The position numbers and the translations under genes are program-made. Positions 1 to 64,000 of a stretch of 64,000 nt of DNA are shown here, piece by piece. Within the stretch, counting starts at the first letter, position 1. Each line of letters opens with the position of its first letter. Origin of the DNA: an uncultured Actinomycetota bacterium. GTDB lineage: Bacteria > Actinomycetota > Actinomycetes > Mycobacteriales > Cryptosporangiaceae. The notes under the pieces are model-generated. The model saw only the letters and a list, made by a program, of their open reading frames with translations. It did no database searches and was not told where the DNA came from. The stretch is from NCBI GenBank assembly GCA_963746095.1, contig CAVVAL010000006.1:45158-109157 (forward strand). The letters run 5' to 3'.

Positions 1-911
1 GGTGGTGCCGGTGACTTCGAGCAGCCGGCGGGCGGCCTCGATCCGCGCCGCCTCGACATAGGCGGCCGGGGTCTGGCCGACCTCGGCGGCGAACACGCGG
101 GTGAAGTGCCGGTCGCTCATGCCGGCCCGCGCGGCGAGAATCGGCACCGTGAGGTCCTCCGCCAGATGGTCGGCGATCCAGGTCTGGACGTCGCGGAGCG
201 GCTCCCGGGCCGGGCGCTGGGCGGCGAGCTGGGTGCTGAACTGCGCCTGCCCGCCCGGCCGCTGGACGAACATCACGAGTTGGCGGGCGATCCGCCGCGA
301 CACGTCCGCGCCTTGGTCCGCCTCGACCATCGCCAGCGCGAGATCGATGCCGGCGGTCACGCCCGCGGAGGTCCACACGTCGCCGTCCCGGATGAAGATC
401 GGATCGGCGTCGACGGTCACGGCCGGGTGCAGTCGCGCCAGCCGCTCGCAGCTTCCCCAGTGCGTGACCGCCCGCCGCCCGTCCAGCAGCCCGGCGCGTG
501 CCAGCAGGAAGGCACCGCTGCACACCGAGGCCGTCCGGCCGGCGCGCCTGGCGGCCCGGACCAGCCAGCCGTTCAGGTCGTCGTCGGCGTACGCCCGCCC
601 CGTGCCGGGTCCGCCGACGACGATCAGCGTGTCGATCGGCCCGTCGAGTCCGCGGCGGCCAAGGTCGGCCCGATCGTGAGGCCGCCGCTGGACCGGACCG
701 GGCCGCCCGCCATCGACACGGTCTCGACCAGGTACTGCTGCCGCGCCGTCGAATCCCTCTCGACCTGCGAGAACACCTCGTGCGGTCCGGTGAGATCGAG
801 GATCTGGAAGTCCGGGAAGACGACGAAGACGACGCGGTGGGCTGTCACCCGTCCATCGTCGGGGAGCTGGCCGGATGGCGGCAAGGACACAGACCTGACG
901 ATTCCCGCCAT
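1..911 (-). CDS. GlxA-like transcriptional regulator (DJ-1/PfpI domain + AraC-type HTH); C-terminus cut by window edge; frameshift near 655-665
   Basis: Minus-strand ORF 624..911 gives VVFVVFPDFQILDLTGPHEVFS (DJ-1/PfpI start). Reverse complement of 1..620 continues in another frame through IDTLIVVGGPG to an AraC HTH (MSDRHFTRVFAAEVGQTPAAYVEAARIEAARRLL). Confidence 0.6.
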
Positions 912-1022
912 GCCGATCTCGCTGCGAACCCGGGAAGGCCAGAGCCGGCGAACCCCACGAGCCGGCGCACCCCGATGCGGGGACGCCCGGCTCCCGGCTC
1001 GCGGTCGGCCAGAGGCCTGGGA

Positions 1023-2366
1023 TCAGTGCGCGCTGTACCCCTCGCGCCTCCGCTCGGACCTGGGCACGTGCAGGGTCTCCGTCGTCGACCGGACCCCGCC
1101 CGTCCGATCGCCGGGAGTCCGCTCCGCGGGAGTCCGCTCCACCGGCGGCCGCTCGGACGGGAACTCGCTCGCCGTCTCGTCGGTCTCCCGGCCCGGCGTC
1201 TTCAGGTTGAAGATCCTGATCGCGGCGCGGAACACCACGTAGTAGATGACCGCGTAGGCGACCCCGATGACCAGCAGGATCCAGGGCTTGTCGGCCTTGT
1301 TGTAGTACAGCAGGTAGTCGATCAGGCCGGCCGAGAACGCGAAGCCGTGGGTGGCCCCGAGCAGGGCCGCGAGCGCCATCGCGATTCCCGTCAACAACGC
1401 GTGCAGGAGGAACAGCAGCGGGGCGACGAAGAGGAACGCGAACTCCAGCGGCTCGGTGACCCCCGTGATGATCGAGGTGAGCGCCGCCGTCAGCATGATG
1501 CCGCCGACCATCTTGCGCTTCTCCGGCCGGGCCTCCTGCCACATCGCGACCGCCGCCGCGGGCAGTCCGAACATCATCACCGGGTAGAAGCCGGCCATGA
1601 ACGTGCCCGCGTTGGGGTCGCCGGCGAGGAACCGGTTGTAGTCGCCGTGCACGACCTTGCCGTCCACGTTGTAGTCGCCGATCACCTGCCACACGATCGT
1701 GTTCGGGATGTGGTGCAGACCGAGGGGGATCAGCAGCCGGTTGACGAAGCCGAAGATGCCGGCGCCGACCCAGCCCGAGTCGAGCACCTTCTCGCCGACC
1801 CAGTCGATGCTCTCCCATACCGGTGGCCAGATGTATCCGAAGAGGACACCGAGCACGAGGGCGGTGAACGCCGTGATGATCGGCACGAACCGACGACCGC
1901 CGAAGAACGCCAGGTACGGCGGCAGCTTGATCCGGTAGAACTTCTGGTAGAGCAGCGCGGTGACCAGGCCGATCAGGATGCCGCCGAGAACACCCATGGT
2001 CACCGGCCGGCCCTGCACGGTCTGGCCGTCGATGACGACCGTGAACACCTTGTCGAAGACCAGGTAGCCGACGACCGCGGAGAGCGCCGTCGAACCGTCC
2101 GCCCGCCGCGCGAAGCCGATCGCGATGCCGACCGCGAAGAGTAAGGGGAGCGCGTCCAGCAGCGCGGCGCCGCCACTGCCGATGATCTGGGCGATCCTGG
2201 TCCCGCCGATACCGGGGATGTCGTCCTGACCGAGCCGGATCAGCAGACCCGCCGCGGGCAGCACCGCGATCGGAAGCATGAGGCTCCGACCGATGCGCTG
2301 AAGCACCGCGAATGCGGAGCTGCCCTTGCCGGCCGACGACGGAGCGTCGGCGACACTTGCGGTCAT
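1023..2366 (-). CDS. PTS EIIC permease, glucose/N-acetylglucosamine family (EIIC only, no fused EIIB)
   Basis: 524-aa ORF; start chosen at MTASVADAPSS (ATG 2366) with a GGAGGA RBS 8 nt upstream. Polytopic membrane protein with typical EIIC(Glc) blocks (GFARRADGSTALSAVVGYLV, GILIGLVTALLYQKFYRIKLPPYLAFFGGRRFVPI, FLAGDPNAGTFMAGFYPVMMFGLP). Confidence 0.8.
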   Translation of the reverse strand: MTASVADAPSSAGKGSSAFAVLQRIGRSLMLPIAVLPAAGLLIRLGQDDIPGIGGTRIAQIIGSGGAALLDALPLLFAVGIAIGFARRADGSTALSAVVGYLVFDKVFTVVIDGQTVQGRPVTMGVLGGILIGLVTALLYQKFYRIKLPPYLAFFGGRRFVPIITAFTALVLGVLFGYIWPPVWESIDWVGEKVLDSGWVGAGIFGFVNRLLIPLGLHHIPNTIVWQVIGDYNVDGKVVHGDYNRFLAGDPNAGTFMAGFYPVMMFGLPAAAVAMWQEARPEKRKMVGGIMLTAALTSIITGVTEPLEFAFLFVAPLLFLLHALLTGIAMALAALLGATHGFAFSAGLIDYLLYYNKADKPWILLVIGVAYAVIYYVVFRAAIRIFNLKTPGRETDETASEFPSERPPVERTPAERTPGDRTGGVRSTTETLHVPRSERRREGYSAH

Positions 2367-2380
2367 GTGCGTTTTCCTCC

Positions 2381-3127
2381 TCAGAGACGGGGGTTGGTGA
2401 TGCGTGCAGCGGGGCGCGAGAGCGGGACCCAGAGCTTGTAGCGGTCCGCACGGAAGGACAGGACCGAGTAGGCCAGCAGGGTCCCTCCGGTGTACGCGTG
2501 CCGTTCGGTGCGGAGCACCGGTCCCCCGACCGGTATCTCGAGCAACGAGGCGGTCGCCGGATCCGCGGCAACCGCCTCGATGGAGTCCTCGCCCCAATCA
2601 GGGATGAGCGCATATCGCTCGGCGAGGCACGTGTAGAGGGAGGTCGGTGCCTCCCGGTCAGCGAGGCCGGGCACCCGCTGATCCAGTAGATAGGTGTGCT
2701 CGACGGCCATCGGCACGCCGTCCGCGTAGCGCAACCGTTCGAACCGGACGATCGGCGCGCCGGGATCCACCTCGAGCTCGCGGGCGATGTGACCACTCGC
2801 CGGTACCCGTTCGAAGGCCAGCATCTTGGCGTCCGCGACCATGCCGCGCCGGGCCATCTCCTCGGTGAACGAGGTGAGCCGGACCTGTAGATCGAGCTTC
2901 GGCCTGGCGACGAACGTGCCCTTGCCCGTGACCCGGAAGAGCCGGCTGTCCGCGACGAGCGCGTCCACCGCCTGCCGGACCGTCATTCTGGCGACGCCGT
3001 ACCGCTCGGCCAGTTCGCGCTCGGAAGGGATCGCTCCCTCGGCTGGCAGTCCGCTCTCGATGAGGTCGAGGAGGATGTCGCGCAGCTGGAGATGTTTGGG
3101 TATCGGGCTGCGCGGGTCGAGCGCCAT
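2381..3127 (-). CDS. GntR/HutC-family regulator (winged HTH + UTRA effector domain), DasR-like
   Basis: 248 aa; N-terminal GntR HTH (ERELAERYGVARMTVRQAVDAL) and a UTRA-type C-terminal domain. Sits adjacent and divergent to the PTS genes, with dre-like sites in the intergenic region. Confidence 0.8.
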   Translation of the reverse strand: MALDPRSPIPKHLQLRDILLDLIESGLPAEGAIPSERELAERYGVARMTVRQAVDALVADSRLFRVTGKGTFVARPKLDLQVRLTSFTEEMARRGMVADAKMLAFERVPASGHIARELEVDPGAPIVRFERLRYADGVPMAVEHTYLLDQRVPGLADREAPTSLYTCLAERYALIPDWGEDSIEAVAADPATASLLEIPVGGPVLRTERHAYTGGTLLAYSVLSFRADRYKLWVPLSRPAARITNPRL

Positions 3128-3215
3128 CTCAACCTCCTCTGAGGACTCGCTCGGCCGTCCCTGCTGGCGGGCGCTCTGAACGCGGCGGATGACGCGTGAT
3201 CCGGGTCACGTCTGG

Positions 3216-3231
3216 ACCGGACTAGACCAGT
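3216..3231. promoter_or_regulatory. DasR-responsive-element-like operator (14/16 match to A(C/G)TGGTCTAGACCA(C/G)T)
   Basis: accggactagaccagt, in the intergenic region between the GntR/HutC gene and the PTS EIIB gene. Confidence 0.45.
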
Positions 3232-3281
3232 TGGTGTTCACTGCTGTCAAGGTACGGGTCAAGCCGTCAGGCGAACCGTAC

Positions 3282-3297
3282 ACAGGTGTAGACCAAT
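3282..3297. promoter_or_regulatory. Second dre-like site (13-14/16)
   Basis: acaggtgtagaccaat, 110 bp upstream of the EIIB start codon. Confidence 0.4.
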
Positions 3298-3409
3298 GGG
3301 TAAATTGCCCTATTCACAAGCGGGAGAACGCGGTGCGAGGCGGCCCGGGTCGGCACCCCCGACGGCCCGATTTGGCTACCCGTCCGGCGCCCCGAAAGGA
3401 GCTCACGGA

Positions 3410-3643
3410 ATGGCCAGCAAGGCAGAGCAGATCGTCGCCGGACTCGGTGGTGTGAACAACATCATCGAGATCGAGCCATGCATCACGCGGCTGCGTACCG
3501 AGGTCGCCAACGGCGGTCTGGTGAACGAGTCGGCGCTCAGGGCCGCAGGTGCACACGGCGTGATGAAGTCGGGCAACGTTGTCCAGGTGATCGTCGGGCC
3601 CGAGGCCGACACGATCGCCAGTGACATCGAAGACTTGCTGTAG
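3410..3643 (+). CDS. PTS EIIB component (glucose family, stand-alone)
   Basis: 77 aa, MASKAEQIVAGLGGVNNIIEIEPCITRLRTEV. The phospho-cysteine motif C-ITRLR is present. Confidence 0.85.
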   Translation: MASKAEQIVAGLGGVNNIIEIEPCITRLRTEVANGGLVNESALRAAGAHGVMKSGNVVQVIVGPEADTIASDIEDLL

Positions 3644-4092
3644 TGGCCGTGCACGTCAGCGCACCGCTCACCGGTAAGGCGATCCGCCTGGTAGAGGTAC
3701 CCGACCCGGTCTTCGCCACCGCGATGGTCGGGCCGGGCCTCGCCATCGAGCCCGCGCGGGCGTCCGACACGGTGGTCGCACCGGTGGCCGGCAAACTGGT
3801 CAAGCTCAAGGCGCACGCGTTGGTCGTGCTCGCCGACGGCGGCCGGGGCGTCCTGGTCCACCTCGGCATCGATACGGTGCGGCTCGGCGGCGAGGGGTTC
3901 ACCCTCCTTGCCATCGAGGGCGACACCGTGGAGGCTGGCCAGCCGCTCGTCCGGTGGAACCCCACCGACGTGGCGGCCCGCGGGTTCTCCTCGATCTGCC
4001 CGGTGGTCGCGCTGGATGCGGCCAGCGACGCGGTCGAGGCGCTCGCGTCCGGGCCGATCGACGTCGGCGCACCGTTGTTCACCTGGACCTAG
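3643..4092 (+). CDS. crr: PTS EIIA-Glc (Crr)
   Basis: 149 aa; the GTG start overlaps the EIIB TAG stop. EIIA-Glc fold motifs GKLVKLKAHALVV...GVLVHLGIDTVRL...GFTLLAIEGDTVEAGQPL. Confidence 0.85.
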   Translation: MAVHVSAPLTGKAIRLVEVPDPVFATAMVGPGLAIEPARASDTVVAPVAGKLVKLKAHALVVLADGGRGVLVHLGIDTVRLGGEGFTLLAIEGDTVEAGQPLVRWNPTDVAARGFSSICPVVALDAASDAVEALASGPIDVGAPLFTWT

Positions 4093-4104
4093 GGTCTGTT
4101 TCGA

Positions 4105-4118
4105 CGTCCCTGGTCTAG
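4105..4118. promoter_or_regulatory. dre-like half site (TGGTCTAG) in the crr-ptsH spacer
   Basis: ctggtctagcgaga. The spacer also carries a perfect 10-bp inverted repeat CTAGGGTCTG (4089-4098) / CAGACCCTAG (4249-4258). Confidence 0.3.
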
Positions 4119-4395
4119 CGAGACGTGTTCCAGGCGGCGGTCCGGCAAGGCGGAGGTGCATCCGGATACGGGTCTTGTATCCGGACGGGCCGACAACGTC
4201 GCCGGTCGTCGTCTGGGGCGCGGCGCAGCCGGCAGAGGGACTTCGAAGCAGACCCTAGTGCGGTAAGCCAAACCCGATCATCCCCCGGAAACGTCGAATC
4301 CCGGGGCGGTGGAGCCCGACCGACTTCCACCGCCCCGGGCCGATGCGTGCCAGCATCAGCACCCAGCAGTCCCGCAGCAGGTAAGGAGCCGAAAG

Positions 4396-4683
4396 ATGCC
4401 CGAACGTCGGGTCACCGTCGCGTCCCAGGTGGGACTGCACGCACGACCCGCCGCGCTCTTCGTCCGGGCCGCCGGACGGGCCGGCGTCGGTGTCACGATC
4501 GCCAAGGAAGGTGCCACGCCGATCGACGCGCGTAGCCTGCTGGCCGTGATGGCACTCGATGTCCGGCACGGCGACGAGGTGATCATCGCCGCCGAGGGGA
4601 GCGGAGCCGACGCCGCGCTCGAGCTCCTGGTGGCTCTGCTCAGCACCGACCTGGACGCACCCGTCGCCGATGTCGATGCGTGA
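4396..4683 (+). CDS. ptsH: Phosphocarrier protein HPr
   Basis: AAGGAG RBS then ATG 4396. RVTVASQVGLHARPAALFVRAAGRAGVGVTIAKEG (His15 region), 95 aa. Confidence 0.9.
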   Translation: MPERRVTVASQVGLHARPAALFVRAAGRAGVGVTIAKEGATPIDARSLLAVMALDVRHGDEVIIAAEGSGADAALELLVALLSTDLDAPVADVDA

Positions 4684-6530
4684 GGCGGCCGGGGCTGGTT
4701 CGGCCGGCGTTGATTCGGCCGGCGTTGGACCGGCCGGGCCGGGTTCGGCCGGGGCCGCGACGGCCGGGCATGCGGCGGCCGGCGCTGAGCTGGCTGGCGC
4801 TGACGGGCGACGGGTGTTGAACGGGACCGGTGTCGGGCGCGGCCGCGCGCTGGGGCCGGTGGCCCGGATGGGCGATCCGCTGCCACCCCCGTCTGCTTCC
4901 GCCAGCACCCGCCCGCCGCGGGACGAGCTCGCCACCGCCCGCTCGGCCATGGTCGAGGTCGCGGCCGACCTGCGGCGGCGCAGCGAACTCGCCGTCGGCG
5001 CGGCCCGGGACGTGCTCGACGCGCAGTCCCTGATGGCCGACGACCCCGCGGTCGACGCCAAGGTCACGGCCGCCATTCATGACGGTGCCACCGCCGCCCA
5101 CGCGGTCTTCGTGGCGTTCGGCGAGTACCGCGAGCTGCTGGCGACCGGCGGCGAATACCTGGCCGCACGGGTGCCCGATCTGGACGACGTGCGGCAGCGA
5201 GTGGTCGCCGCCTGCCTCGGCGTGCCGGTGCCCGGCATCCCGGATCCGGGTGCCCCGTTCGTGCTGGTCGCCAGGGACCTCGCGCCGGCCGACACCGTGC
5301 AGCTCGATCTCTCCCGGGTGCTCGCGCTGGTCACCGCCGAGGGCGGCCCGACCAGCCACACCGCGATCCTGGCCCGTGGTCGCGGCATCCCGGCCGTGGT
5401 CGGCTGCGCCGGCGCGACCGCGCTGGCCGACGGCGTGACCGTGCTGGTCGACGCGGGCACCGGCGCGGTGACGGTCGACCCGCCGCCGGGCGCGGTGACG
5501 CTGCCGGCGTCGGCCGGCGCTTCGGCTGGCGCGTACGTGGGCGGCGGCACCGCCGATGGTCGGACGATCGCGCTGCTGGCGAACGTGGGTTCGCCGGCCG
5601 AGGCGGCCGATGCCCTGGCCGCCGGCGCCGAGGGCGTCGGGCTGCTGCGGACCGAGTTCCTCTTCCTGGACGCGGCCACCCCACCGACCGCCGCCGACCC
5701 AGGAACAGGCTTACCGAAAGATCTTCTCCGGGTACGCCGGGCGCAAAGTGACCGTGCGCGTGCTCGACGCGGGCGCCGACAAGCCGCTCCCGTTCCTGTC
5801 GCCGGCTGGCTCACCGTCCGCCTCGCCGCCTGCCTTGCTGCGCCGGGAGCCCAACCCGGCGCTGGGACTCCGCGGGCTCCGCGCGCTGCAGGCCCATCCC
5901 GAGGTGCTGGACACGCAGCTCACGGCCATCGCCGCGGCGGCGGCCGGCAGCGGCGCCGAGGTCTGGGTGATGGCGCCGATGGTCGCCGACGCGGCCGACG
6001 CGGCGTGGTTCGTCGAGCGGGCGCGCGCCCACGGGCTCGACCGCGCCGGCGCGATGGTCGAGGTGCCGTCGGCCGCCCTCACCGCCGACGCGCTGCTGGC
6101 CACCGTGCGGTTCGCGAGCATCGGCACCAACGACCTGACCCAGTACACGCTGGCCGCGGACCGGCTGGTCGGCGCGCTGGCCGGTCGCCAGGACCCGTGG
6201 CATCCGGCCGTGCTCCGGCTGGTGGAGCTGGTCGGAGCGGCGGGCGCCCGAGCCGGCAAGCCGATCGGCGTCTGCGGGGAGGCCGCCGCGGACCCGCTAC
6301 TGGCCTGCGTACTGGTGGGGCTGGGCGTGACCAGCCTGTCCATGGCGCCAGCGGCGCTCGCCGACGTCCGCGCCGAACTGGCCCGCCGCACCCACGCCGA
6401 GTGCGTCACCCTGGCACAGCTCGCCCTCGCCGCGCCCACCGCCGCCGCAGCCCGAACCGCCGTATCCGCAGCCGGCGCCGCCACCCCCTGCGCCGGCCAA
6501 CCCACCGCGCCGGCCCACGCTGCGGCCCAC
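4670..6530 (+). CDS. ptsI: PTS enzyme I (phosphoenolpyruvate-protein phosphotransferase), frameshifted near 5700; 3' end unresolved
   Basis: Frame 1 carries GGPTSHTAILARGRGIPAVVG and LLRTEFLFLD. From ~5706 the protein continues in frame 2 (QEQAYRKIFSGYAGRKVTVRVLDAGADKP ... ASIGTNDLTQYTL ... KPIGVCGEAAADP). No in-frame stop before the palindromic element at 6536. The N-terminal ~50 aa is Ala/Gly-rich and encoded by 15-bp tandem repeats, so the true start may lie downstream. Confidence 0.8.
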
Positions 6531-6535
6531 CCCTG

Positions 6536-6587
6536 CGGTTTGGGCGACATCTTCGCGGTTATAGCCGAGAAGATGTCGCCCAGAGCG
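6536..6587. repeat. Palindromic intergenic element copy 1 (TTTGGGCGACATCTTC-loop-GAAGATGTCGCCCAGA)
   Basis: Perfect ~20-bp arms around the loop TTATAG. Lies between convergent ptsI (+) and the Cys-rich protein gene (-). Confidence 0.9.
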
Positions 6588-6608
6588 GAGCGCTTGCGCG
6601 GGGGCGGG

Positions 6609-8658
6609 TCAGCCGAGGTGGGCGTTGGCGATCGTCTCGCGCAGGGTCGAAGCGGCGCCGATCTTGGTCCACTGGCGCTGGGTCCAGACGTGCAGGCTCC
6701 AGCCGTCGCGGGTCGCGTAGGCGAGCACCCGCTCGTACTGGCTGGCCAGCTCGCGGAGCATCGCCTCGACGCCGGTCTCCGCCTCGACCGCGCGGCGGCG
6801 CTGGGGCGGCTGCAGCACCTCGGTGCGCTCGACGTCGTGCTCGATCGCCCCGATCCGCTGCGGCAGCGACGCGATCACCCTGCCGACGGCGTCGCCGAGG
6901 GTCAGGTCGATCTCCGGCGGCGCGTATCTGCTGGGCGTCCGGCGGTACGCGACCGCGACGCCCCAACGCGTCACGCCGCGCGGATCCGTGGCCACGGCGA
7001 TCTCCAGCCGGGCGTCGATGCCGCCGACCACCCTCATCAGGGCCTCGACCGGCGTGTCCCCGGGCGGCTGGACGAAGAAGATCACCCGTCCGCCCGGACG
7101 CCCGGTGGTGAGCCGGGCCAGGTACTCGGCGATCACCTCGCGCGCGTCGGTGAGGTCGGTGGCGAAGACGCCGTCCCTGGCCAGCGCGCCGACCGTGCGG
7201 ATCCCGTGGCTGCACGAGCCATTCGGGATCGGTGCCGAACTGCTCGGCCCACGCGGCCGCGGTCAGCTCGCGCGGCACCCGTGCGCACCGGACCCCATGG
7301 TCGTTGACGAAGAACGTCACCTCGGGGCGCGGTCCGACCGCGAGGTTGGTACTCACGCCGCGCCCGTCCGGACCGATCAGCGTCACGACCGCGCCAAGGT
7401 GCACCAGCCTGGTGTCGTCGCAGCCGGAACAGCGGGCGGCGGGGGCGCGACCGACGCCGGCACAGCGCGGGCAGTCCGCCGTCGGCTGTTCGCCGAGGTG
7501 CGTGCAGGAGCAGTCCTGCCAGGCGATGCCGGACGCGCACCGGGCGCACCGCTCGCGCGGGATCGGCGTGCCGACCGCGCTGGACTCCGGCATCGGCTCG
7601 GCCCGGTCGAGGACGCGCTCGATGGTCGACCGTACCTGGCCGGTCTGCTGGGTGGTGAGGATCTCGCGCTCCTCGGCGACCTGGAGCGGCGACACGTGCC
7701 ACCGGCCGTCCCGCCAGGTGGCGCTGCCGCCGGCGGCGTCGACCGCGGCGGCCCGGACGGCCTGCTCGACCTCGCGCAGCGACCAGGCGGCGTTGGACTC
7801 CCGGTTATTCGGCACCGGCGGGCGGGACACGACCCAGTGCCCCTCGGCCGTGGTGATCGACTTCATCTGCTCGACCAGTTCCCCGGCCGTGGCGCCGACG
7901 ATGGCGTCCTGGAACGTGAGCGGGCCGGCGTACCAGCACTGACCAGGCCGGATGGCGGCGCCGGGCACCTCGTACCCGATCGACCAGTAGCTGTCGACGA
8001 GCCGGACCACCAGGTCGAGCTTGGCCGCGCTGGCGACCAGCCGCAGGTCACCGAAGCGACCCTCGGGGTCGACCTGGGGGCGGACCCCGGCCGGATAGCC
8101 GACATACAGGTGCCAGCGCCGGCGGCCCGCCCACTCCGCGATCGCCGCCTCTTCGACGGCCGCGCGGACCGGCGTGGGGGCCTCGTCCTGCCAGTGCTGC
8201 GGCAGGAAGATCGGCATCGCCACGTCGTCGCGGCGCAGCGGCTGGTCGAGGCTGTCGTAGAGGGTGTCCACGCCGACCTGCTCGGCGAGGTCACGGACGG
8301 CGGGCGTGAGGTCGATGATCCGGCGGGTGCGCTTCACCGGCCACGGCGTGATGTCGTACGCACCCGGCACCACCTGCACCGATGCGCTCTGGCCGGTGAC
8401 CGCGTTGACGACCGTCAGCACGCCCTGGGCACGGAGCTGTCCGCTCTGCCGGCACGGAAAGCACATCACCGTGGTCTCGCCGGTGCCCTGGCACAGCTCG
8501 CAGTCGGCGTACGGCTCGCCGTCGGAGAGCAGACCGGTGCCGCTGGTCAGGAACGTGTTGCCGTTGTGCCTGCACACGCAGGCAGTGATGCGGAGCCCCA
8601 ACCCGGCGCAGGCGGGGCAGGCAATGAGGGCTGGTGTCGCCCCGGCCTGCTCTGGCAT
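6609..8658 (-). CDS. Hypothetical ~680-aa protein with two clusters of DnaJ-type CxxCxGxG zinc-finger-like motifs and no J domain; frameshift near 7200
   Basis: N-terminus CPACAGLG, CELCQGTG, CFPCRQSG; mid-protein CARCASG, CPRCAGVG, CSGCDD. ORF 6559..8727 goes Arg-rich after ...EWLVQPRDP, while ORF 6609..7136 continues it in another frame (RTVGALARDGVFATDLTDAREVIAEYLARL...), so a 1-nt indel is implied. Confidence 0.6.
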
Positions 8659-8998
8659 CTGACCTCGTCCACTGACCCCGCCGTCATGGACGGCCGACAC
8701 GGTCGCCCGGCAGGCCAGCCTCCGCAAAGCAGTGGGGGCGGACGCAGCGTGCCGGGTGAATGCTTCACCGTAGCGAACGCGAGTGACATTTGGGTGCGGT
8801 GTGACACGAAAGTGATGCTAAGAAGGCGTGCTCAGGGGCAAGACGCCCGTTCTCCTCCGTGCACTGAAGTGTGCTCGGCGGCCGGTGCGGCCGCGCGTGC
8901 GTTTCGCGGGCAGCAGTCGGCCGCCGGGCGAGAGTCGCCGGCCGCCGGCACCGGGCCGCGCCGGCCGGGGCCGCGCGCTCGAGCGGCGCCGAACCGAG

Positions 8999-11715
8999 CT
9001 ACATCCCCGTGCTCATGTCGACGAAGCGGCTGAAGTGACCCTGGAACGCGACCGTGATCGTGTCGGTCGGACCGTTACGGTGCTTGGCCACGATGAAGTC
9101 CGCCTCGCCCGCGCGCGGGGATTCCTTTTCGTAGTAATCCTCCCGGTGTAGGAGGATAACGGCGTCGGCGTCCTGTTCGATCGATCCCGATTCACGCAGG
9201 TCAGAGAGCTGCGGGCGCTTGTCGGTGCGCTGCTCGGGGCCACGGTTCAGCTGACTGACCGCGATCACCGGCACCTCCAGCTCCTTCGCGAGGAGCTTGA
9301 GACCACGGGAGAGTTCGGAGACTTCCTGCTGGCGGCTCTCGGTCTTCTTCGGCGAGCTCATCAGCTGGAGGTAGTCGAGCAGGATGAGCCGCAGGTCGTG
9401 CCGCTGCTTGAGCCGGCGGGCCTTCGCCCGGATCTCCATCATCGTCATGTTCGGCGAGTCGTCGATGTAGAGCGGAGCCTCGCTCACCTCACCCATCCGG
9501 CGAGCCAGCTTGGTCCAGTCGTCCTCGGACAGCTGGCCGGACCGGATGTGGTGCAGCGGCACCTTCGCCTCCGCCGAGAGCAGCCGCATGGTGATCTCGA
9601 TCTTGCTCATTTCCAGGCTGAACACCGCCGAGGTGAGCCCGTGCCGGATCGAGGCCGACCGCAGCACGTCCAGCCCGAACGTGGAGTTGTGCACGACGAT
9701 GTCGTTCGCGACGAAGTTGTGCGTGCCGTCGATCGTCAGGTCGTAGACCTCGGCCATGCCGTCCGGTTGGACCGAGACGATCGGATCCCACAGCACGTCG
9801 CTCTCGGCCAGCTCGCGCAGCGGCTGGGAGTCGAGCGCCTTGGCCAGCTCGGCCAGCCGATCCCGGCCGATGCCCTGCTTGCCGACGTGCCAGTTGTGGG
9901 TACGCGGGCGGCCGCACCGCTCGCTCACCTCGGCCCAGCTCTGCGTGCCCTTCTCGGCGAGCACCAGGTCCCACACCTCGACCGGGAGCAGGTCGGTGTT
10001 CGAGTGGGTCTTCCTGGTCTGGGTGGCCTGGTAGACGCGGTCGAGCTGGTCGGTCTTGCCGACGATGCCGATCTCTTCGCAGAACCGTTCGATCTGGCGG
10101 GCCTGGTGCAGCATGACCTGCCAGGCCCAGCGCTGCTCGCCCCGGTACTTGACCTTCTTCTTGACCAGATCCGCGGTGAGGCCGAACCGGAGCAGCAGGT
10201 GCTGAACGTCCCGGGCGAGCCGCTCGCTGATCGAGCAGTAGCCGACCTGCACCAGCTTCTTGCCGACCTTCGTGTCCGAGACGCTGGCCCAGCCGTCGGT
10301 GGCGTAGAGCCGGGACAGGAAGATCCGCAGCTGCCACGTGCTGAGCCGGTGGTACGCGGCCGGCACGTGCTTCTCCGCACTGCCCAGCCCCATCAGGCCG
10401 ACGCTCTTGAGGTGCTCCGTGAGCGGGTTCGGCAGCCGACTCGGAGTGGAGAAGCTCAGCGCGGTCGAATGGCGGTGCTGGCCGGGCTCGTCGTCCCGCT
10501 GCTGCTGATCGGGGTCGGCGCAGTCCTCGGCCTCGCAAAGCCGATAGGCCACCGGACGGACGTCCAGGCCGAGCTGGCGGCACACCGCGTTGCGTCTGCG
10601 AGGATGCCGCGGATTCATCGCAGCTGAGGCGGGGGGTTTCAGAGGTCAGCGAGCCGTCGCCGATCAGGATACGCGGTGAGCGAGACGAGCGCGTCGGGCA
10701 GCTCATCATTGGCTTCCACCCGCACGTTCCGGGGAACCGCGATGTGGTCGCCCTTGCGCAGTTCCTCCAGCGGTACCCAGCCGCGCAGCGTCCGCATCGG
10801 GTGGTTCGCGGTGGCGCTGATGCTGCGGCCCGAGCGGGTCGTCATCCGGAAGACCGGCCGGACACCGTTGTGCAGGAAGTCCGACGGCCGTACGGTGTCC
10901 AGCGTCCAGTCGTCCCGCATCGTGTGCAGCCGCACCGGCTCACCGGCCTGGCCACGCCGGACGAACTCGGCGACGGTCATTCGCTCGCCGCTCGCCGCTT
11001 CGGTGATCAATGTGTCAAAACGGACACACTTACCCAAACCGGGCCTGGCAGCCACGACGATCAGCTGGCCCGGGTGGAAGCCGTTCATCAGCCGGTCGAG
11101 ATCCATGAAGCCGGTCGGGACGCCGCTCATGATGCCGCCGGTCGCGCCGATGGCCTCGATCTCGTCCATCGTCGGCTGGAGCAGCTCCTCGAGGACCGTG
11201 TAGTCCTCGCTGGTGCGCCGCTCGGTCACCTCGTAGACGGCCTGCTGGGCCAGGTCCACGACGTCGTCGACGTCCCGGCCTTGGCCGCTGGCGGCGCCCT
11301 GCCCGAGCTGGACGATCCGGGTACCGGCCTCGATCAGCCGCCGCAGGACCGCACGCTCGGAGACGATCTTGGCGTAGTAGCCGGCGTTCGCCGCCGTGGG
11401 CACGAGGTTGATCAGCGTGTGCAGGTACGAGGCGCCGCCGATCCGGCCCAGCCCGCCGCTGTCCGCCAGCGCGGCGGCCACCGTCACCGGGTCAGCCGGC
11501 TCGCCCCGCCCGTAAAGATCCAGAACGGCGTCGAAGACCGTCGCGTGGGCGGGCTTGTAGAAGTCTCCGGCCTTGAGGATCTCGACGACGTCGGCGATGG
11601 CGTCCTTGCTCAGCAGCATGCCGCCGAGGACGCTCTGCTCCGCCGCGAGATCCTGCGGCGGCATCCGGTCGTACTCCGTCGGTGCGACAGGCCGCACATC
11701 GTCCGTGACTGCCAC
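8999..11715 (-). CDS. dnaB: Replicative DNA helicase DnaB interrupted by an intein in the Walker A (P-loop) motif; the intein portion contains a stop and frameshift(s)
   Basis: N-extein PPQDLAAEQSVLGGMLLS...GQLIVVAARPGLGK then intein C-VRFDTLI; C-extein resumes HN/STFGLDVLRSA...AVSQLNRGPEQRTDKRPQLSDLRESGSIEQDADAVILL. Exteins sum to ~457 aa, the normal DnaB size. Confidence 0.9.
9686..11028 (-). mobile_element. DnaB intein with LAGLIDADG homing-endonuclease domain (~447 aa)
   Basis: Starts with Cys after GLGK and ends VVHN before Ser+1. LAGLIDADG block 1 ILIGDGSL and block 2 FLSRLYATDGWAS / QHLLLRFGLTADLV. As read, the reading frame breaks twice between 10615 and 10665, once next to a G6 homopolymer. 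Confidence 0.8.
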
Positions 11716-11867
11716 GCCGCCCCCCACCGTTCGTTCCCCGTACGTCGCGTGTGCAACGTGTGTACCAACCGGGTGTGTCAAAACCGTGCGGATGATGCCG
11801 ATGTGACCGGCACTTCCGGGTGGCGCCCATGACAGTAGGGAGTCGCGGCACCCCGGCGCACTCCTGG

Positions 11868-12005
11868 CTGTGCACATAGCTGTGCTCAGCCTGTGGATTA
11901 CGGTGGGTAACCCTGTGCGGTACCTGTGTGCAGCCTGTGGACAACTTGGGGAAACAGCTGTGCACACCGCTTCTCACCTGGGAAAACACCGTGCACCTGC
12001 TGTGG
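11868..12005. promoter_or_regulatory. Phased array of ~8 CTGTG(G/C)A motifs (DnaA-box-like TGTGGACAA) between rplI and dnaB
   Basis: CTGTG starts at 11868, 11880, 11891, 11913, 11924, 11935, 11958 and 12000; gaps of 12, 11, 22, 11, 11, 23 and 42 bp are multiples of ~11. The 15-mer gcctgtggacaactt (11933-11947) is identical to 61921-61935 upstream of dnaA. Confidence 0.55.
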
Positions 12006-12342
12006 AACCAAGAAACTTGGCAAGAAAGTTCGCGGCCGGCGCGTCCACGGCCACCGACGCCCGGCCGGGCGTCCCGGGGGGCTGAACGCGAACCAGCCTC
12101 CGAAGTCGGGGCGCCCGTAGAGAACGCCCTGCTCATCGGGGTTCGGCACAGCGTGACGACCGGTCCGCGAGGATTGCCGCACAGACGGCGTGGAGAACTG
12201 GAAGTCCGATCTGTCCGGACTTACTCGCTGTCGACAACTCCTGCCGCTCCGCACACGCCGATCAGGCCCGCGAAGCAGAGTTATCCACAGAACGCCGGAG
12301 AGCCGGCCCGAACGGGGGCCGGCTCTCCGGAAGGAACTGAAA

Positions 12343-12789
12343 TCAGGCGGCGACGACGTCGATCGTGATGGTCGCCGTCACGTCGCCGTGGATCTTCACG
12401 GTGACCTTGTGCGCGCCGGCCGTCTTGATGTGGCCGGGCAGCTCGACGCTGCGCTTGTCCAGCACCGGGCCGCCAGCGGCCTTGACCGCGCCGACCACGT
12501 CGTTCGAGGTGACCGAGCCGAACAGCCGGCCGCCCTCGCCCGCGCGGGTCTTGAGCGACACCTTGAGGCCCTCGAGCTGCGCCTTGATCTCCTTGGCGTG
12601 GCCGAGGTCGCGCACCTCGCGCACCGAGCGGGCGCGCTTGATCGCGGTGACCTGCTTCTCGGCGCCCTTGGTGGCGATGATCGCCTTGCTCTGCGGCAGC
12701 AGGTAGTTCCGGCCGTAGCCGTCCTTGACCTCTACCACGTCGCCCGGCGCGCCGAGCCCGTCAACGTCTGCGGTGAGAATGATCTTCAT
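12343..12789 (-). CDS. rplI: 50S ribosomal protein L9
   Basis: MKIILTADVDGLGAPGDVVEVKDGYGRNYLLPQ..., 148 aa. Confidence 0.95.
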   Translation of the reverse strand: MKIILTADVDGLGAPGDVVEVKDGYGRNYLLPQSKAIIATKGAEKQVTAIKRARSVREVRDLGHAKEIKAQLEGLKVSLKTRAGEGGRLFGSVTSNDVVGAVKAAGGPVLDKRSVELPGHIKTAGAHKVTVKIHGDVTATITIDVVAA

Positions 12790-12803
12790 CTGTCGGACCC
12801 CTC

Positions 12804-13040
12804 TCAGCGGGACGTGCTGGAGTAGGGGAGCAGCGCCATCTCACGGGCGTTCTTGATCGCCTTGGCGATCTGTCGCTGCTGCTGGCTGGACACCCCGGTG
12901 ACCCGACGGGCCCGGATCTTGCCGCGGTCGGAAATGAACTTCCGCAGCAGGTTGGTGTCCTTGTAGTCGATGTAGCGGATCTTGTCCTTGTCGAGCGGAT
13001 TGACCTTCTTCTTAGGCTTCCGCACCGGCGGCTTCGCCAT
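12804..13040 (-). CDS. rpsR: 30S ribosomal protein S18
   Basis: [50 protein letters not shown], 78 aa. Confidence 0.95.
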
Positions 13041-13093
13041 GGTGATGCTCCGTTATCTCGTTCAGAAGTCAGGAATCGTGTGTGTTGGAGCGG

Positions 13094-13612
13094 TCAGAAC
13101 GGGGGTTCGTCGCTGAACGAACCGCCGCCGCCACCGCTCGCCGCGGGAGTGGCCGCTGCCCAGGGGTCGTCCGCCGGAGCGCCAGCGCCGCCGCCGGAGG
13201 CACCGAATCCGCCGCCACCGCCCCCGCCACCGCCGCCAGCACCGCTACGCGCGGTCTTGTTGACCTTGGCGGTGGCGCTGCGCAGGGACGGGCCGAGCTC
13301 GTCGACCTCGACCTCGTAGACCGTGCGCTTCTCGCCCTCGCGAGTCTCGTACGACCGCTGCTTGAGCCGGCCCTGCACGATCACGCGCATGCCACGCTGC
13401 AGCGACTCGGCCACGTTCTCCGCAGCCTGACGCCACACGTTGCAGGTCAGGAAGAGGCTTTCGCCGTCCTTCCACTCACCGCTCGTGCGGTCGTAGGTGC
13501 GCGGAGTCGAGGCGAGCCGGAACTTCGCGACGGCCGCGCCGCTCTGGGTGAACCGGAGCTCGGGGTCGTCGACGAGGTTGCCGACCAGGGTGATGACGGT
13601 TTCGCCTGCCAT
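13094..13612 (-). CDS. ssb: Single-stranded DNA-binding protein
   Basis: OB-fold N-terminus, Gly-rich tail and acidic tip ...FSDEPPF, 172 aa. Confidence 0.95.
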
Positions 13613-13704
13613 TGGAGAACTCCTCCTACCGGAACGCGCCGGCCGCGTTCGCGTCGACGTTCGAGCTCAAGATTCTCAGCCCGGTACGACGGAACGCGAC
13701 GTGG

Positions 13705-14022
13705 TCACTTCTTGCGGTCGCGACGGTTGGTCGAGCGCATCTCCGGCCGGAGGACCTTGGTGCGCAGCACGGACTCGTTCAGGTTGAGCTGCCGGTCGAG
13801 CTCCAGCACGGCGGCCGGCTCAGCCTGCAGGTCGACCACGGCGTAGAGGCCTTCGACCTTCTTGTTGATTTCGAAGGAGAGCCGACGACGGCCCCACACA
13901 TCTACCTTCTCGACACTGCCGCCCGACGTGCGGATCACGTTGAGGAACGTGTCCAGCGACGGGGCGACGGTGCGCTCCTCGAGATCGGGGTCGAGGATCA
14001 CCATGACTTCGTAGTGACGCAA
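13705..14022 (-). CDS. rpsF: 30S ribosomal protein S6
   Basis: [15 protein letters not shown]...; start assigned to TTG 14022, preceded by AGGAGG with a 10-nt spacer. The listed GTG at 14034 overlaps the RBS and is unlikely to be used. Confidence 0.9.
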
Positions 14023-14208
14023 GGGAAAACCCACCTCCTATGGTCTCAGCGGCCACGGTCTCTCCGTGGCAGGAGGGTCATTCGCGTCAGCGAACCGAGG
14101 AAGCCTAACAGCCACGGGGCGCCGGCTCCGAATCCGTGGGTGGGACCTGGGGAGGAATGACCACACCAACGTGTTGGAACCGACGCCCCGTGGGGATCGA
14201 GATGCCGC

Positions 14209-15076
14209 TCAGCTGTGCGTGGCGACGCTTCGCTGAGCGAGCACGGTGCGGATCGCCGCCGAGCCGACGCCGCCCAGCAGGACGGTCGCGACCAGGATCA
14301 GCAGGCCGATTCCGCCGCCGACACTGGTCACCTCGGTGCTCCGGCCGGCCACGTTCTCCTTGCCGGAGGCCGACTCCTCGGGCGTCACCTCGCCCGGGTC
14401 CTGGCTCGCCGAGCCAGCCTCCTCGGTGGCCGTCGGCAGATCGGCGCTGGCCATGCCGCCGCGGGCGACCGGGCTGCGGCCGAGCGACGGCGGGCTCTGC
14501 GGTGCGCCAGGTGACGACCACCGGAGGTAGCTGTCCACCGGCCGGCGTGGACGCCCCCGGGCCGGGCACGGACGGCACGCCCGGGTTACCTGGGGTGCCG
14601 GGCTGGCTCGGGCCGGGCTGACTCGGTTGGGTCGGCGCGGCGGTCGGCGGGGTGGTGCGCGGGGCCGCGGCCACGTTGACCGTGCCGGTGGGCGAGGTGA
14701 GGGTGCCGACCAGCGGGATGTTCAGCGCGGCGGCGCTGGCCTTCATCTGCTTGGCGGACGACGCGCCCTGGAACGTGAAGGTCCGGCTCGCGCCCTTGGC
14801 CAGCTGGTACGACTGGCCGCCGAGGCTCAGCGTGAGCGGCACGCTGGCCCCGTTCACGAACGTCAGCCGGCCACCGGACGGCACGCTCACCGCGGTCGGC
14901 GTGACCGCGAGGCTGTCCAGCAGCCCGAGCAGGCTGATGCCCTTGAAAGTCATCGTGGGCGCGGGTGCGGGTTCGGCGGCGGCGGCCGGCGACGCGATGA
15001 ACGCGCCGATGCTGAGCGAGCTGAGCGTTAACACGCCGAGAGTGGCGGCGGCGCGGCGCACTCGCGTGGCCATGGT
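14209..15076 (-). CDS. Secreted, C-terminally membrane-anchored Pro-rich protein; frameshift near 14540
   Basis: Signal peptide MATRVRRAAATLGVLTLSSLSIGAFIASPAAAA, a Pro-rich linker (PTQPSQPGPSQPGTPGNPG), then a second frame ending in a TM anchor (GGGIGLLILVATVLLGGVGSAAIRTVLAQRS). Confidence 0.5.
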
Positions 15077-15316
15077 GCTGCTGCCGGCAGGCAGTCGAGA
15101 ACTCGACACGATTGCGGTCTCCCCCAGGTCACAGGTCTACGTTGGCCCCCCAACGATCTTCATACTTCACTCGCTTCAACGAAGTTGCCAGCCGAAGGTG
15201 ACGCCCGAGGTGTACATCTTTCACTGATTTCCACGGGCCGAACGTGAGAGCGGCGCCGCGCCGGTTATCCACAGGGCTCGATCCGGCTTGTCGGTGCCAC
15301 GCCGTACCCTCGGCGC

Positions 15317-16093
15317 ATGCGAATCGGAGCCCACGTCGATCCTGCCGACCCGCTCGCCGAGGCCGAGGCCCGCAAGGCGGAGCTGGTGCAGTTCTTCCTG
15401 TCCGACCCGCAGGGCTGGAAGAAGCCCAAGCCCCGGGAGGACGCGGCGGCCATCCTCGCCAGCGGCCTGGACGTCTACATCCATGCGCCGTACATCGTGA
15501 ACCTGGCGAGCACCAACAACCGGATCCGGATCCCGTCCCGGAACCTGCTCACCCAGCACGCCGACGCGGCCGCCGAGGTGGGCGCCAAGGGTCTGATCGT
15601 GCACGGCGGGCACGTCACCCAGGACGACGATCCGAACGTCGGCTTCGAGAACTGGCGCAAGGCGTTCGTGGCCGCCGAGGAGAAGGGCGGCTACAAGACG
15701 CAGATCCTGGTCGAGAACACGGCCGGCGGTGATCATGCGATCGCGCGCCGGTTCGACCGGCTGGCCCGGCTCTGGGACGCCATCGGCGAGTTCGGCCCCG
15801 GGTTCTGCCTGGACACCTGCCATGCGCACGCGGGCGGCGAGGAACTGCTGGACATCGTCGAGCGGATCAAGGCGATCACCGGCCGGATCGATCTGGTGCA
15901 CGCGAACGACTCCAAGGACGGCTTCGACTCCGGCCGGGACCGGCACGAGAATCTCGGCGAAGGCCAGATCGACGCCGAGCTGCTCGTCGCCACGGTGGCC
16001 GCGGCCGGCGCGCCGGTGGTGTGCGAGACGCCCGGCGGTGCCGAGGGTCAGGGCGCCGACATCGCGTTCCTCCGCTCCCGCCTGGGTAGCTGA
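15317..16093 (+). CDS. nfo: Endonuclease IV (AP endonuclease family 2)
   Basis: MRIGAHVD...VENTAGG...[11 protein letters not shown]...[12 protein letters not shown], the Nfo metal-binding signature blocks; 258 aa. Confidence 0.8.
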
Positions 16094-16214
16094 GCGGCGC
16101 GGTGGCGAAGGCAGCCGGCGGGGACGCCACCCCGCCCACCGCGGCGGTGGCCACAGCCCAGCCCGAGCGGCCGGAGGGCCGCGCGCGTTCCCGTGCGCGA
16201 GGCGGTCCTTGGCG

Positions 16215-17996
16215 GTGGTCCGGCGCGAGGCCGTGCTGGCCCCGCTCGGCGCGCTGCTGCTCGCCGTGCTGATGACCTGGCCGACGCTGCGCCATCCGGC
16301 CAGCACCGTGCCGCAGGACGTCTGCGACCCGCTGGTCTTCGCCTGGATCCTGGCCTGGCCCGGCCACGTCCTGAGCACCGATCCCGGCGCCCTCTGGCAG
16401 GGCAACATCTACTTCCCCGAGCTGGACAGCTTCGCGTTCACCGACAGCCTGCTCGGCTACTTCCCGCTCTCCCTGATCGGCTCCGGGCCGGAGGCGGCGC
16501 TGGTCCGCTACAACGTCGTCTACGTGCTGGTTCCGGCGATCGCGTTCCTCGGCGCGTACGCGCTGGCCCGTCAGCTCGGCGCCCGCTGGCCGGGTGCGCT
16601 GGTCGCCGGCGCCGCGTTCGCGTACGCGCCGTGGCGGCTCGCGCACTCGGGCCACGTCAACGTGCTCTCGGTGGGCGGGATGGCGCTCGCGTTCGCCGCG
16701 CTCGCCCGGGGTCACGGGTACTCGTTCCGGCACGGCTACCGGCCCGATCGGGTCCGGCCCGGCTGGGCCGCCGCCGGCTGGGCGATCGGTTGCTGGCAGC
16801 TGACCTTGGGTTTCGCGGTCGGACTGCCGTTCGCCTACGTGCTCGCGCTGGTCTGCGTGGCCGCCGGAGTCGGCTGGCTGGTCGCCGGCAGGCCGGCCCT
16901 GCCGCGGCAGCTGTGGCTCGCCAACCTGGTCGGCGGGCTGGCGCTCGGGGCCACCGCGCTGCTGATGGGCACGCCGTACCTCCGGGTGGCCGACCGCTAT
17001 CCCAGCGCACTGCGCGGAGTGGACGACGTGCGGAGCTTCTCACCGCCGGTCGAGGGCTTCTTCCTCGCGCCGCCCACCTCGTGGGTCTGGGGCGACGTGC
17101 AGGAGTCGGCCCGCGAGCGGCTCTGGTCGGTGCCGGAGATGGCGATCCTGCCCGGGCTGGTGGTGTTCGCGCTGGCCGTGGCGAGCCTGGTGTTCAGCTC
17201 CTGGTCGGTGCGGCAGCGGCTCGCGCTCGGGCTGGCCACGCTGGCCTCGGTGGTCCTCGCCCTGGGCAGCACGTTCTTCGGCGGTCGGTACACCTACCTG
17301 CCGTTGCTCGATCACGCCCCGGGCTGGGACGCGCTGCGCACCCCCGGTCGGCTGGTCATCTGGACCACGCTCGGCCTCGGTCTGCTCGCCGCCGGGCTGG
17401 TCACCGCCATCGGGGACACGATCGCGCGCCGAGCGGCCACGGCGGAGAACGGACCGCCGGCCGCCGCGGCCTCGCAGCACCGGCCGTCGTCGCGCTGGTT
17501 GGTCGCGGCGCTGCTCATCCCGGGGTTGCTCGTGCTGGTCGAGGGGATCAACACGACACCGCACTTGAGCGTCCCGGCTCAGCCCGCCGCGATGCGCGAC
17601 GCCGCCGGCCCGCTGCTGGTGCTGCCGAGCGACAAGTACGCCGACATGGCGGTGGCACTCTGGTCGACCGACGGCTTCCCGAAGGTCGCGAACGGTTCGA
17701 GCAGCTTCAACCCGACGCTCGCTGGCGGAGCTGCGGGCAAGGACGTGAACTTCCCGGACGCCGAATCGATCGCGGTGCTGCGGGGGCGGGGGATCCGCAC
17801 GGTCATCGTCCTACGGGCGCCGGCCGCCGGCACCCCGCTGGCCCGCAGCCTGACCGCGCCGGTCGACGGGCTGCCGGTGACCAGGGTGGAGACGCCGGAC
17901 GCGGTCACCTTCACCCTGTCCGGCCCGGCGAAGGTTCCGTCCGGCCCCCCAGCCGGCCGCGAACCGAAGGCCGTCGCCCCGCCCAGCTGCCGCTAG
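16215..17996 (+). CDS. Polytopic integral membrane protein (hypothetical; Rv0051-like position)
   Basis: ~590 aa with >=10 hydrophobic segments. GTG start at 16215 (VVRREAVLAPLGALLLAVLMTWPT). Confidence 0.6.
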   Translation: MVRREAVLAPLGALLLAVLMTWPTLRHPASTVPQDVCDPLVFAWILAWPGHVLSTDPGALWQGNIYFPELDSFAFTDSLLGYFPLSLIGSGPEAALVRYNVVYVLVPAIAFLGAYALARQLGARWPGALVAGAAFAYAPWRLAHSGHVNVLSVGGMALAFAALARGHGYSFRHGYRPDRVRPGWAAAGWAIGCWQLTLGFAVGLPFAYVLALVCVAAGVGWLVAGRPALPRQLWLANLVGGLALGATALLMGTPYLRVADRYPSALRGVDDVRSFSPPVEGFFLAPPTSWVWGDVQESARERLWSVPEMAILPGLVVFALAVASLVFSSWSVRQRLALGLATLASVVLALGSTFFGGRYTYLPLLDHAPGWDALRTPGRLVIWTTLGLGLLAAGLVTAIGDTIARRAATAENGPPAAAASQHRPSSRWLVAALLIPGLLVLVEGINTTPHLSVPAQPAAMRDAAGPLLVLPSDKYADMAVALWSTDGFPKVANGSSSFNPTLAGGAAGKDVNFPDAESIAVLRGRGIRTVIVLRAPAAGTPLARSLTAPVDGLPVTRVETPDAVTFTLSGPAKVPSGPPAGREPKAVAPPSCR

Positions 17997-18060
17997 CGAC
18001 CGGGTTCGAGCACTGACCGCGAGCCGGTGCCGGCCGGCGCGGTGCCCGTAACGTCCGCGC

Positions 18061-18250
18061 CAGCCAGCTCAGCCGGACAGCTCAGCCGGCCCAACGCCAG
18101 CCGGGCTCAGCCCGGCCAGCGCCAGCCAGCTCGGGCGGTCGCCTCAGCCGCCAGCGCCAGCCAGCTCAGCCCGGCCAGCCGGGCGGTCGGCTCAGCCGCC
18201 AGCGCCAGCCAGCTCAGCCGGCCCAAGGCCAGCCGGCCCAACCGGTCAGC
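18061..18250. repeat. Imperfect tandem repeat (~48-bp unit, ~4 copies) between convergent genes
   Basis: Units gggcggtcgSctcagccgccagcgccagccagctcagccSggccagcc at 18133-18180 and 18181-18228, plus degenerate copies from 18061. Intergenic, lying between 17996 (+ gene end) and 18251 (- gene end). Confidence 0.7.
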
Positions 18251-19568
18251 TCAGCCGGCCCAGCGCCAGGTCGTGAAGGCGGCGGCCAGGAAGACCGCGA
18301 TCGGTACGGCCAGGAACAGGTACACGCGCGTGACGACCTTGCCGTACCGCGGGTGCGCGCCCAGGCCGGCGAGGCCGATCCAGAGCGGCCACCAGAGCAG
18401 CGTCGCCCTGGCCGTGGAGAAGTACATGCCCGAGGTGGTCAGCGCGACCAGCGACGTGGCGACGTACACCGCCTCGCCGTAGCGCAGCTTGCGCCAGCAG
18501 GAAGATCACCAGGCCGACGCCGATCGCGACGGCGAGGATCTCCAGCCGGTACGCCCACTGCCAGGTCGGCGCGCCGCCCTGGGTGAACGCGGCGTTCCAC
18601 ATGCTGTGGAAAGTCTTGGAGAAGCCGGCGTACTCGCGGCCCCAGCCGAGCTTCTGCGCCTCGAAGTAGTAGTTCCAGCTGCCGGTGCTGGACTTGAGGT
18701 AGCCGAAGTAGGCGATGACCGGCAGGAACGGCAGCGCGAGCCAGGCGGCCTGCCAGATCCGGGTCGGCGCGGCGCCGGGGTGGGCCGGAGCGCGGAACCG
18801 GGCCGGCAGCCAGGTGGAGACGAACTCGACGATGAGCGCCGCCGCGAGGAAGAGCCCGGTGATCCGGATGCAGCTCGCCCCGGCAGCCAGCGCACCGGCG
18901 GCCAGCCAGCGGCCACGCCGGGCCATCAGCCAGGCGGGCATGGCGAACGCCAGGAACAGCGACTCCGTGTACCCGGCGGCGAGGAAGACGCCCAGCGGCG
19001 AGACGCAGAGCAACAGCGCGGCCCGTGCGCCGACTCCGGTGCCGAACTCGTCCTCGGCCAACCGTGCCATCGCCATCACCGCGATGCCGCCGCCGACGAA
19101 CGAGATCAGCAGGCCGGCGACGATCCAGCTCGGCACGACCAGGTGCACGATCCAGAGCGCGGCCGGCATGCCGGGGAAGAAGGCCTCGTAGACGCCGGTG
19201 TCGCCGGGAATCTCGGTGTAACCGTGCTGGGCGATCTTGACGAAGTACTGGGTGTCCCAGGTGTACCAGCGTTCCAGGTACGGCCCGACCGGGTTGTCGT
19301 CCTTGGCGAAGACCCACGCGGCGTTGGCGGCGATCCACAGCGCGGCGAGCCGGGACAGCACCCACCACGCCAGCGCGTCCCGCTCCGGTGCGAACCGGCT
19401 GGACCGCAGCCGATCGAGCCAGGTCGACCCGTCGTCGACCGGGCCGGCAGCCGACTCGTCGGCCTCAGCGTTGTCGACCGGCTCGTCGGCGACCCGGACG
19501 TCGTCGGCCGGGTCGAGCGTCGACCGCCGTCCGTCGTCCTCGACCGTCGGGGGAGTCTGACCGCTCAT
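18251..19568 (-). CDS. Integral-membrane glycosyltransferase-like protein (GT-C type, mannosyltransferase-like); frameshift near 18480
   Basis: Starts MSGQTPPTVEDD (ATG 19568). Continues WYTWDTQYFVKIAQHGYTEIPGDTGVYEAFFPGMPAAL and many TM helices. The C-terminus runs on in ORF 18251..18469 (WWPLWIGLAGLGAHPRYGKVVTRVYLFLAVPIAVF). Confidence 0.6.
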
Positions 19569-21108
19569 CTCGCTCCTACGTCCTGGGCCGCGCTCGGCTC
19601 GGAGACGGCCGACGGCTCGTCCAGCTCGGGCAGGTGGGCCGCTGGCGGTGCCGGTTCGTCCACCAGCACGCCGCCCTCCGGATCGTCCGAACCGTCGGCG
19701 CGCACCACGTCCAGCTCCGGATGCAGGATCTCCCGGACCACCAGCCCGCAGAGCACGGCTACGGCCACCCAGCGCGCCAGCCCGATCATGGCGAACCACT
19801 TCTCCGGCATCAGCGACTTGCCGCCGGCCGTGCGGAGCAGGATCTGGTAGAAGCCGAAGAAGTAGGCCAGCTCGCACGCCTGCCAGGCGAGGAACGCGCC
19901 CCATTTCGGCCTGGCCAGCACCGCGAGCGGCACCAACCAGAGCACGAACTGCTGCGACCACACCTTGTTCGTGAGCAGGAACGCCGCGACCACGAGGAAC
20001 GCCACCGCCGCGAGCCGAGGTGGCCGCGGCGCCAGGAAGATCAGCGCCGCGATGCCGACGCAGGCGACCGCGAGCAGGGCGTACGTGAGCAGGTTGAGGT
20101 GATCGACGTTCTCCGGCCTGGACAGGTCGGTGAAGAACGGGAGGCCGACCTGGCCGTCACCGGTCGGGAAGTGCGCGCCGATGTACCAGAGCGTGCCCCA
20201 GTCGACGCCACGGTCGCTGTTGAACGACCAGAACCTCATCCAGGCGTCCGGCGCCAGCAGGTAGACCAGCGCGTTCGGCACGGTCCAGGTGAGCAGCGCG
20301 GCGCTGAACGTCACCGCGAAGTCGGGCATCCGCTTGCGCCGGATGCAGAGCAGCAGCAGCGGCCCGAGCAGCACGACGGGATAGAACTTCGCCGCGATCG
20401 CGAGGCCGAGCAGCGATGCCGGCCCAGCCCGGCGCGCGTTTCGACCAGAAGTAGAGCGCGAGCGTGGCGAGGCCGACGGTGAACAGGTCCCAGTTGACCG
20501 AGGCGGTGACGAAGAGCGCGGGCGCCAGCGCGACCATCGCGCCGTCCCACGGCCGGCGCGGTCTCATCCGGACCACCGCCCAGACCGCCAGCACGCCGAA
20601 CAGCCCGAGCACCAGGGCGTTCAGGTCGTAGAAGAGCTTCGGCTGGTTCAACGGGCCGCCCTCGGCCAGCCCCAAATCGGCCAGGCTTGGGCAGCAGCGT
20701 CTGGTTCACCCATTCGGACGTGCCGAGCGCGTGCACCGGAAGGCCGAGCACGCCCATGAACGCGCCGGTCAGCACCGGGTACTCGACCGGGTGGTCGAGG
20801 TAGGGAACCTTGCCCTCGTTCAGGCCTTCGGCGAAGTAGAGCGCGAGCACGTCGGTGTAGCAGTGCTTCTTGTACTGGACGTTCTCGACCCATTGGCCGT
20901 CCCGGCAGGGTGACTTCTGCACCCAGCTGAAGGCCAGCGCCACGCAGGCGAGCGCGAGGATCACTCGCATCGGCGTCCAGACGCGCCGGTTCAGGCGAGC
21001 CCGGTCCCCGATGGGGCCACCGATCGCCTCGGAGAGCCCGGCGACCACTGGGTCGGAGTGGCTGGGCAGGTCAAAGTCCGCGGCGGGCGGTCGGGGGCGC
21101 TCGATCAC
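19565..21108 (-). CDS. DUF2029/GT87-like membrane glycosyltransferase; two frameshifts (~20400, ~20680)
   Basis: Three consecutive minus ORFs read as one protein: MIERPRPP...VLALYFAEGLNEGKVPYLDHPVEYPVLTGAFMG / LAVWAVVRMRPRRPWDGAMVALAPALFVTASVNWDLFTV / ...LVPLAVLARPKWGAFLAWQACELAYFFGF. Its TGA stop overlaps the ATG of the downstream gene (ATGA). Confidence 0.6.
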
Positions 21109-21152
21109 GCCCCCGATCCTGCCCTACCAGCGCTATTCACGTGCGCGGGCTG

Positions 21153-23812
21153 TCACGAAAAGTCGGTGCGAGGTCCGCGTGTTCTTGATGGGGTCGGGAA
21201 TGGATTGTTCGGATCGCCCGGGAAGTCCGGGTCTTCCGGGCTGCTGGAGACGTCCGGCGACGGGGTGGGCGACGGCGAGTTCTGCGGGTCATCGTCCGGA
21301 TCGTCGGCCGGCTGGGTCGGCGATCGGGATCCGGGGTGGGGGTCGGGGTCGGGGCGTTGCCGCCCTCGTCGTCGCCCAGGAAGACGCGGACTCTTGAAGT
21401 CCTTCTTCTCCTGGCCCTTCAGCGCGGCGTCCATGAACTGCTTCCAGATCCGGCCGGGGATGCCCGAGCCGTAGACCCGGTTGTCGTTGTTCTGGCCGTC
21501 CTTGAGCGCGCCGTCGGCACCCTTGTTACCGACCCAGACGGCGGTCGCGAGCTGCGGCGTGAAGCCGCACATCCACGCGTGCGCGTTGTCGTCGGTGTTC
21601 TTGTACTGCTGGGTGCCGGTCTTGCCCGCGGCGGGCCGGCCACCGGCCAGCTTGTTCTTCCGGCTGGCGGCGACGACCTTCTCCATCACGTAGTTCGCGT
21701 CGCGCGCCACGTCCTGCGGAGAACGCCCGGGTGGTCTGCTGAGCCGGCCGCTGGTAGAGCACCTCACCGGCCGAGTCGAGGATCTTCTCCACGAAGTACG
21801 GCTCGGCGTGCTGGCCGTAGGCGGCGAAGGTGGCGAAGCCGTTGGCCTGGTCCAGCACCGGAATGGGGAACTGGCCGATGCCGATGCCCTCGTCGACCTT
21901 GGCGTCGGCGATCGGCCGTGACCTTGGGCTTCTGACCCTCCGGCGTGTTGCCGAGCATCCGGGTGACGCCGGCCCTGGCCGCGAGGTCCCGGACGGCCTT
22001 GGCGCCGACCTCTTCGGTGAGCGCCCAGTAGACCGTGTTCAGCGACTTGACGGTCGTCTGGATCAGGTCGCAGCGCGGGCAGGTGTTGTCGTTCTCCGAG
22101 TTGCGCAGCGGGTTGCCCGGCCGGCTGTTCGGGAACTCCTGCGGCGAGGAGCCGTCCCACACCGACTTGATGCTGATGCCCTCTTCGAGCGCCTTGGCGA
22201 GCACGTACGGCTTCATCGACGAGCCGGGCGCGTGCGGCAGGCTCGGGCCGGCCAGGTCGTTGAAGCCGAACCCGGCCTCGCCGCCGTAGTAGGCCATGAC
22301 CCGACCGGTGCCGGGCTGCACCGCGGCCAGCGCGGTGCCCATCTTCGGGTCCTGGCCCTTCATCCCCTCGCGCGCGGCCAGCACGGCCGCCTGCTGGTAC
22401 TGCGGGTTGATCGTGGTGTAGATCCGCAGGCCCGCGGTGTCGAGCTTGTCCTCGGTGATCTTGGCGCCCTCGACCTCGATGACCGAGCACCTCGTTCCGG
22501 ATCCGCTCGGCGAGCACGCCGTTCGCGCCGGCTTCCAGGCGTTCCGCTTGCCCTCGGTCTTCGGGAGCACCGTCGGGTACTTGGCGGTGGCGAGCTTGGC
22601 CTTGTCGTACCAGCCCTCCTTCGCCATGCCGTCCAGGACGTAGTCCCAGCGGCCCTTCGCGCCCTCCGGGTTGTTCGCCGGGTCGAGGTTCGACGGGTCC
22701 TTGATCAGACCGGCGATGACCGCGCCCTCCTCGGGCGTGAGCTGGCCGACGTCCTTGTTGAAGTAGCCCTTCGAGGCCGACTGGATGCCGTACCGGCCGC
22801 GGCCGAGGTAGATCGTGTTCAGGTAGAACTCGAGGATCTCGTCCTTGCTGTACTTGTCGTCCGCCTTCAGCGCCATCGGGATCTCCTTCGCCTTGCGGAC
22901 GAAGGAGCGCTCCTGGGTCAGCTTCCGGGAGTTCTTGATGTACTGCTGGGTGATCGTCGAGCCGCCGCCCTTGTCGTCGCCGGTGAGCACACCGGTGACG
23001 GCGCGGGCGATGCCCTTCGGCGAGATGCCGTTGTTCGTGTAGAACGAACGGTCCTCGGCGGCGATCACCGCGCGCTGGACGTGCAGCGGGATCTGCTTGA
23101 GCTTGACCTCTTGGCGGTCCTCGACGGCGAACGTGGCGATCTGGCCGCGGCCGTCGGCGGTGTAGACGATCGAGGTCTGCTTGTTCACCTCGGACGGCGG
23201 CAGCGGCGCGCTGGTCATGGCGTAACCGAAGCCGGCGATGCCGACCACCAGCACGAGCGTGGTGCCAGCGGCCGCCAGCGCGATCTGCTTGCGGCGGCGC
23301 TTCTTCTTGGCCTTACCCGGGGGCGGGCCCGGAGGCCGGCCACCGCCGGGACCCGGCTGGCTGATGACGTCGTCCCGGCGGCCGCGGCCGCCGACGTCGG
23401 TGGCCGCCCTGCCGTGCTCGTCGAACCGGCCCGGCTGGCCGTAGTCGCCGTAGCGGGTGGGCGCGCCGGCCCGCCCGGCGGCCGGCGGCACCGAGGCGGA
23501 GCCGGAGACCGATGCCGAACCCGAGACCCGGGCAGCGCCACGGGCCGGCGGCTGGCCACCGGCTGGCGGCGTGGGCGGAGTCGCCCGACCGACAGAGGCG
23601 CGGCCACTGGCCGCGCCCGAGGGGGGAGGTGGAACACGGCCGGCGCCGCGTGGGTCGCCATGCCGGGGATCGGGTCCGTTGGGGCCGGATCGATGGTCGG
23701 GCCGCGGGTTCCAGCCGTCTTCCTGGTCACCACCGGAACCCACCCGGGCAACGCCGCGTGGAGGGCGCTCCGGCTGATCGGGGAAACTCATCCCACCACC
23801 ATGCCCTGACAT
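21153..23812 (-). CDS. ponA: Class A penicillin-binding protein (transglycosylase + transpeptidase), PonA1-like; multiple frameshifts
   Basis: GT51 motifs IAAEDRSFYTNNGISPKGI, GGSTITQQYIKN, RKAKEIPMALKADDKYSKDEILEFYLNTIYLGRGRYGI; a transpeptidase portion (GSSMKPYVLAKALE); Pro-rich cytoplasmic N-terminus. Frame breaks near 22480 and 21900. Confidence 0.85.
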
Positions 23813-23903
23813 GTCGAGGAACTCCAAACACCGACAGGTATGCGTGACCAACCGCTCATAGAGCAATCACGGCGGGTGAGAGCAAACGGTTCAGGCGTGC
23901 GCA

Positions 23904-24302
23904 TCACGCGTCGGCGTGGCGACGTTCGGCCGACGGAAGGCCGTCCCGACCGAGGGTGTACTTCTGCGCCAGGTGGTTCCAGCGGCACAGCCGGCACACC
24001 TCGACCACGTAGACGTCGAACTCGCGATAGGTCATGGCCAGCACGGGAAGGTCCGCCGTGGGCCGGGCCTGACCAGCCGAATGCTTCAGCTCGTCGCCGT
24101 AGATGTAGTGCACGAACCAGACGTTGTCCCGCCGGCAGACCGGGCACTCGACCTGCGTCTGCTGCCCGAAGTACTTGGCGGCGCGCACCAGGTAGGGCGA
24201 CGCGTCGCAGGCCTCGCCGGTGGCGATCCGGCCGGAGTGCACCTCAAGGAGCAACGCGCGCCGCTGGAGCGCGTAGTCGACTAGCTGACGCTGGGTCCGC
24301 AC
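23904..24302 (-). CDS. Conserved actinobacterial hypothetical protein (DUF5318-like, Rv0049 position)
   Basis: 132 aa; CPVCRRDNVWFVHYIYGDELKHSAGQARP...VEVCRLCRWNHL. Same position as the gene next to ponA1 in mycobacteria. Confidence 0.6.
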   Translation of the reverse strand: MRTQRQLVDYALQRRALLLEVHSGRIATGEACDASPYLVRAAKYFGQQTQVECPVCRRDNVWFVHYIYGDELKHSAGQARPTADLPVLAMTYREFDVYVVEVCRLCRWNHLAQKYTLGRDGLPSAERRHADA

Positions 24303-24421
24303 TCGACGAGGGTACGCCGGAAGCCTTGATCGGTCCTGTCCACAACATCCGTATTACCGCGAATTAACAGGAGTGCAACTCGTCACCCTGGTGTACGCCA
24401 TCAACCAGACGTATAGTCCCG

Positions 24422-25087
24422 ATGTATCGCGGCGATACATCGAAGCGATTGCTCAACCGGTCGAAAGGGGGCGAGGCAGTGCTTGAGTTCGCGATCCTCG
24501 GCCTCCTGCACGAGTCGTCGATGCACGGCTACGAGCTGCGTAAGCGGCTCACCGCCATGCTCGGCGCCTTCCGGGCGGCGTTCTCCTACGGCTCCCTGTA
24601 CCCGACCCTGCGCCGGCTACGCGAAGCCGGCTGGATCACCGAGGACGCCCCCGACCTCGCCGGCGTGGAAGCGGCCCCACCGCTCACCGGTCGGCGCGGC
24701 AAGGTCGTGTACAAGCTCACCGCCGAAGGCAAGGAACGGTTCGCCGAGCTGCTCGCCGAGGCTGGCCCCGAGACCCACGACGACGAGGGTTTCGGGATCC
24801 ACTTCGCGTTCTTCTCACGGACCGACGCCAACACCCGACTGCGGATTCTCGAGGGCCGGCGCCGCCGGATCGAGGAGCGCCGCGACGGTCTGCTCGAAAC
24901 GCTCAGCCGGACCAGCGAGCGGCTCGACGAATACACGCTCGAGCTGCAGCGGCACGGGCTCGAATCGGCCGACCGCGAGGTGCGGTGGCTGAACGAGTTG
25001 ATCGCGAGCGAGCGGGCCGGGCAACCCCCGTCCGTCAGCACCGCCGAACACCCCACAGACCGTCCCGACAACCAGGGACGGCAATGA
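24422..25087 (+). CDS. PadR-family transcriptional regulator
   Basis: [56 protein letters not shown] at ~24479 is an alternative start. Confidence 0.8.
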
Positions 25088-25106
25088 AAAGAAGGAGGAC
25101 CCCGCA

Positions 25107-26187
25107 ATGGGTTCTGTACGCGTAGCCATCGTTGGCGTCGGCAACTGTGCCGCGTCGCTTGTGCAGGGCGTGGAGTACTACCGCGACGCCGACCCGCAGG
25201 CGCGCGTGCCTGGGCTCATGCACGTCAAGTTCGGTGAGTACCACGTCAGCGACGTCGAGTTCGTCGCCGCGTTCGACGTCGACGCCAAGAAGGTCGGCCT
25301 GGATCTGGCTGACGCCATCGGCTCGAGCGAGAACAACACGATCAAGATCGCCGACGTGCCGCCCACCGGCGTCACCGTGCAGCGTGGCCACACCCACGAC
25401 GGGCTCGGCAAGTACTACCGCGAGACGATCACCGAGTCGGACGAGGCGCCGGTCGACATCGTCCAGGCCCTGAAGGACAACCGGGTCGACGTGCTCGTTT
25501 CCTACCTCCCGGTGGGTTCCGAGGTGGCCGACAAGTTCTACGCCCAGTGCGCGATCGACGCGAAGGTCGCGTTCGTCAACGCGCTGCCCGGTCTTCATCG
25601 CCTCGGACCCCGAGTGGGCCAAGAAGTTCACCGACGCCGGTGTCCCGATCGTCGGCGACGACATCAAGAGCCAGGTCGGCGCCACCATCACCCACCGCGT
25701 GATGGCGAAGCTGTTCGAGGACCGTGGCGTGCAGCTCGACCGCACGTACCAGCTGAACGTCGGCGGAAACATGGACTTCAAGAACATGCTGGAGCGGGAC
25801 CGGCTGGAGTCGAAGAAGATCTCCAAGACCCAGGCCGTCACCAGCAACCTGGAGCACGACCTCGGTGCCCGCAACGTGCACATCGGCCCGAGCGACTACG
25901 TGCAGTGGCTGGACGACCGCAAGTGGGCGTACGTCCGGCTCGAGGGTCGCGCGTTCGGTGACGTTCCGCTGAACCTGGAGTACAAGCTCGAGGTCTGGGA
26001 CTCCCCGAACTCGGCCGGCATCATCATCGACGCCGTCCGTGCGGCGAAGATCGCCAAGGACCGGGGCATCGGTGGCCCGATCCTCTCCGCGGCGAGCTAC
26101 TTCATGAAGTCCCCGCCGGAGCAGTACAACGACGACATCGCCCGCGAGCGGGTCGAGGCGTTCATCCGCGGTGACGTCGAGCGCTGA
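25107..26187 (+). CDS. ino1: myo-Inositol-1-phosphate synthase; frameshift (extra G) near 25592
   Basis: [25 protein letters not shown]...; the second half continues in ORF 25699..26187 ([51 protein letters not shown]...). Confidence 0.85.
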
Positions 26188-26213
26188 CCCACAACCTGAT
26201 CGCCGCTTTGGGC

Positions 26214-26265
26214 GACATCTTCGCGGCCCTGGCCGTGAGGATGTCGCCCAAAGCGCGTTACGGGG
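26214..26265. repeat. Palindromic intergenic element copy 2
   Basis: cgcTTTGGGCGACATCTTCGCGG-ccctgg-CCGTGAGGATGTCGCCCAAAgcg, between convergent ino1 (+) and the 26266..27064 gene (-). Confidence 0.9.
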
Positions 26266-27064
26266 TCAGTACGGCTCGGGGACGTGGACGGTGACGCAGT
26301 TGTTCGCGCCGTCGAAGGGTGCGCAGGCCGAGGTCTGGATCCAGCCGGTCAGGTCGTGCGCACCGAGGTCGGTGGTCTGGCCCGGGTCGCACTCCGAGCC
26401 GCTGAAGTTGAAGGTGGGGCTGGCCGTCTTGGCCGACACGCAGCCCGTCTCGCTGGTCGTCTTCTTCACCTGGGTGTGCGCGGAGCGCTTGTCGCCGGCC
26501 TTGTGCGAGCCCCAGCCGATGGCCTGCGCGCCACGGCGCCGCGCGCTGTAGGTGTAGTCGGTGGCCGAGTGGTACGACCAGGACGCGCCGGTGCCGTTGG
26601 TCCGCAGGCCGGAGTCGCCCACCGAGCTGGGGATGGTCTGGTACACGCACTTCTCCGGCGCGGCCTGCCCGTCGATCCGGCGGCAGGCGAGCGATCAGCA
26701 CGGAGCCGGAGAACTCCGGTGACTCGAACGTGATGTGTTTGCCGTTGCCGCAGATCGTCCGGTCCACGATGTAGGCGCCGGAGTAGAACATGACCACCGC
26801 GCAGCGGCCGTCCGAGCTGGTGTCCTTGAGCGTGCCGGACGCCTTGCGCACCCCGTTCACGTCGGTCGCGGTGGCGGTGAGCTCCATGCCGGGCACCTTG
26901 CCGGAGATCTCCAGGTTCTTCTGCAGGTTGTAGCCCCAGGAGGCGGACCAGCCGGTGCCGGAGGGCAGGGCCTGGGCGGGCGTGCCCGCGGCCACGGTGG
27001 CGGCCGCCGCCGCGACGGCCACGCCGGCGATCCGGGCCCAGGACGAGAACTTCGGTGCGCGCAT
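26266..27064 (-). CDS. Secreted hypothetical protein (signal peptide); frameshift near 26690
   Basis: N-terminus MRAPKFSSWARIAGVAVAAAAATVAAGTPAQA; the C-terminal half is in ORF 26266..26646 (Ser/Thr/Gly-rich, several Cys). Confidence 0.45.
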
Positions 27065-27288
27065 CGGGGTCTCCTGTGTTCGGTGGCGGGCGCCGGCCGG
27101 GCGGCTCGGCGTCCCTGTTCACCGGTAGGAGCGGTCACCCCGCAGCAGGGCAACAACAAAAGTTCAGAATCTTTTCGCGTTACCCCCGGCAATCCCCGAA
27201 AAGCACAGCCGCTCCCCGAATCCCGGCGGCCTCCCGGGCTGGCGCGCCGGACCGAGCACCCACCGCCCGGCCCGGCGCCGCCAGCGCG

Positions 27289-29084
27289 TCAGAACCGCAG
27301 CCCGCGCCACCCGCCGACGATCGGCAGCACCAGCTCGCTCGCCCCCGGCCGCACCGAGATGCTCGGTGCCCGGCTGCGGCCGCAACGTGTAGTCGTAGTC
27401 CGTCGACAGCACGACCAGCCCGATCCGGTGCCCGGCCTCGACGATGTAGTCCTTCGGCTCCTGGTCCCAGCGGAACGTGTACTCCTTGCCCAGGCGCACC
27501 GGGCTGGAGAGCCGCGCCGAGCCGCGGTTCTGCACGTCGGTCCAGCCCCGGGTCACGATCACCGGCGCGTGCCGCCAGGGCCGTAGTCGACCAGCACCGC
27601 GGTGAGGTTCGCCGCGGTCCGGTTCTGCACGCTGGCCCGCAGCGTGACGGTCGGGGTGCCGCTGATCCGGGCCGGCGCCTTGAGCACCGGCGTGACGTAC
27701 GCCAATCGGTTCGGGTTCGGGCGGCGCGGGTTCAGCACGAGTTGGCTGGCCCGGAGCGTCGCGCCGCTGTCCACGAACGGCTGGACGGTGCGGTGCGGCG
27801 CCGAGCGGCGGCCGAGCGTGCCCGGCGCGAGGTCGAGGGTGACCGCGCGGGCGGCCGGGTCCGGCCAGTTGCGGTACGAGGTGGTCTTGCCGGTGTTCCG
27901 CTCGACCGTGGCGATCGGCTCCCGCTCGATGCCGTTGGGCACCCGGTACAGCCAGTGGTCGATCCAGCGGTGGACCGCGTCCCGCCAGGCCGGCAGCACC
28001 GACTTGCCGTGCGCCGCCGGGGTGCAGCCAGAGCTTGCGCGGCACACCGGCGTCCCCGAGCGCCTGCCACCACTGGGCGAACTGGCTGCTCTTGACGTTC
28101 CAGTCGTTCAGGCCATGGGTCACGAAGACGCTGGCGCGAACGTGGCCGGCGTTGGCCACGTAGTCCCGCTCGCGCCAGAACTGGTCGTAGTCGCCGGTCA
28201 CCCGGTCCTGACGGCGCTCGATGCGATCCATCAGTGCGGTGCAGGCCGCCGGGTCCTTCCTGGTCAGCACGGCCCGAGCCAGCACGTCGGTGTCCTCGCC
28301 CTGGAACCCGCCGGGCGCGACCACCAGGCCGTTGGCGCGGTAGTAGTCGTACCAGCTGGAGATCGCGGAGATCGGCACGATCGTCTTGAGACCGGGCACG
28401 CCGGTGGTGGCGACCTGGTTCGGCAGCGTGCCGTTGTAGGAGACGCCCATCATCCCGACCGAGCCGGTCGACCAGGACGCCTGCGCGGGGGTGCCGTCGG
28501 CGTTCCAGCCGCGGGCCCGGCCGGTGAGCCACTCCACCACCGAGCGCATCGCCCGGGTCTCGTTGGCATCGCCGCTGGTCGGGCAGCCCTCGGAGCCGCC
28601 GGTACCGATGCTCTCCGCCTCGACGTAGGCGTAGCCCCTGGTGACGTAGTACTCCTTGGTCGGCGCGTCGGCGGCGGCCAGCAGACTGCTCCCCGGCGGC
28701 GCGGCGGCGGCCTCTGGCCAGGCCCTGCGGGAGTTCGCCGACGTCGACCCCGTGGTTCGGCACCGCCTTGATGCCCGCCCAGTACGGGCTGGGTTCGATC
28801 AGCGAGGCGACCTTGAGACCGGTGGCGGTGGCGCCGGGGCGCCGGACGACGGCGTGCACCCGGTCTCGCCGGCCGTCCTGGTCGGAGTCGACCGGGGTCT
28901 CGATCAGCACGGACTCGGTGATCGACTGGTCGTACGGGAAGACGGGCTGGGTGACGCCGTCCTTCACCACGATGCCGTCGGCCCCGCGGCCCGGGACGCC
29001 GGGCGCTGCTTCGGCGGGGATCCCCGCGGTGAGGAAGCTCAGGACCACAACGACAGCGACGGTCGAGGCGGCAGGTAATCGCAT
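27289..29084 (-). CDS. S15-family X-Pro dipeptidyl-peptidase / CocE-NonD-type hydrolase, secreted; at least 4 frameshifts
   Basis: Signal peptide MRLPAASTVAVVVVLSFLTAGIPAEA. Core runs MMGVSYNGTLPNQVATTGVPGLKTIVPISAISSWYDYYRANGLVVAPGG...VTHGLNDWNV. The C-terminus GASELVLPIVGGWRGLRF-stop is in a further frame. Confidence 0.6.
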
Positions 29085-29192
29085 CGGTCCTCCGTTTCGC
29101 GTAACAAGTCCGGTAAACACCGATCAGCACCGAATGCTAGATAGGTCAAGCGCCGGGCGGGGTGAATCTAATGAGTTGCGTGGATCGGCAGA

Positions 29193-29951
29193 ATGATTCG
29201 CGCGCCGACGCGTGACTGCGGGGCGCCAGGGCGGCACAGTGGAGCCGTGCTGAAGGCCTGCCTGAACGGACCGCTCACCCTCGCCGACCATCCCGGCGTG
29301 CCGGTCACCCCGGCCGCGATCGCGCAGGCCGCGGCCGCCTCGGTGGCCGCCGGTGCCGACGCGCTGCACGTCCATCCGAAGGACTCGCTCGGCCGGGACA
29401 GCCTGCGCGCGGAGCACGTCGACCCCGTGGTCCGCGCGATCCGGGCGGCCGCGCCGGGGGTTCCGCTCGGCGTCACGACCGGGGCCTGGGCGGAGCCACT
29501 GCCGGCCACCCGGGCCGCGCACGTCACCGCCTGGACCGAGCTACCCGACTTCGCCTCCGTGAACTGGCACGAGGACGGCGCCGAGCAGGTGGCCACGGCG
29601 CTGCTCGGCCGGGGGATCGGTGTGGAGGCGGGGATCTGGTACCCGGACGCGGCGGTCGCGTTCGCGGCGTCCCCGCTCGCCGGCCGATGCCTGCGGATCC
29701 TCGTCGAGACCACGGAGGACTCCGCCGAGGAGGCGCTGATCACCGCGGCGGCCATTCTCGACACCGTGCGGCCGCTCGGGCTGCCCACGCTGCTGCACGG
29801 TGCGGGCGCGGCGGCCTGGCCGGTCTACGCGTACGCGGCGGCGCTCGGGCTGGACCGCCGGATCGGGCTGGAGGACGTGCAGGTCCTCCCGGACGGTAGT
29901 CCGGCGGCCAGCAACGTCGACCTGGTCGCGGCCGCTCTCCGTCCTTTGTAG
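29193..29951 (+). CDS. DUF849 / beta-keto-acid cleavage enzyme (BKACE) family TIM-barrel protein
   Basis: VLKACLNGPLTLADHPGVPVTPAAIAQAAAASVAAGADALHVHPKD; family assignment is tentative. Confidence 0.45.
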   Translation: MIRAPTRDCGAPGRHSGAVLKACLNGPLTLADHPGVPVTPAAIAQAAAASVAAGADALHVHPKDSLGRDSLRAEHVDPVVRAIRAAAPGVPLGVTTGAWAEPLPATRAAHVTAWTELPDFASVNWHEDGAEQVATALLGRGIGVEAGIWYPDAAVAFAASPLAGRCLRILVETTEDSAEEALITAAAILDTVRPLGLPTLLHGAGAAAWPVYAYAAALGLDRRIGLEDVQVLPDGSPAASNVDLVAAALRPL

Positions 29952-30002
29952 ATCAAACGTCGCTCGGCGTGGCCGGCGCGCGGGGCGCACCGGAGCTGGT
30001 CA

Positions 30003-30501
30003 GCGCACGGTGTAGCCGGACTCGCTGCGCCAGAGTTCCACGTGGAACGGTGCCCTCAGCTCGGTCCGGTACGGCCACCAGCGAGCCAACACCGCGCCGC
30101 TGAGCGGACCGAGTTCCTCCGGCGGCAACGCGGCCGGATCCACGAACGCCGCCTCGACGATCCCGTCGTCCTCCTGTGGCACCGGCACGGTGGCGTCGTC
30201 GGCCGGCTCGGCGAGGTAGAAGGCGCCGAGCACGGCGGAGCCGTGGTGGGTGCGGAACGAGCGTGTACGTGCTGACCAGGCGATCGATCGTCACGCTGAT
30301 GCCGGCCTCCTCGGCCACCTCGCGGACCACCGTCTGCTCCAGCGTCTCGCCGGGTTCCTGGCCGCCGCCGGGCACCTCCCAGCGCACGCCGGTGGCCCGG
30401 ACCTGCCGCACCATCAGCAGCCGATCGGCTCTGATCACCAGGCCGGCGGCACCGGCGGTGGTACGGGACGGGGACCGGTAGACGAGCGGCGCGTCGGACA
30501 C
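30003..30501 (-). CDS. NUDIX hydrolase; frameshift near 30250
   Basis: NUDIX box GGGQEPGETLEQTVVREVAEEAGI; the C-terminal part is in ORF 30000..30233 (LGAFYLAEPADDATVPVPQEDDGIVEAAFVDPAAL). Confidence 0.65.
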
Positions 30502-30654
30502 GTGGTCATGCTGTCAGAACCAGCCGACCGGCCCGCTGACCGACCCGCACTGGGCTGGGAATATCCCCCGACCGGCCGACGGCCCGCAGTGGCGCGTCGC
30601 CAGTACCCTGATGGCGGACGTCACGGGGAGTACGTCCATGAACGGGAGGCAGCG

Positions 30655-31179
30655 GTGGGCGCCGCAACTGTGGTGTTCCTGGTGCTCGGCGGGGTCGGCG
30701 TCGCGATCCTGGCCGCGTCACTCTTCTTCGGCGAACTACTTCATCTCGGCCACCTCGACGTCGACGGTCTCTTCTCGGTGCCGGCCGTGGCCGGCTTCGT
30801 GGGGGCGCTCGGGTTCGCCGGCGCGATCGGCTCGGCTGCCGTCGGCGGCAGCGGCACCGGCGCGGCCGCGGTCGGCGCCGCCGCAGGGCTCGTCGCGGCG
30901 CTGCCGGTGGGCTGGCTCGCCGCCCGGTTCACCCGCGGACTGTCCAACATGAACACCGACAAGACGCTCGAATCCAGCGACCTCATCGGCGCCACCGGCG
31001 TGATCGTCACCCGGGTGCCCACCGAGGGATTCGGCGAGGTCCGGCTCGCGGTCGCCGGCCAGCACCTCAAGTACTACGCCAAGTCGGACAGCGCGCTCGC
31101 GGTCGGCACCTCCGTCTTCGTCGTCGAGGCGCCCAGCGACACCTCCGTCTTCGTCGTGGAGACCACCCACACGCCCTGA
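30655..31179 (+). CDS. NfeD-like membrane protein (OB-fold partner of SPFH/band-7 proteins)
   Basis: GGGAGG RBS then GTG 30655. Two TM helices then an OB-fold beta domain (DLIGATGVIVTRVPTEGFGEVRLAVAGQHLKYYAKS). Lies immediately upstream of the flotillin gene. Confidence 0.7.
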   Translation: MGAATVVFLVLGGVGVAILAASLFFGELLHLGHLDVDGLFSVPAVAGFVGALGFAGAIGSAAVGGSGTGAAAVGAAAGLVAALPVGWLAARFTRGLSNMNTDKTLESSDLIGATGVIVTRVPTEGFGEVRLAVAGQHLKYYAKSDSALAVGTSVFVVEAPSDTSVFVVETTHTP

Positions 31180-31222
31180 ACGGTCCGCACCGTTCCACTC
31201 CACATCACCAGAAGGGCACTTC

Positions 31223-32750
31223 ATGAGCACTGCTGTCCTCATCGCCGTCGGCGGCGCCGTTCTACTCGTCGTCCTGATGGTCGCGCTGATCGTCAGCCGG
31301 CTGCGGGTGGCCAGCCCGAACGAGGCGTTCATCATCACCGGCCGCAAGGGCCGCGCGGTGACCAGCTCGGCCGGCGTCACCTCCACCGACCTGTCGGGCC
31401 AGAAGGTCGTGCTCGGCGCGTCCGTCTTCGTCATCCCGATCGTCCAGAAGCTGCACCGGCTCGACCTGTCCAGCCGGCGCATCCCGGTCGCGATCCGCGG
31501 CGCGGTGAGCGCCCAGGGCATCCGGTGCGACCTCGAAGGCGTGGCGATCGTCAAGGTCGGCGGCACCGAGGCGGCGATCCGGGCCGGCGCGCAGCGGTTC
31601 CTGGACCAGCAGCAGGGCATCGACCTCTTCACCTCCGAGGTGCTCGCCGGCTCGCTGCGCTCGATCGTCGGCCGGCTCACCATCGAGGAGATCATCAAGG
31701 ACCGGGCCGCGTTCGCCTCGGCCGTCGCGGAGGAGGCCGAGTCCTCGCTCACGAACCAGGGTCTCGTGCTGGACACCTTCCAGCTGCAGGACATCCAGGC
31801 CGAGGGCACGTACCTGCAGGACCTCGGCCGGCCCGAGGCCTCCCGGGTGCTGATGGACGCGGCGATCGCCGAGGCGCGCGCCCGCCAGGCCGCCGAGCAG
31901 GAGCGGATCCTCGCCGAGGAGGCCATCGCGGTCGCCAACCGGCAGCTCTCGCTGAAGCAGGCCGAGATCCAGGCCGAGATCGAGGCCGCCCGGGCCAAGT
32001 CCGCCGCCGCCGGTCCGCTGGCGCAGGCCGAGCGTGACCAGGTCGTCCTCGCCGAGCAGGAGAAGGTGGCCGCGCGGAACGCGTCGCTGACCGAGCGCCG
32101 GCTCGACACCGACGTGCGCAAGCCCGCCGACGCGGCCCGGTACCGGATCGAGCAGGAGGCCGAGGCGGCCAAGAACGCGGCCGTGTTCAAGGCCGACGCC
32201 GACCGGCAGACCACGATCGCCGCCGCGCAGGCCGAGGCCGAGCAGGCCCGACTCAGCGGTGAGGGCGAGCGGTCCCGGCGTGCGGCGCTGGCCGAGGCCG
32301 AGGCGATCGAGGGTGCCAAGCGCGGTGAGGCCGAGAAGGCCCGCCGGGTGGCCATCGCGGAGGCGGTCGAGACCGAGGGTGCGGCCGACGCGTCCGCGAT
32401 CCTCGCCAAGGGTCAGGCCGAGGCCGAGGCGATGGACAAGAAGGCCGCAGGCGTTCGCCACGTACGGCGAGGCCGCCGTGCTCGACCTGCTGGTGAAGAT
32501 GCTGCCGGAGGTGGTCCGGGCCGCGTCCGAGCCGCTCTCGGCGGTCGACAAGATCACGGTCATCTCGACCGACGGTGCCAGCGCGCTGACCAAGCAGGTC
32601 ACCTCGGGCGTGGCGCAGGGGCTCCAGCTCGGCTCCGACCTGACCGGCGTGGACCTGGCCGGGATGCTGGCCCGGATCGGCGGCGGTCACACCGAGGCCA
32701 AGCCGGCCGCCAAGCCGGTGCTCGAGAAGAACAACGTCGAGCCCGTCTGA
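31223..32750 (+). CDS. SPFH/band-7 (flotillin/YqiK-like) protein; frameshift near 32450
   Basis: N-terminal TM helix, SPFH domain, and a long Ala/Glu/Gln coiled-coil (AEQERILAEEAIAVANRQLSLKQAEIQAEIEAARAK...). The C-terminus resumes in ORF 32259..32750 (...VDKITVISTDGASALTKQV). Confidence 0.8.
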
Positions 32751-32799
32751 TCCTCAGCGCCGCACGCGGACGCCGCTGACGCGGCACCGCGACACCCGC

Positions 32800-32851
32800 C
32801 GCTTTGGGCGACATTTTCTCGGTTATAGCCGTGAAGATGTCGCCCAAAGCG
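32800..32851. repeat. Palindromic intergenic element copy 3
   Basis: cgcTTTGGGCGACATTTTCTCGG-ttatag-CCGTGAAGATGTCGCCCAAAgcg, between the convergent flotillin (+) and pentapeptide-repeat (-) genes. Confidence 0.9.
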
Positions 32852-32935
32852 CGTTGTGGGGGCGGGGCGGGCGGGCGCCACGTTGTGGGGACGGCGGCGG
32901 TCGTGGGGCCGGCGGGGCGGCGGCCGCGTTTGGGG

Positions 32936-34607
32936 TCAGGCGGGGTCGGGGGCCGATTCCGGCTCGGGGGCTGGTTCCGGCTCGGGTTCTGGGGCGGCGG
33001 CCGGCGGGTCGGCGGGCTCGGCGGTGGTCGGGGTGAGGCGGGTGCGGCCGGGCTGGTCCGGGTCGGGGCCGGCGGACCAGCCGGTCGGCCAGATGCGTTC
33101 GAGGTGCCCGTCGTCGCCCTCGATCCGGGCCTGGTCGAAGTAGGCCGGGCCGTGCAGGGTCGCGTCGTCGAACCGGGCCGAGCCGAAGAAGGTCGCCTGC
33201 TCGAACTGGGCGGAACCCTGGAACGCGGCGGCGCGGAACCCGGCATGGCCGTGGAACTCCGTGCCGCGGAAACCGGCGTCGCCCTGGAACGCGGTGGCCC
33301 GGAACCACGCCGCGTCCTGGAACGCCGCGCCGGTGAACGAGGTGTCCTCGCCGAACACCGCCTTCCGGAACAGCGCGATCCGGGCGAACGTCGACTTGTC
33401 GAACGCGGTGATCCGGCGCGCGGTGACCTCCTCGAACCAGGTGTCGCCGTCGAACCGCACCGACCGGAACCAGGCATCGTCGTCGAACGTGGCGTGCTCG
33501 AAGCGGGCCGCCTGGGTGAAAGTGGCGCGCTCGAACCGGGCCTCGCCGCGGAACGTCGCCGCCTCGAAGTGCGCCGTGCCGTCGAAGGCGGCCTGGACGA
33601 ACCGCACCGGGCCGTCGAACGTCGCGCCGGCGAACGAGACGGAGTCGGCGAACGTCGCATCGTCGAAGCCGGCCACCCCGTGGAAGGTCGCGCCGGTGAA
33701 GATGGCCCTGCGCACGGCGGCCCGGCGGAAGTCCAGGTCGACCAGGGTCGCTCTGGCCAGGTCCAGATCCAGGTCCGGCCAGAACTCGGACTCCGGTGCC
33801 TCGTCCCCAAGGCGGCCGGCCGGCCCGGCCTGGTCACCGGGCGGAGCCTGGTCGCCGGGTGCGGCCTGGTCGTCGGGCGCGGCCGGCCGGCGCAGGTGCC
33901 GGATGAGCACCCGCTGCGCGGTCAGCCGCACCTCGCGTTCCTCCCGGCGGCCGGCGAACCGCTCCTCGGCCTCGATCGCGTACCGGCTCTCCGCCTGCTG
34001 GCCCGTGAGCTGCTCCGGGGGCGGCGTGAACGGCATCCGCAGGTACGCGCAGAGCAGGTTGACGATCGTCTGCCGATGCTCGGGGCTGCCCTGCGCCAAC
34101 CGTTCGAGCGCGTAGATGCCGGCGAAGCGGACCGGCGCCTTGGCGCTGCCCAGCTGGTCGGCGGCCTTGGTGTACAGCTCGGTCACCCGGCGCTCGGCGG
34201 CGTCGTAACGGGTGCTGGCGGCGACCTCCTGCTGCAGCGTCCGGTTCGCCTCGTCCACCTGGCGGCGGTGTTCCTGGGTCGCCTCGGCGAGCTGGTTCGC
34301 GGCTTCGGCCAGCTCGTTCGCGGCCTCGGCGACGCGCTGCCGGCGGTACGCCATCACCAGCGCGACGATCGCGCCGAGCCCCGCGGTCACCGCGAAGCTC
34401 ATCTTCAGCACGTTGAACAGGTCGTCGACGGTGAGCTCGCTCTTGCGCTGCACCCCCGGCCAGCCCAGTACGAGGAACGCCGCCGCGGTGACCACCAGCA
34501 GCAACGCCACCGCGCCGCCGATCGTCCAGGCCAGCGCCGTGCGGATCGGCATCAGGCGTAATCGGCGGGCGGTCTCGGTCAACGGCAGGGGTGATCGATC
34601 CGTCATG
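32936..34607 (-). CDS. Membrane-anchored pentapeptide-repeat protein with coiled-coil region
   Basis: Start MTDRSPLPL (ATG 34607); TM helix TIGGAVALLLVVTAAAFLVLGW; coiled coil; then ~40 pentapeptide repeats (ATFHGVAGFDDATFADSVSFAGATFDGPVRFVQAAFDGTAHFEAATFRGEARF...). Ends in a PEPEPAPEPE-type acidic/Pro tail. The 1020-aa listed ORF is a GC-rich upstream read-through. Confidence 0.7.
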
Positions 34608-34690
34608 AGCGCAGGGTAGCCAGGACCACCGGCCCGGTGGCCGAACCGCGCCGGACGGCCGGGCCGGGGCCGGCGCGGTAGGGCGGGACG

Positions 34691-36043
34691 GTGAGCACAG
34701 GCCCTAGGCTTGGGCGCATGTCGCCGTCCGGGCACCACCTCCGTGCCATCCTGCTCAGGCGGGACTTCCGGCGACTCTTCGCCACCCGTCTGAGCAGCCA
34801 GTTCGCCGATGGAATCTTCCAGGCCGGGCTGGCGGGGTCGGTGCTGTTCAACCCCGACCGGCAGACCGAACCGCTCGCGGTGGCCCTCGGGTTCGCCAGC
34901 CTGCTCCTGCCGTACTCGCTGGTAGGGCCGTTCGCCGGCGTCCTGCTGGACCGGTGGAGCCGGCGGAACGTGCTGGTCGTCGCCAACCTGATCCGTCCGG
35001 CGCTGGTCCCGTTCATCGCGGCGATGGTCTGGTTCGGCCGGGAGGACGGCCTCTTCATGCTGTTCGCCCTGCTCGCGATCGGTGTGAACCGGTTCTTCCT
35101 GTCCGGCCTGTCCGCCTCGCTGCGGCACGTCGCCGACCTGGACCACCTGGCCACCGCCAACTCGCTCTCCACCACCAGCGGCTCGATCGTCTTCTCGCTC
35201 GGCGTCGGCACCGCGGTGGGGCTGCGCGCGCTGACCGGCGCGGACGACCACGGCTACGCGATCGTCACGCTCTGCGCGGTGGTCGGCTACCTGGTCTCGT
35301 CGGCGCTGGCGGCCGGCTTCCGACGCGATCAGCTCGGCCCGGACGCCACCGAGCTGGCCAGCCGCTCGACCGTCCGCGACGTGGCGCGCGGGCTCAAGCT
35401 GGGCCTTCGGCACCTGCAGGAGCGCCGCGGCGCCGGCCAGATGCTCCTGGTCACGAGCGCGCACCGGCTGTTCTTCGGCATCCTGATGATCGCGACCCTG
35501 CTGCTGTACCGGAACTACTTCGAGGCCGACGGGTTCTTCCGCACCGGCGCGGCCGGGCTCGGCCAGACCATCGCGGCCAGCGCGATCGGCGCGTTCATCG
35601 CGGCGGCGGTCACCCCGTGGGCGATCCGGACCCTGGGCGCGCGGGTATGGATCACCGTGTTGCTGCTGGTCACCGCCGTGGTCGAGGCGATCCTCGGGGC
35701 GCCGTACTCGACCAAGGCCCTGCTGCCGGCCGTGCTGCTGATCGGGCTCGCGGCGCAGGGCATCAAGATCGTGGCCGACACCACGCTCCAGGCCGAGTGC
35801 GACGACGAGTTCCAGGGCCGCGTGTTCTCCCTCTACGACATGACCTTCAACGTGAGCCTGGTCGGCGGCCTGCTGCTCGGCGCCGTGACGCTGCCGACCA
35901 CCGGCAAGTCGTACGCGGTGCTCGGGTTCGTCGCGGCCGGCTACGCGTGCACGGCGATCTGGTACGCGTGGGCCTCCGGCCGCTGGCGCCGCACGCACCC
36001 CTCACCGATCGAGCCCGCGGCGATCGCGGGAGCCATCCGATAG
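34691..36043 (+). CDS. MFS transporter
   Basis: 12-TM profile; 450 aa; typical MFS loops (LLDRWSRRNVLV). Confidence 0.7.
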   Translation: MSTGPRLGRMSPSGHHLRAILLRRDFRRLFATRLSSQFADGIFQAGLAGSVLFNPDRQTEPLAVALGFASLLLPYSLVGPFAGVLLDRWSRRNVLVVANLIRPALVPFIAAMVWFGREDGLFMLFALLAIGVNRFFLSGLSASLRHVADLDHLATANSLSTTSGSIVFSLGVGTAVGLRALTGADDHGYAIVTLCAVVGYLVSSALAAGFRRDQLGPDATELASRSTVRDVARGLKLGLRHLQERRGAGQMLLVTSAHRLFFGILMIATLLLYRNYFEADGFFRTGAAGLGQTIAASAIGAFIAAAVTPWAIRTLGARVWITVLLLVTAVVEAILGAPYSTKALLPAVLLIGLAAQGIKIVADTTLQAECDDEFQGRVFSLYDMTFNVSLVGGLLLGAVTLPTTGKSYAVLGFVAAGYACTAIWYAWASGRWRRTHPSPIEPAAIAGAIR

Positions 36044-36062
36044 CGAGCGAACGAGGAGCAGC

Positions 36063-36764
36063 GTGAACGACTGGCGCGACAGGACCGGATCAGCACTCCG
36101 TCGAGCTGACGACGTGGCCCACCGCTGGCTCCCCGGCGAGCAGATCCTGCACCGGTTCGTCATGCACGGGAAGGTGATCGACGCCCGGCCGGTCACCGTG
36201 GTGGCCGACGACGACGCCGGGCTCGCGCTCTGGCTGGCCCACGGCACGGTGATCACGTGCGCCTGCCTGCCGGGCGGGGTGGACCTGCGTTCGGTCTCGA
36301 AGGCGGAGATGTTCGGCCAGCCCTGGCACACCCGGCGGCACGGCTGGCAGAACAACGTGCTGATGGTGCTCCAGCCCGAGGTCCCCTACGCGGTCTGGCA
36401 CTTCTTCACGCCGGAGGGCGAGTTCCGGAACTGGTACGGGAACCTGCAGACGCCGTACCACCGCTGGTCCGGTGGGGTGGACGTGGTCGATCACCAGCTC
36501 GATCTGGTCGTGAACCCGGCCCGCGAGGTGGAGTGGAAGGACATCGACGAGCTGGCCGCCGCCGTCGCCGCGGGCTGGTTCACGCCGGCCGAATCGGCGG
36601 AGATCCACGCCGCGGCCGGCCGGCTGGCGGCGTTCGCGCCGGTCGGGGAGCCGCCGTTCGACGACCGCTGGCGTGACTTCGTGCCCGACCCGGCCTGGCC
36701 GATCCCCGTGCTGCCCGCCGACTGGGCCACGCCCGCCACCCCCGAACCCGCCACCCGCCACTGA
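36063..36764 (+). CDS. DUF402-family protein
   Basis: 233 aa; HFFTPEGEFRNWYGNLQTPYHRWSGGVDVVDHQLDLVV; family assignment is tentative. Confidence 0.45.
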   Translation: MNDWRDRTGSALRRADDVAHRWLPGEQILHRFVMHGKVIDARPVTVVADDDAGLALWLAHGTVITCACLPGGVDLRSVSKAEMFGQPWHTRRHGWQNNVLMVLQPEVPYAVWHFFTPEGEFRNWYGNLQTPYHRWSGGVDVVDHQLDLVVNPAREVEWKDIDELAAAVAAGWFTPAESAEIHAAAGRLAAFAPVGEPPFDDRWRDFVPDPAWPIPVLPADWATPATPEPATRH

Positions 36765-36798
36765 CCCCAAGCCGCCACCCACCCCAACCACCCCCCTG

Positions 36799-36850
36799 CC
36801 GTTTGGGCGACATCTTCACGGTCATAGCCGAGAAGATGTCGCCCAAATCG
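36799..36850. repeat. Palindromic intergenic element copy 4
   Basis: ccgTTTGGGCGACATCTTCACGG-tcatag-CCGAGAAGATGTCGCCCAAAtcg, between the convergent DUF402 gene (+) and cca (-). Confidence 0.9.
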
Positions 36851-36983
36851 GGGGTCGGCGGTCGCCGCCGGGGCGGCGACGGCGGGGCCACGGGCGGCGG
36901 TGCTCAGGCCGGGCGGTGCTCAGGCCGGGCGGTGCTCAGGCCGGGCGCCGCCCAAGCCGGGCGGTGCCCAAGCCGGGCGGTGC

Positions 36984-38466
36984 TCAGGCGGAGGGCGGGG
37001 CCTCGGACGGCGGTGCCTCAGCCAGCGCCGGCTGGATGCCCTCGGCGGCGGCCCAGCGGAGCAGCTCGGCCTCGGCCTCGTCCCGGTCCAGCGGCCCGCG
37101 GTCGAGCCGCAGCTCCTTCAGGTGCTTCCAGGCCCGGCCGACGATCGGACCCGGCGGCACGCCGAGCAGCTCCATGATCGCGTTGCCGTCCAGGTCCGGC
37201 CGCACCGCGCGGAGGTCCTCGTCGGCCTGAATGCGGGCGATCCGCTCCTCCAGCGCGTCGTAGGTCGCGGCGAGCGCGGCGGCCCGGCGACGGTTGCGCG
37301 TGGTGCAGTCGGAGCGCACGAGCTTGTGCAGGCGCGGCAGCAGCTCCTCGGCGTCGGTCACGTAGCGGCGCACGGCCGAGTCGGTCCACTCGCCGCGGCC
37401 GTAGCCGTGGAACCGCAGGTGCAGGAAGACGAGGTTGGCGACGTCCTCGATCACGTCCTTCGGAAAGCGCAGCGTGCGCATCCGCTTGCGGGTCATCTTC
37501 GCCCCGACCACCTCGTGGTGGTGGAAGCTGACGCCGCCGCCCTCCTCCAGCCGCCGGGTCGCCGGCTTGCCGATGTCGTGCATCAGCGCGGCCATCCGGA
37601 GCACGAAGTCGGGGCCGTCCTCCTCCAGGCCGATGGCCTGCTCGAGCACGGTCAGCGTGTGCTCGTAGACGTCCTTGTGCTGGTGGTGCTCGTCGATCTC
37701 CAGCTGCATGCCGGGCAGCTCGGGGAGGATGTACCCGGCCAGCCCGGTGTCGACAAGTAGACGTAGACCGGCGACCGGGTCGGCGCCCTTGATCAGCTTG
37801 GTCAGCTCGTCGCGCACCCGTTCCGGCGTGATCCGCTCGATCTCGCCGGCCATCGCGGTCATCGCGGCCACCACCTCGGGCGCCACCTCGAACCGCAGCT
37901 GGGAGGCGAACCGCGCCGCCCGCAGCATCCGCAACGGATCGTCGCCGAACGAGTCCTCGGGCTTGCCGGGCGTGCGGATCACCCGGTCGGCGAGGTCCTG
38001 GACGCCGCCGTAGGGGTCGGTGAAGTCGTGGCCGGGCAGCGAGACGGCCATCGCGTTGACCGAGAAGTCGCGGCGCACCAGGTCGTCGGCGAGCGAGTCG
38101 CCGTACTGCACGATCGGGTTCCGGCTGACCCGGTCGTAGGCCTCGGCGCGGTACGTGGTGATCTCCAGCCGCAGCCCGCCCCGGCTCAGGCCGACCGTGC
38201 CGAAGTCGATGCCGATCGTCCAGATCGCCTCGGCCCAGCCCTTGACCAGCTCCAACACGGCTTCCGGCCGGGCGTCGGTGCAGAAGTCGAGGTCGTCGCC
38301 GAGCCGGCCGAGTAGCGCGTCCCGCACCGACCCGCCGACCAGATGGAGTTCGTAGCCCGGCCGCGGCGAACCGGCGCCCCAGCTCGTCGGCGACCGGAGA
38401 GACGCGAAGCAGCTCCGCAACGGCGTTGCGCTGCGCGGAGCTGAGAGAGGAAGGACCATCGACCAC
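36984..38466 (-). CDS. cca: CCA tRNA nucleotidyltransferase / poly(A) polymerase family with HD domain; frameshift near 38340
   Basis: HLVGGSVRDALLGR...GTVGL...RRDFSVNAMAV (Pol-beta nucleotidyltransferase head), then an HD domain (MHDIGKP...HHHEVVGAKM). The first 37 aa (MVDGPSSLSSAQRNAVAELL...) are in the neighbouring frame. Confidence 0.85.
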
Positions 38467-38588
38467 GGATGGAGACCCTATCTGGCCGCTGCCCGTCCCG
38501 TCGTCGCCGTTACCCCCGGGCGTAACCAGGCCTCGCGAAGCCGTGGCGCGGCGGGCGGTCGTAGGCAGTAGGGCGCTATGTTTCTCGA

Positions 38589-39071
38589 ATGGCCCGCCGT
38601 AGCTCCCCGCGCCGGCCCGGGCGGTTCGGCCGCCGGTTGCAGCGGGTGGAAGAAACGTCCGCTGGAGGCCTCGTCGTCGCTGGCGAGGGCCCCGGCGCCC
38701 GTGCCGTGCTCATCGGCAAGCTCGACCGCAAGGGCCGGCTGGTCTGGTCGCTGCCGAAGGGTCACGTCGAGGAGGGCGAAAGCCTCGAGCAGACCGCCGC
38801 GCGGGAGGCCGAGGAAGAGACCGGCATCGTGGGCGAAGTGGTCTGCCCGCTCGGCGTCGTCGACTACTGGTTCGTCGCCGAGGGCCGGCGGATCCACAAG
38901 ACCGTGCACCACTTCCTCCTCAAGGCCACCGGCGGCGAGCTGTCCAACGCCGACGTCGAGGTGACCGAGGTGGCCTGGGTGCCGCTCTACGACATCCCGG
39001 ACCGGCTGGCGTACCCGGACGAGCGCAAACTGGTCGCCCGCGTCCCCGAGATGCTGGACCGTTCGGCGTGA
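38589..39071 (+). CDS. NUDIX hydrolase (MutT4 position)
   Basis: NUDIX box GHVEEGESLEQTAAREAEEETGI, 160 aa. Confidence 0.75.
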   Translation: MARRSSPRRPGRFGRRLQRVEETSAGGLVVAGEGPGARAVLIGKLDRKGRLVWSLPKGHVEEGESLEQTAAREAEEETGIVGEVVCPLGVVDYWFVAEGRRIHKTVHHFLLKATGGELSNADVEVTEVAWVPLYDIPDRLAYPDERKLVARVPEMLDRSA

Positions 39072-39110
39072 CCCGCACGCACCGGAGCACCGCACCTGAT
39101 CGGGCAGCAC

Positions 39111-40872
39111 GTGACGCACCGCCCGCCCGCCGACCAGCCGACAGAGGTAATCCCCGTGCTGAGCAACACCAGCGACGACGCGACCGTCGTGATCCCCGCC
39201 GCTGGGAACCCGGCCGAGCCGCCGAGGCCCGACGATCCGGCCAGCGCGGACGCCGACGACGGCGGCAAGAGCGTCGCCCGCAACAGCGGCATCATGGCGA
39301 TCGGCAGCCTGGTCTCGCGGGCGACCGGCTTCGTCCGCACCGTGGTGATCGTCGCGGCCATCGGCGGTCACCTGGTCGGCGACGCCTACCAGGTGGCGAA
39401 CACGCTGCCGAACATGCTCTACGAGCTGCTCCTCGGCGGCATCCTGACCAGCGTCGTCGTGCCGCTGATCGTCAAGGCGACCAAGACCGACCAGGACCGC
39501 GGCGAGGCGTTCACGCACCGGCTGCTCACCGCGGCCACCCTGCTGCTCGGCGCTGGCCACGATCTGCGCCGTGCTGCTCGCGCCGCTGCTGGCCTGGATC
39601 TTCAGCGACAGCGCGGACCCGGACAGCGGCGGCCTGATCACCGTGCTGGCCTACCTGCTGCTGCCGGAGATCTTCTTCTACGGCATCGCCGCGCTGCTGG
39701 CCGCCGTGCTGAACACGCGCAACCACTTCGCCGCACCGATGTGGGCACCGATCCTCAACAACGTGACGGTGATCGTCACCGGCCTCGTGTTCATGCTGCT
39801 GCCCAGCGCCGAACCGTTTACCCCTTCCACGATCTCCGGCACCCAGATCGCGGTGCTGGGCATCGGCACCACGCTGGGCATCGTGTTCCAGTCGTGCGCG
39901 CTGCTGCCCGCGCTGCGCAAGGTCGGCTTCCGCTGGAAGTGGCGGTTCGACTTCTTCGGCGTCGGGCTCGGCGAGGCGGTCAAGCTCGGCAGCTGGGCGC
40001 TGGTCTACGTGGCGGTCAGCCAGCTCGGGCTCTTCCCGGTGATCTGGATCGCCAAGCAGGCCGGCTACGAAGGCGGGCCTGGTCCGACCATCCACAACAA
40101 CGCGTTCCTGCTGTTCATGATGGTCAACGGCATCGTCGCGGTGAGCATCCTGACCGCGCTGTTGCCCCGAATGAGCGCCGCGGCGGCGGAGGAGCGCTGG
40201 GGCGACGTCACCGCCAACCTGTCGCTCGGCACCCGGCTCTCCTCGGTCGTGCTGGTGCCGGCGACGGCGGCGTACGTCGCGCTCGGCATCCCGCTGGCCG
40301 TCACCGCGTTCCAGTTCGGCCGCTTCACCCCCACGAGGCGCACGCCACCGGCTTGGCCGTGATCGCGGCGGGCATCGGGCTGGTGCCGTTCGCGATCAGC
40401 CAGATCCAGATCTTCGCGTTCTACGCGATGCGCGACACCAAGACGCCGGCCCTGCTGAACATCCCGGTCGTGCATCACCAAGATCGTCTTCGACTTCGCC
40501 GTGTTCGCCCTGGCCCCGGCGAAGTACGTGGTCGTCGGGCTGCAGTGCGGCAACACGGTGTCGTTCATCGTGGCCGTGATCATCTCCGGACGGCTGCTGC
40601 GCAAGCGGATCGGTTCGCTGGACACCGCCCGGATCAGTCAGACCCTGGTGCGGCTCTCGGTGGCGTCCGTGCTGGCCGGCGGCGTCGCCTGGGCGCTGTC
40701 GTACGGAATCCAGGAGTGGCTCGGCGACGGCAAGATGGGGTCGTTCGTGGCGCTGATGGTCGGCGGGCTCGCGCTCATCGTGGCGTTCATCGCCGGCGCG
40801 GTCTTCCTCCGGATCCGTGAGGTCACCGAGGTCTGGGGCACGGTCAAGCACCGCATCCCGGGCGTTCGGTAA
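39111..40872 (+). CDS. murJ: Lipid II flippase MurJ (MviN); three frameshifts (~39545, ~40335, ~40470)
   Basis: ARNSGIMAIGSLVSRATGFVRTVVIVAAIGG...AYQVANTLPNMLYELLLGGILTSVVVPLIVKA, then continues through frames 39571..40362 and 40501..40872 with 14 TM segments; N-terminal cytoplasmic extension. Confidence 0.85.
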
Positions 40873-40928
40873 CCGAGGGCTCAGGTCCGGTCGGGCCGGC
40901 CACAGCGGCGCGGCCCGACGAGCCGCGA

Positions 40929-41501
40929 TCAGCAGGTGATGCCCTCGCTCTGCGCCTGTCGCAGGATGTCGGTGTACCCGGCGAGCAGCTTCACGACCTG
41001 CGCGGTGGTCGGCTCATAGAGGAACAGCAGCGCGGTGCGCTCCGACTTCACCAGCAGGCCCGGGAACGATCGTTCGGTGGCCGGCAGCTCCTCGGCCTGC
41101 GGGTACGCCTTCCGTACGTCGGCGACCGGCGAGTCGACGGTGAGCTTCTCGGGCGTGTGACCCCCGGGGTCAGCACCCAGACGAAGCCGAGCTTGCCCTG
41201 GGCGTTGAAGACCAGGTCGGCGGCGTCCACGTAGCCGGGCACGTCGTAGACCGGTTCGCCGTCGCAGCCGAGTTCGGCCGACTTCTCGACCAGCTTTTCC
41301 TTGACCAGGTCGGTGCGGTTGTCACCGAAGGTGATCGCGCCCATGCCGTCGAGGTGCACGACGTTCGCGGGCGTACTTGGCCGCCGACCGGGTGGTCTTC
41401 TGGTTCGACCTGCCATCGCTGTCGTTCCCGGAATCCTGCCCATCGCAGCCGGCGGACGACACCAGCAACACGACGGCGAGCAGCGCAGTTGTGAGACGCA
41501 T
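40929..41501 (-). CDS. Putative lipoprotein; two frameshifts
   Basis: Lipobox MRLTTALLAVVLLVSSAGC. The body is scattered over three minus frames (…VHLDGMGAITFGDNRTDLVKEKLVEKSAELGCDGEPVYDVPGYVDAADLVFNAQGKLGFVWVLTPG…). Confidence 0.45.
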
Positions 41502-41640
41502 TCGGGCATCACTCCTGTCCGCGCCTGTTCTACCCGGCCAATCCGGTTTATGGCCACGACTCGCGGAATTCAATTACCAACTGTTGATCGGCTATTTACA
41601 TTGAGTGAAATGCGAGCGCTGGTAGAGCGGCACGCAGACC

Positions 41641-43212
41641 TTACCGGCGCCGCTTCGCGGTACCGAAAACGCTCCGCATGATTTCCCGCCCAGCGGCAGT
41701 GGCCGCCGACCGCAGGAAGCCCTTTACCGCGCTGGAACCGAGTACCTCGGCGACCATGCTCTTCTCTTCTTTCTGCCGCGGTGCGCGCTCCGGAGCGGGC
41801 GCCTTGCCGGCCGGCTGGGCCGGCGCGGTCCCGGCCGGTGCGGGCTGGGCCACCTTCGCGAGCAGCTTCTCGTACGCCGACTCGCGGTCGATCTCCGCGC
41901 CGTACTTCGGCAGCAGCGGCGACGCCTTGACGATGGCGTCAGCAGCGGCTTTGTCGAGCTGGGCCATCAGCGACTGCGGCGCCGGCAGCTTGGTCCACGC
42001 CACCGGGGTGGGCGCGCCCTTCTCCGACAGCACGGTCACGATCGCCTCACCGGTGCCCAGCTGGGTCAGCACCTCCTCCAGGTCGTAGCCGCTGTTCGGG
42101 AACGTGGAGACGGTCGCCTTGAGCGCCTTGGCGTCCTCCGGCGTATAGGCGCGCAGGGCGTGCTGCACCCGGTTGCCCAGCTGCGCCAGCACGTCCGACG
42201 GAACGTCCTTGGGGGTCTGGGTGACGAAGAACACACCGACGCCCTTGGAGCGGATCAGGCGGACGGTCTGGGTGATCGCCGACAGGAAGTCCTTGGAGGC
42301 GTCCCGGAACAGCAGGTGCGCCTCGTCCAGGAAGAACACCAGCTTGGGCTTGTCCACGTCGCCGACCTCGGGCAGGTCGTGGAACAGGTCGGCGAGGAAC
42401 CACATCAGGAAGGTGGAGAACAGCGCCGGCTTGGACTGCAGGTCCGGCAGCTCCAGGATGCTCACCACGCCGCGGCCGTCCGGCGTGAGGCGGAGGAAGT
42501 CCTGGGTCTCGAACTCGGGCTCGCCGAAGAAGTCCTCGGCACCGTCGTCGGCGAAGGCGATCAGCTCGCGCAGGATCACGCCGGCGGTCGCCTTGCTCAG
42601 CCCACCGAGGTCCTTCAGCGCTGCCTCGCCCTCGTCGGAGGTGAGGTGCTGGATGACGGCCCGCAGGTCCTTGAGGTCGAGCAGCGGCAGGCCGTTCTTG
42701 TCGGCGAAGTGGAAGACCAGGCCGAGTGAGGACTCCTGCACGTCGTTCAGACCGAGCACTTTGGACAGAAGGGTCGGCCCGAACGAGGTGATGGTGGCCC
42801 GGACCGGTACCCCGGTGCCGTGCCCGCCCAACGCGAAGAACTCGACCGGGTAACCCGTGGGCTGCCAGCTCTGGCCGATCTCGGCGGCGCGCGCCACCAG
42901 CTTGTCGTTCTGCGCGCCCGGGGCGCCCATGCCGGAGACGTCACCCTTGATGTCGGCGAGGAAGACCGGCACGCCGGCCGCGGACAGCTGCTCGGCCATG
43001 CCCTGCAGGGTCTTGGTCTTGCCGGTACCCGTGGCGCCGGCGACCAGACCGTGCCGATTGACCATCGACAACGGAATCCGCACTTTGGCCTCGGGATTGC
43101 CCTTCCCGTCCACGACCAGCGCGCCGAGTTCCAGCGCCGGGCCCTCGAACGCATACCCGGCCGCGACCTTGGCGACCAGATCGTTGCCCGCCGCACCCTG
43201 CTGCTCCGCCAT
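41641..43212 (-). CDS. DUF853 / HerA-like P-loop ATPase (YjgR family)
   Basis: Start MAEQQGAAGND (ATG 43212); Walker A GATGTGKTKTLQ, Walker B KPKLVFFLDEAHLLF; 523 aa. Confidence 0.75.
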   Translation of the reverse strand: MAEQQGAAGNDLVAKVAAGYAFEGPALELGALVVDGKGNPEAKVRIPLSMVNRHGLVAGATGTGKTKTLQGMAEQLSAAGVPVFLADIKGDVSGMGAPGAQNDKLVARAAEIGQSWQPTGYPVEFFALGGHGTGVPVRATITSFGPTLLSKVLGLNDVQESSLGLVFHFADKNGLPLLDLKDLRAVIQHLTSDEGEAALKDLGGLSKATAGVILRELIAFADDGAEDFFGEPEFETQDFLRLTPDGRGVVSILELPDLQSKPALFSTFLMWFLADLFHDLPEVGDVDKPKLVFFLDEAHLLFRDASKDFLSAITQTVRLIRSKGVGVFFVTQTPKDVPSDVLAQLGNRVQHALRAYTPEDAKALKATVSTFPNSGYDLEEVLTQLGTGEAIVTVLSEKGAPTPVAWTKLPAPQSLMAQLDKAAADAIVKASPLLPKYGAEIDRESAYEKLLAKVAQPAPAGTAPAQPAGKAPAPERAPRQKEEKSMVAEVLGSSAVKGFLRSAATAAGREIMRSVFGTAKRRR

Positions 43213-43595
43213 GACGACCCCCACCAGCCCGTTGACGCGCCGCGGTCCGGCCCGCGTCCACGGGCAGCTTAGTGTCTCGGGCGGTCCCATCGGCCGTCCG
43301 AAACGGGCAAGGTTCACGTCCCGTCAAGGCATCCCGCAACGGTTTGGCCGCTGTGTCGAGAACGACGAATCGGTGAGCGTACACCACTCGCGCAACCCAC
43401 CTTAGGGATTGCGCATTGCGGAAATTAATGTAGGGAAATATCGGACATTGATTCTCTAACTACGCCGATAAACAACGTAACGAATATCTCAAGCTTGTAA
43501 CGCGCGGCGGTTATGACCGATGATCCCGTCGGCACTGCGCGCACCGGGCGCGCACGCCGCCGGAGCACACGCCGAGTCCTACCCGCGCTCCGACG

Positions 43596-43770
43596 GTGAC
43601 CGACGAGTTTCACCACACGGGTAGGAGCGGGGGACCCAATGGTTCCTCGGAGACGGCGGCTGGCTCAGGCCGGTACGCATCTCCTCGGGGTGAAGTCGCG
43701 CGAGCGACCGGGCACCTACACCTTCCCGCCCGAACCCGACAGCTGACCTCGTAGGCGTGCAGGAAGGACC
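43596..43770 (+). ncRNA. Candidate ydaO-type (c-di-AMP) riboswitch in the NlpC/P60 leader
   Basis: Leader contains GAGCGGGGGACCCAAUGG, CUCGGGGUGAAGUC and CCCGAACCCGACAGCUGACCUCGUAGGCG, which I recall as ydaO core elements. An AT-rich promoter island lies upstream (43410-43500). The riboswitch is known to front cell-wall hydrolase genes in actinobacteria. Confidence 0.5.
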
Positions 43771-44536
43771 GCTTGTGCATTCGGTGTTATCTCACCGTCG
43801 CCCGCCAGCAAAAACTCGCAAGATCGGCATCATCGTCTCGATGCTCGCCGGACTCCTCGTCATCGGTGCGATCGGCGCCCCGTTGGCTCTCGCGCAGGCC
43901 GGATCGTGGGTCGTCGTAGGACCCAACCGGACCATCTACCAGGGCCAGGCCGCTGGCCTCAACGCCGCCTCCGGCGGCGGCGCGCTCCGCACCCAGGGCA
44001 TGACCATCGCCCTGCACCAGCAGACCGCCAAGGGCTGGCAGGCCGTCGGTACCCGCAAGGTCGACGCCAAGGGCCACGCCAGCTTCACCGTCCGCCCGAA
44101 GGCCACCACCGTCTTCCGGGTCGCCCTGATCGGCAACCTGAAGCTGGGCACGAGCTACTCGAAGCCGGTCAAGATCTCGGTTTCGGCGGCCGGCGTGGCT
44201 GTCGTCGCCGAGGCGGCCAAGCACCGCGGCAAGCCGTACCGCTACGGCGCGGCCGGTCCGAGCTCGTTCGACTGCTCGGGCTTCACCCAGTTCGTCTACA
44301 AGCGCTTCAACAAGTCGCTGCCGCACAGCGCGACCCAGCAGGGCAAGTACGGGGTCTACGTGGCCAAGGCCACGGCTCGACCCGGTGACTTGATGCTGTT
44401 CGGCTCGCCGGGCCGCTACACCCACGCGGCGATCTTCGCGGGTAACGGTCAGATGTGGGACGCCTCGACCTCCGGGCAGCCGGTGGCTCTGCGCAAGATC
44501 TGGAGCCAGAACTACGCGGTTCGTCGCCTCGTCTGA
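43757..44536 (+). CDS. NlpC/P60-family peptidoglycan endopeptidase, secreted
   Basis: Signal/TM segment IGIIVSMLAGLLVIGAIGAPLALAQA; catalytic block YGAAGPSSFDCSGFTQFVYKRF...YTHAAIFAG. A GTG at 43775 with RBS GGAAGGA is the more likely start. Confidence 0.85.
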   Translation: MQEGPLVHSVLSHRRPPAKTRKIGIIVSMLAGLLVIGAIGAPLALAQAGSWVVVGPNRTIYQGQAAGLNAASGGGALRTQGMTIALHQQTAKGWQAVGTRKVDAKGHASFTVRPKATTVFRVALIGNLKLGTSYSKPVKISVSAAGVAVVAEAAKHRGKPYRYGAAGPSSFDCSGFTQFVYKRFNKSLPHSATQQGKYGVYVAKATARPGDLMLFGSPGRYTHAAIFAGNGQMWDASTSGQPVALRKIWSQNYAVRRLV

Positions 44537-44561
44537 GGAACTGCACGTCCGTTTTTGCACA

Positions 44562-44610
44562 CGAATGCCGCGTATCGGTCATCCGATACGCGGCATTCGT
44601 GGTTTGTTGG
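44562..44610 (+). terminator. Intrinsic terminator (17-bp perfect stem, 4-nt loop, GUUUGUU tail)
   Basis: CGAATGCCGCGTATCGG-tcat-CCGATACGCGGCATTCG then tggtttgttgg, 26 bp after the NlpC/P60 stop. Confidence 0.8.
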
Positions 44611-44701
44611 GTAACAGTGGAAACTCTGGCGCGGAGACGGCACGATGTCGGTGAACAGAGTTGGTGGCCGGAGGGCATAACCTGGTGACTGAATCCAGGC
44701 C

Positions 44702-46138
44702 GTGAAGCCGCTCACGGGAGGGCTAGTTGTGACGCAGGTGGGTGCGCCTGTGCAGGGCGAGGTACTCGCCAGCCGGTATCGGCTGGACGAGTTGCTCCTG
44801 ACCGATCCGTCTATCGGTCATGCCCTGTGGCGGGGAACTGACGGCCTGCTCAACCGACCCGTGGCGATCGAACTCAGGGTTCCAGGCGGCGCGGTGGCTG
44901 AGCAGATGATCAGCGCTGCCGTGACGGCCGGGCGGATCGTCCACCCGAACGTGGTCGGCGTATACGACGCGGTCGACGAGGGTGAACGGGCGTTCGTGGT
45001 CCGGGAGTGGGTCGAGGGCATCCCGCTGCGCGACGCGGTCAGGGACAGCCCGCTGTCACCCAGCCGCGCCGCCGGCCTGGCTCGCATCGCCGCCGAGGCG
45101 CTGGCCGCGATCCACGCCTCCGGCCACGTGCACGGCAACCTCCAGCCCAGCACCGTGCTGCTCGGCGCCGACGACGAGGTCACCCTCACCAATCTCCGGC
45201 TCGACCCGGCGTCCTCCCCGCAGAACGACGTGCGGGCGATCGGCGGGCTGCTCTACGCCGCCCTGACCGGGCACTGGCCGCACGGGCTCTCCGCGTACGA
45301 CAGCGGGATGCCCGACGCCGTGCACGTCGACGGCCGGATCCTCTCGCCGCGGCAGGTCCGCGCCGGCATCCCCGGCTACCTCGACGCGCTCACGATGGAT
45401 CTGCTCGACCCGTCGGTGCCGGCGCCTCCGGCCACCGAACTGGCCTCTGAGCTGCGGCGATACGACATCGCCGACCCTGCGCTGAGCCCGCTCACCGCGA
45501 TCACGCCCGAGCCGGCGACCAAGCGGCCGCCGTGGAAGCGGCTGTCGGTCGCCGCGGGCGGCTTGGCCGTGGTCATCATCGCCGGCCTGCTGATCGCCGC
45601 CGCCGGCTTCGGCGGTTCCGGTTCGAAGGACTTCAACAACAGCGACGACCCGACCAAGGGCAGCAACCCGTCCTCGGCCGCACCGGCCCCGATCGCGATC
45701 GCGCCGAACGCCGCCTCGATCCTCGACCCGGTGAACGCCGCCAACGACCCGGAGATGCGCGGGGCGGAGAAGGCGATCGACGGCAAGCTGGACACCGAAT
45801 GGAAGACGGCGACCTACAAGAACAACCCGATCTTCGGTCGCCTCAAGGACGGCATGGGCGTTCTCATCGATCTCGGGGAGTCCAAGCAGGTCAAGCAGGT
45901 CACCGTGGTGTTCAACCGGCCTGGTGCCGCCGCCAGCGTCTACGCGGGCGACACCCAGGGCAGCGACATCTCCGCCTTCACCGAGGTGAGCCCGTCCCAG
46001 ACCGCGACGCAGAACACGGTCACTTTTCCCGTCGCCGGTTCGACCAAGCACCGGTATGTCGTCCTCTGGATCACGTCGCTCCCGCCGTTCAGCTTCGGCT
46101 ACGGCGTCGGGGTCAGCGAAATCAAGGTCACGGGCTGA
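44702..46138 (+). CDS. Membrane pseudokinase with extracellular discoidin (F5/8 type C)-like domain (the MviN/MurJ-associated pseudokinase module as a separate gene)
   Basis: Kinase-like fold with the catalytic loop degenerated (HVHGNLQPSTVLLG instead of HRDLKPxN); a single TM (LAVVIIAGLLIAAAGFGG); C-terminal jelly-roll region (KAIDGKLDTEWKTATYKNNP...YVVLWITSLPP). Confidence 0.6.
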   Translation: MKPLTGGLVVTQVGAPVQGEVLASRYRLDELLLTDPSIGHALWRGTDGLLNRPVAIELRVPGGAVAEQMISAAVTAGRIVHPNVVGVYDAVDEGERAFVVREWVEGIPLRDAVRDSPLSPSRAAGLARIAAEALAAIHASGHVHGNLQPSTVLLGADDEVTLTNLRLDPASSPQNDVRAIGGLLYAALTGHWPHGLSAYDSGMPDAVHVDGRILSPRQVRAGIPGYLDALTMDLLDPSVPAPPATELASELRRYDIADPALSPLTAITPEPATKRPPWKRLSVAAGGLAVVIIAGLLIAAAGFGGSGSKDFNNSDDPTKGSNPSSAAPAPIAIAPNAASILDPVNAANDPEMRGAEKAIDGKLDTEWKTATYKNNPIFGRLKDGMGVLIDLGESKQVKQVTVVFNRPGAAASVYAGDTQGSDISAFTEVSPSQTATQNTVTFPVAGSTKHRYVVLWITSLPPFSFGYGVGVSEIKVTG

Positions 46139-46181
46139 GCACCTGAGCGCTCGGGACTGACACGGTCGATAGGGTGCAGCT

Positions 46182-46900
46182 GTGCCGTTCGACGTGCCGA
46201 AGCACGGTCCCCGAAACGCCGCCGAAGGCGGTGTCTCCGCGCTGCCCGTTCGCAGCCGGGAACGGGACCCGGGCCTCGACGACGAAGCCACGCCTGACCG
46301 TGAGCTGCTGGCCGCGCACGCCGCCGGCGACCCGGACGCCTTCGCCGAACTGGTCCGCCGGCACCGCGACCGGCTCTGGGCCGTGGCCCTGCGCACGCTC
46401 GGCGACCGCGAGGAGGCCGCCGACGCGCTCCAGGACGCGCTGCTCTCGGCGTACCGGGCGGCGGCCGGCTTCCGCGGCGACTCGGCGGTCACCACCTGGC
46501 TGCACCGGATCGTGGTGAACGCCTGCCTGGACCGGATCCGCCGCCGGCAGGCCCGCCCCACCGTGCCGCTGCCCGAGGCCGGCCCCGGCGAGCCGGTCCA
46601 GCCGGGCGACCAGATCGCCGACAAGGACACCGCGGTCGTCGTGCACCACGCGCTCGCCGAGCTTCCCGCCGATCAGCGCGCCGCGCTGGTGCTGGTCGAC
46701 CTGCAGGGCCACTCGGTGGCCGAGACCGCCGGCATCCTCGGGGTGGCCGAGGGCACGGTGAAGAGCCGCTGCGCGCGTGGCCGCGCCCGGCTGGCTGTGC
46801 TGCTCGGCCACCTGCGGAACCCGGACGCCGGCCCGGACGTCCAACCAGAGCGGGCGCGACCGGACGTCCAGCCGGAGCGGACGCCAGGGGAGGGGACATC

Positions 46901-46904
<4 letters not shown>
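46182..46904 (+). CDS. ECF sigma-70 factor (SigM-like position)
   Basis: Region 2 (DALQDALLSAYRAAAGFRGDSAVTTWLHRIVVNACLDRIRRR) and region 4 (LPADQRAALVLVDLQGHSVAETAGILGVAEGTVKSRCARGRARL). Confidence 0.8.
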
Positions 46905-48975
<2,071 letters not shown>

Positions 48976-49021
48976 TCCCCGTACCCACCGCACCCGCGTA
49001 ACCCCGAATGAGGAGATCCCT

Positions 49022-49352
49022 GTGGGAGCCAACACCAAGAACGTGACCGACGCGAGCTGGACGGCTGACGTCCTGCAGGCCGACGGGCCAGTCCTCGTCG
49101 ACTTCTGGGCCGAATGGTGCGGCCCGTGCCGCAAGGTCGCGCCGGTTCTCGACGAGATCGCCAGCTCCGAGCTCGGCACCAAGGTGCAGATCGTGAAGCT
49201 GAACATCGACGAGAACCCCAACACTGCGCGTGACTACGGCATCATGTCGATTCCGACGCTCACCGTCTTCAAGGGTGGCGAACCGGTGCAATCCGTGCTC
49301 GGCGTCCAGCCCAAGGGCACGATCGTCAAGATGATCGAGAACGCACTGTAAT
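49022..49352 (+). CDS. trxA: Thioredoxin
   Basis: VLVDFWAEWCGPCRKVAPVLDEIA (WCGPC active site); GTG start after a TGAGGAG RBS. Confidence 0.9.
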
Positions 49353-49557
49353 CGCCTGACCCCGCAGCGGGTTGGTAAGGCCCGCGATTTGGCGGGAGTA
49401 CGCTGATATGCAATCGTGGCCGGCCGGGTCCCTCGTGGACCCGGCCGGAATGTGTTGCGGGTACGTAGAAACTGTTGTGGGCAAAGAGATTTCCAGTTCG
49501 CTGGGGCCGGGTACCGAACTTCGCCCCGGCCGGGTATCGAGAGGAGCGACCAGGCGC

Positions 49558-50719
49558 GTGCAGCTCATCAGGCTTGGAGACACTGGTCCAGCCGCCGCGG
49601 AGATCCGCGCATCCCTGGTCATGCTGGGGCTACTCAGCGAAGGGCGGCACGCCGCTCCCGAGAACCCGGACAACGTGCTCTTCGACGCCGCCGTGGAACT
49701 CGCGCTCCGTGAGTTCCAGCAGTCGCGTGGCCTCACGCGCCGACGGCATCGTCGGCCCGGAGACCTGGCGAGCGCTGGTCGCGTCCCGCTGGCGGCTCGG
49801 CGACCGGGTGCTGCGGCGCTCGGTCAACGACCCGATGGTCGGCGACGACGTGCACACCCTGCAGGAGCGCCTGCTGGAGATGGGCTACGACGTCGGCCGG
49901 GCGGACGGCATCTTCGGTGCCCGCACCGAGCGTGCCCTGCGGTCGTTCCAGCGTGAGTGCGGCCTGATCGCCGACGGCGGCTTCGGCCCGAGCACCATGC
50001 GCGCGCTGCGCCAGCTCGGCCGCAAGGTCGTCGGCGGCCGGCCGCAGATGCTCCGCGAGTCGGCGATGATCTACCACGCCGGCCCGCACCTGATCGGCAA
50101 GCGGATCGTGATCGACCCGGGCCACGGCAGCACCGACGCCGGCTGGGTCGTGCAGGACGGCGACACCACCTGGACCGAGGCGCAGCTCACGTTCGACCTG
50201 GCGTCCCGCCTCGAGGGCCGGTTCGCGTCGATCGGCGTCCGGGCCGACCTGACCCGAGGCCCCGACACCGACGCCACCAACGCCGAGCGGGCGGAGTTCG
50301 CCAACGCGCTCGGCGCCGACGTGATGATCAGCATCCACCTGGACGGTCACCACAACCCCGACGCCCAGGGCCTGGCCAGCTACCACTTCGGCACCGGCTC
50401 GGGCACCACCTCCACCGTCGGTGAGCGGCTCGCGGCGCTGGCCCAGCGGGAGATCGTGGCCCGCACCGGCCTGACCGACTGCCACATCCACGCCAAGACC
50501 TGGGAGCTGCTCCGGCTCACCCGGATGCCGGTCGTGCAGATCGAGGTCGGCTACCTCACCTCGCCGACCGACCGGGCGTCGATCATCGATCCTTCGTTCC
50601 GGGACACCGTCGCCGAGGCGATCCTGATCGCCGTGCAGCGGGTGTTCCTGCCGGTGGACGCGGACGTGAAGACCGGCACGCTGGACGTGACCGCGCTCCG
50701 AGCGATGCAGCTGAGCTAG
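49558..50719 (+). CDS. cwlM: CwlM-like N-acetylmuramoyl-L-alanine amidase with two peptidoglycan-binding domains; frameshift near 49740
   Basis: Two PG-binding repeats (VHTLQERLLEMGYDVGRADGIFGARTERALRSFQRECGLIADGGFGPST). Amidase_3 domain (IVIDPGHGSTDAG...ADVMISIHLDGHHNPDAQGLASYHFG...). Confidence 0.8.
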
Positions 50720-50731
50720 GACGCAACCCTG

Positions 50732-50783
50732 CGATTTGGGCGACATCTTCTCGGCTATCCGCGAGAAGATGTCGCCCAGATCC
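50732..50783. repeat. Palindromic intergenic element copy 5
   Basis: gATTTGGGCGACATCTTCTCGG-ctatccg-CGAGAAGATGTCGCCCAGATcc, between convergent cwlM (+) and the 50817..51454 gene (-). Confidence 0.9.
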
Positions 50784-50816
50784 GCTTCAGGGGCGGGGCC
50801 GAAGGGCCGCCGCAGG

Positions 50817-51454
50817 TCAGACCTCGGAGGACGAGCGGGTGGCCCCGCCGAGCACGATCGGCGGGCTCATCGAGCCGAGCAGCTTCTCCAACGCGTACTC
50901 CACGTCGGACTTCCAGGACAGCGCGGTGCGCAGCTCCAGCCGCAGCCGCGGGTACCGGTGGTGCGGGCGGACCGTCTTGAAGCCCACCGAGAGCAGGTAG
51001 TCGGCCGGCACCATGCAGTTCCTGGTCTCCCACTGCAGGTCGGCGAAGGCCTCGATGGCCTTGATGCCCCGCTTGGTGAGGTCCTTCGCGACGCCCTGGA
51101 CCAGCATCCGGCCGAGCCCGCCACCGGCGAACTCCGGCACGATGTGCGCGGTCATCAGCAGCGCCGCGTCCGCGCTCACCGGGCTGGTCGGGAAGGCCAC
51201 CGACCGCGGCACGTACGCCGGCGGGGCGAAGAGCACGTAGCCGGCGGGCACCCCGTCGACGTAGACGAGCTTGCCGCAGGAGCCCCACTCCAGCAGCGTC
51301 GCGGAGAGCCAGGCCTCCTTCTCCAGGTCGGGGCAGCCGGCCTCAGCGCCCGCTCCCGGGCCACCGGATCGAGCTCCCAGAAGATGCACTTGCGGCATCG
51401 GCTGGGCAGGTCTTCCAGAGTGTCGAGGGTCAGATTGACCAAACGCCGGGACAT
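50817..51454 (-). CDS. GNAT-like acetyltransferase-fold protein (Rv3916c position); frameshift near 51350
   Basis: N-terminus MSRRLVNLTLDTLEDLPSRCRKCIFWELDPV is in ORF 51176..51454. The body carries HIVPEFAGGGLGRMLVQGVAKDLTKRGIKAIEAF (acetyl-CoA binding loop). Confidence 0.5.
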
Positions 51455-51654
51455 TACGGGCGCACCTCACAGCGGGTGAGGACGGGAGCGACGAATCGCG
51501 GCACCGGGCGACTCCCCATCGGCGCGTACATGTCGGCAGGCGAACCTTCTCATGGTATGGCCAACATCGCCGACACGGAAGAGGGCGTGCCGAGCTCGGT
51601 ATGCTCGGCGACGCTCGATGCCGTCATGCCGTCTGCGGCGACGGAGGTGGCTGC

Positions 51655-52959
51655 ATGAGCGGCACGACCCTGGACGACTACACCGATCGGTACGCGCAGC
51701 GTGTGCGTGGCATGGCGGTCTCCGAGATCCGCGCACTGTTCGCCGTGGCAAGCCGGCCGGAGGTCGTCTCGCTCGCCGGGGGCATGCCGTTCGTCTCGGC
51801 GCTGCCGCTGGACGAGATCGCGGAGCTCACCGCCAAGGCGATCCGCGAGAAGGGTGCCGTCGCGCTCCAGTACGGCTCCGGCCAGGGTGAGCCCCGGCTG
51901 CGCGAGCTGATCTGCGAGGTGATGGCGCTCGAGGGCGTGGACGCCTCCGCCGACGACATCGTGGTGACGGTCGGCTCGCAGCAGGGGCTGGACCTGATCG
52001 CCCGGATCTTCCTCGACCCCGGCGACGTCGTGCTGGCCGAGGCCCCGTCGTACGTGGGCGCGCTCGGCACGTTCGCCGCCGCCGAGGCCGACGTGGTGCA
52101 CGTGGCCATGGACGCCGACGGGCTCCAGCCCGAGGCGCTGCGCGAGGCCCTGGTGCGGCTCAAGGCCGAGGGTCGCCGGGTCAAGTTCCTCTACACGGTG
52201 CCGAACTTCCACAATCCCGCCGGCGTCACGCTCAGCGAGTCACGCCGGGACGAGGTGATCGCCCTCGCCGAGGAGCACGACCTCCTGGTCATCGAGGACA
52301 ACCCGTACGGCCTGCTCGGCTTCGAGGACGCGCCGGGCCGGGCGCTGCGGGCGCGGTCGCACGATCGGGTCATCTACCTCGGCTCGTTCTCCAAGACGTT
52401 CGCCGCCGGGCTCCGGACCGGCTGGGTGCTCGCGCCGCACGCGGTGCGCGAGAAGCTCGTGCTGATGAACGAGGCGCAGCTGCTCAGCCCGTCGCTCTTC
52501 ACCCAGACGGTGGTCACCGAGTACCTGGAGCACCACCCGTGGCGCGAGCAGGTGAAGGTGTTCCGCGAGCTCTACCGGGAGCGCCGCGACGCCACGCTGG
52601 ACGCGCTGACCACGATGATGCCGGCGGGCGTCACCTGGACCCACCCGCGCGGCGGGTTCTACGTCTGGATGACGCTGCCCGAGGGCATGGACAGCAAGGC
52701 GATGATCCCGCGGGCGCTGACCCACAAGGTGGCGTACGTGCCGGGCGTCGGCTTCTACTCCGACGGCAGCGGCCAGCGCGAGCTGCGGCTCTCGTACTGC
52801 TACCCGGAGCCGGACCGGATCCGCGAGGGCATCCGCCGGCTCGCCGCCGTGCTGAGCGAGGAGACCGAGCTGCGCCAGGTCTTCGGCACCCGAGGATCCA
52901 CTGTGGATCCGCGCCGGCGCGGGCTGGAGACGCCGGGTCCCGAGCTCCAGGTGAGCTGA
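51655..52959 (+). CDS. PLP-dependent aminotransferase, class I/II fold
   Basis: 434 aa; SFSKTFAAGLRTGWVLAP (the PLP lysine in SFSK); FLYTVPNFHNPAGVTL. Confidence 0.75.
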   Translation: MSGTTLDDYTDRYAQRVRGMAVSEIRALFAVASRPEVVSLAGGMPFVSALPLDEIAELTAKAIREKGAVALQYGSGQGEPRLRELICEVMALEGVDASADDIVVTVGSQQGLDLIARIFLDPGDVVLAEAPSYVGALGTFAAAEADVVHVAMDADGLQPEALREALVRLKAEGRRVKFLYTVPNFHNPAGVTLSESRRDEVIALAEEHDLLVIEDNPYGLLGFEDAPGRALRARSHDRVIYLGSFSKTFAAGLRTGWVLAPHAVREKLVLMNEAQLLSPSLFTQTVVTEYLEHHPWREQVKVFRELYRERRDATLDALTTMMPAGVTWTHPRGGFYVWMTLPEGMDSKAMIPRALTHKVAYVPGVGFYSDGSGQRELRLSYCYPEPDRIREGIRRLAAVLSEETELRQVFGTRGSTVDPRRRGLETPGPELQVS

Positions 52960-53077
52960 CGGATACTGAGATGACGCGGCCGGGGCACCTCGGCCGCCCG
53001 CAAGGGGAGCGAGAGCGGCGCGGTGGAAAGATCTTTGTGCGGTACGCACGGCTGCTGGCGGACATCGGCGGGCCGGC

Positions 53078-54056
53078 GTGAGTAAGCGGGTGCTGGTTCT
53101 GGCCGGCGGGCTCTCCTACGAGCGCGACGTCTCGCTCCGTTCCGGCCGCCGGGTCGTGGAGGCGCTGCGCCGCGCCGGCGTGGAGGCCACCGTCCGCGAT
53201 GCCGACTCCGGCCTGCTCGCCGCGCTGGACGCCGAGCGGCCGGACGCCGTGGTCATCGCGCTGCACGGTGCGATCGGCGAGGATGGCGCGCTCCGCGGCG
53301 TGCTGGACCTGGTCGGCGTGCCGTACGTCGGCCCCAGCGCGCAGGCGAGCCGGGTCGCGTGGGACAAGCCGTCCGCCAAGGCCGAGCTCCGCGAGGCCGG
53401 CATCCCCACGCCCGACTGGGTGGCGCTGCCGCACGAGACCTTCCGCGAGCTCGGCGCGCAGTCGGTGCTCGACCGGATCATCGACCGGCTCGGCCTGCCG
53501 CTGATGGTCAAGCCGGCGCAGGGCGGTTCCGGGCTGGGCGCGCACGCGGTGCACCTCGCCGAGGATCTGCCGGCCGCGATGGTGGGCTGCTTCGGATACG
53601 GCGACACGGCGCTGATCGAGCGATTCGTGGACGGCACCGACGTCGCGGTCACGGTCGTCGACTCGGGCAACGGACCGGTGGCGCTGCCGGCCGTGGAGAT
53701 CGTGCCGGCCGACGGCGTCTACGACTATGCCGCGCGCTACACCGCCGGCACGACGACCTGGCACGCGCCGGCCCGGCTGGCGCCCGCGATCGCGCCAGAA
53801 GGTGGCGTCGATCGCGGTCGCCGCGCACCGGGCGTTGGCGCTCGGCGATCTGTCCCGGGTCGACCTGCTCGTGTCGCGGGACGGCGGGGTGCACGTCCTC
53901 GAGGTGAACGTCTCGCCCGGCCTGACCGAGACCAGTCTGCTGCCGATGGCGGTGCAGGCCGCCGGACTCGATCTCGGGGTGCTGCTGCGCGATCTGGTCG
54001 ACCTCGCGATCGCGCGATCGGCGTCAACTCCCCGAACCGCCGCTCACTCGAACTGA
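53078..54056 (+). CDS. ddl: D-alanine--D-alanine ligase; frameshift near 53790
   Basis: MSKRVLVLAGGLSYERDVSLRSGRRVVEAL...IALHGAIGEDGALRGVLDLVGVPYVGPS...MVKPAQGGSGLG (ATP-grasp). C-terminus in ORF 53727..54056 (...LSRVDLLVSRDGGVHVLEVNVSPGLTETSLLPMA). Confidence 0.8.
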
Positions 54057-54310
54057 TTTTTCGTCGACCCGAGGGCCGGGCCACGCGATGCCGGCGCGCC
54101 ACTGAAGCCGCATTTCGGACACCGCTCTGACCTGGGAAAACGTCGTCAGAGGTCCACAGAGGCCATAACTCGGCCCTGGCCATACTCCGGTATGGCTCCA
54201 AAATGGGCATGTTTCGCGGGCATCGCGGATCGCCCGCAAATCGGGTCATTTTCGCGCCGTCTTGCCACAGTGGACAGTTGTTTCGCCGCGATCGGGGCGC
54301 CCCGACCCCG

Positions 54311-54362
54311 CGGTTTGGGCGACATCTTCTCGGTCCTGGCCGGGACGATGTCGCCCAAAGCG
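54311..54362. repeat. Palindromic intergenic element copy 6
   Basis: cggTTTGGGCGACATCTTCTCGG-tcctgg-CCGGGACGATGTCGCCCAAAgcg, between convergent ddl (+) and the GNAT gene (-). Confidence 0.9.
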
Positions 54363-54500
54363 AATTCAGCGGCGGGCACCAATGGCGGCGCGACGGCCGC
54401 GGCGCGGGGGCGCGGCGCGGCACTGGCGGCGGCGGAACGGGTGCGCCGGCCGAGCAAGTTGCTGACACGGTTCGTTCCGGTGCCGCCGCTGCCCGAGCGC

Positions 54501-55257
54501 CTAGGCGGTGGCGTCGTCCGGGCCGAGGTCGAGCCAGAAGTGGACCTCGTCGCGATCGTCGCCGGGCCGGACCCGGATCGCGCCGGGGATGCGGCCGACT
54601 TCGCGGTAGCCGCAGCGAAGATAGAAGCTCCTCGGCACCGGTGCCGCCGCGGGTCATCAAGGTCAGCGCCTCGAGCCCGAGCTGATCCCGAGCGACCTTC
54701 GCCGCGTCGGCCATCAGCCGCCGGCCCAGGCCGCCGCCCTGCCAGTCCGGATCGACCTGGACGCGATACACGGTGCGCCAGTGCCGGCGCAGGTGGCTCT
54801 CGCTCTCGGCCAGCAGCAGCCAACCGATGACGCGGTAGTCCACCGCCTCGTCGGCGCTCGCGCTGGCCGCCGTACCGTTCACGGCTGCCAGGGCGGCACC
54901 GTCGCCCTCAGCGCCTCGCACGCCCCCCTCGGTCGCTGCTTCGCTCGCGGCATCGGCCGGCACGGCGAGGCAGACCAGGGTGTCCTCACGGGCCGCCACC
55001 CGGGCGAACGAACGCTCGGCGGTAGGCAGCACGTCCTCGGCGACGACCGGCGGCACGAAGCCCACCGCGCCGCCCGCGTTCGTGACCCGCACCCACATGT
55101 CCACCAGCTGTGCGCGGAGCGCGGGCGTGAGCGGCGGGTCGACCAGGACCACGGGCTCGCCCGAGCTGGCCCCGACCAACGCCGACACGTCCAGCTCCGA
55201 TTCGAGCGTGCGGGATCCGGCCGAAGCACCGTCCGGCCGCGCGGTGAGGTCGGTCAT
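54501..55257 (-). CDS. GNAT-family N-acetyltransferase; frameshift near 54630
   Basis: [59 protein letters not shown]; the C-terminus [18 protein letters not shown]...EVHFWLDL is in the +1 frame. Its ATG overlaps the parB TGA (ATGA). Confidence 0.6.
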
Positions 55258-56296
55258 CCCTTCTCCACCCGGACGTGCACGCCCATCGTCTCGGCGATCC
55301 GCTCCAGGTCGTCGACCGAGCCGAACTCGATCGTGATCCGCCCCTTGCGCCGGCCGAGGTCGACCTTGACCCGGGTCTCGAACTTGTCGGCGAGCCGGTC
55401 GGCCAGGTCCTCCAGGCCGGGGGAGCGGGGCTTGGCACGGCGCGCGGCCGGAGCCTTCTTCGCCGGCGACTCGGAGGCGGCCAGCGCGACGATCTCCTCG
55501 GTGGCGCGCACCGAGAGTCCCTCGGCGACGATCCGCTGCGCGAGCTCCTCCTGGGCCTCCTGGGTACCGAGCGCCAGTAGTGCACGGGCGTGACCGGCCG
55601 AGAGCACGCCAGCCGCGACCCGGCGCTGCACCACGGGCGGGAGGTTGAGCAGGCGGATCGTGTTCGAGATCTGCGGCCGGCTGCGGCCGATCCGCTGGGC
55701 CAGCTCCTCCTGCGTCACGCCGAACTCGGCCAGCAGCTGCTGGTACGCGGCGGCCTCTTCGAGCGGGTTGAGATTCGACCGGTGAATGTTCTCCAGCAGC
55801 GCGTCCCGGAGCATCACGTCGTCCGAGGTGTCCCGGACGATCGCGGGAATGGTCTCGCGGCCGATCGCCTTGGTCGCCCGCCAGCGCCGCTCGCCCATGA
55901 TCAGCTCGTAGTGGCCGGGGGAGATCTCCCGGACGACCACCGGCTGCAGGATGCCGACCTCGGTGATGGACGCCTTGAGCTCCTCCAGCGCCTCCTCTTC
56001 GAAGACGGTCCGCGGCTGCTTGGCGTTCGGGACGATCGAGTCGACCGGCAGCTCCAGGAACTTGGCGCCGGGAACGGGCTCCAGATCAGGCCCACCGCGC
56101 CTCGTGACCGCCGGACCGACCGTGACGAGGACTCCTGCGGCGGTGCGCCGCGAGCCGATCGGCGGGGGAGCCCTGCATCGCGGCCACCGGCGGGCGACGT
56201 GATCGTCATGCCGCCCGTGCCCGTCTCCGTGGGTACCGGGCCGGTCGGGATCAGCGCCCCGAGTCCACGACCGAGTCCACCGCGACGGTTGCTCAT
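55254..56296 (-). CDS. parB: Chromosome partitioning protein ParB; frameshift near 56100
   Basis: N-terminus [17 protein letters not shown] (ATG 56296) is in ORF 55901..56635. Body [45 protein letters not shown]...GERRWRA, with HTH and a C-terminal dimerisation domain. Confidence 0.9.
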
Positions 56297-57301
56297 GATG
56301 TTGCCCCCAAGGTTGCGCCTGCGCCCCGTGCCGCGATCTCGCGGGCGGCCGCCAGATAGCTGGTCGCACCCCGCGATCCCGGGTCGTACGTGATGACCGA
56401 CTGACCATATCCCGGCGCTTCGGAGACCCGGACACTCCGCGGGATGACCGCGTCGAGCACCTGATCCGGGAAGTGGCCGCGCACCTCGGCGGCGACCTGG
56501 TCGGCGAGCTTGGTCCGCCCGTCGTACATCGTCAGCAGGATCGTGGAGACCCGGACGTCGTTGTTGAGGTGCGCCCGCACGAGGTCCACGTTGCGGAGAA
56601 GCTGACCCAGCCCCTCCAGCGCGTAGTACTCGCACTGGATCGGGATCAGCACCTCGCGGGCGGCGACGAGCGCGTTGACCGTGAGCAGTCCCAGCGACGG
56701 CGGGCAGTCCACGAAGACGTAGTCGATCTGCTCCGGGTAGGAGTCGATCGCGCGCCGGAGCCGGGACTCTCGAGCCACCACGGAGACGAGTTCGATCTCC
56801 GCGCCGGCGAGGTCGATCGTGGCCGGCACACAGAAGAGGTTGGGGACGCCCTCGACCTGGACGGCCGCCTCGGCGATGTCCATCCCCTCGACGAGGACCT
56901 CGTACGCGCTCGGTACGCCGGCGTGGTGCGGCACGCTCAGACCGGTCGACGCGTTCCCCTGCGGGTCGAGGTCGACCACCAGGACCCGACTCCCGTGCAG
57001 CGCGAGCGCGACCGCCAGGTTCACCGTCGTGGTGGTCTTGCCGACGCCACCCTTCTGGTTGGCGACGCCGAGCACCCGTCGATGCGGCGGACGGGGGAGG
57101 CTGGTGCCGGACGGATTCAGGACCGCGACCGCCCGCTTCGCCTCTGCGGCGATGAGCAGGTCGTCGTCCGTTTCACGTGAAACATGGTCGACCTGGCTCG
57201 CCATCGCTCCGGTCAATGGATCCGTTTCACGTGAAACATCGGCGGCCGGGGCGCCCCGGTAGGTGCTCGGTGTTTCACGTGAAACGGTCGCGTTATCGAG
57301 C
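56293..57301 (-). CDS. parA: Chromosome partitioning ATPase ParA (Soj); N-terminal extension contains three parS sites; start uncertain
   Basis: Deviant Walker [26 protein letters not shown]; ...DLDPQGNAS...; ATGA overlap with parB. Candidate starts at 57301 ([11 protein letters not shown]) or 57204 ([12 protein letters not shown]). Confidence 0.85.
57169..57184. promoter_or_regulatory. parS site 1 (cGTTTCACGTGAAACa)
   Basis: Perfect 14-bp palindrome GTTTCACGTGAAAC matching the canonical parS core; translated as VSRET within the parA 5' region. Confidence 0.9.
57223..57238. promoter_or_regulatory. parS site 2 (cGTTTCACGTGAAACa)
   Basis: Identical 16-mer, 54 bp from site 1. Confidence 0.9.
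57271..57286. promoter_or_regulatory. parS site 3 (tGTTTCACGTGAAACg)
   Basis: Same 14-bp core, 48 bp from site 2. Confidence 0.9.
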
Positions 57302-58402
57302 ATCTCGCGGATGCGGCGGTGACTCTCATCCGCAGCCCCCTCGGTGTTGGTGGGGGGGTGCGCGGCGTCGCTCACGTCGATCTCCTCGACCTGGTCGGTA
57401 TTCGGCTGGACGCGCGCTTCGACGCGCTTCACCTCGGCCCGGTGGGTGGATGTCCGATCGAGCGCAGCGGGTCCGGAAACAAGCCCTCCGGCGGCGATTC
57501 GATCGGTGTCCCCCGACCGTACCGGTACAGCACCCGCCGGCCCAGCCGTGCGGGCAACAACGTCGGTTAGTTGTGCGGTGTCCATCGTCACGTCATCAGA
57601 TTGAGACCGCTCGGGGGCCGGCCAGCCGAGCTCACTCGCCCGCCGGGAGAGTGGCCGGCCGGCTACCAGTGCACCGGCACCGGCCCAAGGGCGGTTCCGC
57701 CAGGGCGCCAAGCGGACGGCGGCACGTCAGCGGAGCGAGTCCCGCGGACCCGCGCGCCGCCGATCCGGGCACCACCCACGAGAGCTCCGCCGACCCGTCC
57801 GCCGGCCAGCCGAGGACTCGCGTCCGGCCCCAGGTTCATCGCGCGGAGTGCCGCTCCCGCACGAGCCAGTCCCGGCGCCAGTTCCGGGCGGTGGGGGAGT
57901 CCAGCCTGACCGAGCCGTCAGCCAGTCGCCATCGCCCACCGAGCCAACTCGGCGGCCACGCCAACGAGCTGCGTCGCCGAGGCCGCACCAGCCTCCACTC
58001 CGCGGACGCCGGCGCTCCGACGCTGACTCAGCCGACCCGGCCGAGTCAGCGCTTCAGTGTGCGCAGCCGACCCATCGCACTCCGCCGCCGCAGGAGCTCC
58101 CGGCACACCAGCTCCGCCGCGCCGGAGCAGCCGGCACCGCCGGCGCACTCACCCCCGGGCGGCCCGCCCCAGCACCCGTCCCGGGCCGCCAGCCGCCGCA
58201 CGACCCGCCATCGCTCGACCCGCCGCCGGCGCATCCGGCTCAGCCGCCGCCGTGGCATCCAGTCCCGCCACGGCGGACCGATCAGCCGGCCCCTCGATCA
58301 GCGTCCCCGAACCCAACCGGTTCGGCGCCATCCCGGTCCGGGTGCAGCCGCCCCTCGGCCACCCCAACGGACTCGGGCGCCGCACCGGCGACGCTGTCCT
58401 CT

Positions 58403-59122
<720 letters not shown>

Positions 59123-59640
59123 TCACTCGGCCGGCAGGACGACGACGAAACGGTCGGGCTCGTCGCCCTCGGACTCGCTGCGCACCCCGTCGATCGCGGC
59201 GATCGCGTCGTGCACGACCTTCCGCTCGAACGGGTTCATCGGGTCCAGCGCGACCGAGTCACCGATCGACTTGACCTGCTCGGCCGCGTTCTTCGCCACG
59301 GCCACCAGCTCGGCGCGGCGCTGGGCGCGGTAGCCGCCGACGTCCAGCATCAGCCGGCTGCGGACGCCGGTCTGCTGCACCACGGCGAGGCGGGTCAGCT
59401 CCTGCAGCGCGTCGAGGGTGGCGCCGTTCGGGCCGACCAGCGGGGTCAGGCCCTTGCCGACGACGGCGACGATCGCGCGGTCGCCCTCGACGTCGAGGTC
59501 GATGTCACCGTCGTAGTCGACGATGTCGAGCAGCCGCTCGATGTAGTCACCGGCGATGTCGCCCTCGCGCACGAGGAGGTCGGTGCCCGGCTTGGCCGGC
59601 TCCTCGGTCAGCTCGTCGGTGGTGGTGGTCGTCTCGCTCA
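59123..59640 (-). CDS. jag: Jag/R3H (KH + R3H) RNA-binding protein
   Basis: MSETTTTTDELTEEPAKPG...IVAVVGKGLTPLVGPNGATLDALQELTRLAV...NPFERKVVHDAIAAIDGVRSESEGDEPDRFVVVLP (R3H motif). Confidence 0.8.
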
Positions 59641-59748
59641 TTCTGGTCACTCCGTATATCGAGGCTGTGCGCGGCGCCGTGGTCCGAGGCGTCCCGCCCA
59701 GCCGGGGGAGAGGTCGAGAGGTGTCACCAGCGCCGCCGGTGGACACCG

Positions 59749-60863
59749 CTAGCGCCGGCCGCCCTTGCGCTTGCGGTTGCGGGCGTCCTGCGGGCGGCGG
59801 GCGCCGGACTGGTTGGGGGTCGAGCCGGTCGGCTCCGAGGCGCGGCCGTTCACCGCGGCGCCGGCATCGTCCACGTTGGACTCTCGCGGTCGGCTTGGCG
59901 GTGTCGTCGGCCGCGGCGGCGGCGTCGGCGGCCAGTGACTCGGCCGACTCGACGACCGTGGCCTTCGGCTTGGCGCCCTTCTTGGGGTTGACCGGCTTCA
60001 CGCCCGGCTTCGGCGCGAGCGCCTTGGCGGTCTCCGCGGAGACCTCCTTCGCCTTGGCGTTCATGTTCGGCGGCGGCATCTTCTTCAGGACCCAGAACTG
60101 CTGGCCCATCGAGAACAGGTTCGTGGTCACCCAGTAGATGACGACACCGATCGGGAAGAGCGCGCCGGAGACCAGCAGCGAGGCCGGGATGCCGTAGAGC
60201 ATGAACTTCTGGATCATCGCCTGCGTCGGGTCGCTGTTCTTCCCGGTCCGCGCGATCATCTGCTTCTGCGTCAGGTAGGTCGTCGCGACCATGATCAGCA
60301 CCAGGACGCCAGCCACGATCTGAACGTTCAGCCGGTCGGCCTCGAGCGCTTCCAGCTTCGCCGAGGGCGAGTTGAACGCGCCGGCGAGCGGGGCGCCGAA
60401 CAGCTTGGCCGCGGCGGCGGACGTGAACTCGCTCCCGGACCAGAAGTACTCGTTGATCATCGCGACCTTGTACGGCGTCCTTGGTCGGGTCGATCAGCTT
60501 GAGCACGTGGAACAGGCCGAGGAAGACCGGGATCTGCAGGAACATCGGCAGGCAGCCCATCAGCGGGTTGGCCTTCTCCCGCCGGTAGAGCTCCATCACC
60601 TCTTTCTGCAGGGTCTCCTTGTCGTTCTTGTACTTGTCCTGGAGCGCCTTCACCTGCGGCTGCAGGGTCTGCATGGCGCGTTGGGACTTGATCTGCTTCA
60701 CGAACACCGGGAACAGGATGATCCGCACGGTGATGACGAGGAAGACGATCGCGAGCACCCAGGCGAAGTACGACCCCGGGCCGAACAGCGCCGACCACAG
60801 GTCGTGCCATCTCAGCAGGACCCACGAGATCGCGATGTAGACCCAGTTCAGATTCCAGTCCAC
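59749..60863 (-). CDS. yidC: Membrane protein insertase YidC; two frameshifts (~60480, ~59890)
   Basis: [28 protein letters not shown]...[71 protein letters not shown]. Middle part in ORF 59123..60460 (…[43 protein letters not shown]…). Basic tail [10 protein letters not shown]. Confidence 0.85.
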
Positions 60864-61174
60864 CGAGAGGCTCCAGACAGAAGGCGATTCGAACGGTCAC
60901 GACGGGACGACTCGGCCGGGGGTGGCACCGGGTCGTACCCCCCAGGGTGGAACGGCTGGCACCGCAAGATGCGCCAGACCGAGAGCGCTAGCCCCCGGAC
61001 CGCACCATGTACCTGCAGAGCTTCCAGCGTGTACGCGCTGCAACTCGGATGGAACCGGCAGCGCGGTGGGATTACGGGGCTCAGCCATCGACGGTACGCC
61101 ACCACGGGGGCACTGAGCGCCGCGACCAGCCAGCGGGAGGCAGCGCGTCGGGGCAGCCGGGGACCAGCCATCAC
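60848..61174 (-). CDS. yidD: Membrane protein insertion efficiency factor YidD
   Basis: [31 protein letters not shown] (CxFxPSCSxY hallmark). Confidence 0.85.
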
Positions 61175-61539
61175 GGGGCGGTGACGCCGGCGCGCGACAG
61201 CAGCCGGCGCAGCGCGTCGTCGAGGTCTCGGCCGAGCACCTCTGAAGAACGGACGGCGGCCGACGGGAGTGCCCGCACCACCAGGCGGCTCCCGGCGGGC
61301 AGCTCGCCCAGCCGGTCGCGCACCAGGTGCCGCAGCCGCCGGGCCACCAGGTTGCGGATCACCGAGTTGCCGACGGCTCGGGACACGACGAAGCCGGCCC
61401 TGGTCGGGCCGGCTTCGGGCTGCGCCGTGCTGCGCATGTCCAGATGCACCACAAGACCGCCGCGGCCGGCTCTGTGCCCGCCCCGGACGGTCTGGGTGAA
61501 TTCGTCGCGGCGACGCAGCCGCGCGTTCGCTGGCAGCAC
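61171..61539 (-). CDS. rnpA: Ribonuclease P protein component
   Basis: [21 protein letters not shown]...[29 protein letters not shown]; GTG start at 61539 assumed. Confidence 0.85.
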
Positions 61540-61556
61540 GCCGTCGCCTACAAGAT

Positions 61557-61693
61557 CAGGCGGAGAGGGTCTTGCGGCCCTTGAGGCGACGCGCCGCAAG
61601 GATCGCGCGGCCGGCGCGGGTACGCATGCGCAGCCGGAAGCCGTGCGTCTTAGCGCGGCGGCGGTTGTTCGGCTGGAAGGTGCGCTTGCTCAC
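61557..61693 (-). CDS. rpmH: 50S ribosomal protein L34
   Basis: Reverse complement reads [45 protein letters not shown]-stop; not listed in the ORF track because it is under 60 aa. Confidence 0.95.
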
Positions 61694-61920
61694 GTCAACG
61701 TCTCCGATACGGCTATGGTGCTGCGGGCAGGGCCACCGAACGGTTTCAGCCGATTCGGACGGCCATCCCGCCGCTCAGAACTGGGCGCGCGTAACCACCG
61801 GAACGAGCCCGGTCGCGGCCATAGGCCGTATCAGCGTACGGCCCGCCCCACCAGAGGGTCAAACACGGCCCCATCGACACGCCGCTCCCCGCTCCGGAGC
61901 CGCCCGCGGACCCGGTCGCA

Positions 61921-62150
61921 GCCTGTGGACAACTTCTTGTTCGGCCGACATCGACGCTGTTAGCGTCCCCGTTCTCCGGTCTTTGTCCGCGGCAGTGTCG
62001 CAGGCATCCGACCCTCGCCGTGGTCCGTAGGCTGGGCCCGTGGATCGACCGTCCGGAGGCACACCGAAGCTGGGGGGAACGGCGACGGCGGTGGGCCCCG
62101 GGAAGTGAGCCCGCTGCATACACAGGGTGTGGAAAGCCGTGTGGACAGTG
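61921..62150. promoter_or_regulatory. dnaA upstream region with DnaA-box-like motifs
   Basis: TGTGGACAA at 61924-61932, TTTGTCCGC at 61982-61990, TGTGGAAAG at 62127-62137, TGTGGACAG at 62140-62148. These compare with the high-GC actinobacterial DnaA box TTGTCCACA. Confidence 0.6.
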
Positions 62151-62201
62151 AGATCGGGTGTCGGTTTCGGCGCCTGAGCAGCGAAGCAGGAGGGGACGAA
62201 G

Positions 62202-63960
62202 GTGGCCGAGGATAACGTCGACCTCGACGTGATCTGGGCGGCGGCGACCGAGAGTCTCGCCGACGACGCGCTCAGCCCGCAGCAACGAGCGTGGATGCGG
62301 TTGACCCGCCCCCTCGCGCTGGTCGAGGACACCGCGCTACTCGCGGCTCCGAACCAGTTCGCCAAGGACGCCTTCGAGAGCCGGCTCCGCCCGGTCATCA
62401 CCGAGGCGATCGCCCGCCAGCTGGGCCGGCCGGTGACCGTCGCGGTCACGGTCCGCCCGAGCGACGAGCGAGCGGCCAGCGAGGATCGGCAGCAGCCGCG
62501 CCAGCCGGAGGAGCAGCAGCCCGGCCCGGCGCACCAGTACGGCGCAGCCCGACCAGCGCCCCGGCTACGACCAGGACTACAGCGCCCCCCGGCCGGAGCC
62601 GCACGACCCGTACCGCCACGCGATGCCGTCGGGCACCGCCATCGACCCGTACCAGAGCACCCCCCGGCCGGGCCCCAGCGAGCAGCAGCGCGGCGGCCAG
62701 CCCGGCGGCGAGCGCGGCGACCAGCGCCGGCCCGCCGAGCCGGAGCCCTACGGCGGCGGCCCGGCGTTCGGTGACCGCAGCGGCTTCCGCCCCGGCCGCT
62801 ACAGCGAGGAGCTGGCCGGTGACCGGCACGCGCCGCCGGCCGACCAGCCGCCGCTCGGCCGCGTGGTCGAGCTGCCCACCCGCGGCACCGGCCGGGACGA
62901 CCACCGGCACCGGCCGCAGGCCGAGCCCGCCCGGCTGAACCCGAAGTACACGTTCGAGACGTTCGTCATCGGCTCGTCCAACCGGTTCGCCCACGCGGCC
63001 GCGGTGGCGGTGGCCGAGGCGCCGGCGAAGGCCTACAACCCGCTGTTCGTCTACGGCGGCTCCGGGCTGGGCAAGACCCACCTCCTGCACGCGATCGGGC
63101 ACTACGCCCAGAGCATCGGCACGGCGCGCACGGTGCGGTACGTCTCGACGGAGGAGTTCACCAACGACTTCATCAACTCGCTCCGGGACGACAAGACCCA
63201 GGCGTTCCAGCGCCGCTACCGGGACGTCGACATCCTGCTCGTCGACGACATCCAGTTCTTGGAGAACCGGGAGCGGACGCAGGAGGAGTTCTTCCACACG
63301 TTCAACACCCTGCACAACGCGAACAAGCAGATCGTCATCTCCTCCGACCGCTCGCCCAAGCAGCTGTCGACGCTGGAGGACCGGATGCGGACCCGGTTCG
63401 AGTGGGGCCTGCTCACCGACATCCAGCCGCCCGACCTGGAGACCCGGATCGCGATCCTGCGGAAGAAGGCCGCCCAGGAGCGGCTCGCCGCGCCGCCGGA
63501 GGTGCTGGAGTTCATCGCCAGCAAGATCTCCAGCAACATCCGCGAGCTCGAGGGCGCGCTGATCCGGGTGACCGCGTTCGCGAGCCTCAACCGGCAGCCG
63601 GTGGACATGGGGCTGGCCGAGGTGGTCCTCAAGGACCTCATCCCGGAGGGCGGCGGCCCGGAGATCACCGCGGCGACGATCATGGCCGCCACGGCCGAGT
63701 ACTTCAGCCTCACGATGGACGACCTGTGCGGCTCGTCGCGCTCCCGGGTGCTGGTGAACGCCCGCCAGGTCGCCATGTACCTCTGCCGCGAGCTGACGGA
63801 CCTCTCGTTGCCGAAGATCGGCCAGACGTTCGGCGGCCGGGACCACACCACGGTCATGCACGCCGACCGCAAGATCCGATCGCAGATGGCGGAGCGGCGT
63901 TCGCTCTACAACCAGATCGCCGAGCTGACCAACCGCATCAAGCAGCGGGCCCAGCAGTGA
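62202..63960 (+). CDS. dnaA: Chromosomal replication initiator DnaA; frameshift in the linker near 62550
   Basis: N-terminal domain [22 protein letters not shown]...; after the shift, [28 protein letters not shown], Walker [16 protein letters not shown], Walker [11 protein letters not shown], and the C-terminal DNA-binding helix ...[30 protein letters not shown]. Confidence 0.95.
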
Positions 63961-64000
63961 GCTCCGCCATTCGTAGCTATCGGACATCGATATCGGCTGC

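Follow-up and report, generated by a model that had tools for sequence, protein, structure and literature searches.

A 52-nt near-perfect palindrome with the consensus CGCTTTGGGCGACATYTTCNSKG-YTATAR-CMSNGAARATGTCGCCCAAAGCG occurs six times in the window, the 64-kb stretch of DNA analysed here, which derives from an uncultured soil actinomycete whose nearest named relatives are Cryptosporangium (~81% identity in the CCA enzyme). We conclude, with somewhat more confidence than doubt, that the element is a lineage-specific dispersed repeat of the REP/TRIT type that functions at the RNA level as a bidirectional hairpin at gene 3' ends. It is most likely a new family of an already known kind, to which the REPs of E. 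coli and the TRIT motif of mycobacteria belong. Transcription termination in high-G+C actinobacteria is a matter of debate: few canonical terminators are present, Rho is dominant, and the sequence conservation of TRIT is unaccounted for. The element represents a second family with TRIT-like habits, unrelated-looking and located outside Mycobacterium, and a neighbouring genome (L090) provides a lead to a third.

Copies of the element and their placement at gene ends

A search of the window for the core TTTGGGCGACATCTTC with up to three mismatches returned 12 matches, arranged as six inverted pairs, compared to 0.25 in shuffled sequences. The six copies that had been reported by a sequence-only reading of this DNA are therefore real and far beyond chance. 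Inverted-repeat detection placed copies 2-6 among the longest short-range palindromes of the window, while copy 1, which is absent from the 25 inverted-repeat pairs listed, rests on the core-match evidence. The arms defined in this way are 77-95% complementary overall, with 87-95% in copies 2, 3, 5 and 6 and 77% in copy 4, where detection extended the arms to 35 nt. The 16-nt core arms have 0-1 mismatch apiece. The palindromes, described earlier as perfect, are thus near-perfect, and the consensus has the ends CGC-TTTGGG...CCCAAA-GCG. Five of the six reported positions were right; copy 2 had been placed at 26214-26265 and is corrected in Table 1. Likewise, the reported distance of 10-60 bp after a stop codon fits some of the gaps in Table 1 and not others.

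Table 1 Positions of the six copies in the window and the genes on either side
Copy	Position	Gene on one side	Gene on the other side
1	6536-6587	ptsI (+)	unannotated minus-strand ORF 6609-7136, its stop 21 nt from the element
2	26204-26255	ino1 (stop 26187), 16 nt past its stop	minus-strand ORF 26266-26694, 10 nt from its stop
3	32800-32851	flotillin (Band_7), 49 nt past its stop	minus-strand pentapeptide-repeat gene, 84 nt from its stop
4	36799-36850	DUF402, 34 nt past its stop	cca, 133 nt from its stop
5	50732-50783	cwlM-like amidase, 12 nt past its stop	minus-strand GNAT, 33 nt from its stop
6	54311-54362	ddl (stop 54056), gap 254 nt; convergent gap of 444 nt in all	minus-strand GNAT (stop 54501), gap 138 nt

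The flanking genes agreed with their earlier assignments wherever they were tested: a Pfam scan identified PtsI, Band_7/flotillin, pentapeptide, DUF402, the CwlM-like amidase and the two GNATs, and CCA was also borne out. The same scan had no match for the ORFs that had been called Cys-rich and secreted. The PEP-utilizers_C domain of PtsI ends at ~6390, no stop is present in any frame from there to copy 1, and the ptsI ORF, as assembled, reads through the copy. Because frame jumps also occur within the ino1, ddl and flotillin genes of the window, the missing ptsI stop probably reflects an indel in the assembly. Between copy 4 and the cca stop is a 16-nt tandem array (36896-36989).

All six copies lie in convergent intergenic regions, as had been noted. 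Segmentation of the window by coding strand gave approximately 10 convergent and 9 divergent switch points, with 6/6 copies at convergent ones. The remaining convergent junctions in the window (three or four) fold at -38 to -47 kcal/mol, which is not distinct from the background of -36.7 +/- 5.1 kcal/mol, and we rejected the idea that they carry hairpins of their own. An exceptional hairpin is therefore not obligatory at a convergent junction.

A metagenome scan revealed at least 120 further loci, which contain ~130 distinct copies with identical spacing in all. These copies were picked with a pattern that fixed 22 bases of the outer arms, so conservation of the outer arms is not judgeable from this set. 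Nearly all are single, and two copies within ~30-70 nt of each other were found only in three contigs (L111, L181 and L193). The link to gene 3' ends and convergent junctions that the sequence-only reading had drawn from six copies holds in these ~130 independent copies too. An ORF stop faces 192 of 248 element sides at a median gap of 19 nt (124 within 30 nt), and none of the 192 facing ORFs overlaps a copy. By coding-strand call, 62 junctions were convergent, 32 co-directional and 3 divergent, and 33 of the 35 one-sided cases faced a 3' end; by ORF-based call, 64 were convergent, 31 one-directional and 4 lacked a facing gene. Overall, ~65% of copies are convergent, 31% co-directional and 3-4% divergent. 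The earlier statement that no co-directional junction carries the element is thus correct within the window and fails in the metagenome, where about a third of the junctions are co-directional.

The sequence immediately upstream of the element has a C-over-G skew of +0.5 that decays over ~100 nt and is absent at ordinary gene ends, such that a C-rich, G-poor stretch precedes the hairpin on both strands.

A scan of the genome collection with the loose pattern GGGCGACAT N14-30 ATGTCGCCC gave 88 matches, most of them chance or unrelated hairpins, and a true copy only in L046, an uncultured Actinomycetota MAG. No copies were found in a scan of viral contigs, and BLAST of the consensus against plasmids and phages gave no match. 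Rfam searches, at the gathering threshold on the window and at an E-value threshold on 20 loci, returned only sub-threshold matches to microRNA-type hairpins, and a literature text search for the element sequence retrieved unrelated primers only. The element thus matches no family in Rfam, which has no TRIT entry, and no sequence in the searchable literature, in keeping with the sequence-only reading, which had not recognised it as a described family. Novelty of kind does not follow, as REPs (PMC3733652) and mycobacterial TRIT (PMC3152330) are close analogues. Short-read contigs frequently end at the element, a repeat that breaks short-read assemblies.

Folding and covariation

Consistent with the earlier proposal that the same long hairpin forms on either strand, folding energies of 92-mers spanning the element range from -47 to -62 kcal/mol (z -4.5 to -9.8). 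The predicted RNA is a 23-bp stem with a 6-nt YUAUAR loop, at about -40 kcal/mol. Across the aligned copies, 92.3% of cells are paired compared to 85.7% in shuffles, and the covariation score is 0.173 compared to 0.072, a value matched by 0/500 shuffles. The variable positions 10/31, 14/27, 15/26 and 16/25 covary in a manner that preserves pairing. Pair 15/26, for example, reads C-G in 64 cases and G-C in 58, and pair 10/31 is C-G, U-A or G-C inside both subfamilies. Outer-arm variants are compensated as well (GGGTGACAT/ATGTCACCC and GGGCGGCAT/ATGCCGCCC).

The sense strand is defined in 31 copies, those flanked by a gene on just one side. On this strand, transition mismatches in the stem are G.U in 19 cases and C.A in 6 (p = 0.015). 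This modest excess points to RNA as the relevant form; a transcription-linked C-to-T mutation bias could be an alternative source of it. The loop positions 18/23 and 19/22 showed no orientation bias in one-directional copies.

Orthologous sites, mobility and known repeat families

Orthologous copies share a junction even between genomes with flank identities of only 81-84% (16-19% divergence), which does not fit the earlier suggestion that the element has recently spread. Copy 2 has an orthologue in metagenome contig L175. Compensatory double changes separate the orthologous copies of L137 and L149 (at 10/31 and 16/25) and those of L102 and L181 (at 10/31). The spacers around orthologous copies gain or lose tens of bases while the hairpin persists; its persistence across diverged sites looks like purifying selection. 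Compared to L102, one junction in L181 has acquired a second copy, of another subfamily. Relatives at ~75-80% nucleotide identity have no element across a homologous 21 kb. In L211, the junction matching copy 4 is only 7 nt long, and the ~2-kb stretch that contains the pentapeptide gene at copy 3 (about 32725-34700) does not align to this genome.

A possible, though in our view unlikely, alternative is that the element is a selfish non-autonomous palindrome, similar to a REP/REPIN or a MITE, that is copied by a transposase encoded elsewhere. Its placement at 3' ends would then result from purging of other insertions, and effects on transcripts would be incidental. The high number of near-identical copies (6 in 64 kb, ~130 distinct), the restriction to one lineage with relatives lacking the element, the different palindrome family in one relative, the copy gained in L181 and the contigs that end at the element are all in keeping with mobility, as is the bias to convergent and unidirectional junctions that REPs share (PMC3733652). 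Enrichment at convergent junctions is also expected of a selfish insertion that survives only where it is harmless. However, target-site duplications were absent at every boundary tested: direct repeats of 3-8 nt showed no excess over 26 x 26 boundary combinations, the largest reaching 5%. Furthermore, no transposase or RAYT-like motif was found in 420 kb, the genes between two copies are ordinary, and orthologous copies have been kept, with compensatory changes, across 16-19% flank divergence. The element also has no GTAG or CGTC head and occurs mostly as singletons rather than as REPIN pairs. Finally, a mobile palindrome is compatible with a host function.

Two more specific origins find no support. 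Derivation from a DDE transposase, as in MITEs, does not fit for want of a target-site duplication; MITEs are likewise short, non-coding, inverted-repeat sequences with many dispersed copies, but the element additionally lacks internal sequence between its repeats, and its stem positions covary. Insertion into older hairpins would predict pairing between the flanks, yet true flank pairs (-25.15 kcal/mol) and swapped pairs (-24.42 kcal/mol) hardly differ (p = 0.1); as a general feature, one flank is rich in C and the opposite one in G.

Two known systems come close to the element. Like the REP/REPIN-RAYT sequences of E. coli, Pseudomonas and other bacteria (PMC3733652, PMC2817692, PMC3116915), it is a high-copy extragenic palindrome whose family is specific to a species or lineage and which lies preferentially downstream of genes, at convergent and unidirectional junctions, and a role as terminator and mRNA stabiliser is proposed for both and has been demonstrated for REP325. 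By contrast, a REP is an imperfect palindrome that spans 20-40 nt, has GTAG or CGTC as its head, often belongs to an inverted pair (REPIN/BIME) and is linked to a RAYT gene, whereas the element is 52 nt long, near-perfect and mostly single, with neither tag in its consensus; a motif search of six-frame translations found no RAYT (Y1 transposase), a weak test on a weak sample of only 420 kb. The second, and the nearest analogue described so far, is the "Tuberculosis Rho-independent terminator" motif, TRIT (Gardner et al. 2011, PMC3152330). Compared by description, both are palindromic hairpins of high-G+C actinobacteria, conserved in sequence and structure and mostly bidirectional, with many dispersed copies at gene termini, no classical U-tract, confinement to one lineage and conservation that hints at a factor. 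However, reports of TRIT are confined to Mycobacterium, and the motif mostly overlaps the coding-sequence end (~-8 from the stop), whereas the element lies at a median of +19 nt past the stop with 0/192 overlaps. A third comparison is to the "I-shaped" or long-stem 3' hairpins of actinobacteria (PMC13613805, PMC12207403), which are also very stable long stems past genes, without a U-tract, in Rho-dominated genomes. These are unique to each gene, in contrast to the element, in which one sequence is reused at many genes.

Candidate modes of action

The sequence-only reading had argued that the element is not a canonical intrinsic terminator, and we agree: T does not exceed 27% at any of the 14 positions past the stem, so there is no U-tract, and a terminator scan of the window did not flag the copies. 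Intrinsic termination by mycobacterial RNA polymerase in vitro requires a U-tract (PMC3993855), and the hairpin alone therefore probably does not release RNA polymerase. Actinobacterial 3' stem-loops are long, have no U-tracts and reach the top scores for Rho dependency (PMC13613805), and Streptomyces has the same 3' stem-loop pattern (PMC12207403). In the bidirectional 3'-end hairpin that we favour, the element would be transcribed from either of two converging genes, and the RNA would fold into the hairpin, usually 1-30 nt past the stop codon. There it could act as a pause or roadblock that leads to Rho-assisted or collision termination, and it could block 3'-to-5' exonucleases, such that the mRNA 3' end would be fixed and protected in both directions. 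We infer each of these parts, RNA as the active form, involvement of Rho and stabilisation of transcripts, from sequence features. E. coli REP325 has been shown to combine termination and stabilisation, as a partly Rho-dependent terminator that also stabilises mRNA (bioRxiv 10.64898/2026.03.23.713779), and such a role is proposed for mycobacterial TRIT.

Sequence conservation in the element exceeds what folding needs, as the earlier reading had stated. The near-invariant positions are TTT, GGGCGACAT, TTC, G17/C24 and the loop TATA, and folding does not explain the invariant lower stem, TTTGGGCGACAT, or the loop. One account of these positions is a sequence-specific RNA-binding or processing factor that reads the lower stem and the YUAUAR loop and directs factor-dependent termination or processing, which on its own we consider improbable. 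The loop is itself palindromic and therefore both transcripts would show the same loop, and the authors of the TRIT study drew the same inference for their motif (PMC3152330). A similar apex (GTTATAGG or CCATAGG) is seen in the separate palindrome family of L090, a likeness that rests on two copies only. However, no candidate factor is known, recent common ancestry or gene conversion among copies could produce the conservation, and the conservation of the outer arms in the large set was imposed by the search pattern. A broader version is quite unlikely in our judgement: a dedicated putative factor would read the lower stem and YUAUAR loop, actinomycete lineages without U-tract terminators would use bidirectional hairpin terminators that are sequence-specific and factor-dependent, TRIT, the family described here and that of L090 would be parallel cases, and spread would occur without target-site duplication or RAYT.

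There is little probability, in our estimate, that the element instead acts as DNA, either as a cruciform-prone palindrome or as a site between converging genes for a protein such as gyrase or a nucleoid protein, a role put forward for certain REPs of E. coli. Positive supercoils accumulate between converging genes, which would suit such a role. The element is palindromic through its centre, and its G+C-rich arms enclose an A/T core (CTATAG), a layout that may favour cruciform extrusion; its lower stem and centre are near-invariant. A dimeric DNA-binding site would not require compensatory change, yet variable stem positions change compensatorily and frequently, orthologous copies included. 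We therefore disfavour a palindrome bound by protein as duplex DNA, which the earlier reading had suggested, and with it an operator or parS-like site. A cruciform is compatible with the covariation, but the excess of G.U over C.A on the sense strand points to RNA, and the tight spacing past stop codons and the 31% of co-directional copies better fit a feature of transcripts.

Together with TRIT and the lead in L090, the family suggests that actinobacteria have repeatedly come to use a single conserved palindrome as the 3'-end hairpin of many genes. Its invariant and freely covarying positions, and orthologous sites that carry or lack the element, offer material for comparative searches for whatever recognises hairpins of this kind. 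The element could also become a small bidirectional 3'-end module in actinomycete engineering, provided that its function is confirmed. The ino1 locus points to functional equivalence of different sequences at one site: the 80 nt past the ino1 stop contain a strong hairpin in each of six related genomes (z -3.7 to -9.3), with unrelated sequences, formed by the element described here, by another repeated palindrome in L090 and by a unique hairpin in the other four genomes.

Palindromes at convergent gene ends in the window

The six inverted pairs account for 12 occurrences of the 16-mer TTTGGGCGACATCTTC in the window at up to 3 mismatches, compared with 0.25 in shuffled sequence. Copies 2-6 rank among the window's longest short-range inverted repeats, and copy 1, absent from the 25 inverted-repeat pairs listed, is supported by the 16-mer search and by alignment. 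When aligned, all six have near-identical arms of 20-23 nt that flank a centre of 6-8 nt. The copies described by the sequence-only reading are real and five of its positions were right, the second being ten bases off. The observation is therefore genuine, with minor corrections only.

Table. Copies of the element and other features of the window
Feature	Position	Context	Support or description
Copy 1	6536-6587	beyond ptsI end	TTTGGGCGACATCTTC search and alignment
Copy 2	26204-26255	after ino1 stop	TTTGGGCGACATCTTC search and inverted repeats
Copy 3	32800-32851	pentapeptide gene to right, minus strand	TTTGGGCGACATCTTC search and inverted repeats
Copy 4	36799-36850	adjoins CCA-adding enzyme gene	TTTGGGCGACATCTTC search and inverted repeats
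Copy 5	50732-50783		TTTGGGCGACATCTTC search and inverted repeats
Copy 6	54311-54362		TTTGGGCGACATCTTC search and inverted repeats
Tandem array	36896-36989	between copy 4 and cca stop	5.9 copies of 16-nt unit GGCGGTGCTCAGGCCG
c-di-AMP riboswitch	43591-43771	upstream of NlpC/P60 gene	Rfam, 58 bits
Hairpin	44560-44601	after NlpC/P60 gene	perfect 19 bp
Three parS sites	57169-57286	within 120 bp	near-consensus (GTTTCACGTGAAAC), one mismatch each to the parS 16-mer

Segmentation of the coding strand by codon-position G+C gave about ten convergent and nine divergent switch points in the window (G+C ~70%). The convergent ones hold 6/6 copies, bearing out the claim that all lie at convergent junctions. 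Given roughly 50 genes, we infer that six random junctions would all be convergent with a chance of the order of 10^-4 to 10^-5. Of the named flanking genes, PtsI, flotillin, pentapeptide protein, DUF402, CwlM-like amidase, and two GNATs were confirmed by Pfam scan and CCA by homology search, and the ORFs called "Cys-rich" and "secreted" had no match in the Pfam scan. The proposed distance of 10-60 bp after the stop was too tight, as measured stop-to-element gaps were 10-254 nt. At copy 1, all frames are free of stop codons from where the PtsI domain ends up to the element (about 6390-6535), most simply explained by an assembly indel. Frame jumps within the conserved genes ino1 (~25480-25570), flotillin (32260-32440), and ddl (53600-53770) indicate that the assembly is noisy, probably of long-read origin; indel errors are probable, making ORF-based annotation of the window unreliable. 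The copies indeed have no U-tract and were not flagged in a terminator scan, which detected no excess of canonical terminators over shuffles across 11 kb. No notable hairpin was found at the window's other convergent junctions.

The CCA-adding enzyme beside copy 4 has one 100%-identical match, followed by proteins from metagenomes (83-90% identity); among named genera Cryptosporangium comes closest (81-82%), and Micromonosporaceae proteins are at 71-78%. These matches identify the source as an uncultured actinomycete. In L211, a relative sharing a homologous 21 kb with the window, the intergenic gap of the copy 4/cca junction is only 7 nt. About 2 kb of the window (about 32725-34700), including the minus-strand pentapeptide-repeat gene, could not be aligned to L211, in which an MFS gene directly follows flotillin, so that copy 3 borders an insertion specific to the lineage. 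The hairpin after the NlpC/P60 gene has counterparts in L211 and two other relatives (L089 and L090), with bases changed and pairing kept. No parS sites were expected by chance, and the three found, together with the cwlM, murJ, cca, and thioredoxin genes, put the window close to the origin of replication and the parAB region.

Copies elsewhere and covariation of the stem

A loose-pattern scan of the genome collection yielded a sole true copy, in an uncultured Actinomycetota MAG (L046). A metagenome scan for TTTGGGCGACAT N18-26 ATGTCGCCCA yielded at least 120 loci; those listed came nearly all from two JGI samples and held at least about 130 distinct copies, with exactly equal spacing in almost all. 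The viral contigs, plasmids, and phages searched contained no element, the Rfam search proposed by the sequence-only reading matched no family, and no occurrence of the sequence was found in the searchable literature. The loose scan also returned long CCCnnnnGGGGCGACAT-loop-ATGTCGCCCCnnnnGGG hairpins (L007, L014, L020, L030, L053, L055, L058, L088, and others) from Planctomycetota, Bacteroidota, Acidobacteriota, and Verrucomicrobiota. These have the inner core GGGCGACAT in common with the element and differ in their outer stems; they may be a hairpin family of wide distribution, or the search pattern may have favoured them. In locus L128, two copies of the element bracket a 117-aa ORF of unknown function (204-769) and have the same immediate flanks (CCCCTTTCGCGC ... 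GCCGGAGGT), suggesting a duplicated repeat unit >52 nt or a small cassette bounded by the element.

The consensus is CGC TTT GGGCGACAT Y TTC N S K G - YTATAR - C M S N GAA R ATGTCGCCC AAA GCG, with hardly any variation in the lower stem or at the TTC/GAA step. GGGCGACAT was fixed by the metagenome search pattern, yet the six window copies conserve it just as strongly. By contrast, the opposing stem positions 10/31, 14/27, 15/26, and 16/25 vary freely with complementarity kept. Among the metagenome copies listed, 15/26 is C-G in 64, G-C in 58, and unpaired in 1; 10/31 is C-G, U-A, or G-C, and the states of the variable pairs are intermixed across both inner-stem subfamilies. Over the 23-pair helix, 92.3% of cells were paired compared to 85.7% in shuffles, double-change cells numbered 218 compared to 103, and the covariation score was 0.173 compared to 0.072, with 0/500 shuffles reaching the observed value. 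Covariation collapsed in all slid registers of the helix. It was not found at 18/23, indicating that the loop is the 6-nt YTATAR. A profile search recovered divergent copies with compensated outer-arm changes (GGGTGACAT/ATGTCACCC twice and GGGCGGCAT/ATGCCGCCC once) and a related subfamily distinguished by its inner stem. The mean folding energy of the 52-mers was -39.8 kcal/mol, and 92-mers from four window copies gave -47 to -62 kcal/mol on both strands.

Among the copies listed, 192/248 element sides face the stop codon of a coding-like ORF, at a median gap of 19 nt (<=30 nt in 124, overlapping in 0). Coding-strand calls were convergent for 62, co-directional for 32, and divergent for 3, with a 3' end faced in 33/35 one-sided cases; ORF-based calls were convergent for 64, one-directional for 31, and without a facing gene for 4. 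On both sides, the sequence just upstream of the hairpin, read in the direction in which the incoming gene is transcribed, is rich in C and poor in G (skew +0.5 within 10 nt, fading over about 100 nt), compared with almost no skew at gene ends without the element. A folding test revealed no specific mutual complementarity between the two flanks of a copy.

Orthologous junctions and the ino1 hairpin

Flank identity was 84% for the orthologous pair formed by window copy 2 and L175, 81% for L137/L149, and 82% for L102/L181. All three pairs retain the element, and the surrounding spacers gain or lose tens of bases. L137/L149 have compensated double substitutions at 10/31 and 16/25, L102/L181 have one at 10/31, and copy 2/L175 have a flipped G.U at 14/27; in L181, the same gap carries an additional copy of the other subfamily. 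No copy was found in the homologous 21 kb of L089, L090, and L211-L215 (~75-80% nucleotide identity), where the window has three. Together, the orthologous copies and the absence in these relatives indicate a family that is lineage-specific but not recent, contrary to the earlier suggestion of a recently spread repeat.

A strong hairpin lies within the 80 nt past the ino1 stop in the window and in L089, L090, L211, L213, and L214 (z -3.7 to -9.3), with sequences unrelated between genomes. In the window it is the element, which is also present at this junction in L175, a contig that terminates at the element and lacks the ino1 side. The L090 hairpin is another palindrome, GAAGTGTGCAGG...CCTGCACACTTC, with a similar apex (YATAGG), and four genomes have a unique hairpin. 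That place and structure are kept and sequence is not argues that the hairpin serves the 3' end of ino1 and that the repeat supplies it in the window. The L090 palindrome occurs just past gene ends at 14719-14768 and 20087-20136 (two copies only, in 21 kb), with apex GTTATAGG or CCATAGG, similar to the window family's YTATAG loop; L090, a related MAG, is without the element.

RNA form and relation to known repeats

In one-sided copies (n=31, transcript orientation), stem transition mismatches were G.U in 19 and C.A in 6 (p = 0.015), whereas the classes were balanced in convergent copies (23 vs 19); loop positions had no such strand bias. The G.U excess favours an RNA form, and mutation bias could contribute. 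The best-supported interpretation is a repeat of the REP/TRIT kind, functioning at the RNA level as a 3'-end hairpin in both directions. Transcribed from either direction, the element would fold at the gene's 3' end, where it could pause polymerase, with Rho-assisted or collision termination, and shield the transcript against 3' exonucleases. Because intrinsic termination by mycobacterial polymerase requires a U-tract (PMC3993855) and the element has none, we infer pausing of this kind, along with 3' exonuclease protection. The original interpretation is right in part: folding on both strands and position at gene ends support its bidirectional terminator or RNA-stabilising hairpin, and the missing U-tract agrees with its view that this is not a canonical intrinsic terminator. 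The element agrees with actinobacterial 3' ends, where stems are long, U-tracts are absent, and dependence on Rho is high (PMC13613805, PMC12207403), and its proposed role matches that of E. coli REP325 (bioRxiv 10.64898/2026.03.23.713779).

A selfish origin likely explains the spread of the element and leaves room for a host function. The element could conceivably have a cruciform or gyrase role. A protein-binding palindrome in duplex DNA, which the sequence-only reading had considered, is disfavoured by the covariation of stem positions.

On the REP/TRIT-like reading, the element forms a new family within an already known kind. Its closest analogue, compared by description, is the Mycobacterium TRIT, with 147 palindromic copies at gene ends conserved in sequence and structure (PMC3152330); TRIT overlaps stop codons, whereas the element copies do not. 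Membership among MITEs fails, as no target-site duplication was present at any boundary tested. REP/RAYT membership fails on two features, as the element has no GTAG/CGTC head and its copies are mostly not arranged in pairs.

What the first reader, a model, noticed from the sequence alone, without database searches (positions are those of the whole stretch)
11868..12005. Helically phased array of CTGTG(G/C)A / DnaA-box-like motifs upstream of dnaB, sharing a 15-mer with the dnaA promoter
The 627-bp rplI-dnaB spacer holds at least 8 copies of CTGTG(G/C)(A/C). Starts are at 11868, 11880, 11891, 11913, 11924, 11935, 11958 and 12000, giving gaps of 12, 11, 22, 11, 11, 23 and 42 bp, all multiples of about one helical turn. 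One copy, CTGTGGACAAC, is the reverse complement of the actinobacterial DnaA box TTGTCCACA. The 15-mer gcctgtggacaactt at 11933-11947 is identical to 61921-61935 in the rpmH-dnaA promoter region, which carries further TGTGGACA(A/G) boxes. Same-face phasing of weak and strong boxes is what cooperative DnaA oligomer binding requires. This suggests DnaA-dependent control of the ssb-rplI-dnaB region, or a secondary DnaA-titration site, about 50 kb from dnaA.
Basis: partly seen in the sequence, partly recalled or inferred. Interest (0 to 1): 0.65.

Follow-up and report, generated by a model that had tools for sequence, protein, structure and literature searches.

The report
DnaA-box array at the dnaB promoter
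The repeats upstream of the replicative helicase gene dnaB are a conserved row of binding sites for the replication initiator DnaA, matching a site already shown to bind DnaA in mycobacteria, so the finding is real but not a new kind of element.

Summary
Eight CTGTG cores lie on one strand at the stated coordinates, where about 0.05 are expected. Their period is 11.0 bp. Only 5 of the 8 fit the stated 7-mer, and the identity shared with the dnaA promoter is 18 nt, not 15.

Read on the dnaB strand, the region holds nine contiguous head-to-tail DnaA-box-like 9-mers (11967-11869), spaced 10-12 bp. One is a perfect TTGTCCACA (11944-11936). Three weaker units lie upstream (12009-11979).

The core array is 83% invariant in the two closest genomes, against 21% for the middle of the spacer. 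In 45 orthologous rplI-dnaB spacers from several actinomycete orders, boxes are 43-fold denser than in the flanks. 176 of 189 (window included) point the same way as dnaB, and 11 bp is the commonest spacing. In most of them the last box sits 6-8 nt before a -35/-10-like promoter.

Published work shows DnaA binding at the orthologous site. It is the top site in M. tuberculosis in vitro and in M. smegmatis ChIP-seq, stronger than oriC, and a DnaA mutant that binds it less under-expresses dnaB.

Best reading: a cooperative DnaA platform that activates dnaB and probably also sequesters DnaA near oriC. It is a new member of a known kind.

The parts
11869..11967 (-). Core array of nine contiguous head-to-tail DnaA-box-like 9-mers, read on the dnaB strand. 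High-coordinate starts are 11967 GTGTGCACA, 11955 GTTTCCCCA, 11944 TTGTCCACA (perfect), 11933 CTGCACACA, 11922 TACCGCACA, 11910 TTACCCACC, 11900 TAATCCACA, 11889 CTGAGCACA and 11877 ATGTGCACA. Start-to-start spacing is 12, 11, 11, 11, 12, 10, 11, 12 bp.
   Evidence: Sequence. CTGTG positions. Eight of the nine units score at or above the 99.5th percentile with the mycobacterial PWM; GTTTCCCCA is weaker at about the 98th (score added by hand from the matrix, against the percentiles). The stretch 11866-11947 is 83% invariant across WIN, L002 and L001.
11936..11944 (-). Perfect actinobacterial high-affinity DnaA box TTGTCCACA, the presumed nucleation site. It lies inside the 18-nt stretch (11930-11947) that is identical to 61918-61935.
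   Evidence: Consensus from PMC4285127. The extended context cccAAG-TTGTCCACA-GG recurs in orthologous spacers.
11979..12009 (-). Distal sub-array of three weaker in-register units: GGTTCCACA 12009-12001, AGGTGCACG 11998-11990 and GTTTTCCCA 11987-11979. They have 3-4 mismatches and 11-bp steps.
   Evidence: Sequence. PWM percentiles 97.7-98.4 for the first two units. The distal stretch 11948-12012 is 52% invariant in the three-genome alignment.
11855..11861 (-). -35-like element (gTGCGCc). The relatives have TTGAGC, TTGCCT or TTGCAA at this position, starting 6-8 nt after the last box.
   Evidence: Multi-order alignment and per-locus listing. Inferred; no TSS data. The generic sigma-70 consensus scan found nothing here.
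11832..11837 (-). -10-like hexamer TACTGT (TAnnnT), 31 nt after the last box. The implied TSS near 11825 places the core array at about -44 to -142.
   Evidence: Of 46 spacers, 32 show TAnnnT in the searched window after the last scored box: 27 at +30/31 and 5 at +42. The other 14 returned none within that window, and in many of these a weaker unit intervenes and TAGCGT lies just beyond it (alignment). Inferred.
11713..11715 (-). dnaB start codon GTG, preceded by the RBS-like GGTGGGGGG at 11721-11729.
   Evidence: Translation and Pfam DnaB N-terminal domain. The GTGGC start aligns across loci.
12295..12330 (-). rplI terminator-like hairpin with a 13-15 bp G+C-rich stem. It separates rplI from the dnaB control region.
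   Evidence: Sequence. Conserved in L002 and L001. It has no T-tract, so the consensus terminator scan missed it.
12281..12289 (+). Distal inverted DnaA box TTATCCACA (1 mismatch), just downstream of the rplI hairpin.
   Evidence: CTGTGGATAAC is invariant in WIN, L002 and L001. Many other lineages carry a box shortly after rplI.
12343..12789 (-). rplI (ribosomal protein L9), the upstream neighbour.
61918..61935 (+). 18-nt stretch in the rpmH-dnaA intergenic region, identical to 11930-11947 and holding a perfect DnaA box (61924-61932, minus strand). Further boxes lie at 62140-62148 (CTGTCCACA) and 62128-62136 (CTTTCCACA).
   Evidence: The orthologous rpmH-dnaA region is DnaA-bound in mycobacteria.

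Best explanation
The element is a DnaA oligomerisation platform built into the dnaB promoter. It is the ortholog of the rplI-dnaB ('Rv0057') DnaA-binding site of mycobacteria.

Proposed mechanism. DnaA nucleates on the perfect box TTGTCCACA (11944-11936). ATP-DnaA then spreads cooperatively, head to tail, over the neighbouring low-affinity 9-mers, which are spaced 11-12 bp apart (9-mer plus a 2-3 bp gap). The spread runs toward dnaB, so the last protomer (11877-11869) ends 6-8 nt upstream of a weak -35 element.

Occupancy of the promoter-proximal weak sites would therefore track the level of active DnaA. This would stimulate dnaB transcription and couple helicase supply to initiation potential.

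The site holds about 9-12 DnaA molecules and lies about 50 kb from dnaA and the adjacent oriC. It probably also acts as a DnaA sink that is duplicated soon after initiation.

Shown here: sequence architecture, statistics, conservation, and fixed geometry relative to a promoter-like element. Shown elsewhere, in mycobacteria: DnaA binding at the orthologous site and reduced dnaB mRNA in a DnaA mutant that binds it less. Inferred: binding in this organism, direction of spreading, activation rather than repression, and titration.
For: Eight CTGTG cores in 137 bp where 0.05 are expected, with period 11.0 bp (R = 0.94, scan p = 0.0012).

Eight same-strand units score at or above the 99.5th percentile with the published mycobacterial DnaA PWM. 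The spacer has the top DnaA-box density in the window.

The core array is 83% invariant in three genomes. The comparison values are 21% for the middle spacer, 64% for rplI third codon positions and 88% for first and second positions.

In 45 orthologous spacers there are 6.1 boxes per kb, against 0.14 per kb in the flanks. 35 of 45 have a perfect same-orientation box. 38 of 45 have an adjacent pair 10-12 bp apart, where shuffles predict 0.05.

176 of 189 boxes (46 spacers, window included) are oriented like dnaB. Nearest-neighbour spacing is most often 11 bp (67 cases), then 12 bp (22 cases).

In most orthologs across several orders the last box is followed by TTGnnn, then 17-18 nt, then TAnnnT: 27 of 46 spacers have TAnnnT at +30/31 and 5 at +42.

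A DnaA gene is present in the window.

Literature. The rplI-dnaB site is the top M. tuberculosis IDAP-seq site, 36-45x at 150 nM against 8-15x for oriC, centred 195-220 nt upstream of dnaB. It is also the top M. smegmatis ChIP-seq peak, 225x against 44x for oriC. The AAA+ domain mutant I282T drops binding to 12-14x and dnaB mRNA by log2 -0.70 (PMC7738170). E. coli DnaA needs box pairs 2-3 bp apart (PMC11317965). Arrays of low-affinity sites nucleated from high-affinity boxes are described for oriC (PMC4285127).
Against: There are no binding or expression data for this organism. The experimental support comes from Mycobacteriales, a different order, and I could not read the mycobacterial sequence itself.

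The promoter and TSS are inferred from conserved hexamers. The window's own -35 (GTGCGC) is poor, and the generic sigma-70 scan found nothing.

Several units have 3-4 mismatches and could be unbound, or bound by another factor.

In M. tuberculosis the dnaB promoter is also reported as a target of WhiA/WhiB2 and MtrA, so DnaA need not be the main regulator.

The I282T effect on dnaB is a correlation.

The assembly appears to carry indels (frameshifts in dnaA and dnaB), so individual 11 versus 12 bp spacings are uncertain by 1 bp.
Confidence: 0.8

Rival explanations
1. Pure DnaA sink or replication-timing element, in the manner of E. coli datA, the B. subtilis DnaA-box clusters or the S. coelicolor D78 cluster. 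The array would exist to sequester or inactivate DnaA close to oriC, with little direct effect on dnaB transcription.
For: The site has high capacity (9-12 units) and lies about 50 kb from dnaA/oriC. The orthologous site binds more DnaA than oriC in mycobacteria. Non-oriC clusters that restrain initiation are cited as precedents in PMC3479198 and PMC3245932.
Against: In most lineages examined the array keeps one orientation relative to dnaB and a fixed distance of 6-8 nt to a -35/-10-like element. A sink alone would not need either. The I282T DnaA mutant lowers both binding here and dnaB mRNA. The two roles are not mutually exclusive.
Confidence: 0.3
2. Operator for an OmpR-family response regulator, such as MtrA or PhoP, that binds tandem 11-bp direct repeats. 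On this reading the CACAG(G/C) cores, which resemble the older MtrA motif GTCACAGCG, would be its half-sites and not DnaA boxes.
For: MtrA and PhoP both use 11-bp-period direct repeats. dnaB is listed among MtrA targets in M. tuberculosis. S. coelicolor dnaB was picked as a bioinformatic PHO-box candidate. G follows the box in 66% of orthologous sites. The invariant unit GGTTACC fits a single cGTnACc half-site.
Against: Tandem GTnAC-N6-GTnAC gives 0 hits in the spacer. GTCACAGCG at up to 2 mismatches gives 2 hits where 3.2 are expected, and none is in the array. PHO repeat units are not enriched (8 found, 7.1 expected). The units have GTnnAC, one base longer than the MtrA core. Purified DnaA alone binds the orthologous region in vitro.
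Confidence: 0.07
3. A second or vestigial replication origin, or part of a bipartite origin.
For: It is a dense unidirectional DnaA-box cluster, stronger than oriC in mycobacterial binding assays.
Against: No AT-rich unwinding element is present: the lowest G+C in any 40-bp window of the spacer is 52%. There is no GC-skew switch at 12 kb. The array abuts a promoter, and the canonical dnaA-dnaN position begins at the window end (dnaA stops at 63960).
Confidence: 0.02
4. Chance or a neutral low-complexity repeat with no function.
For: Exact repeats of 15 nt or more are not rare in this G+C-rich window.
Against: Local enrichment has P about 1e-12 after correction. The core is 83% invariant, against 21% for the neighbouring spacer. 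The array recurs in 38-45 independent genomes of several orders.
Confidence: 0.01

Closest known systems
Mycobacterial rplI-dnaB ('Rv0057') DnaA-binding site (Hicks et al. 2020, PMC7738170)
   Same: Same genomic position, between rplI and dnaB, about 150-300 nt upstream of the dnaB start and about 50-60 kb from oriC. It is co-listed with an rpmH-dnaA site. Other Mycobacteriales examined here (Gordonia, Nocardia) show the same tandem boxes next to the same promoter-like element.
   Different: The organism is a distant, uncultured actinomycete lineage (best RplI identity 89% to a MAG). Binding is not measured here. The paper's text as searched describes no DnaA boxes at the dnaB site (its only box mentions concern Rv0010c-Rv0011c and the PWM table), whereas here the units, spacing and promoter geometry are resolved. 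In M. tuberculosis the region is annotated as an ORF (Rv0057). Here the spacer ORFs have no Pfam match and the middle of the spacer is poorly conserved.
E. coli double DnaA boxes and oriC low-affinity arrays (Stringer et al. 2024, PMC11317965; Rozgaja et al. 2011 as summarised in PMC4285127)
   Same: 9-mers in one orientation separated by 2-3 bp. A high-affinity box flanks a run of weak sites. Cooperative, ATP-DnaA-favoured filling is the accepted mechanism.
   Different: The box consensus differs (TTGTCCACA versus TTATCCACA). The run is longer (9 contiguous units, against pairs at E. coli regulon sites). The location is a promoter and not an origin, and no DUE is present.
DnaA-titrating clusters: E. 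coli datA, B. subtilis DBCs, S. coelicolor D78/H24/H69
   Same: Non-oriC, oriC-proximal clusters with DnaA affinity equal to or above oriC.
   Different: A titration phenotype is untested here. datA function needs IHF, for which nothing comparable was examined. I could not check whether any of the Streptomyces clusters coincides with the rplI-dnaB spacer, because PMC1595370 is not held and no Streptomyces locus was retrieved.
Caulobacter crescentus dnaB as a member of the DnaA regulon (Hottes et al. 2005, as cited in PMC8203912 and PMC7738170)
   Same: DnaA boxes upstream of the replicative helicase gene, and DnaA-dependent expression.
   Different: The phylum is unrelated. Only predicted single boxes are reported there, not a phased array.
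MtrA / PhoP operators (OmpR-family 11-bp direct repeats)
   Same: 11-bp periodic direct repeats upstream of a promoter. Both regulators have been linked to dnaB promoters in the literature.
   Different: Their motif cores do not match the array.

Membership tests
DnaA-box cluster / DnaA-regulated promoter | At least one consensus high-affinity DnaA box of the lineage (TTGTCCACA) | tested here: met
   Perfect box at 11936-11944, minus strand. Consensus for M. tuberculosis and S. coelicolor from PMC4285127.
DnaA-box cluster / DnaA-regulated promoter | Several further boxes in the same orientation with 2-3 bp gaps (11-12 bp start to start) | tested here: met
   Nine contiguous units spaced 10-12 bp. 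The same spacing dominates in orthologs. The E. coli requirement is documented in PMC11317965.
DnaA-box cluster / DnaA-regulated promoter | Cognate DnaA with a helix-turn-helix domain IV encoded in the genome | tested here: met
   Bac_DnaA and Bac_DnaA_C domains in ORF 62623-63960, and DnaA_N in 62202 onward (E = 7.8e-4, 19.6 bits, below Pfam's 24.6-bit cutoff), although the two parts are in different frames.
DnaA-box cluster / DnaA-regulated promoter | Physical binding of DnaA to the region | not testable with these tools
   Only orthologous evidence is available: M. tuberculosis IDAP-seq and M. smegmatis ChIP-seq.
DnaA-box cluster / DnaA-regulated promoter | DnaA-dependent change in transcription of the adjacent gene | not testable with these tools
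   Indirect only: fixed geometry relative to the -35/-10-like element in most orthologs, and M. tuberculosis I282T lowering dnaB mRNA by log2 -0.70.
Ortholog of the mycobacterial rplI-dnaB DnaA site | Same flanking genes and the same position relative to the dnaB start | tested here: met
   The site lies between rplI and dnaB. The array is 153-297 nt upstream of the GTG, and the M. tuberculosis peak windows are 195-220 nt upstream of Rv0058.
Ortholog of the mycobacterial rplI-dnaB DnaA site | Continuity of the box cluster through intermediate taxa, including Mycobacteriales | tested here: met
   45 spacers were examined, including Gordonia and Nocardia. The Mycobacterium sequence itself was not retrieved.
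datA-like / DBC-like DnaA titration or inactivation locus | Deletion causes early or extra initiation, and extra copies delay it | not testable with these tools
   No genetic data are available.
datA-like / DBC-like DnaA titration or inactivation locus | oriC-proximal cluster with DnaA capacity comparable to or above oriC | tested here: inconclusive
   The site is 50 kb from dnaA and has 9-12 units. oriC lies outside the window, so no direct comparison is possible. In mycobacteria the ortholog exceeds oriC.
Replication origin (oriC) | AT-rich DNA unwinding element adjacent to the boxes | tested here: not met
   The minimum G+C of 40-bp windows in the spacer is 52%.
MtrA operator | Tandem cGTnACc repeats with an 11-bp period | tested here: not met
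   0 matches to GTNAC-N6-GTNAC at up to 1 mismatch in the spacer. No match to GTCACAGCG at up to 2 mismatches falls within the array.
PhoP PHO box | At least two 11-nt repeat units of GKTCAYYYRSG | tested here: not met
   8 single-unit matches at up to 2 mismatches, where 7.1 are expected. No good double unit lies in the array.

The most novel reading that the evidence does not exclude
The rplI-dnaB array may be a class-wide, ancient actinobacterial counterpart of datA. On this reading it is the strongest DnaA site in the chromosome and is conserved from Mycobacteriales to Pseudonocardiales, Frankiales, Geodermatophilales and uncultured lineages. Its unidirectional filament of about nine protomers ends at the -35 element of the helicase promoter. 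One element would then both buffer active DnaA just after initiation and set helicase supply. The specific weak-site sequences would be conserved so that they are filled only at high ATP-DnaA.
Probability: 0.35. Interest if true: 0.55.

Novelty: new member of a known kind. Interest (0 to 1): 0.35.

Why it matters
DnaA binding upstream of dnaB has been reported for mycobacteria, but in the literature I could reach (5 papers read in part, 7 full-text searches; Smulczyk-Krawczyszyn 2006 not held) I did not find its anatomy or phylogenetic reach described.

This analysis shows a fixed design across several actinomycete orders: one strong box, a run of weak boxes with 2-3 bp gaps in one orientation, and an end 6-8 nt before the -35 element of the helicase promoter in most of them.

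That gives a concrete, testable model for how initiator activity could be coupled to helicase expression, and possibly to initiator buffering, in a group that includes M. tuberculosis and antibiotic producers.

For genome annotation, it warns that ORFs called in this spacer (such as Rv0057-like ones) overlap a regulatory element. It also warns that origin-prediction programs may mistake this cluster for oriC.

Tried and rejected
Rfam scan of 9000-16000 at E up to 1: nothing in the spacer, so no known RNA element explains the long spacer.

Generic sigma-70 promoter and terminator consensus scan: no hits. The promoter was instead inferred from cross-order conservation.

Spacer ORFs (11928-12368 on + and 11898-12254 on -): no Pfam family, and the region is poorly conserved. 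Treated as non-coding.

Pattern tests for PHO boxes, MtrA repeats, the LexA SOS box and AdpA sites: none is enriched, and none lies within the array. A single GACAC (WhiA core) lies in the leader at 11779-11775 at chance frequency.

Second-origin idea: rejected for lack of a DUE and of a skew switch.

A second PWM-dense stretch at 43300-43500 turned out to be an AT-rich island with no real boxes. It is an artefact of the AT-favouring PWM.

I tried to read Smulczyk-Krawczyszyn et al. 2006 (PMC1595370) to see whether the S. coelicolor H24 or D78 cluster is the dnaB spacer. The paper is not held, and searches for 'D78 cluster' and SCO3911 gave no location.

I ran no further search on fetching Mycobacterium or Streptomyces loci.

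Full report
**Context.** The window is a 71% G+C actinomycete sequence. On the minus strand it carries rpsF-ssb-rpsR-rplI (Pfam). A 627-bp spacer follows (11716-12342), then dnaB. The dnaB gene starts at GTG 11715-11713, has a DnaB N-terminal domain, and is interrupted by a LAGLIDADG intein. The dnaA gene begins at 62202 and ends at 63960. The spacer therefore lies about 50 kb from dnaA, and oriC (dnaA-dnaN) lies beyond the window. No close cultured relative exists. The best RplI matches are two MAGs at 89% and 84% identity (L002 and L001).

**Checking the observation.**
- CTGTG occurs on the + strand exactly at the eight stated positions.
- The pentamer is rare elsewhere: 59 copies on both strands in 64 kb, fewer than in shuffles. 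Eight in 137 bp compares with 0.05 expected (P about 1e-15, about 1e-12 corrected).
- The positions are periodic at 11.0 bp (Rayleigh R = 0.94). Only 0.12% of random eight-site sets reach this over a scan of periods.
- The stated 7-mer CTGTG(G/C)(A/C) fits only five of the eight copies and is not enriched window-wide.
- The identity shared with the dnaA upstream region is 18 nt (11930-11947 = 61918-61935). Length alone is weak evidence, because about 30 other repeat families with exact seeds of at least 15 nt exist in this window. What matters is that both copies centre on a perfect TTGTCCACA in non-coding DNA.

**Anatomy on the dnaB strand**.
- Nine contiguous head-to-tail 9-mers run from 11967 to 11869: GTGTGCACA, GTTTCCCCA, TTGTCCACA (perfect), CTGCACACA, TACCGCACA, TTACCCACC, TAATCCACA, CTGAGCACA and ATGTGCACA.
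- Their start-to-start spacing is 12, 11, 11, 11, 12, 10, 11, 12 bp.
- Three weaker in-register units lie upstream (12009-11979).
- I scored them with the DnaA position weight matrix published for mycobacteria. Eight same-strand units fall at or above the 99.5th percentile of all 9-mers in the window.
- By simple mismatch counting, the spacer is the densest DnaA-box region of the window, ahead of the dnaA promoter.
- The period is that of a 9-mer plus a 2-3 bp gap, not the 10.5-bp helical repeat.

**Conservation.**
- In an alignment with the two closest genomes, the stretch 11866-11947 is 83% invariant.
- The comparison values are 21% for the middle of the spacer, 64% for rplI third codon positions and 88% for first and second positions.
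- Even the weak units keep their particular mismatches.
- I retrieved 80 loci with RplI. Of these, 51 have dnaB downstream, and 45 have a spacer under 1.3 kb.
- The taxa include Pseudonocardiales (Actinokineospora, Saccharopolyspora, Pseudonocardia and others), Mycobacteriales (Gordonia, Nocardia), Frankia relatives, Nakamurella, Blastococcus and several uncultured groups.
- In these spacers, boxes with at most one mismatch occur at 6.1 per kb, against 0.14 per kb in the flanking 4.8 kb.
- 35 of 45 have a perfect same-orientation box.
- 38 of 45 have an adjacent pair 10-12 bp apart, where shuffles predict 0.05.
- With the window's own spacer included (46 spacers), 176 of 189 boxes point in the direction of dnaB.
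- Nearest-neighbour spacing is most often 11 bp (67 cases), then 12 bp (22 cases).
- These counts are not phylogenetically independent, but the pattern recurs in every order sampled.

**Promoter geometry.**
- In most orthologs, across several orders, the last box is followed after 6-8 nt by a -35-like TTGnnn (TTGCCT, TTGCAA, TTGAGC), then 17-18 nt, then TAnnnT (mostly TAGCGT).
- TAnnnT lies at +30/31 in 27 of 46 spacers and at +42, one extra weak unit away, in 5. In the other 14 the search window held none; in many of these a weaker unit intervenes and TAGCGT lies just beyond it.
- In the window these elements are gTGCGCc (11861-11855) and TACTGT (11837-11832).
- This implies a TSS near 11825 and places the core array at about -44 to -142.
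- This step is inferred. No TSS data exist, and a generic sigma-70 scan found nothing.
- A strong hairpin at 12295-12330 closes the rplI transcription unit. The array is therefore placed to control dnaB, not ssb or rplI.

**Experimental anchor from the literature** (Hicks et al. 2020, PMC7738170).
- Purified M. tuberculosis DnaA was applied to sheared genomic DNA. [quoted passage not shown] M. smegmatis ChIP-seq recovered the same five.
- In their S8 table the top-ranked windows genome-wide lie 195-220 nt upstream of Rv0058. Enrichment is 36-45x at 150 nM DnaA, against 8-15x for oriC.
- In S9 the dnaB-rplI peak is the strongest in vivo, 225x against 44x for oriC.
- The AAA+ domain mutant I282T drops enrichment at this site to 12-14x. 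The dnaB mRNA falls by log2 -0.70 (padj about 1e-46).
- In the window, the array lies 153-297 nt upstream of the dnaB start, and the window also has a box cluster in rpmH-dnaA. Both match the mycobacterial map.
- Independently, E. coli DnaA binds almost all its chromosomal targets as pairs of boxes 2-3 bp apart. Adding one base pair abolishes binding (PMC11317965).
- oriC arrays of weak sites are filled from flanking strong boxes, preferentially by ATP-DnaA (PMC4285127).

**Mechanism proposed.**
- DnaA nucleates at the perfect box 11944-11936.
- ATP-DnaA then extends head to tail over the weak units toward the promoter. The last protomer ends just upstream of a weak -35 element, and there it helps RNA polymerase.
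- Support for activation rather than repression comes from three points. The array lies upstream of the core promoter and does not overlap it. The -35 element is poor. The I282T correlation points the same way, and an AAA+ domain mutation selectively weakening a site built of weak phased boxes is what a cooperativity defect would predict (inference).
- The site would hold about 9-12 protomers and is replicated soon after initiation. A buffering role like datA, the B. subtilis clusters or S. coelicolor D78 (cited in PMC3479198) is plausible and not exclusive.
- I put 0.8 on 'DnaA-binding platform at the dnaB promoter', about 0.55 on net activation, and about 0.3 on titration being the main role.

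**Rivals tested.**
- MtrA and PhoP both use 11-bp direct repeats, and both have been linked to dnaB promoters. Their motifs are neither enriched nor present in the array.
- A second origin is unlikely. The minimum G+C in 40-bp windows is 52%, and there is no skew change.
- No Rfam family matches the spacer.
- The spacer ORFs have no family and are poorly conserved.
- Chance is excluded by the conservation.

**Limits.**
- I could not read the mycobacterial or Streptomyces spacers themselves.
- I could not read the 2006 Streptomyces cluster paper.
- dnaA and dnaB each show a frame break. This suggests indel errors in the assembly, so single 11 versus 12 bp steps carry an uncertainty of 1 bp.

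**Verdict.** It is the ortholog of an experimentally known DnaA site, hence a new member of a known kind. The added value is the resolved unit map, the conservation across actinomycete orders, and the recurring box-to-promoter geometry.

Noticed in passing
window 8999-11715 (minus strand): dnaB is split by a LAGLIDADG intein inserted after the P-loop GLGK. The reading frame breaks inside the intein: ORF1 stops at 10639, and ORF2, from 10618 in another frame, carries LAGLIDADG_3, the intein C-terminal part and DnaB_C.
   Followed up: partly
window 62202-63960 (+): dnaA is also in two frames. The weak DnaA_N match (below Pfam's cutoff) is in the frame starting at 62202, and the AAA+ and HTH domains are in ORF 62623-63960. 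Two essential genes with frame breaks suggest indel errors in the assembly. The nearest relative L002 carries an 'MFD' MAG name, which I take, from memory and unchecked, to be a long-read set.
   Followed up: partly
window 6530, 26198, 32794, 36793, 50726, 54305: Six dispersed copies of a palindromic element of about 50 nt, TTTGGGCGACATCTTC..GAAGATGTCGCCCAAA, with 61-75% identity over 85 nt. It looks like a REP- or MITE-type repeat.
   Followed up: no
window 57170-57183, 57224-57237, 57272-57285: Three perfect GTTTCACGTGAAAC palindromes, matching (from my own recollection, not checked here) the actinobacterial parS consensus, about 50 bp apart. 0.08 are expected by chance. A 2-mismatch copy lies at 30035.
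   Followed up: partly
window 36880-37007: Tandem array of a 16-nt unit (GGCGGTGCTCAGGCCG), about 8 copies.
   Followed up: no
window 43400-43500: A markedly AT-rich intergenic island in a 71% G+C genome. It scores high with the AT-favouring DnaA PWM but contains no real DnaA boxes.
   Followed up: partly
window 12281-12289 and 12295-12330: An inverted DnaA box TTATCCACA sits immediately after the rplI terminator hairpin. It is invariant in the two closest genomes, and many other lineages also carry a box shortly after rplI. It may be a distal partner for looping with the proximal array.
   Followed up: partly
window 11762-11783 (dnaB leader): A conserved leader block, CCCGGTTGGTA, is preceded by TTGACAC, which contains the WhiA core GACAC at 11779-11775. 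Many orthologs have cTGTCnnnCCCGGnnGGTA at this place. Its role is unknown; it could be a second promoter or a leader element.
   Followed up: no
L016, L064, L020 (dnaB leader regions): Sequences fitting, or close to, TCGAAC-N4-GTTCGA, which I recall (unchecked) as the actinobacterial LexA SOS box, lie between the DnaA-box array and dnaB in some lineages. None is present in the window (best match has 3 mismatches).
   Followed up: partly
orthologous loci L004, L012, L065, L068, L069, L072: In some genomes the rplI-dnaB distance is 1.6-2.4 kb, which suggests an inserted gene between them, as with Rv0057 in M. tuberculosis. These loci were left out of the spacer statistics.
   Followed up: no
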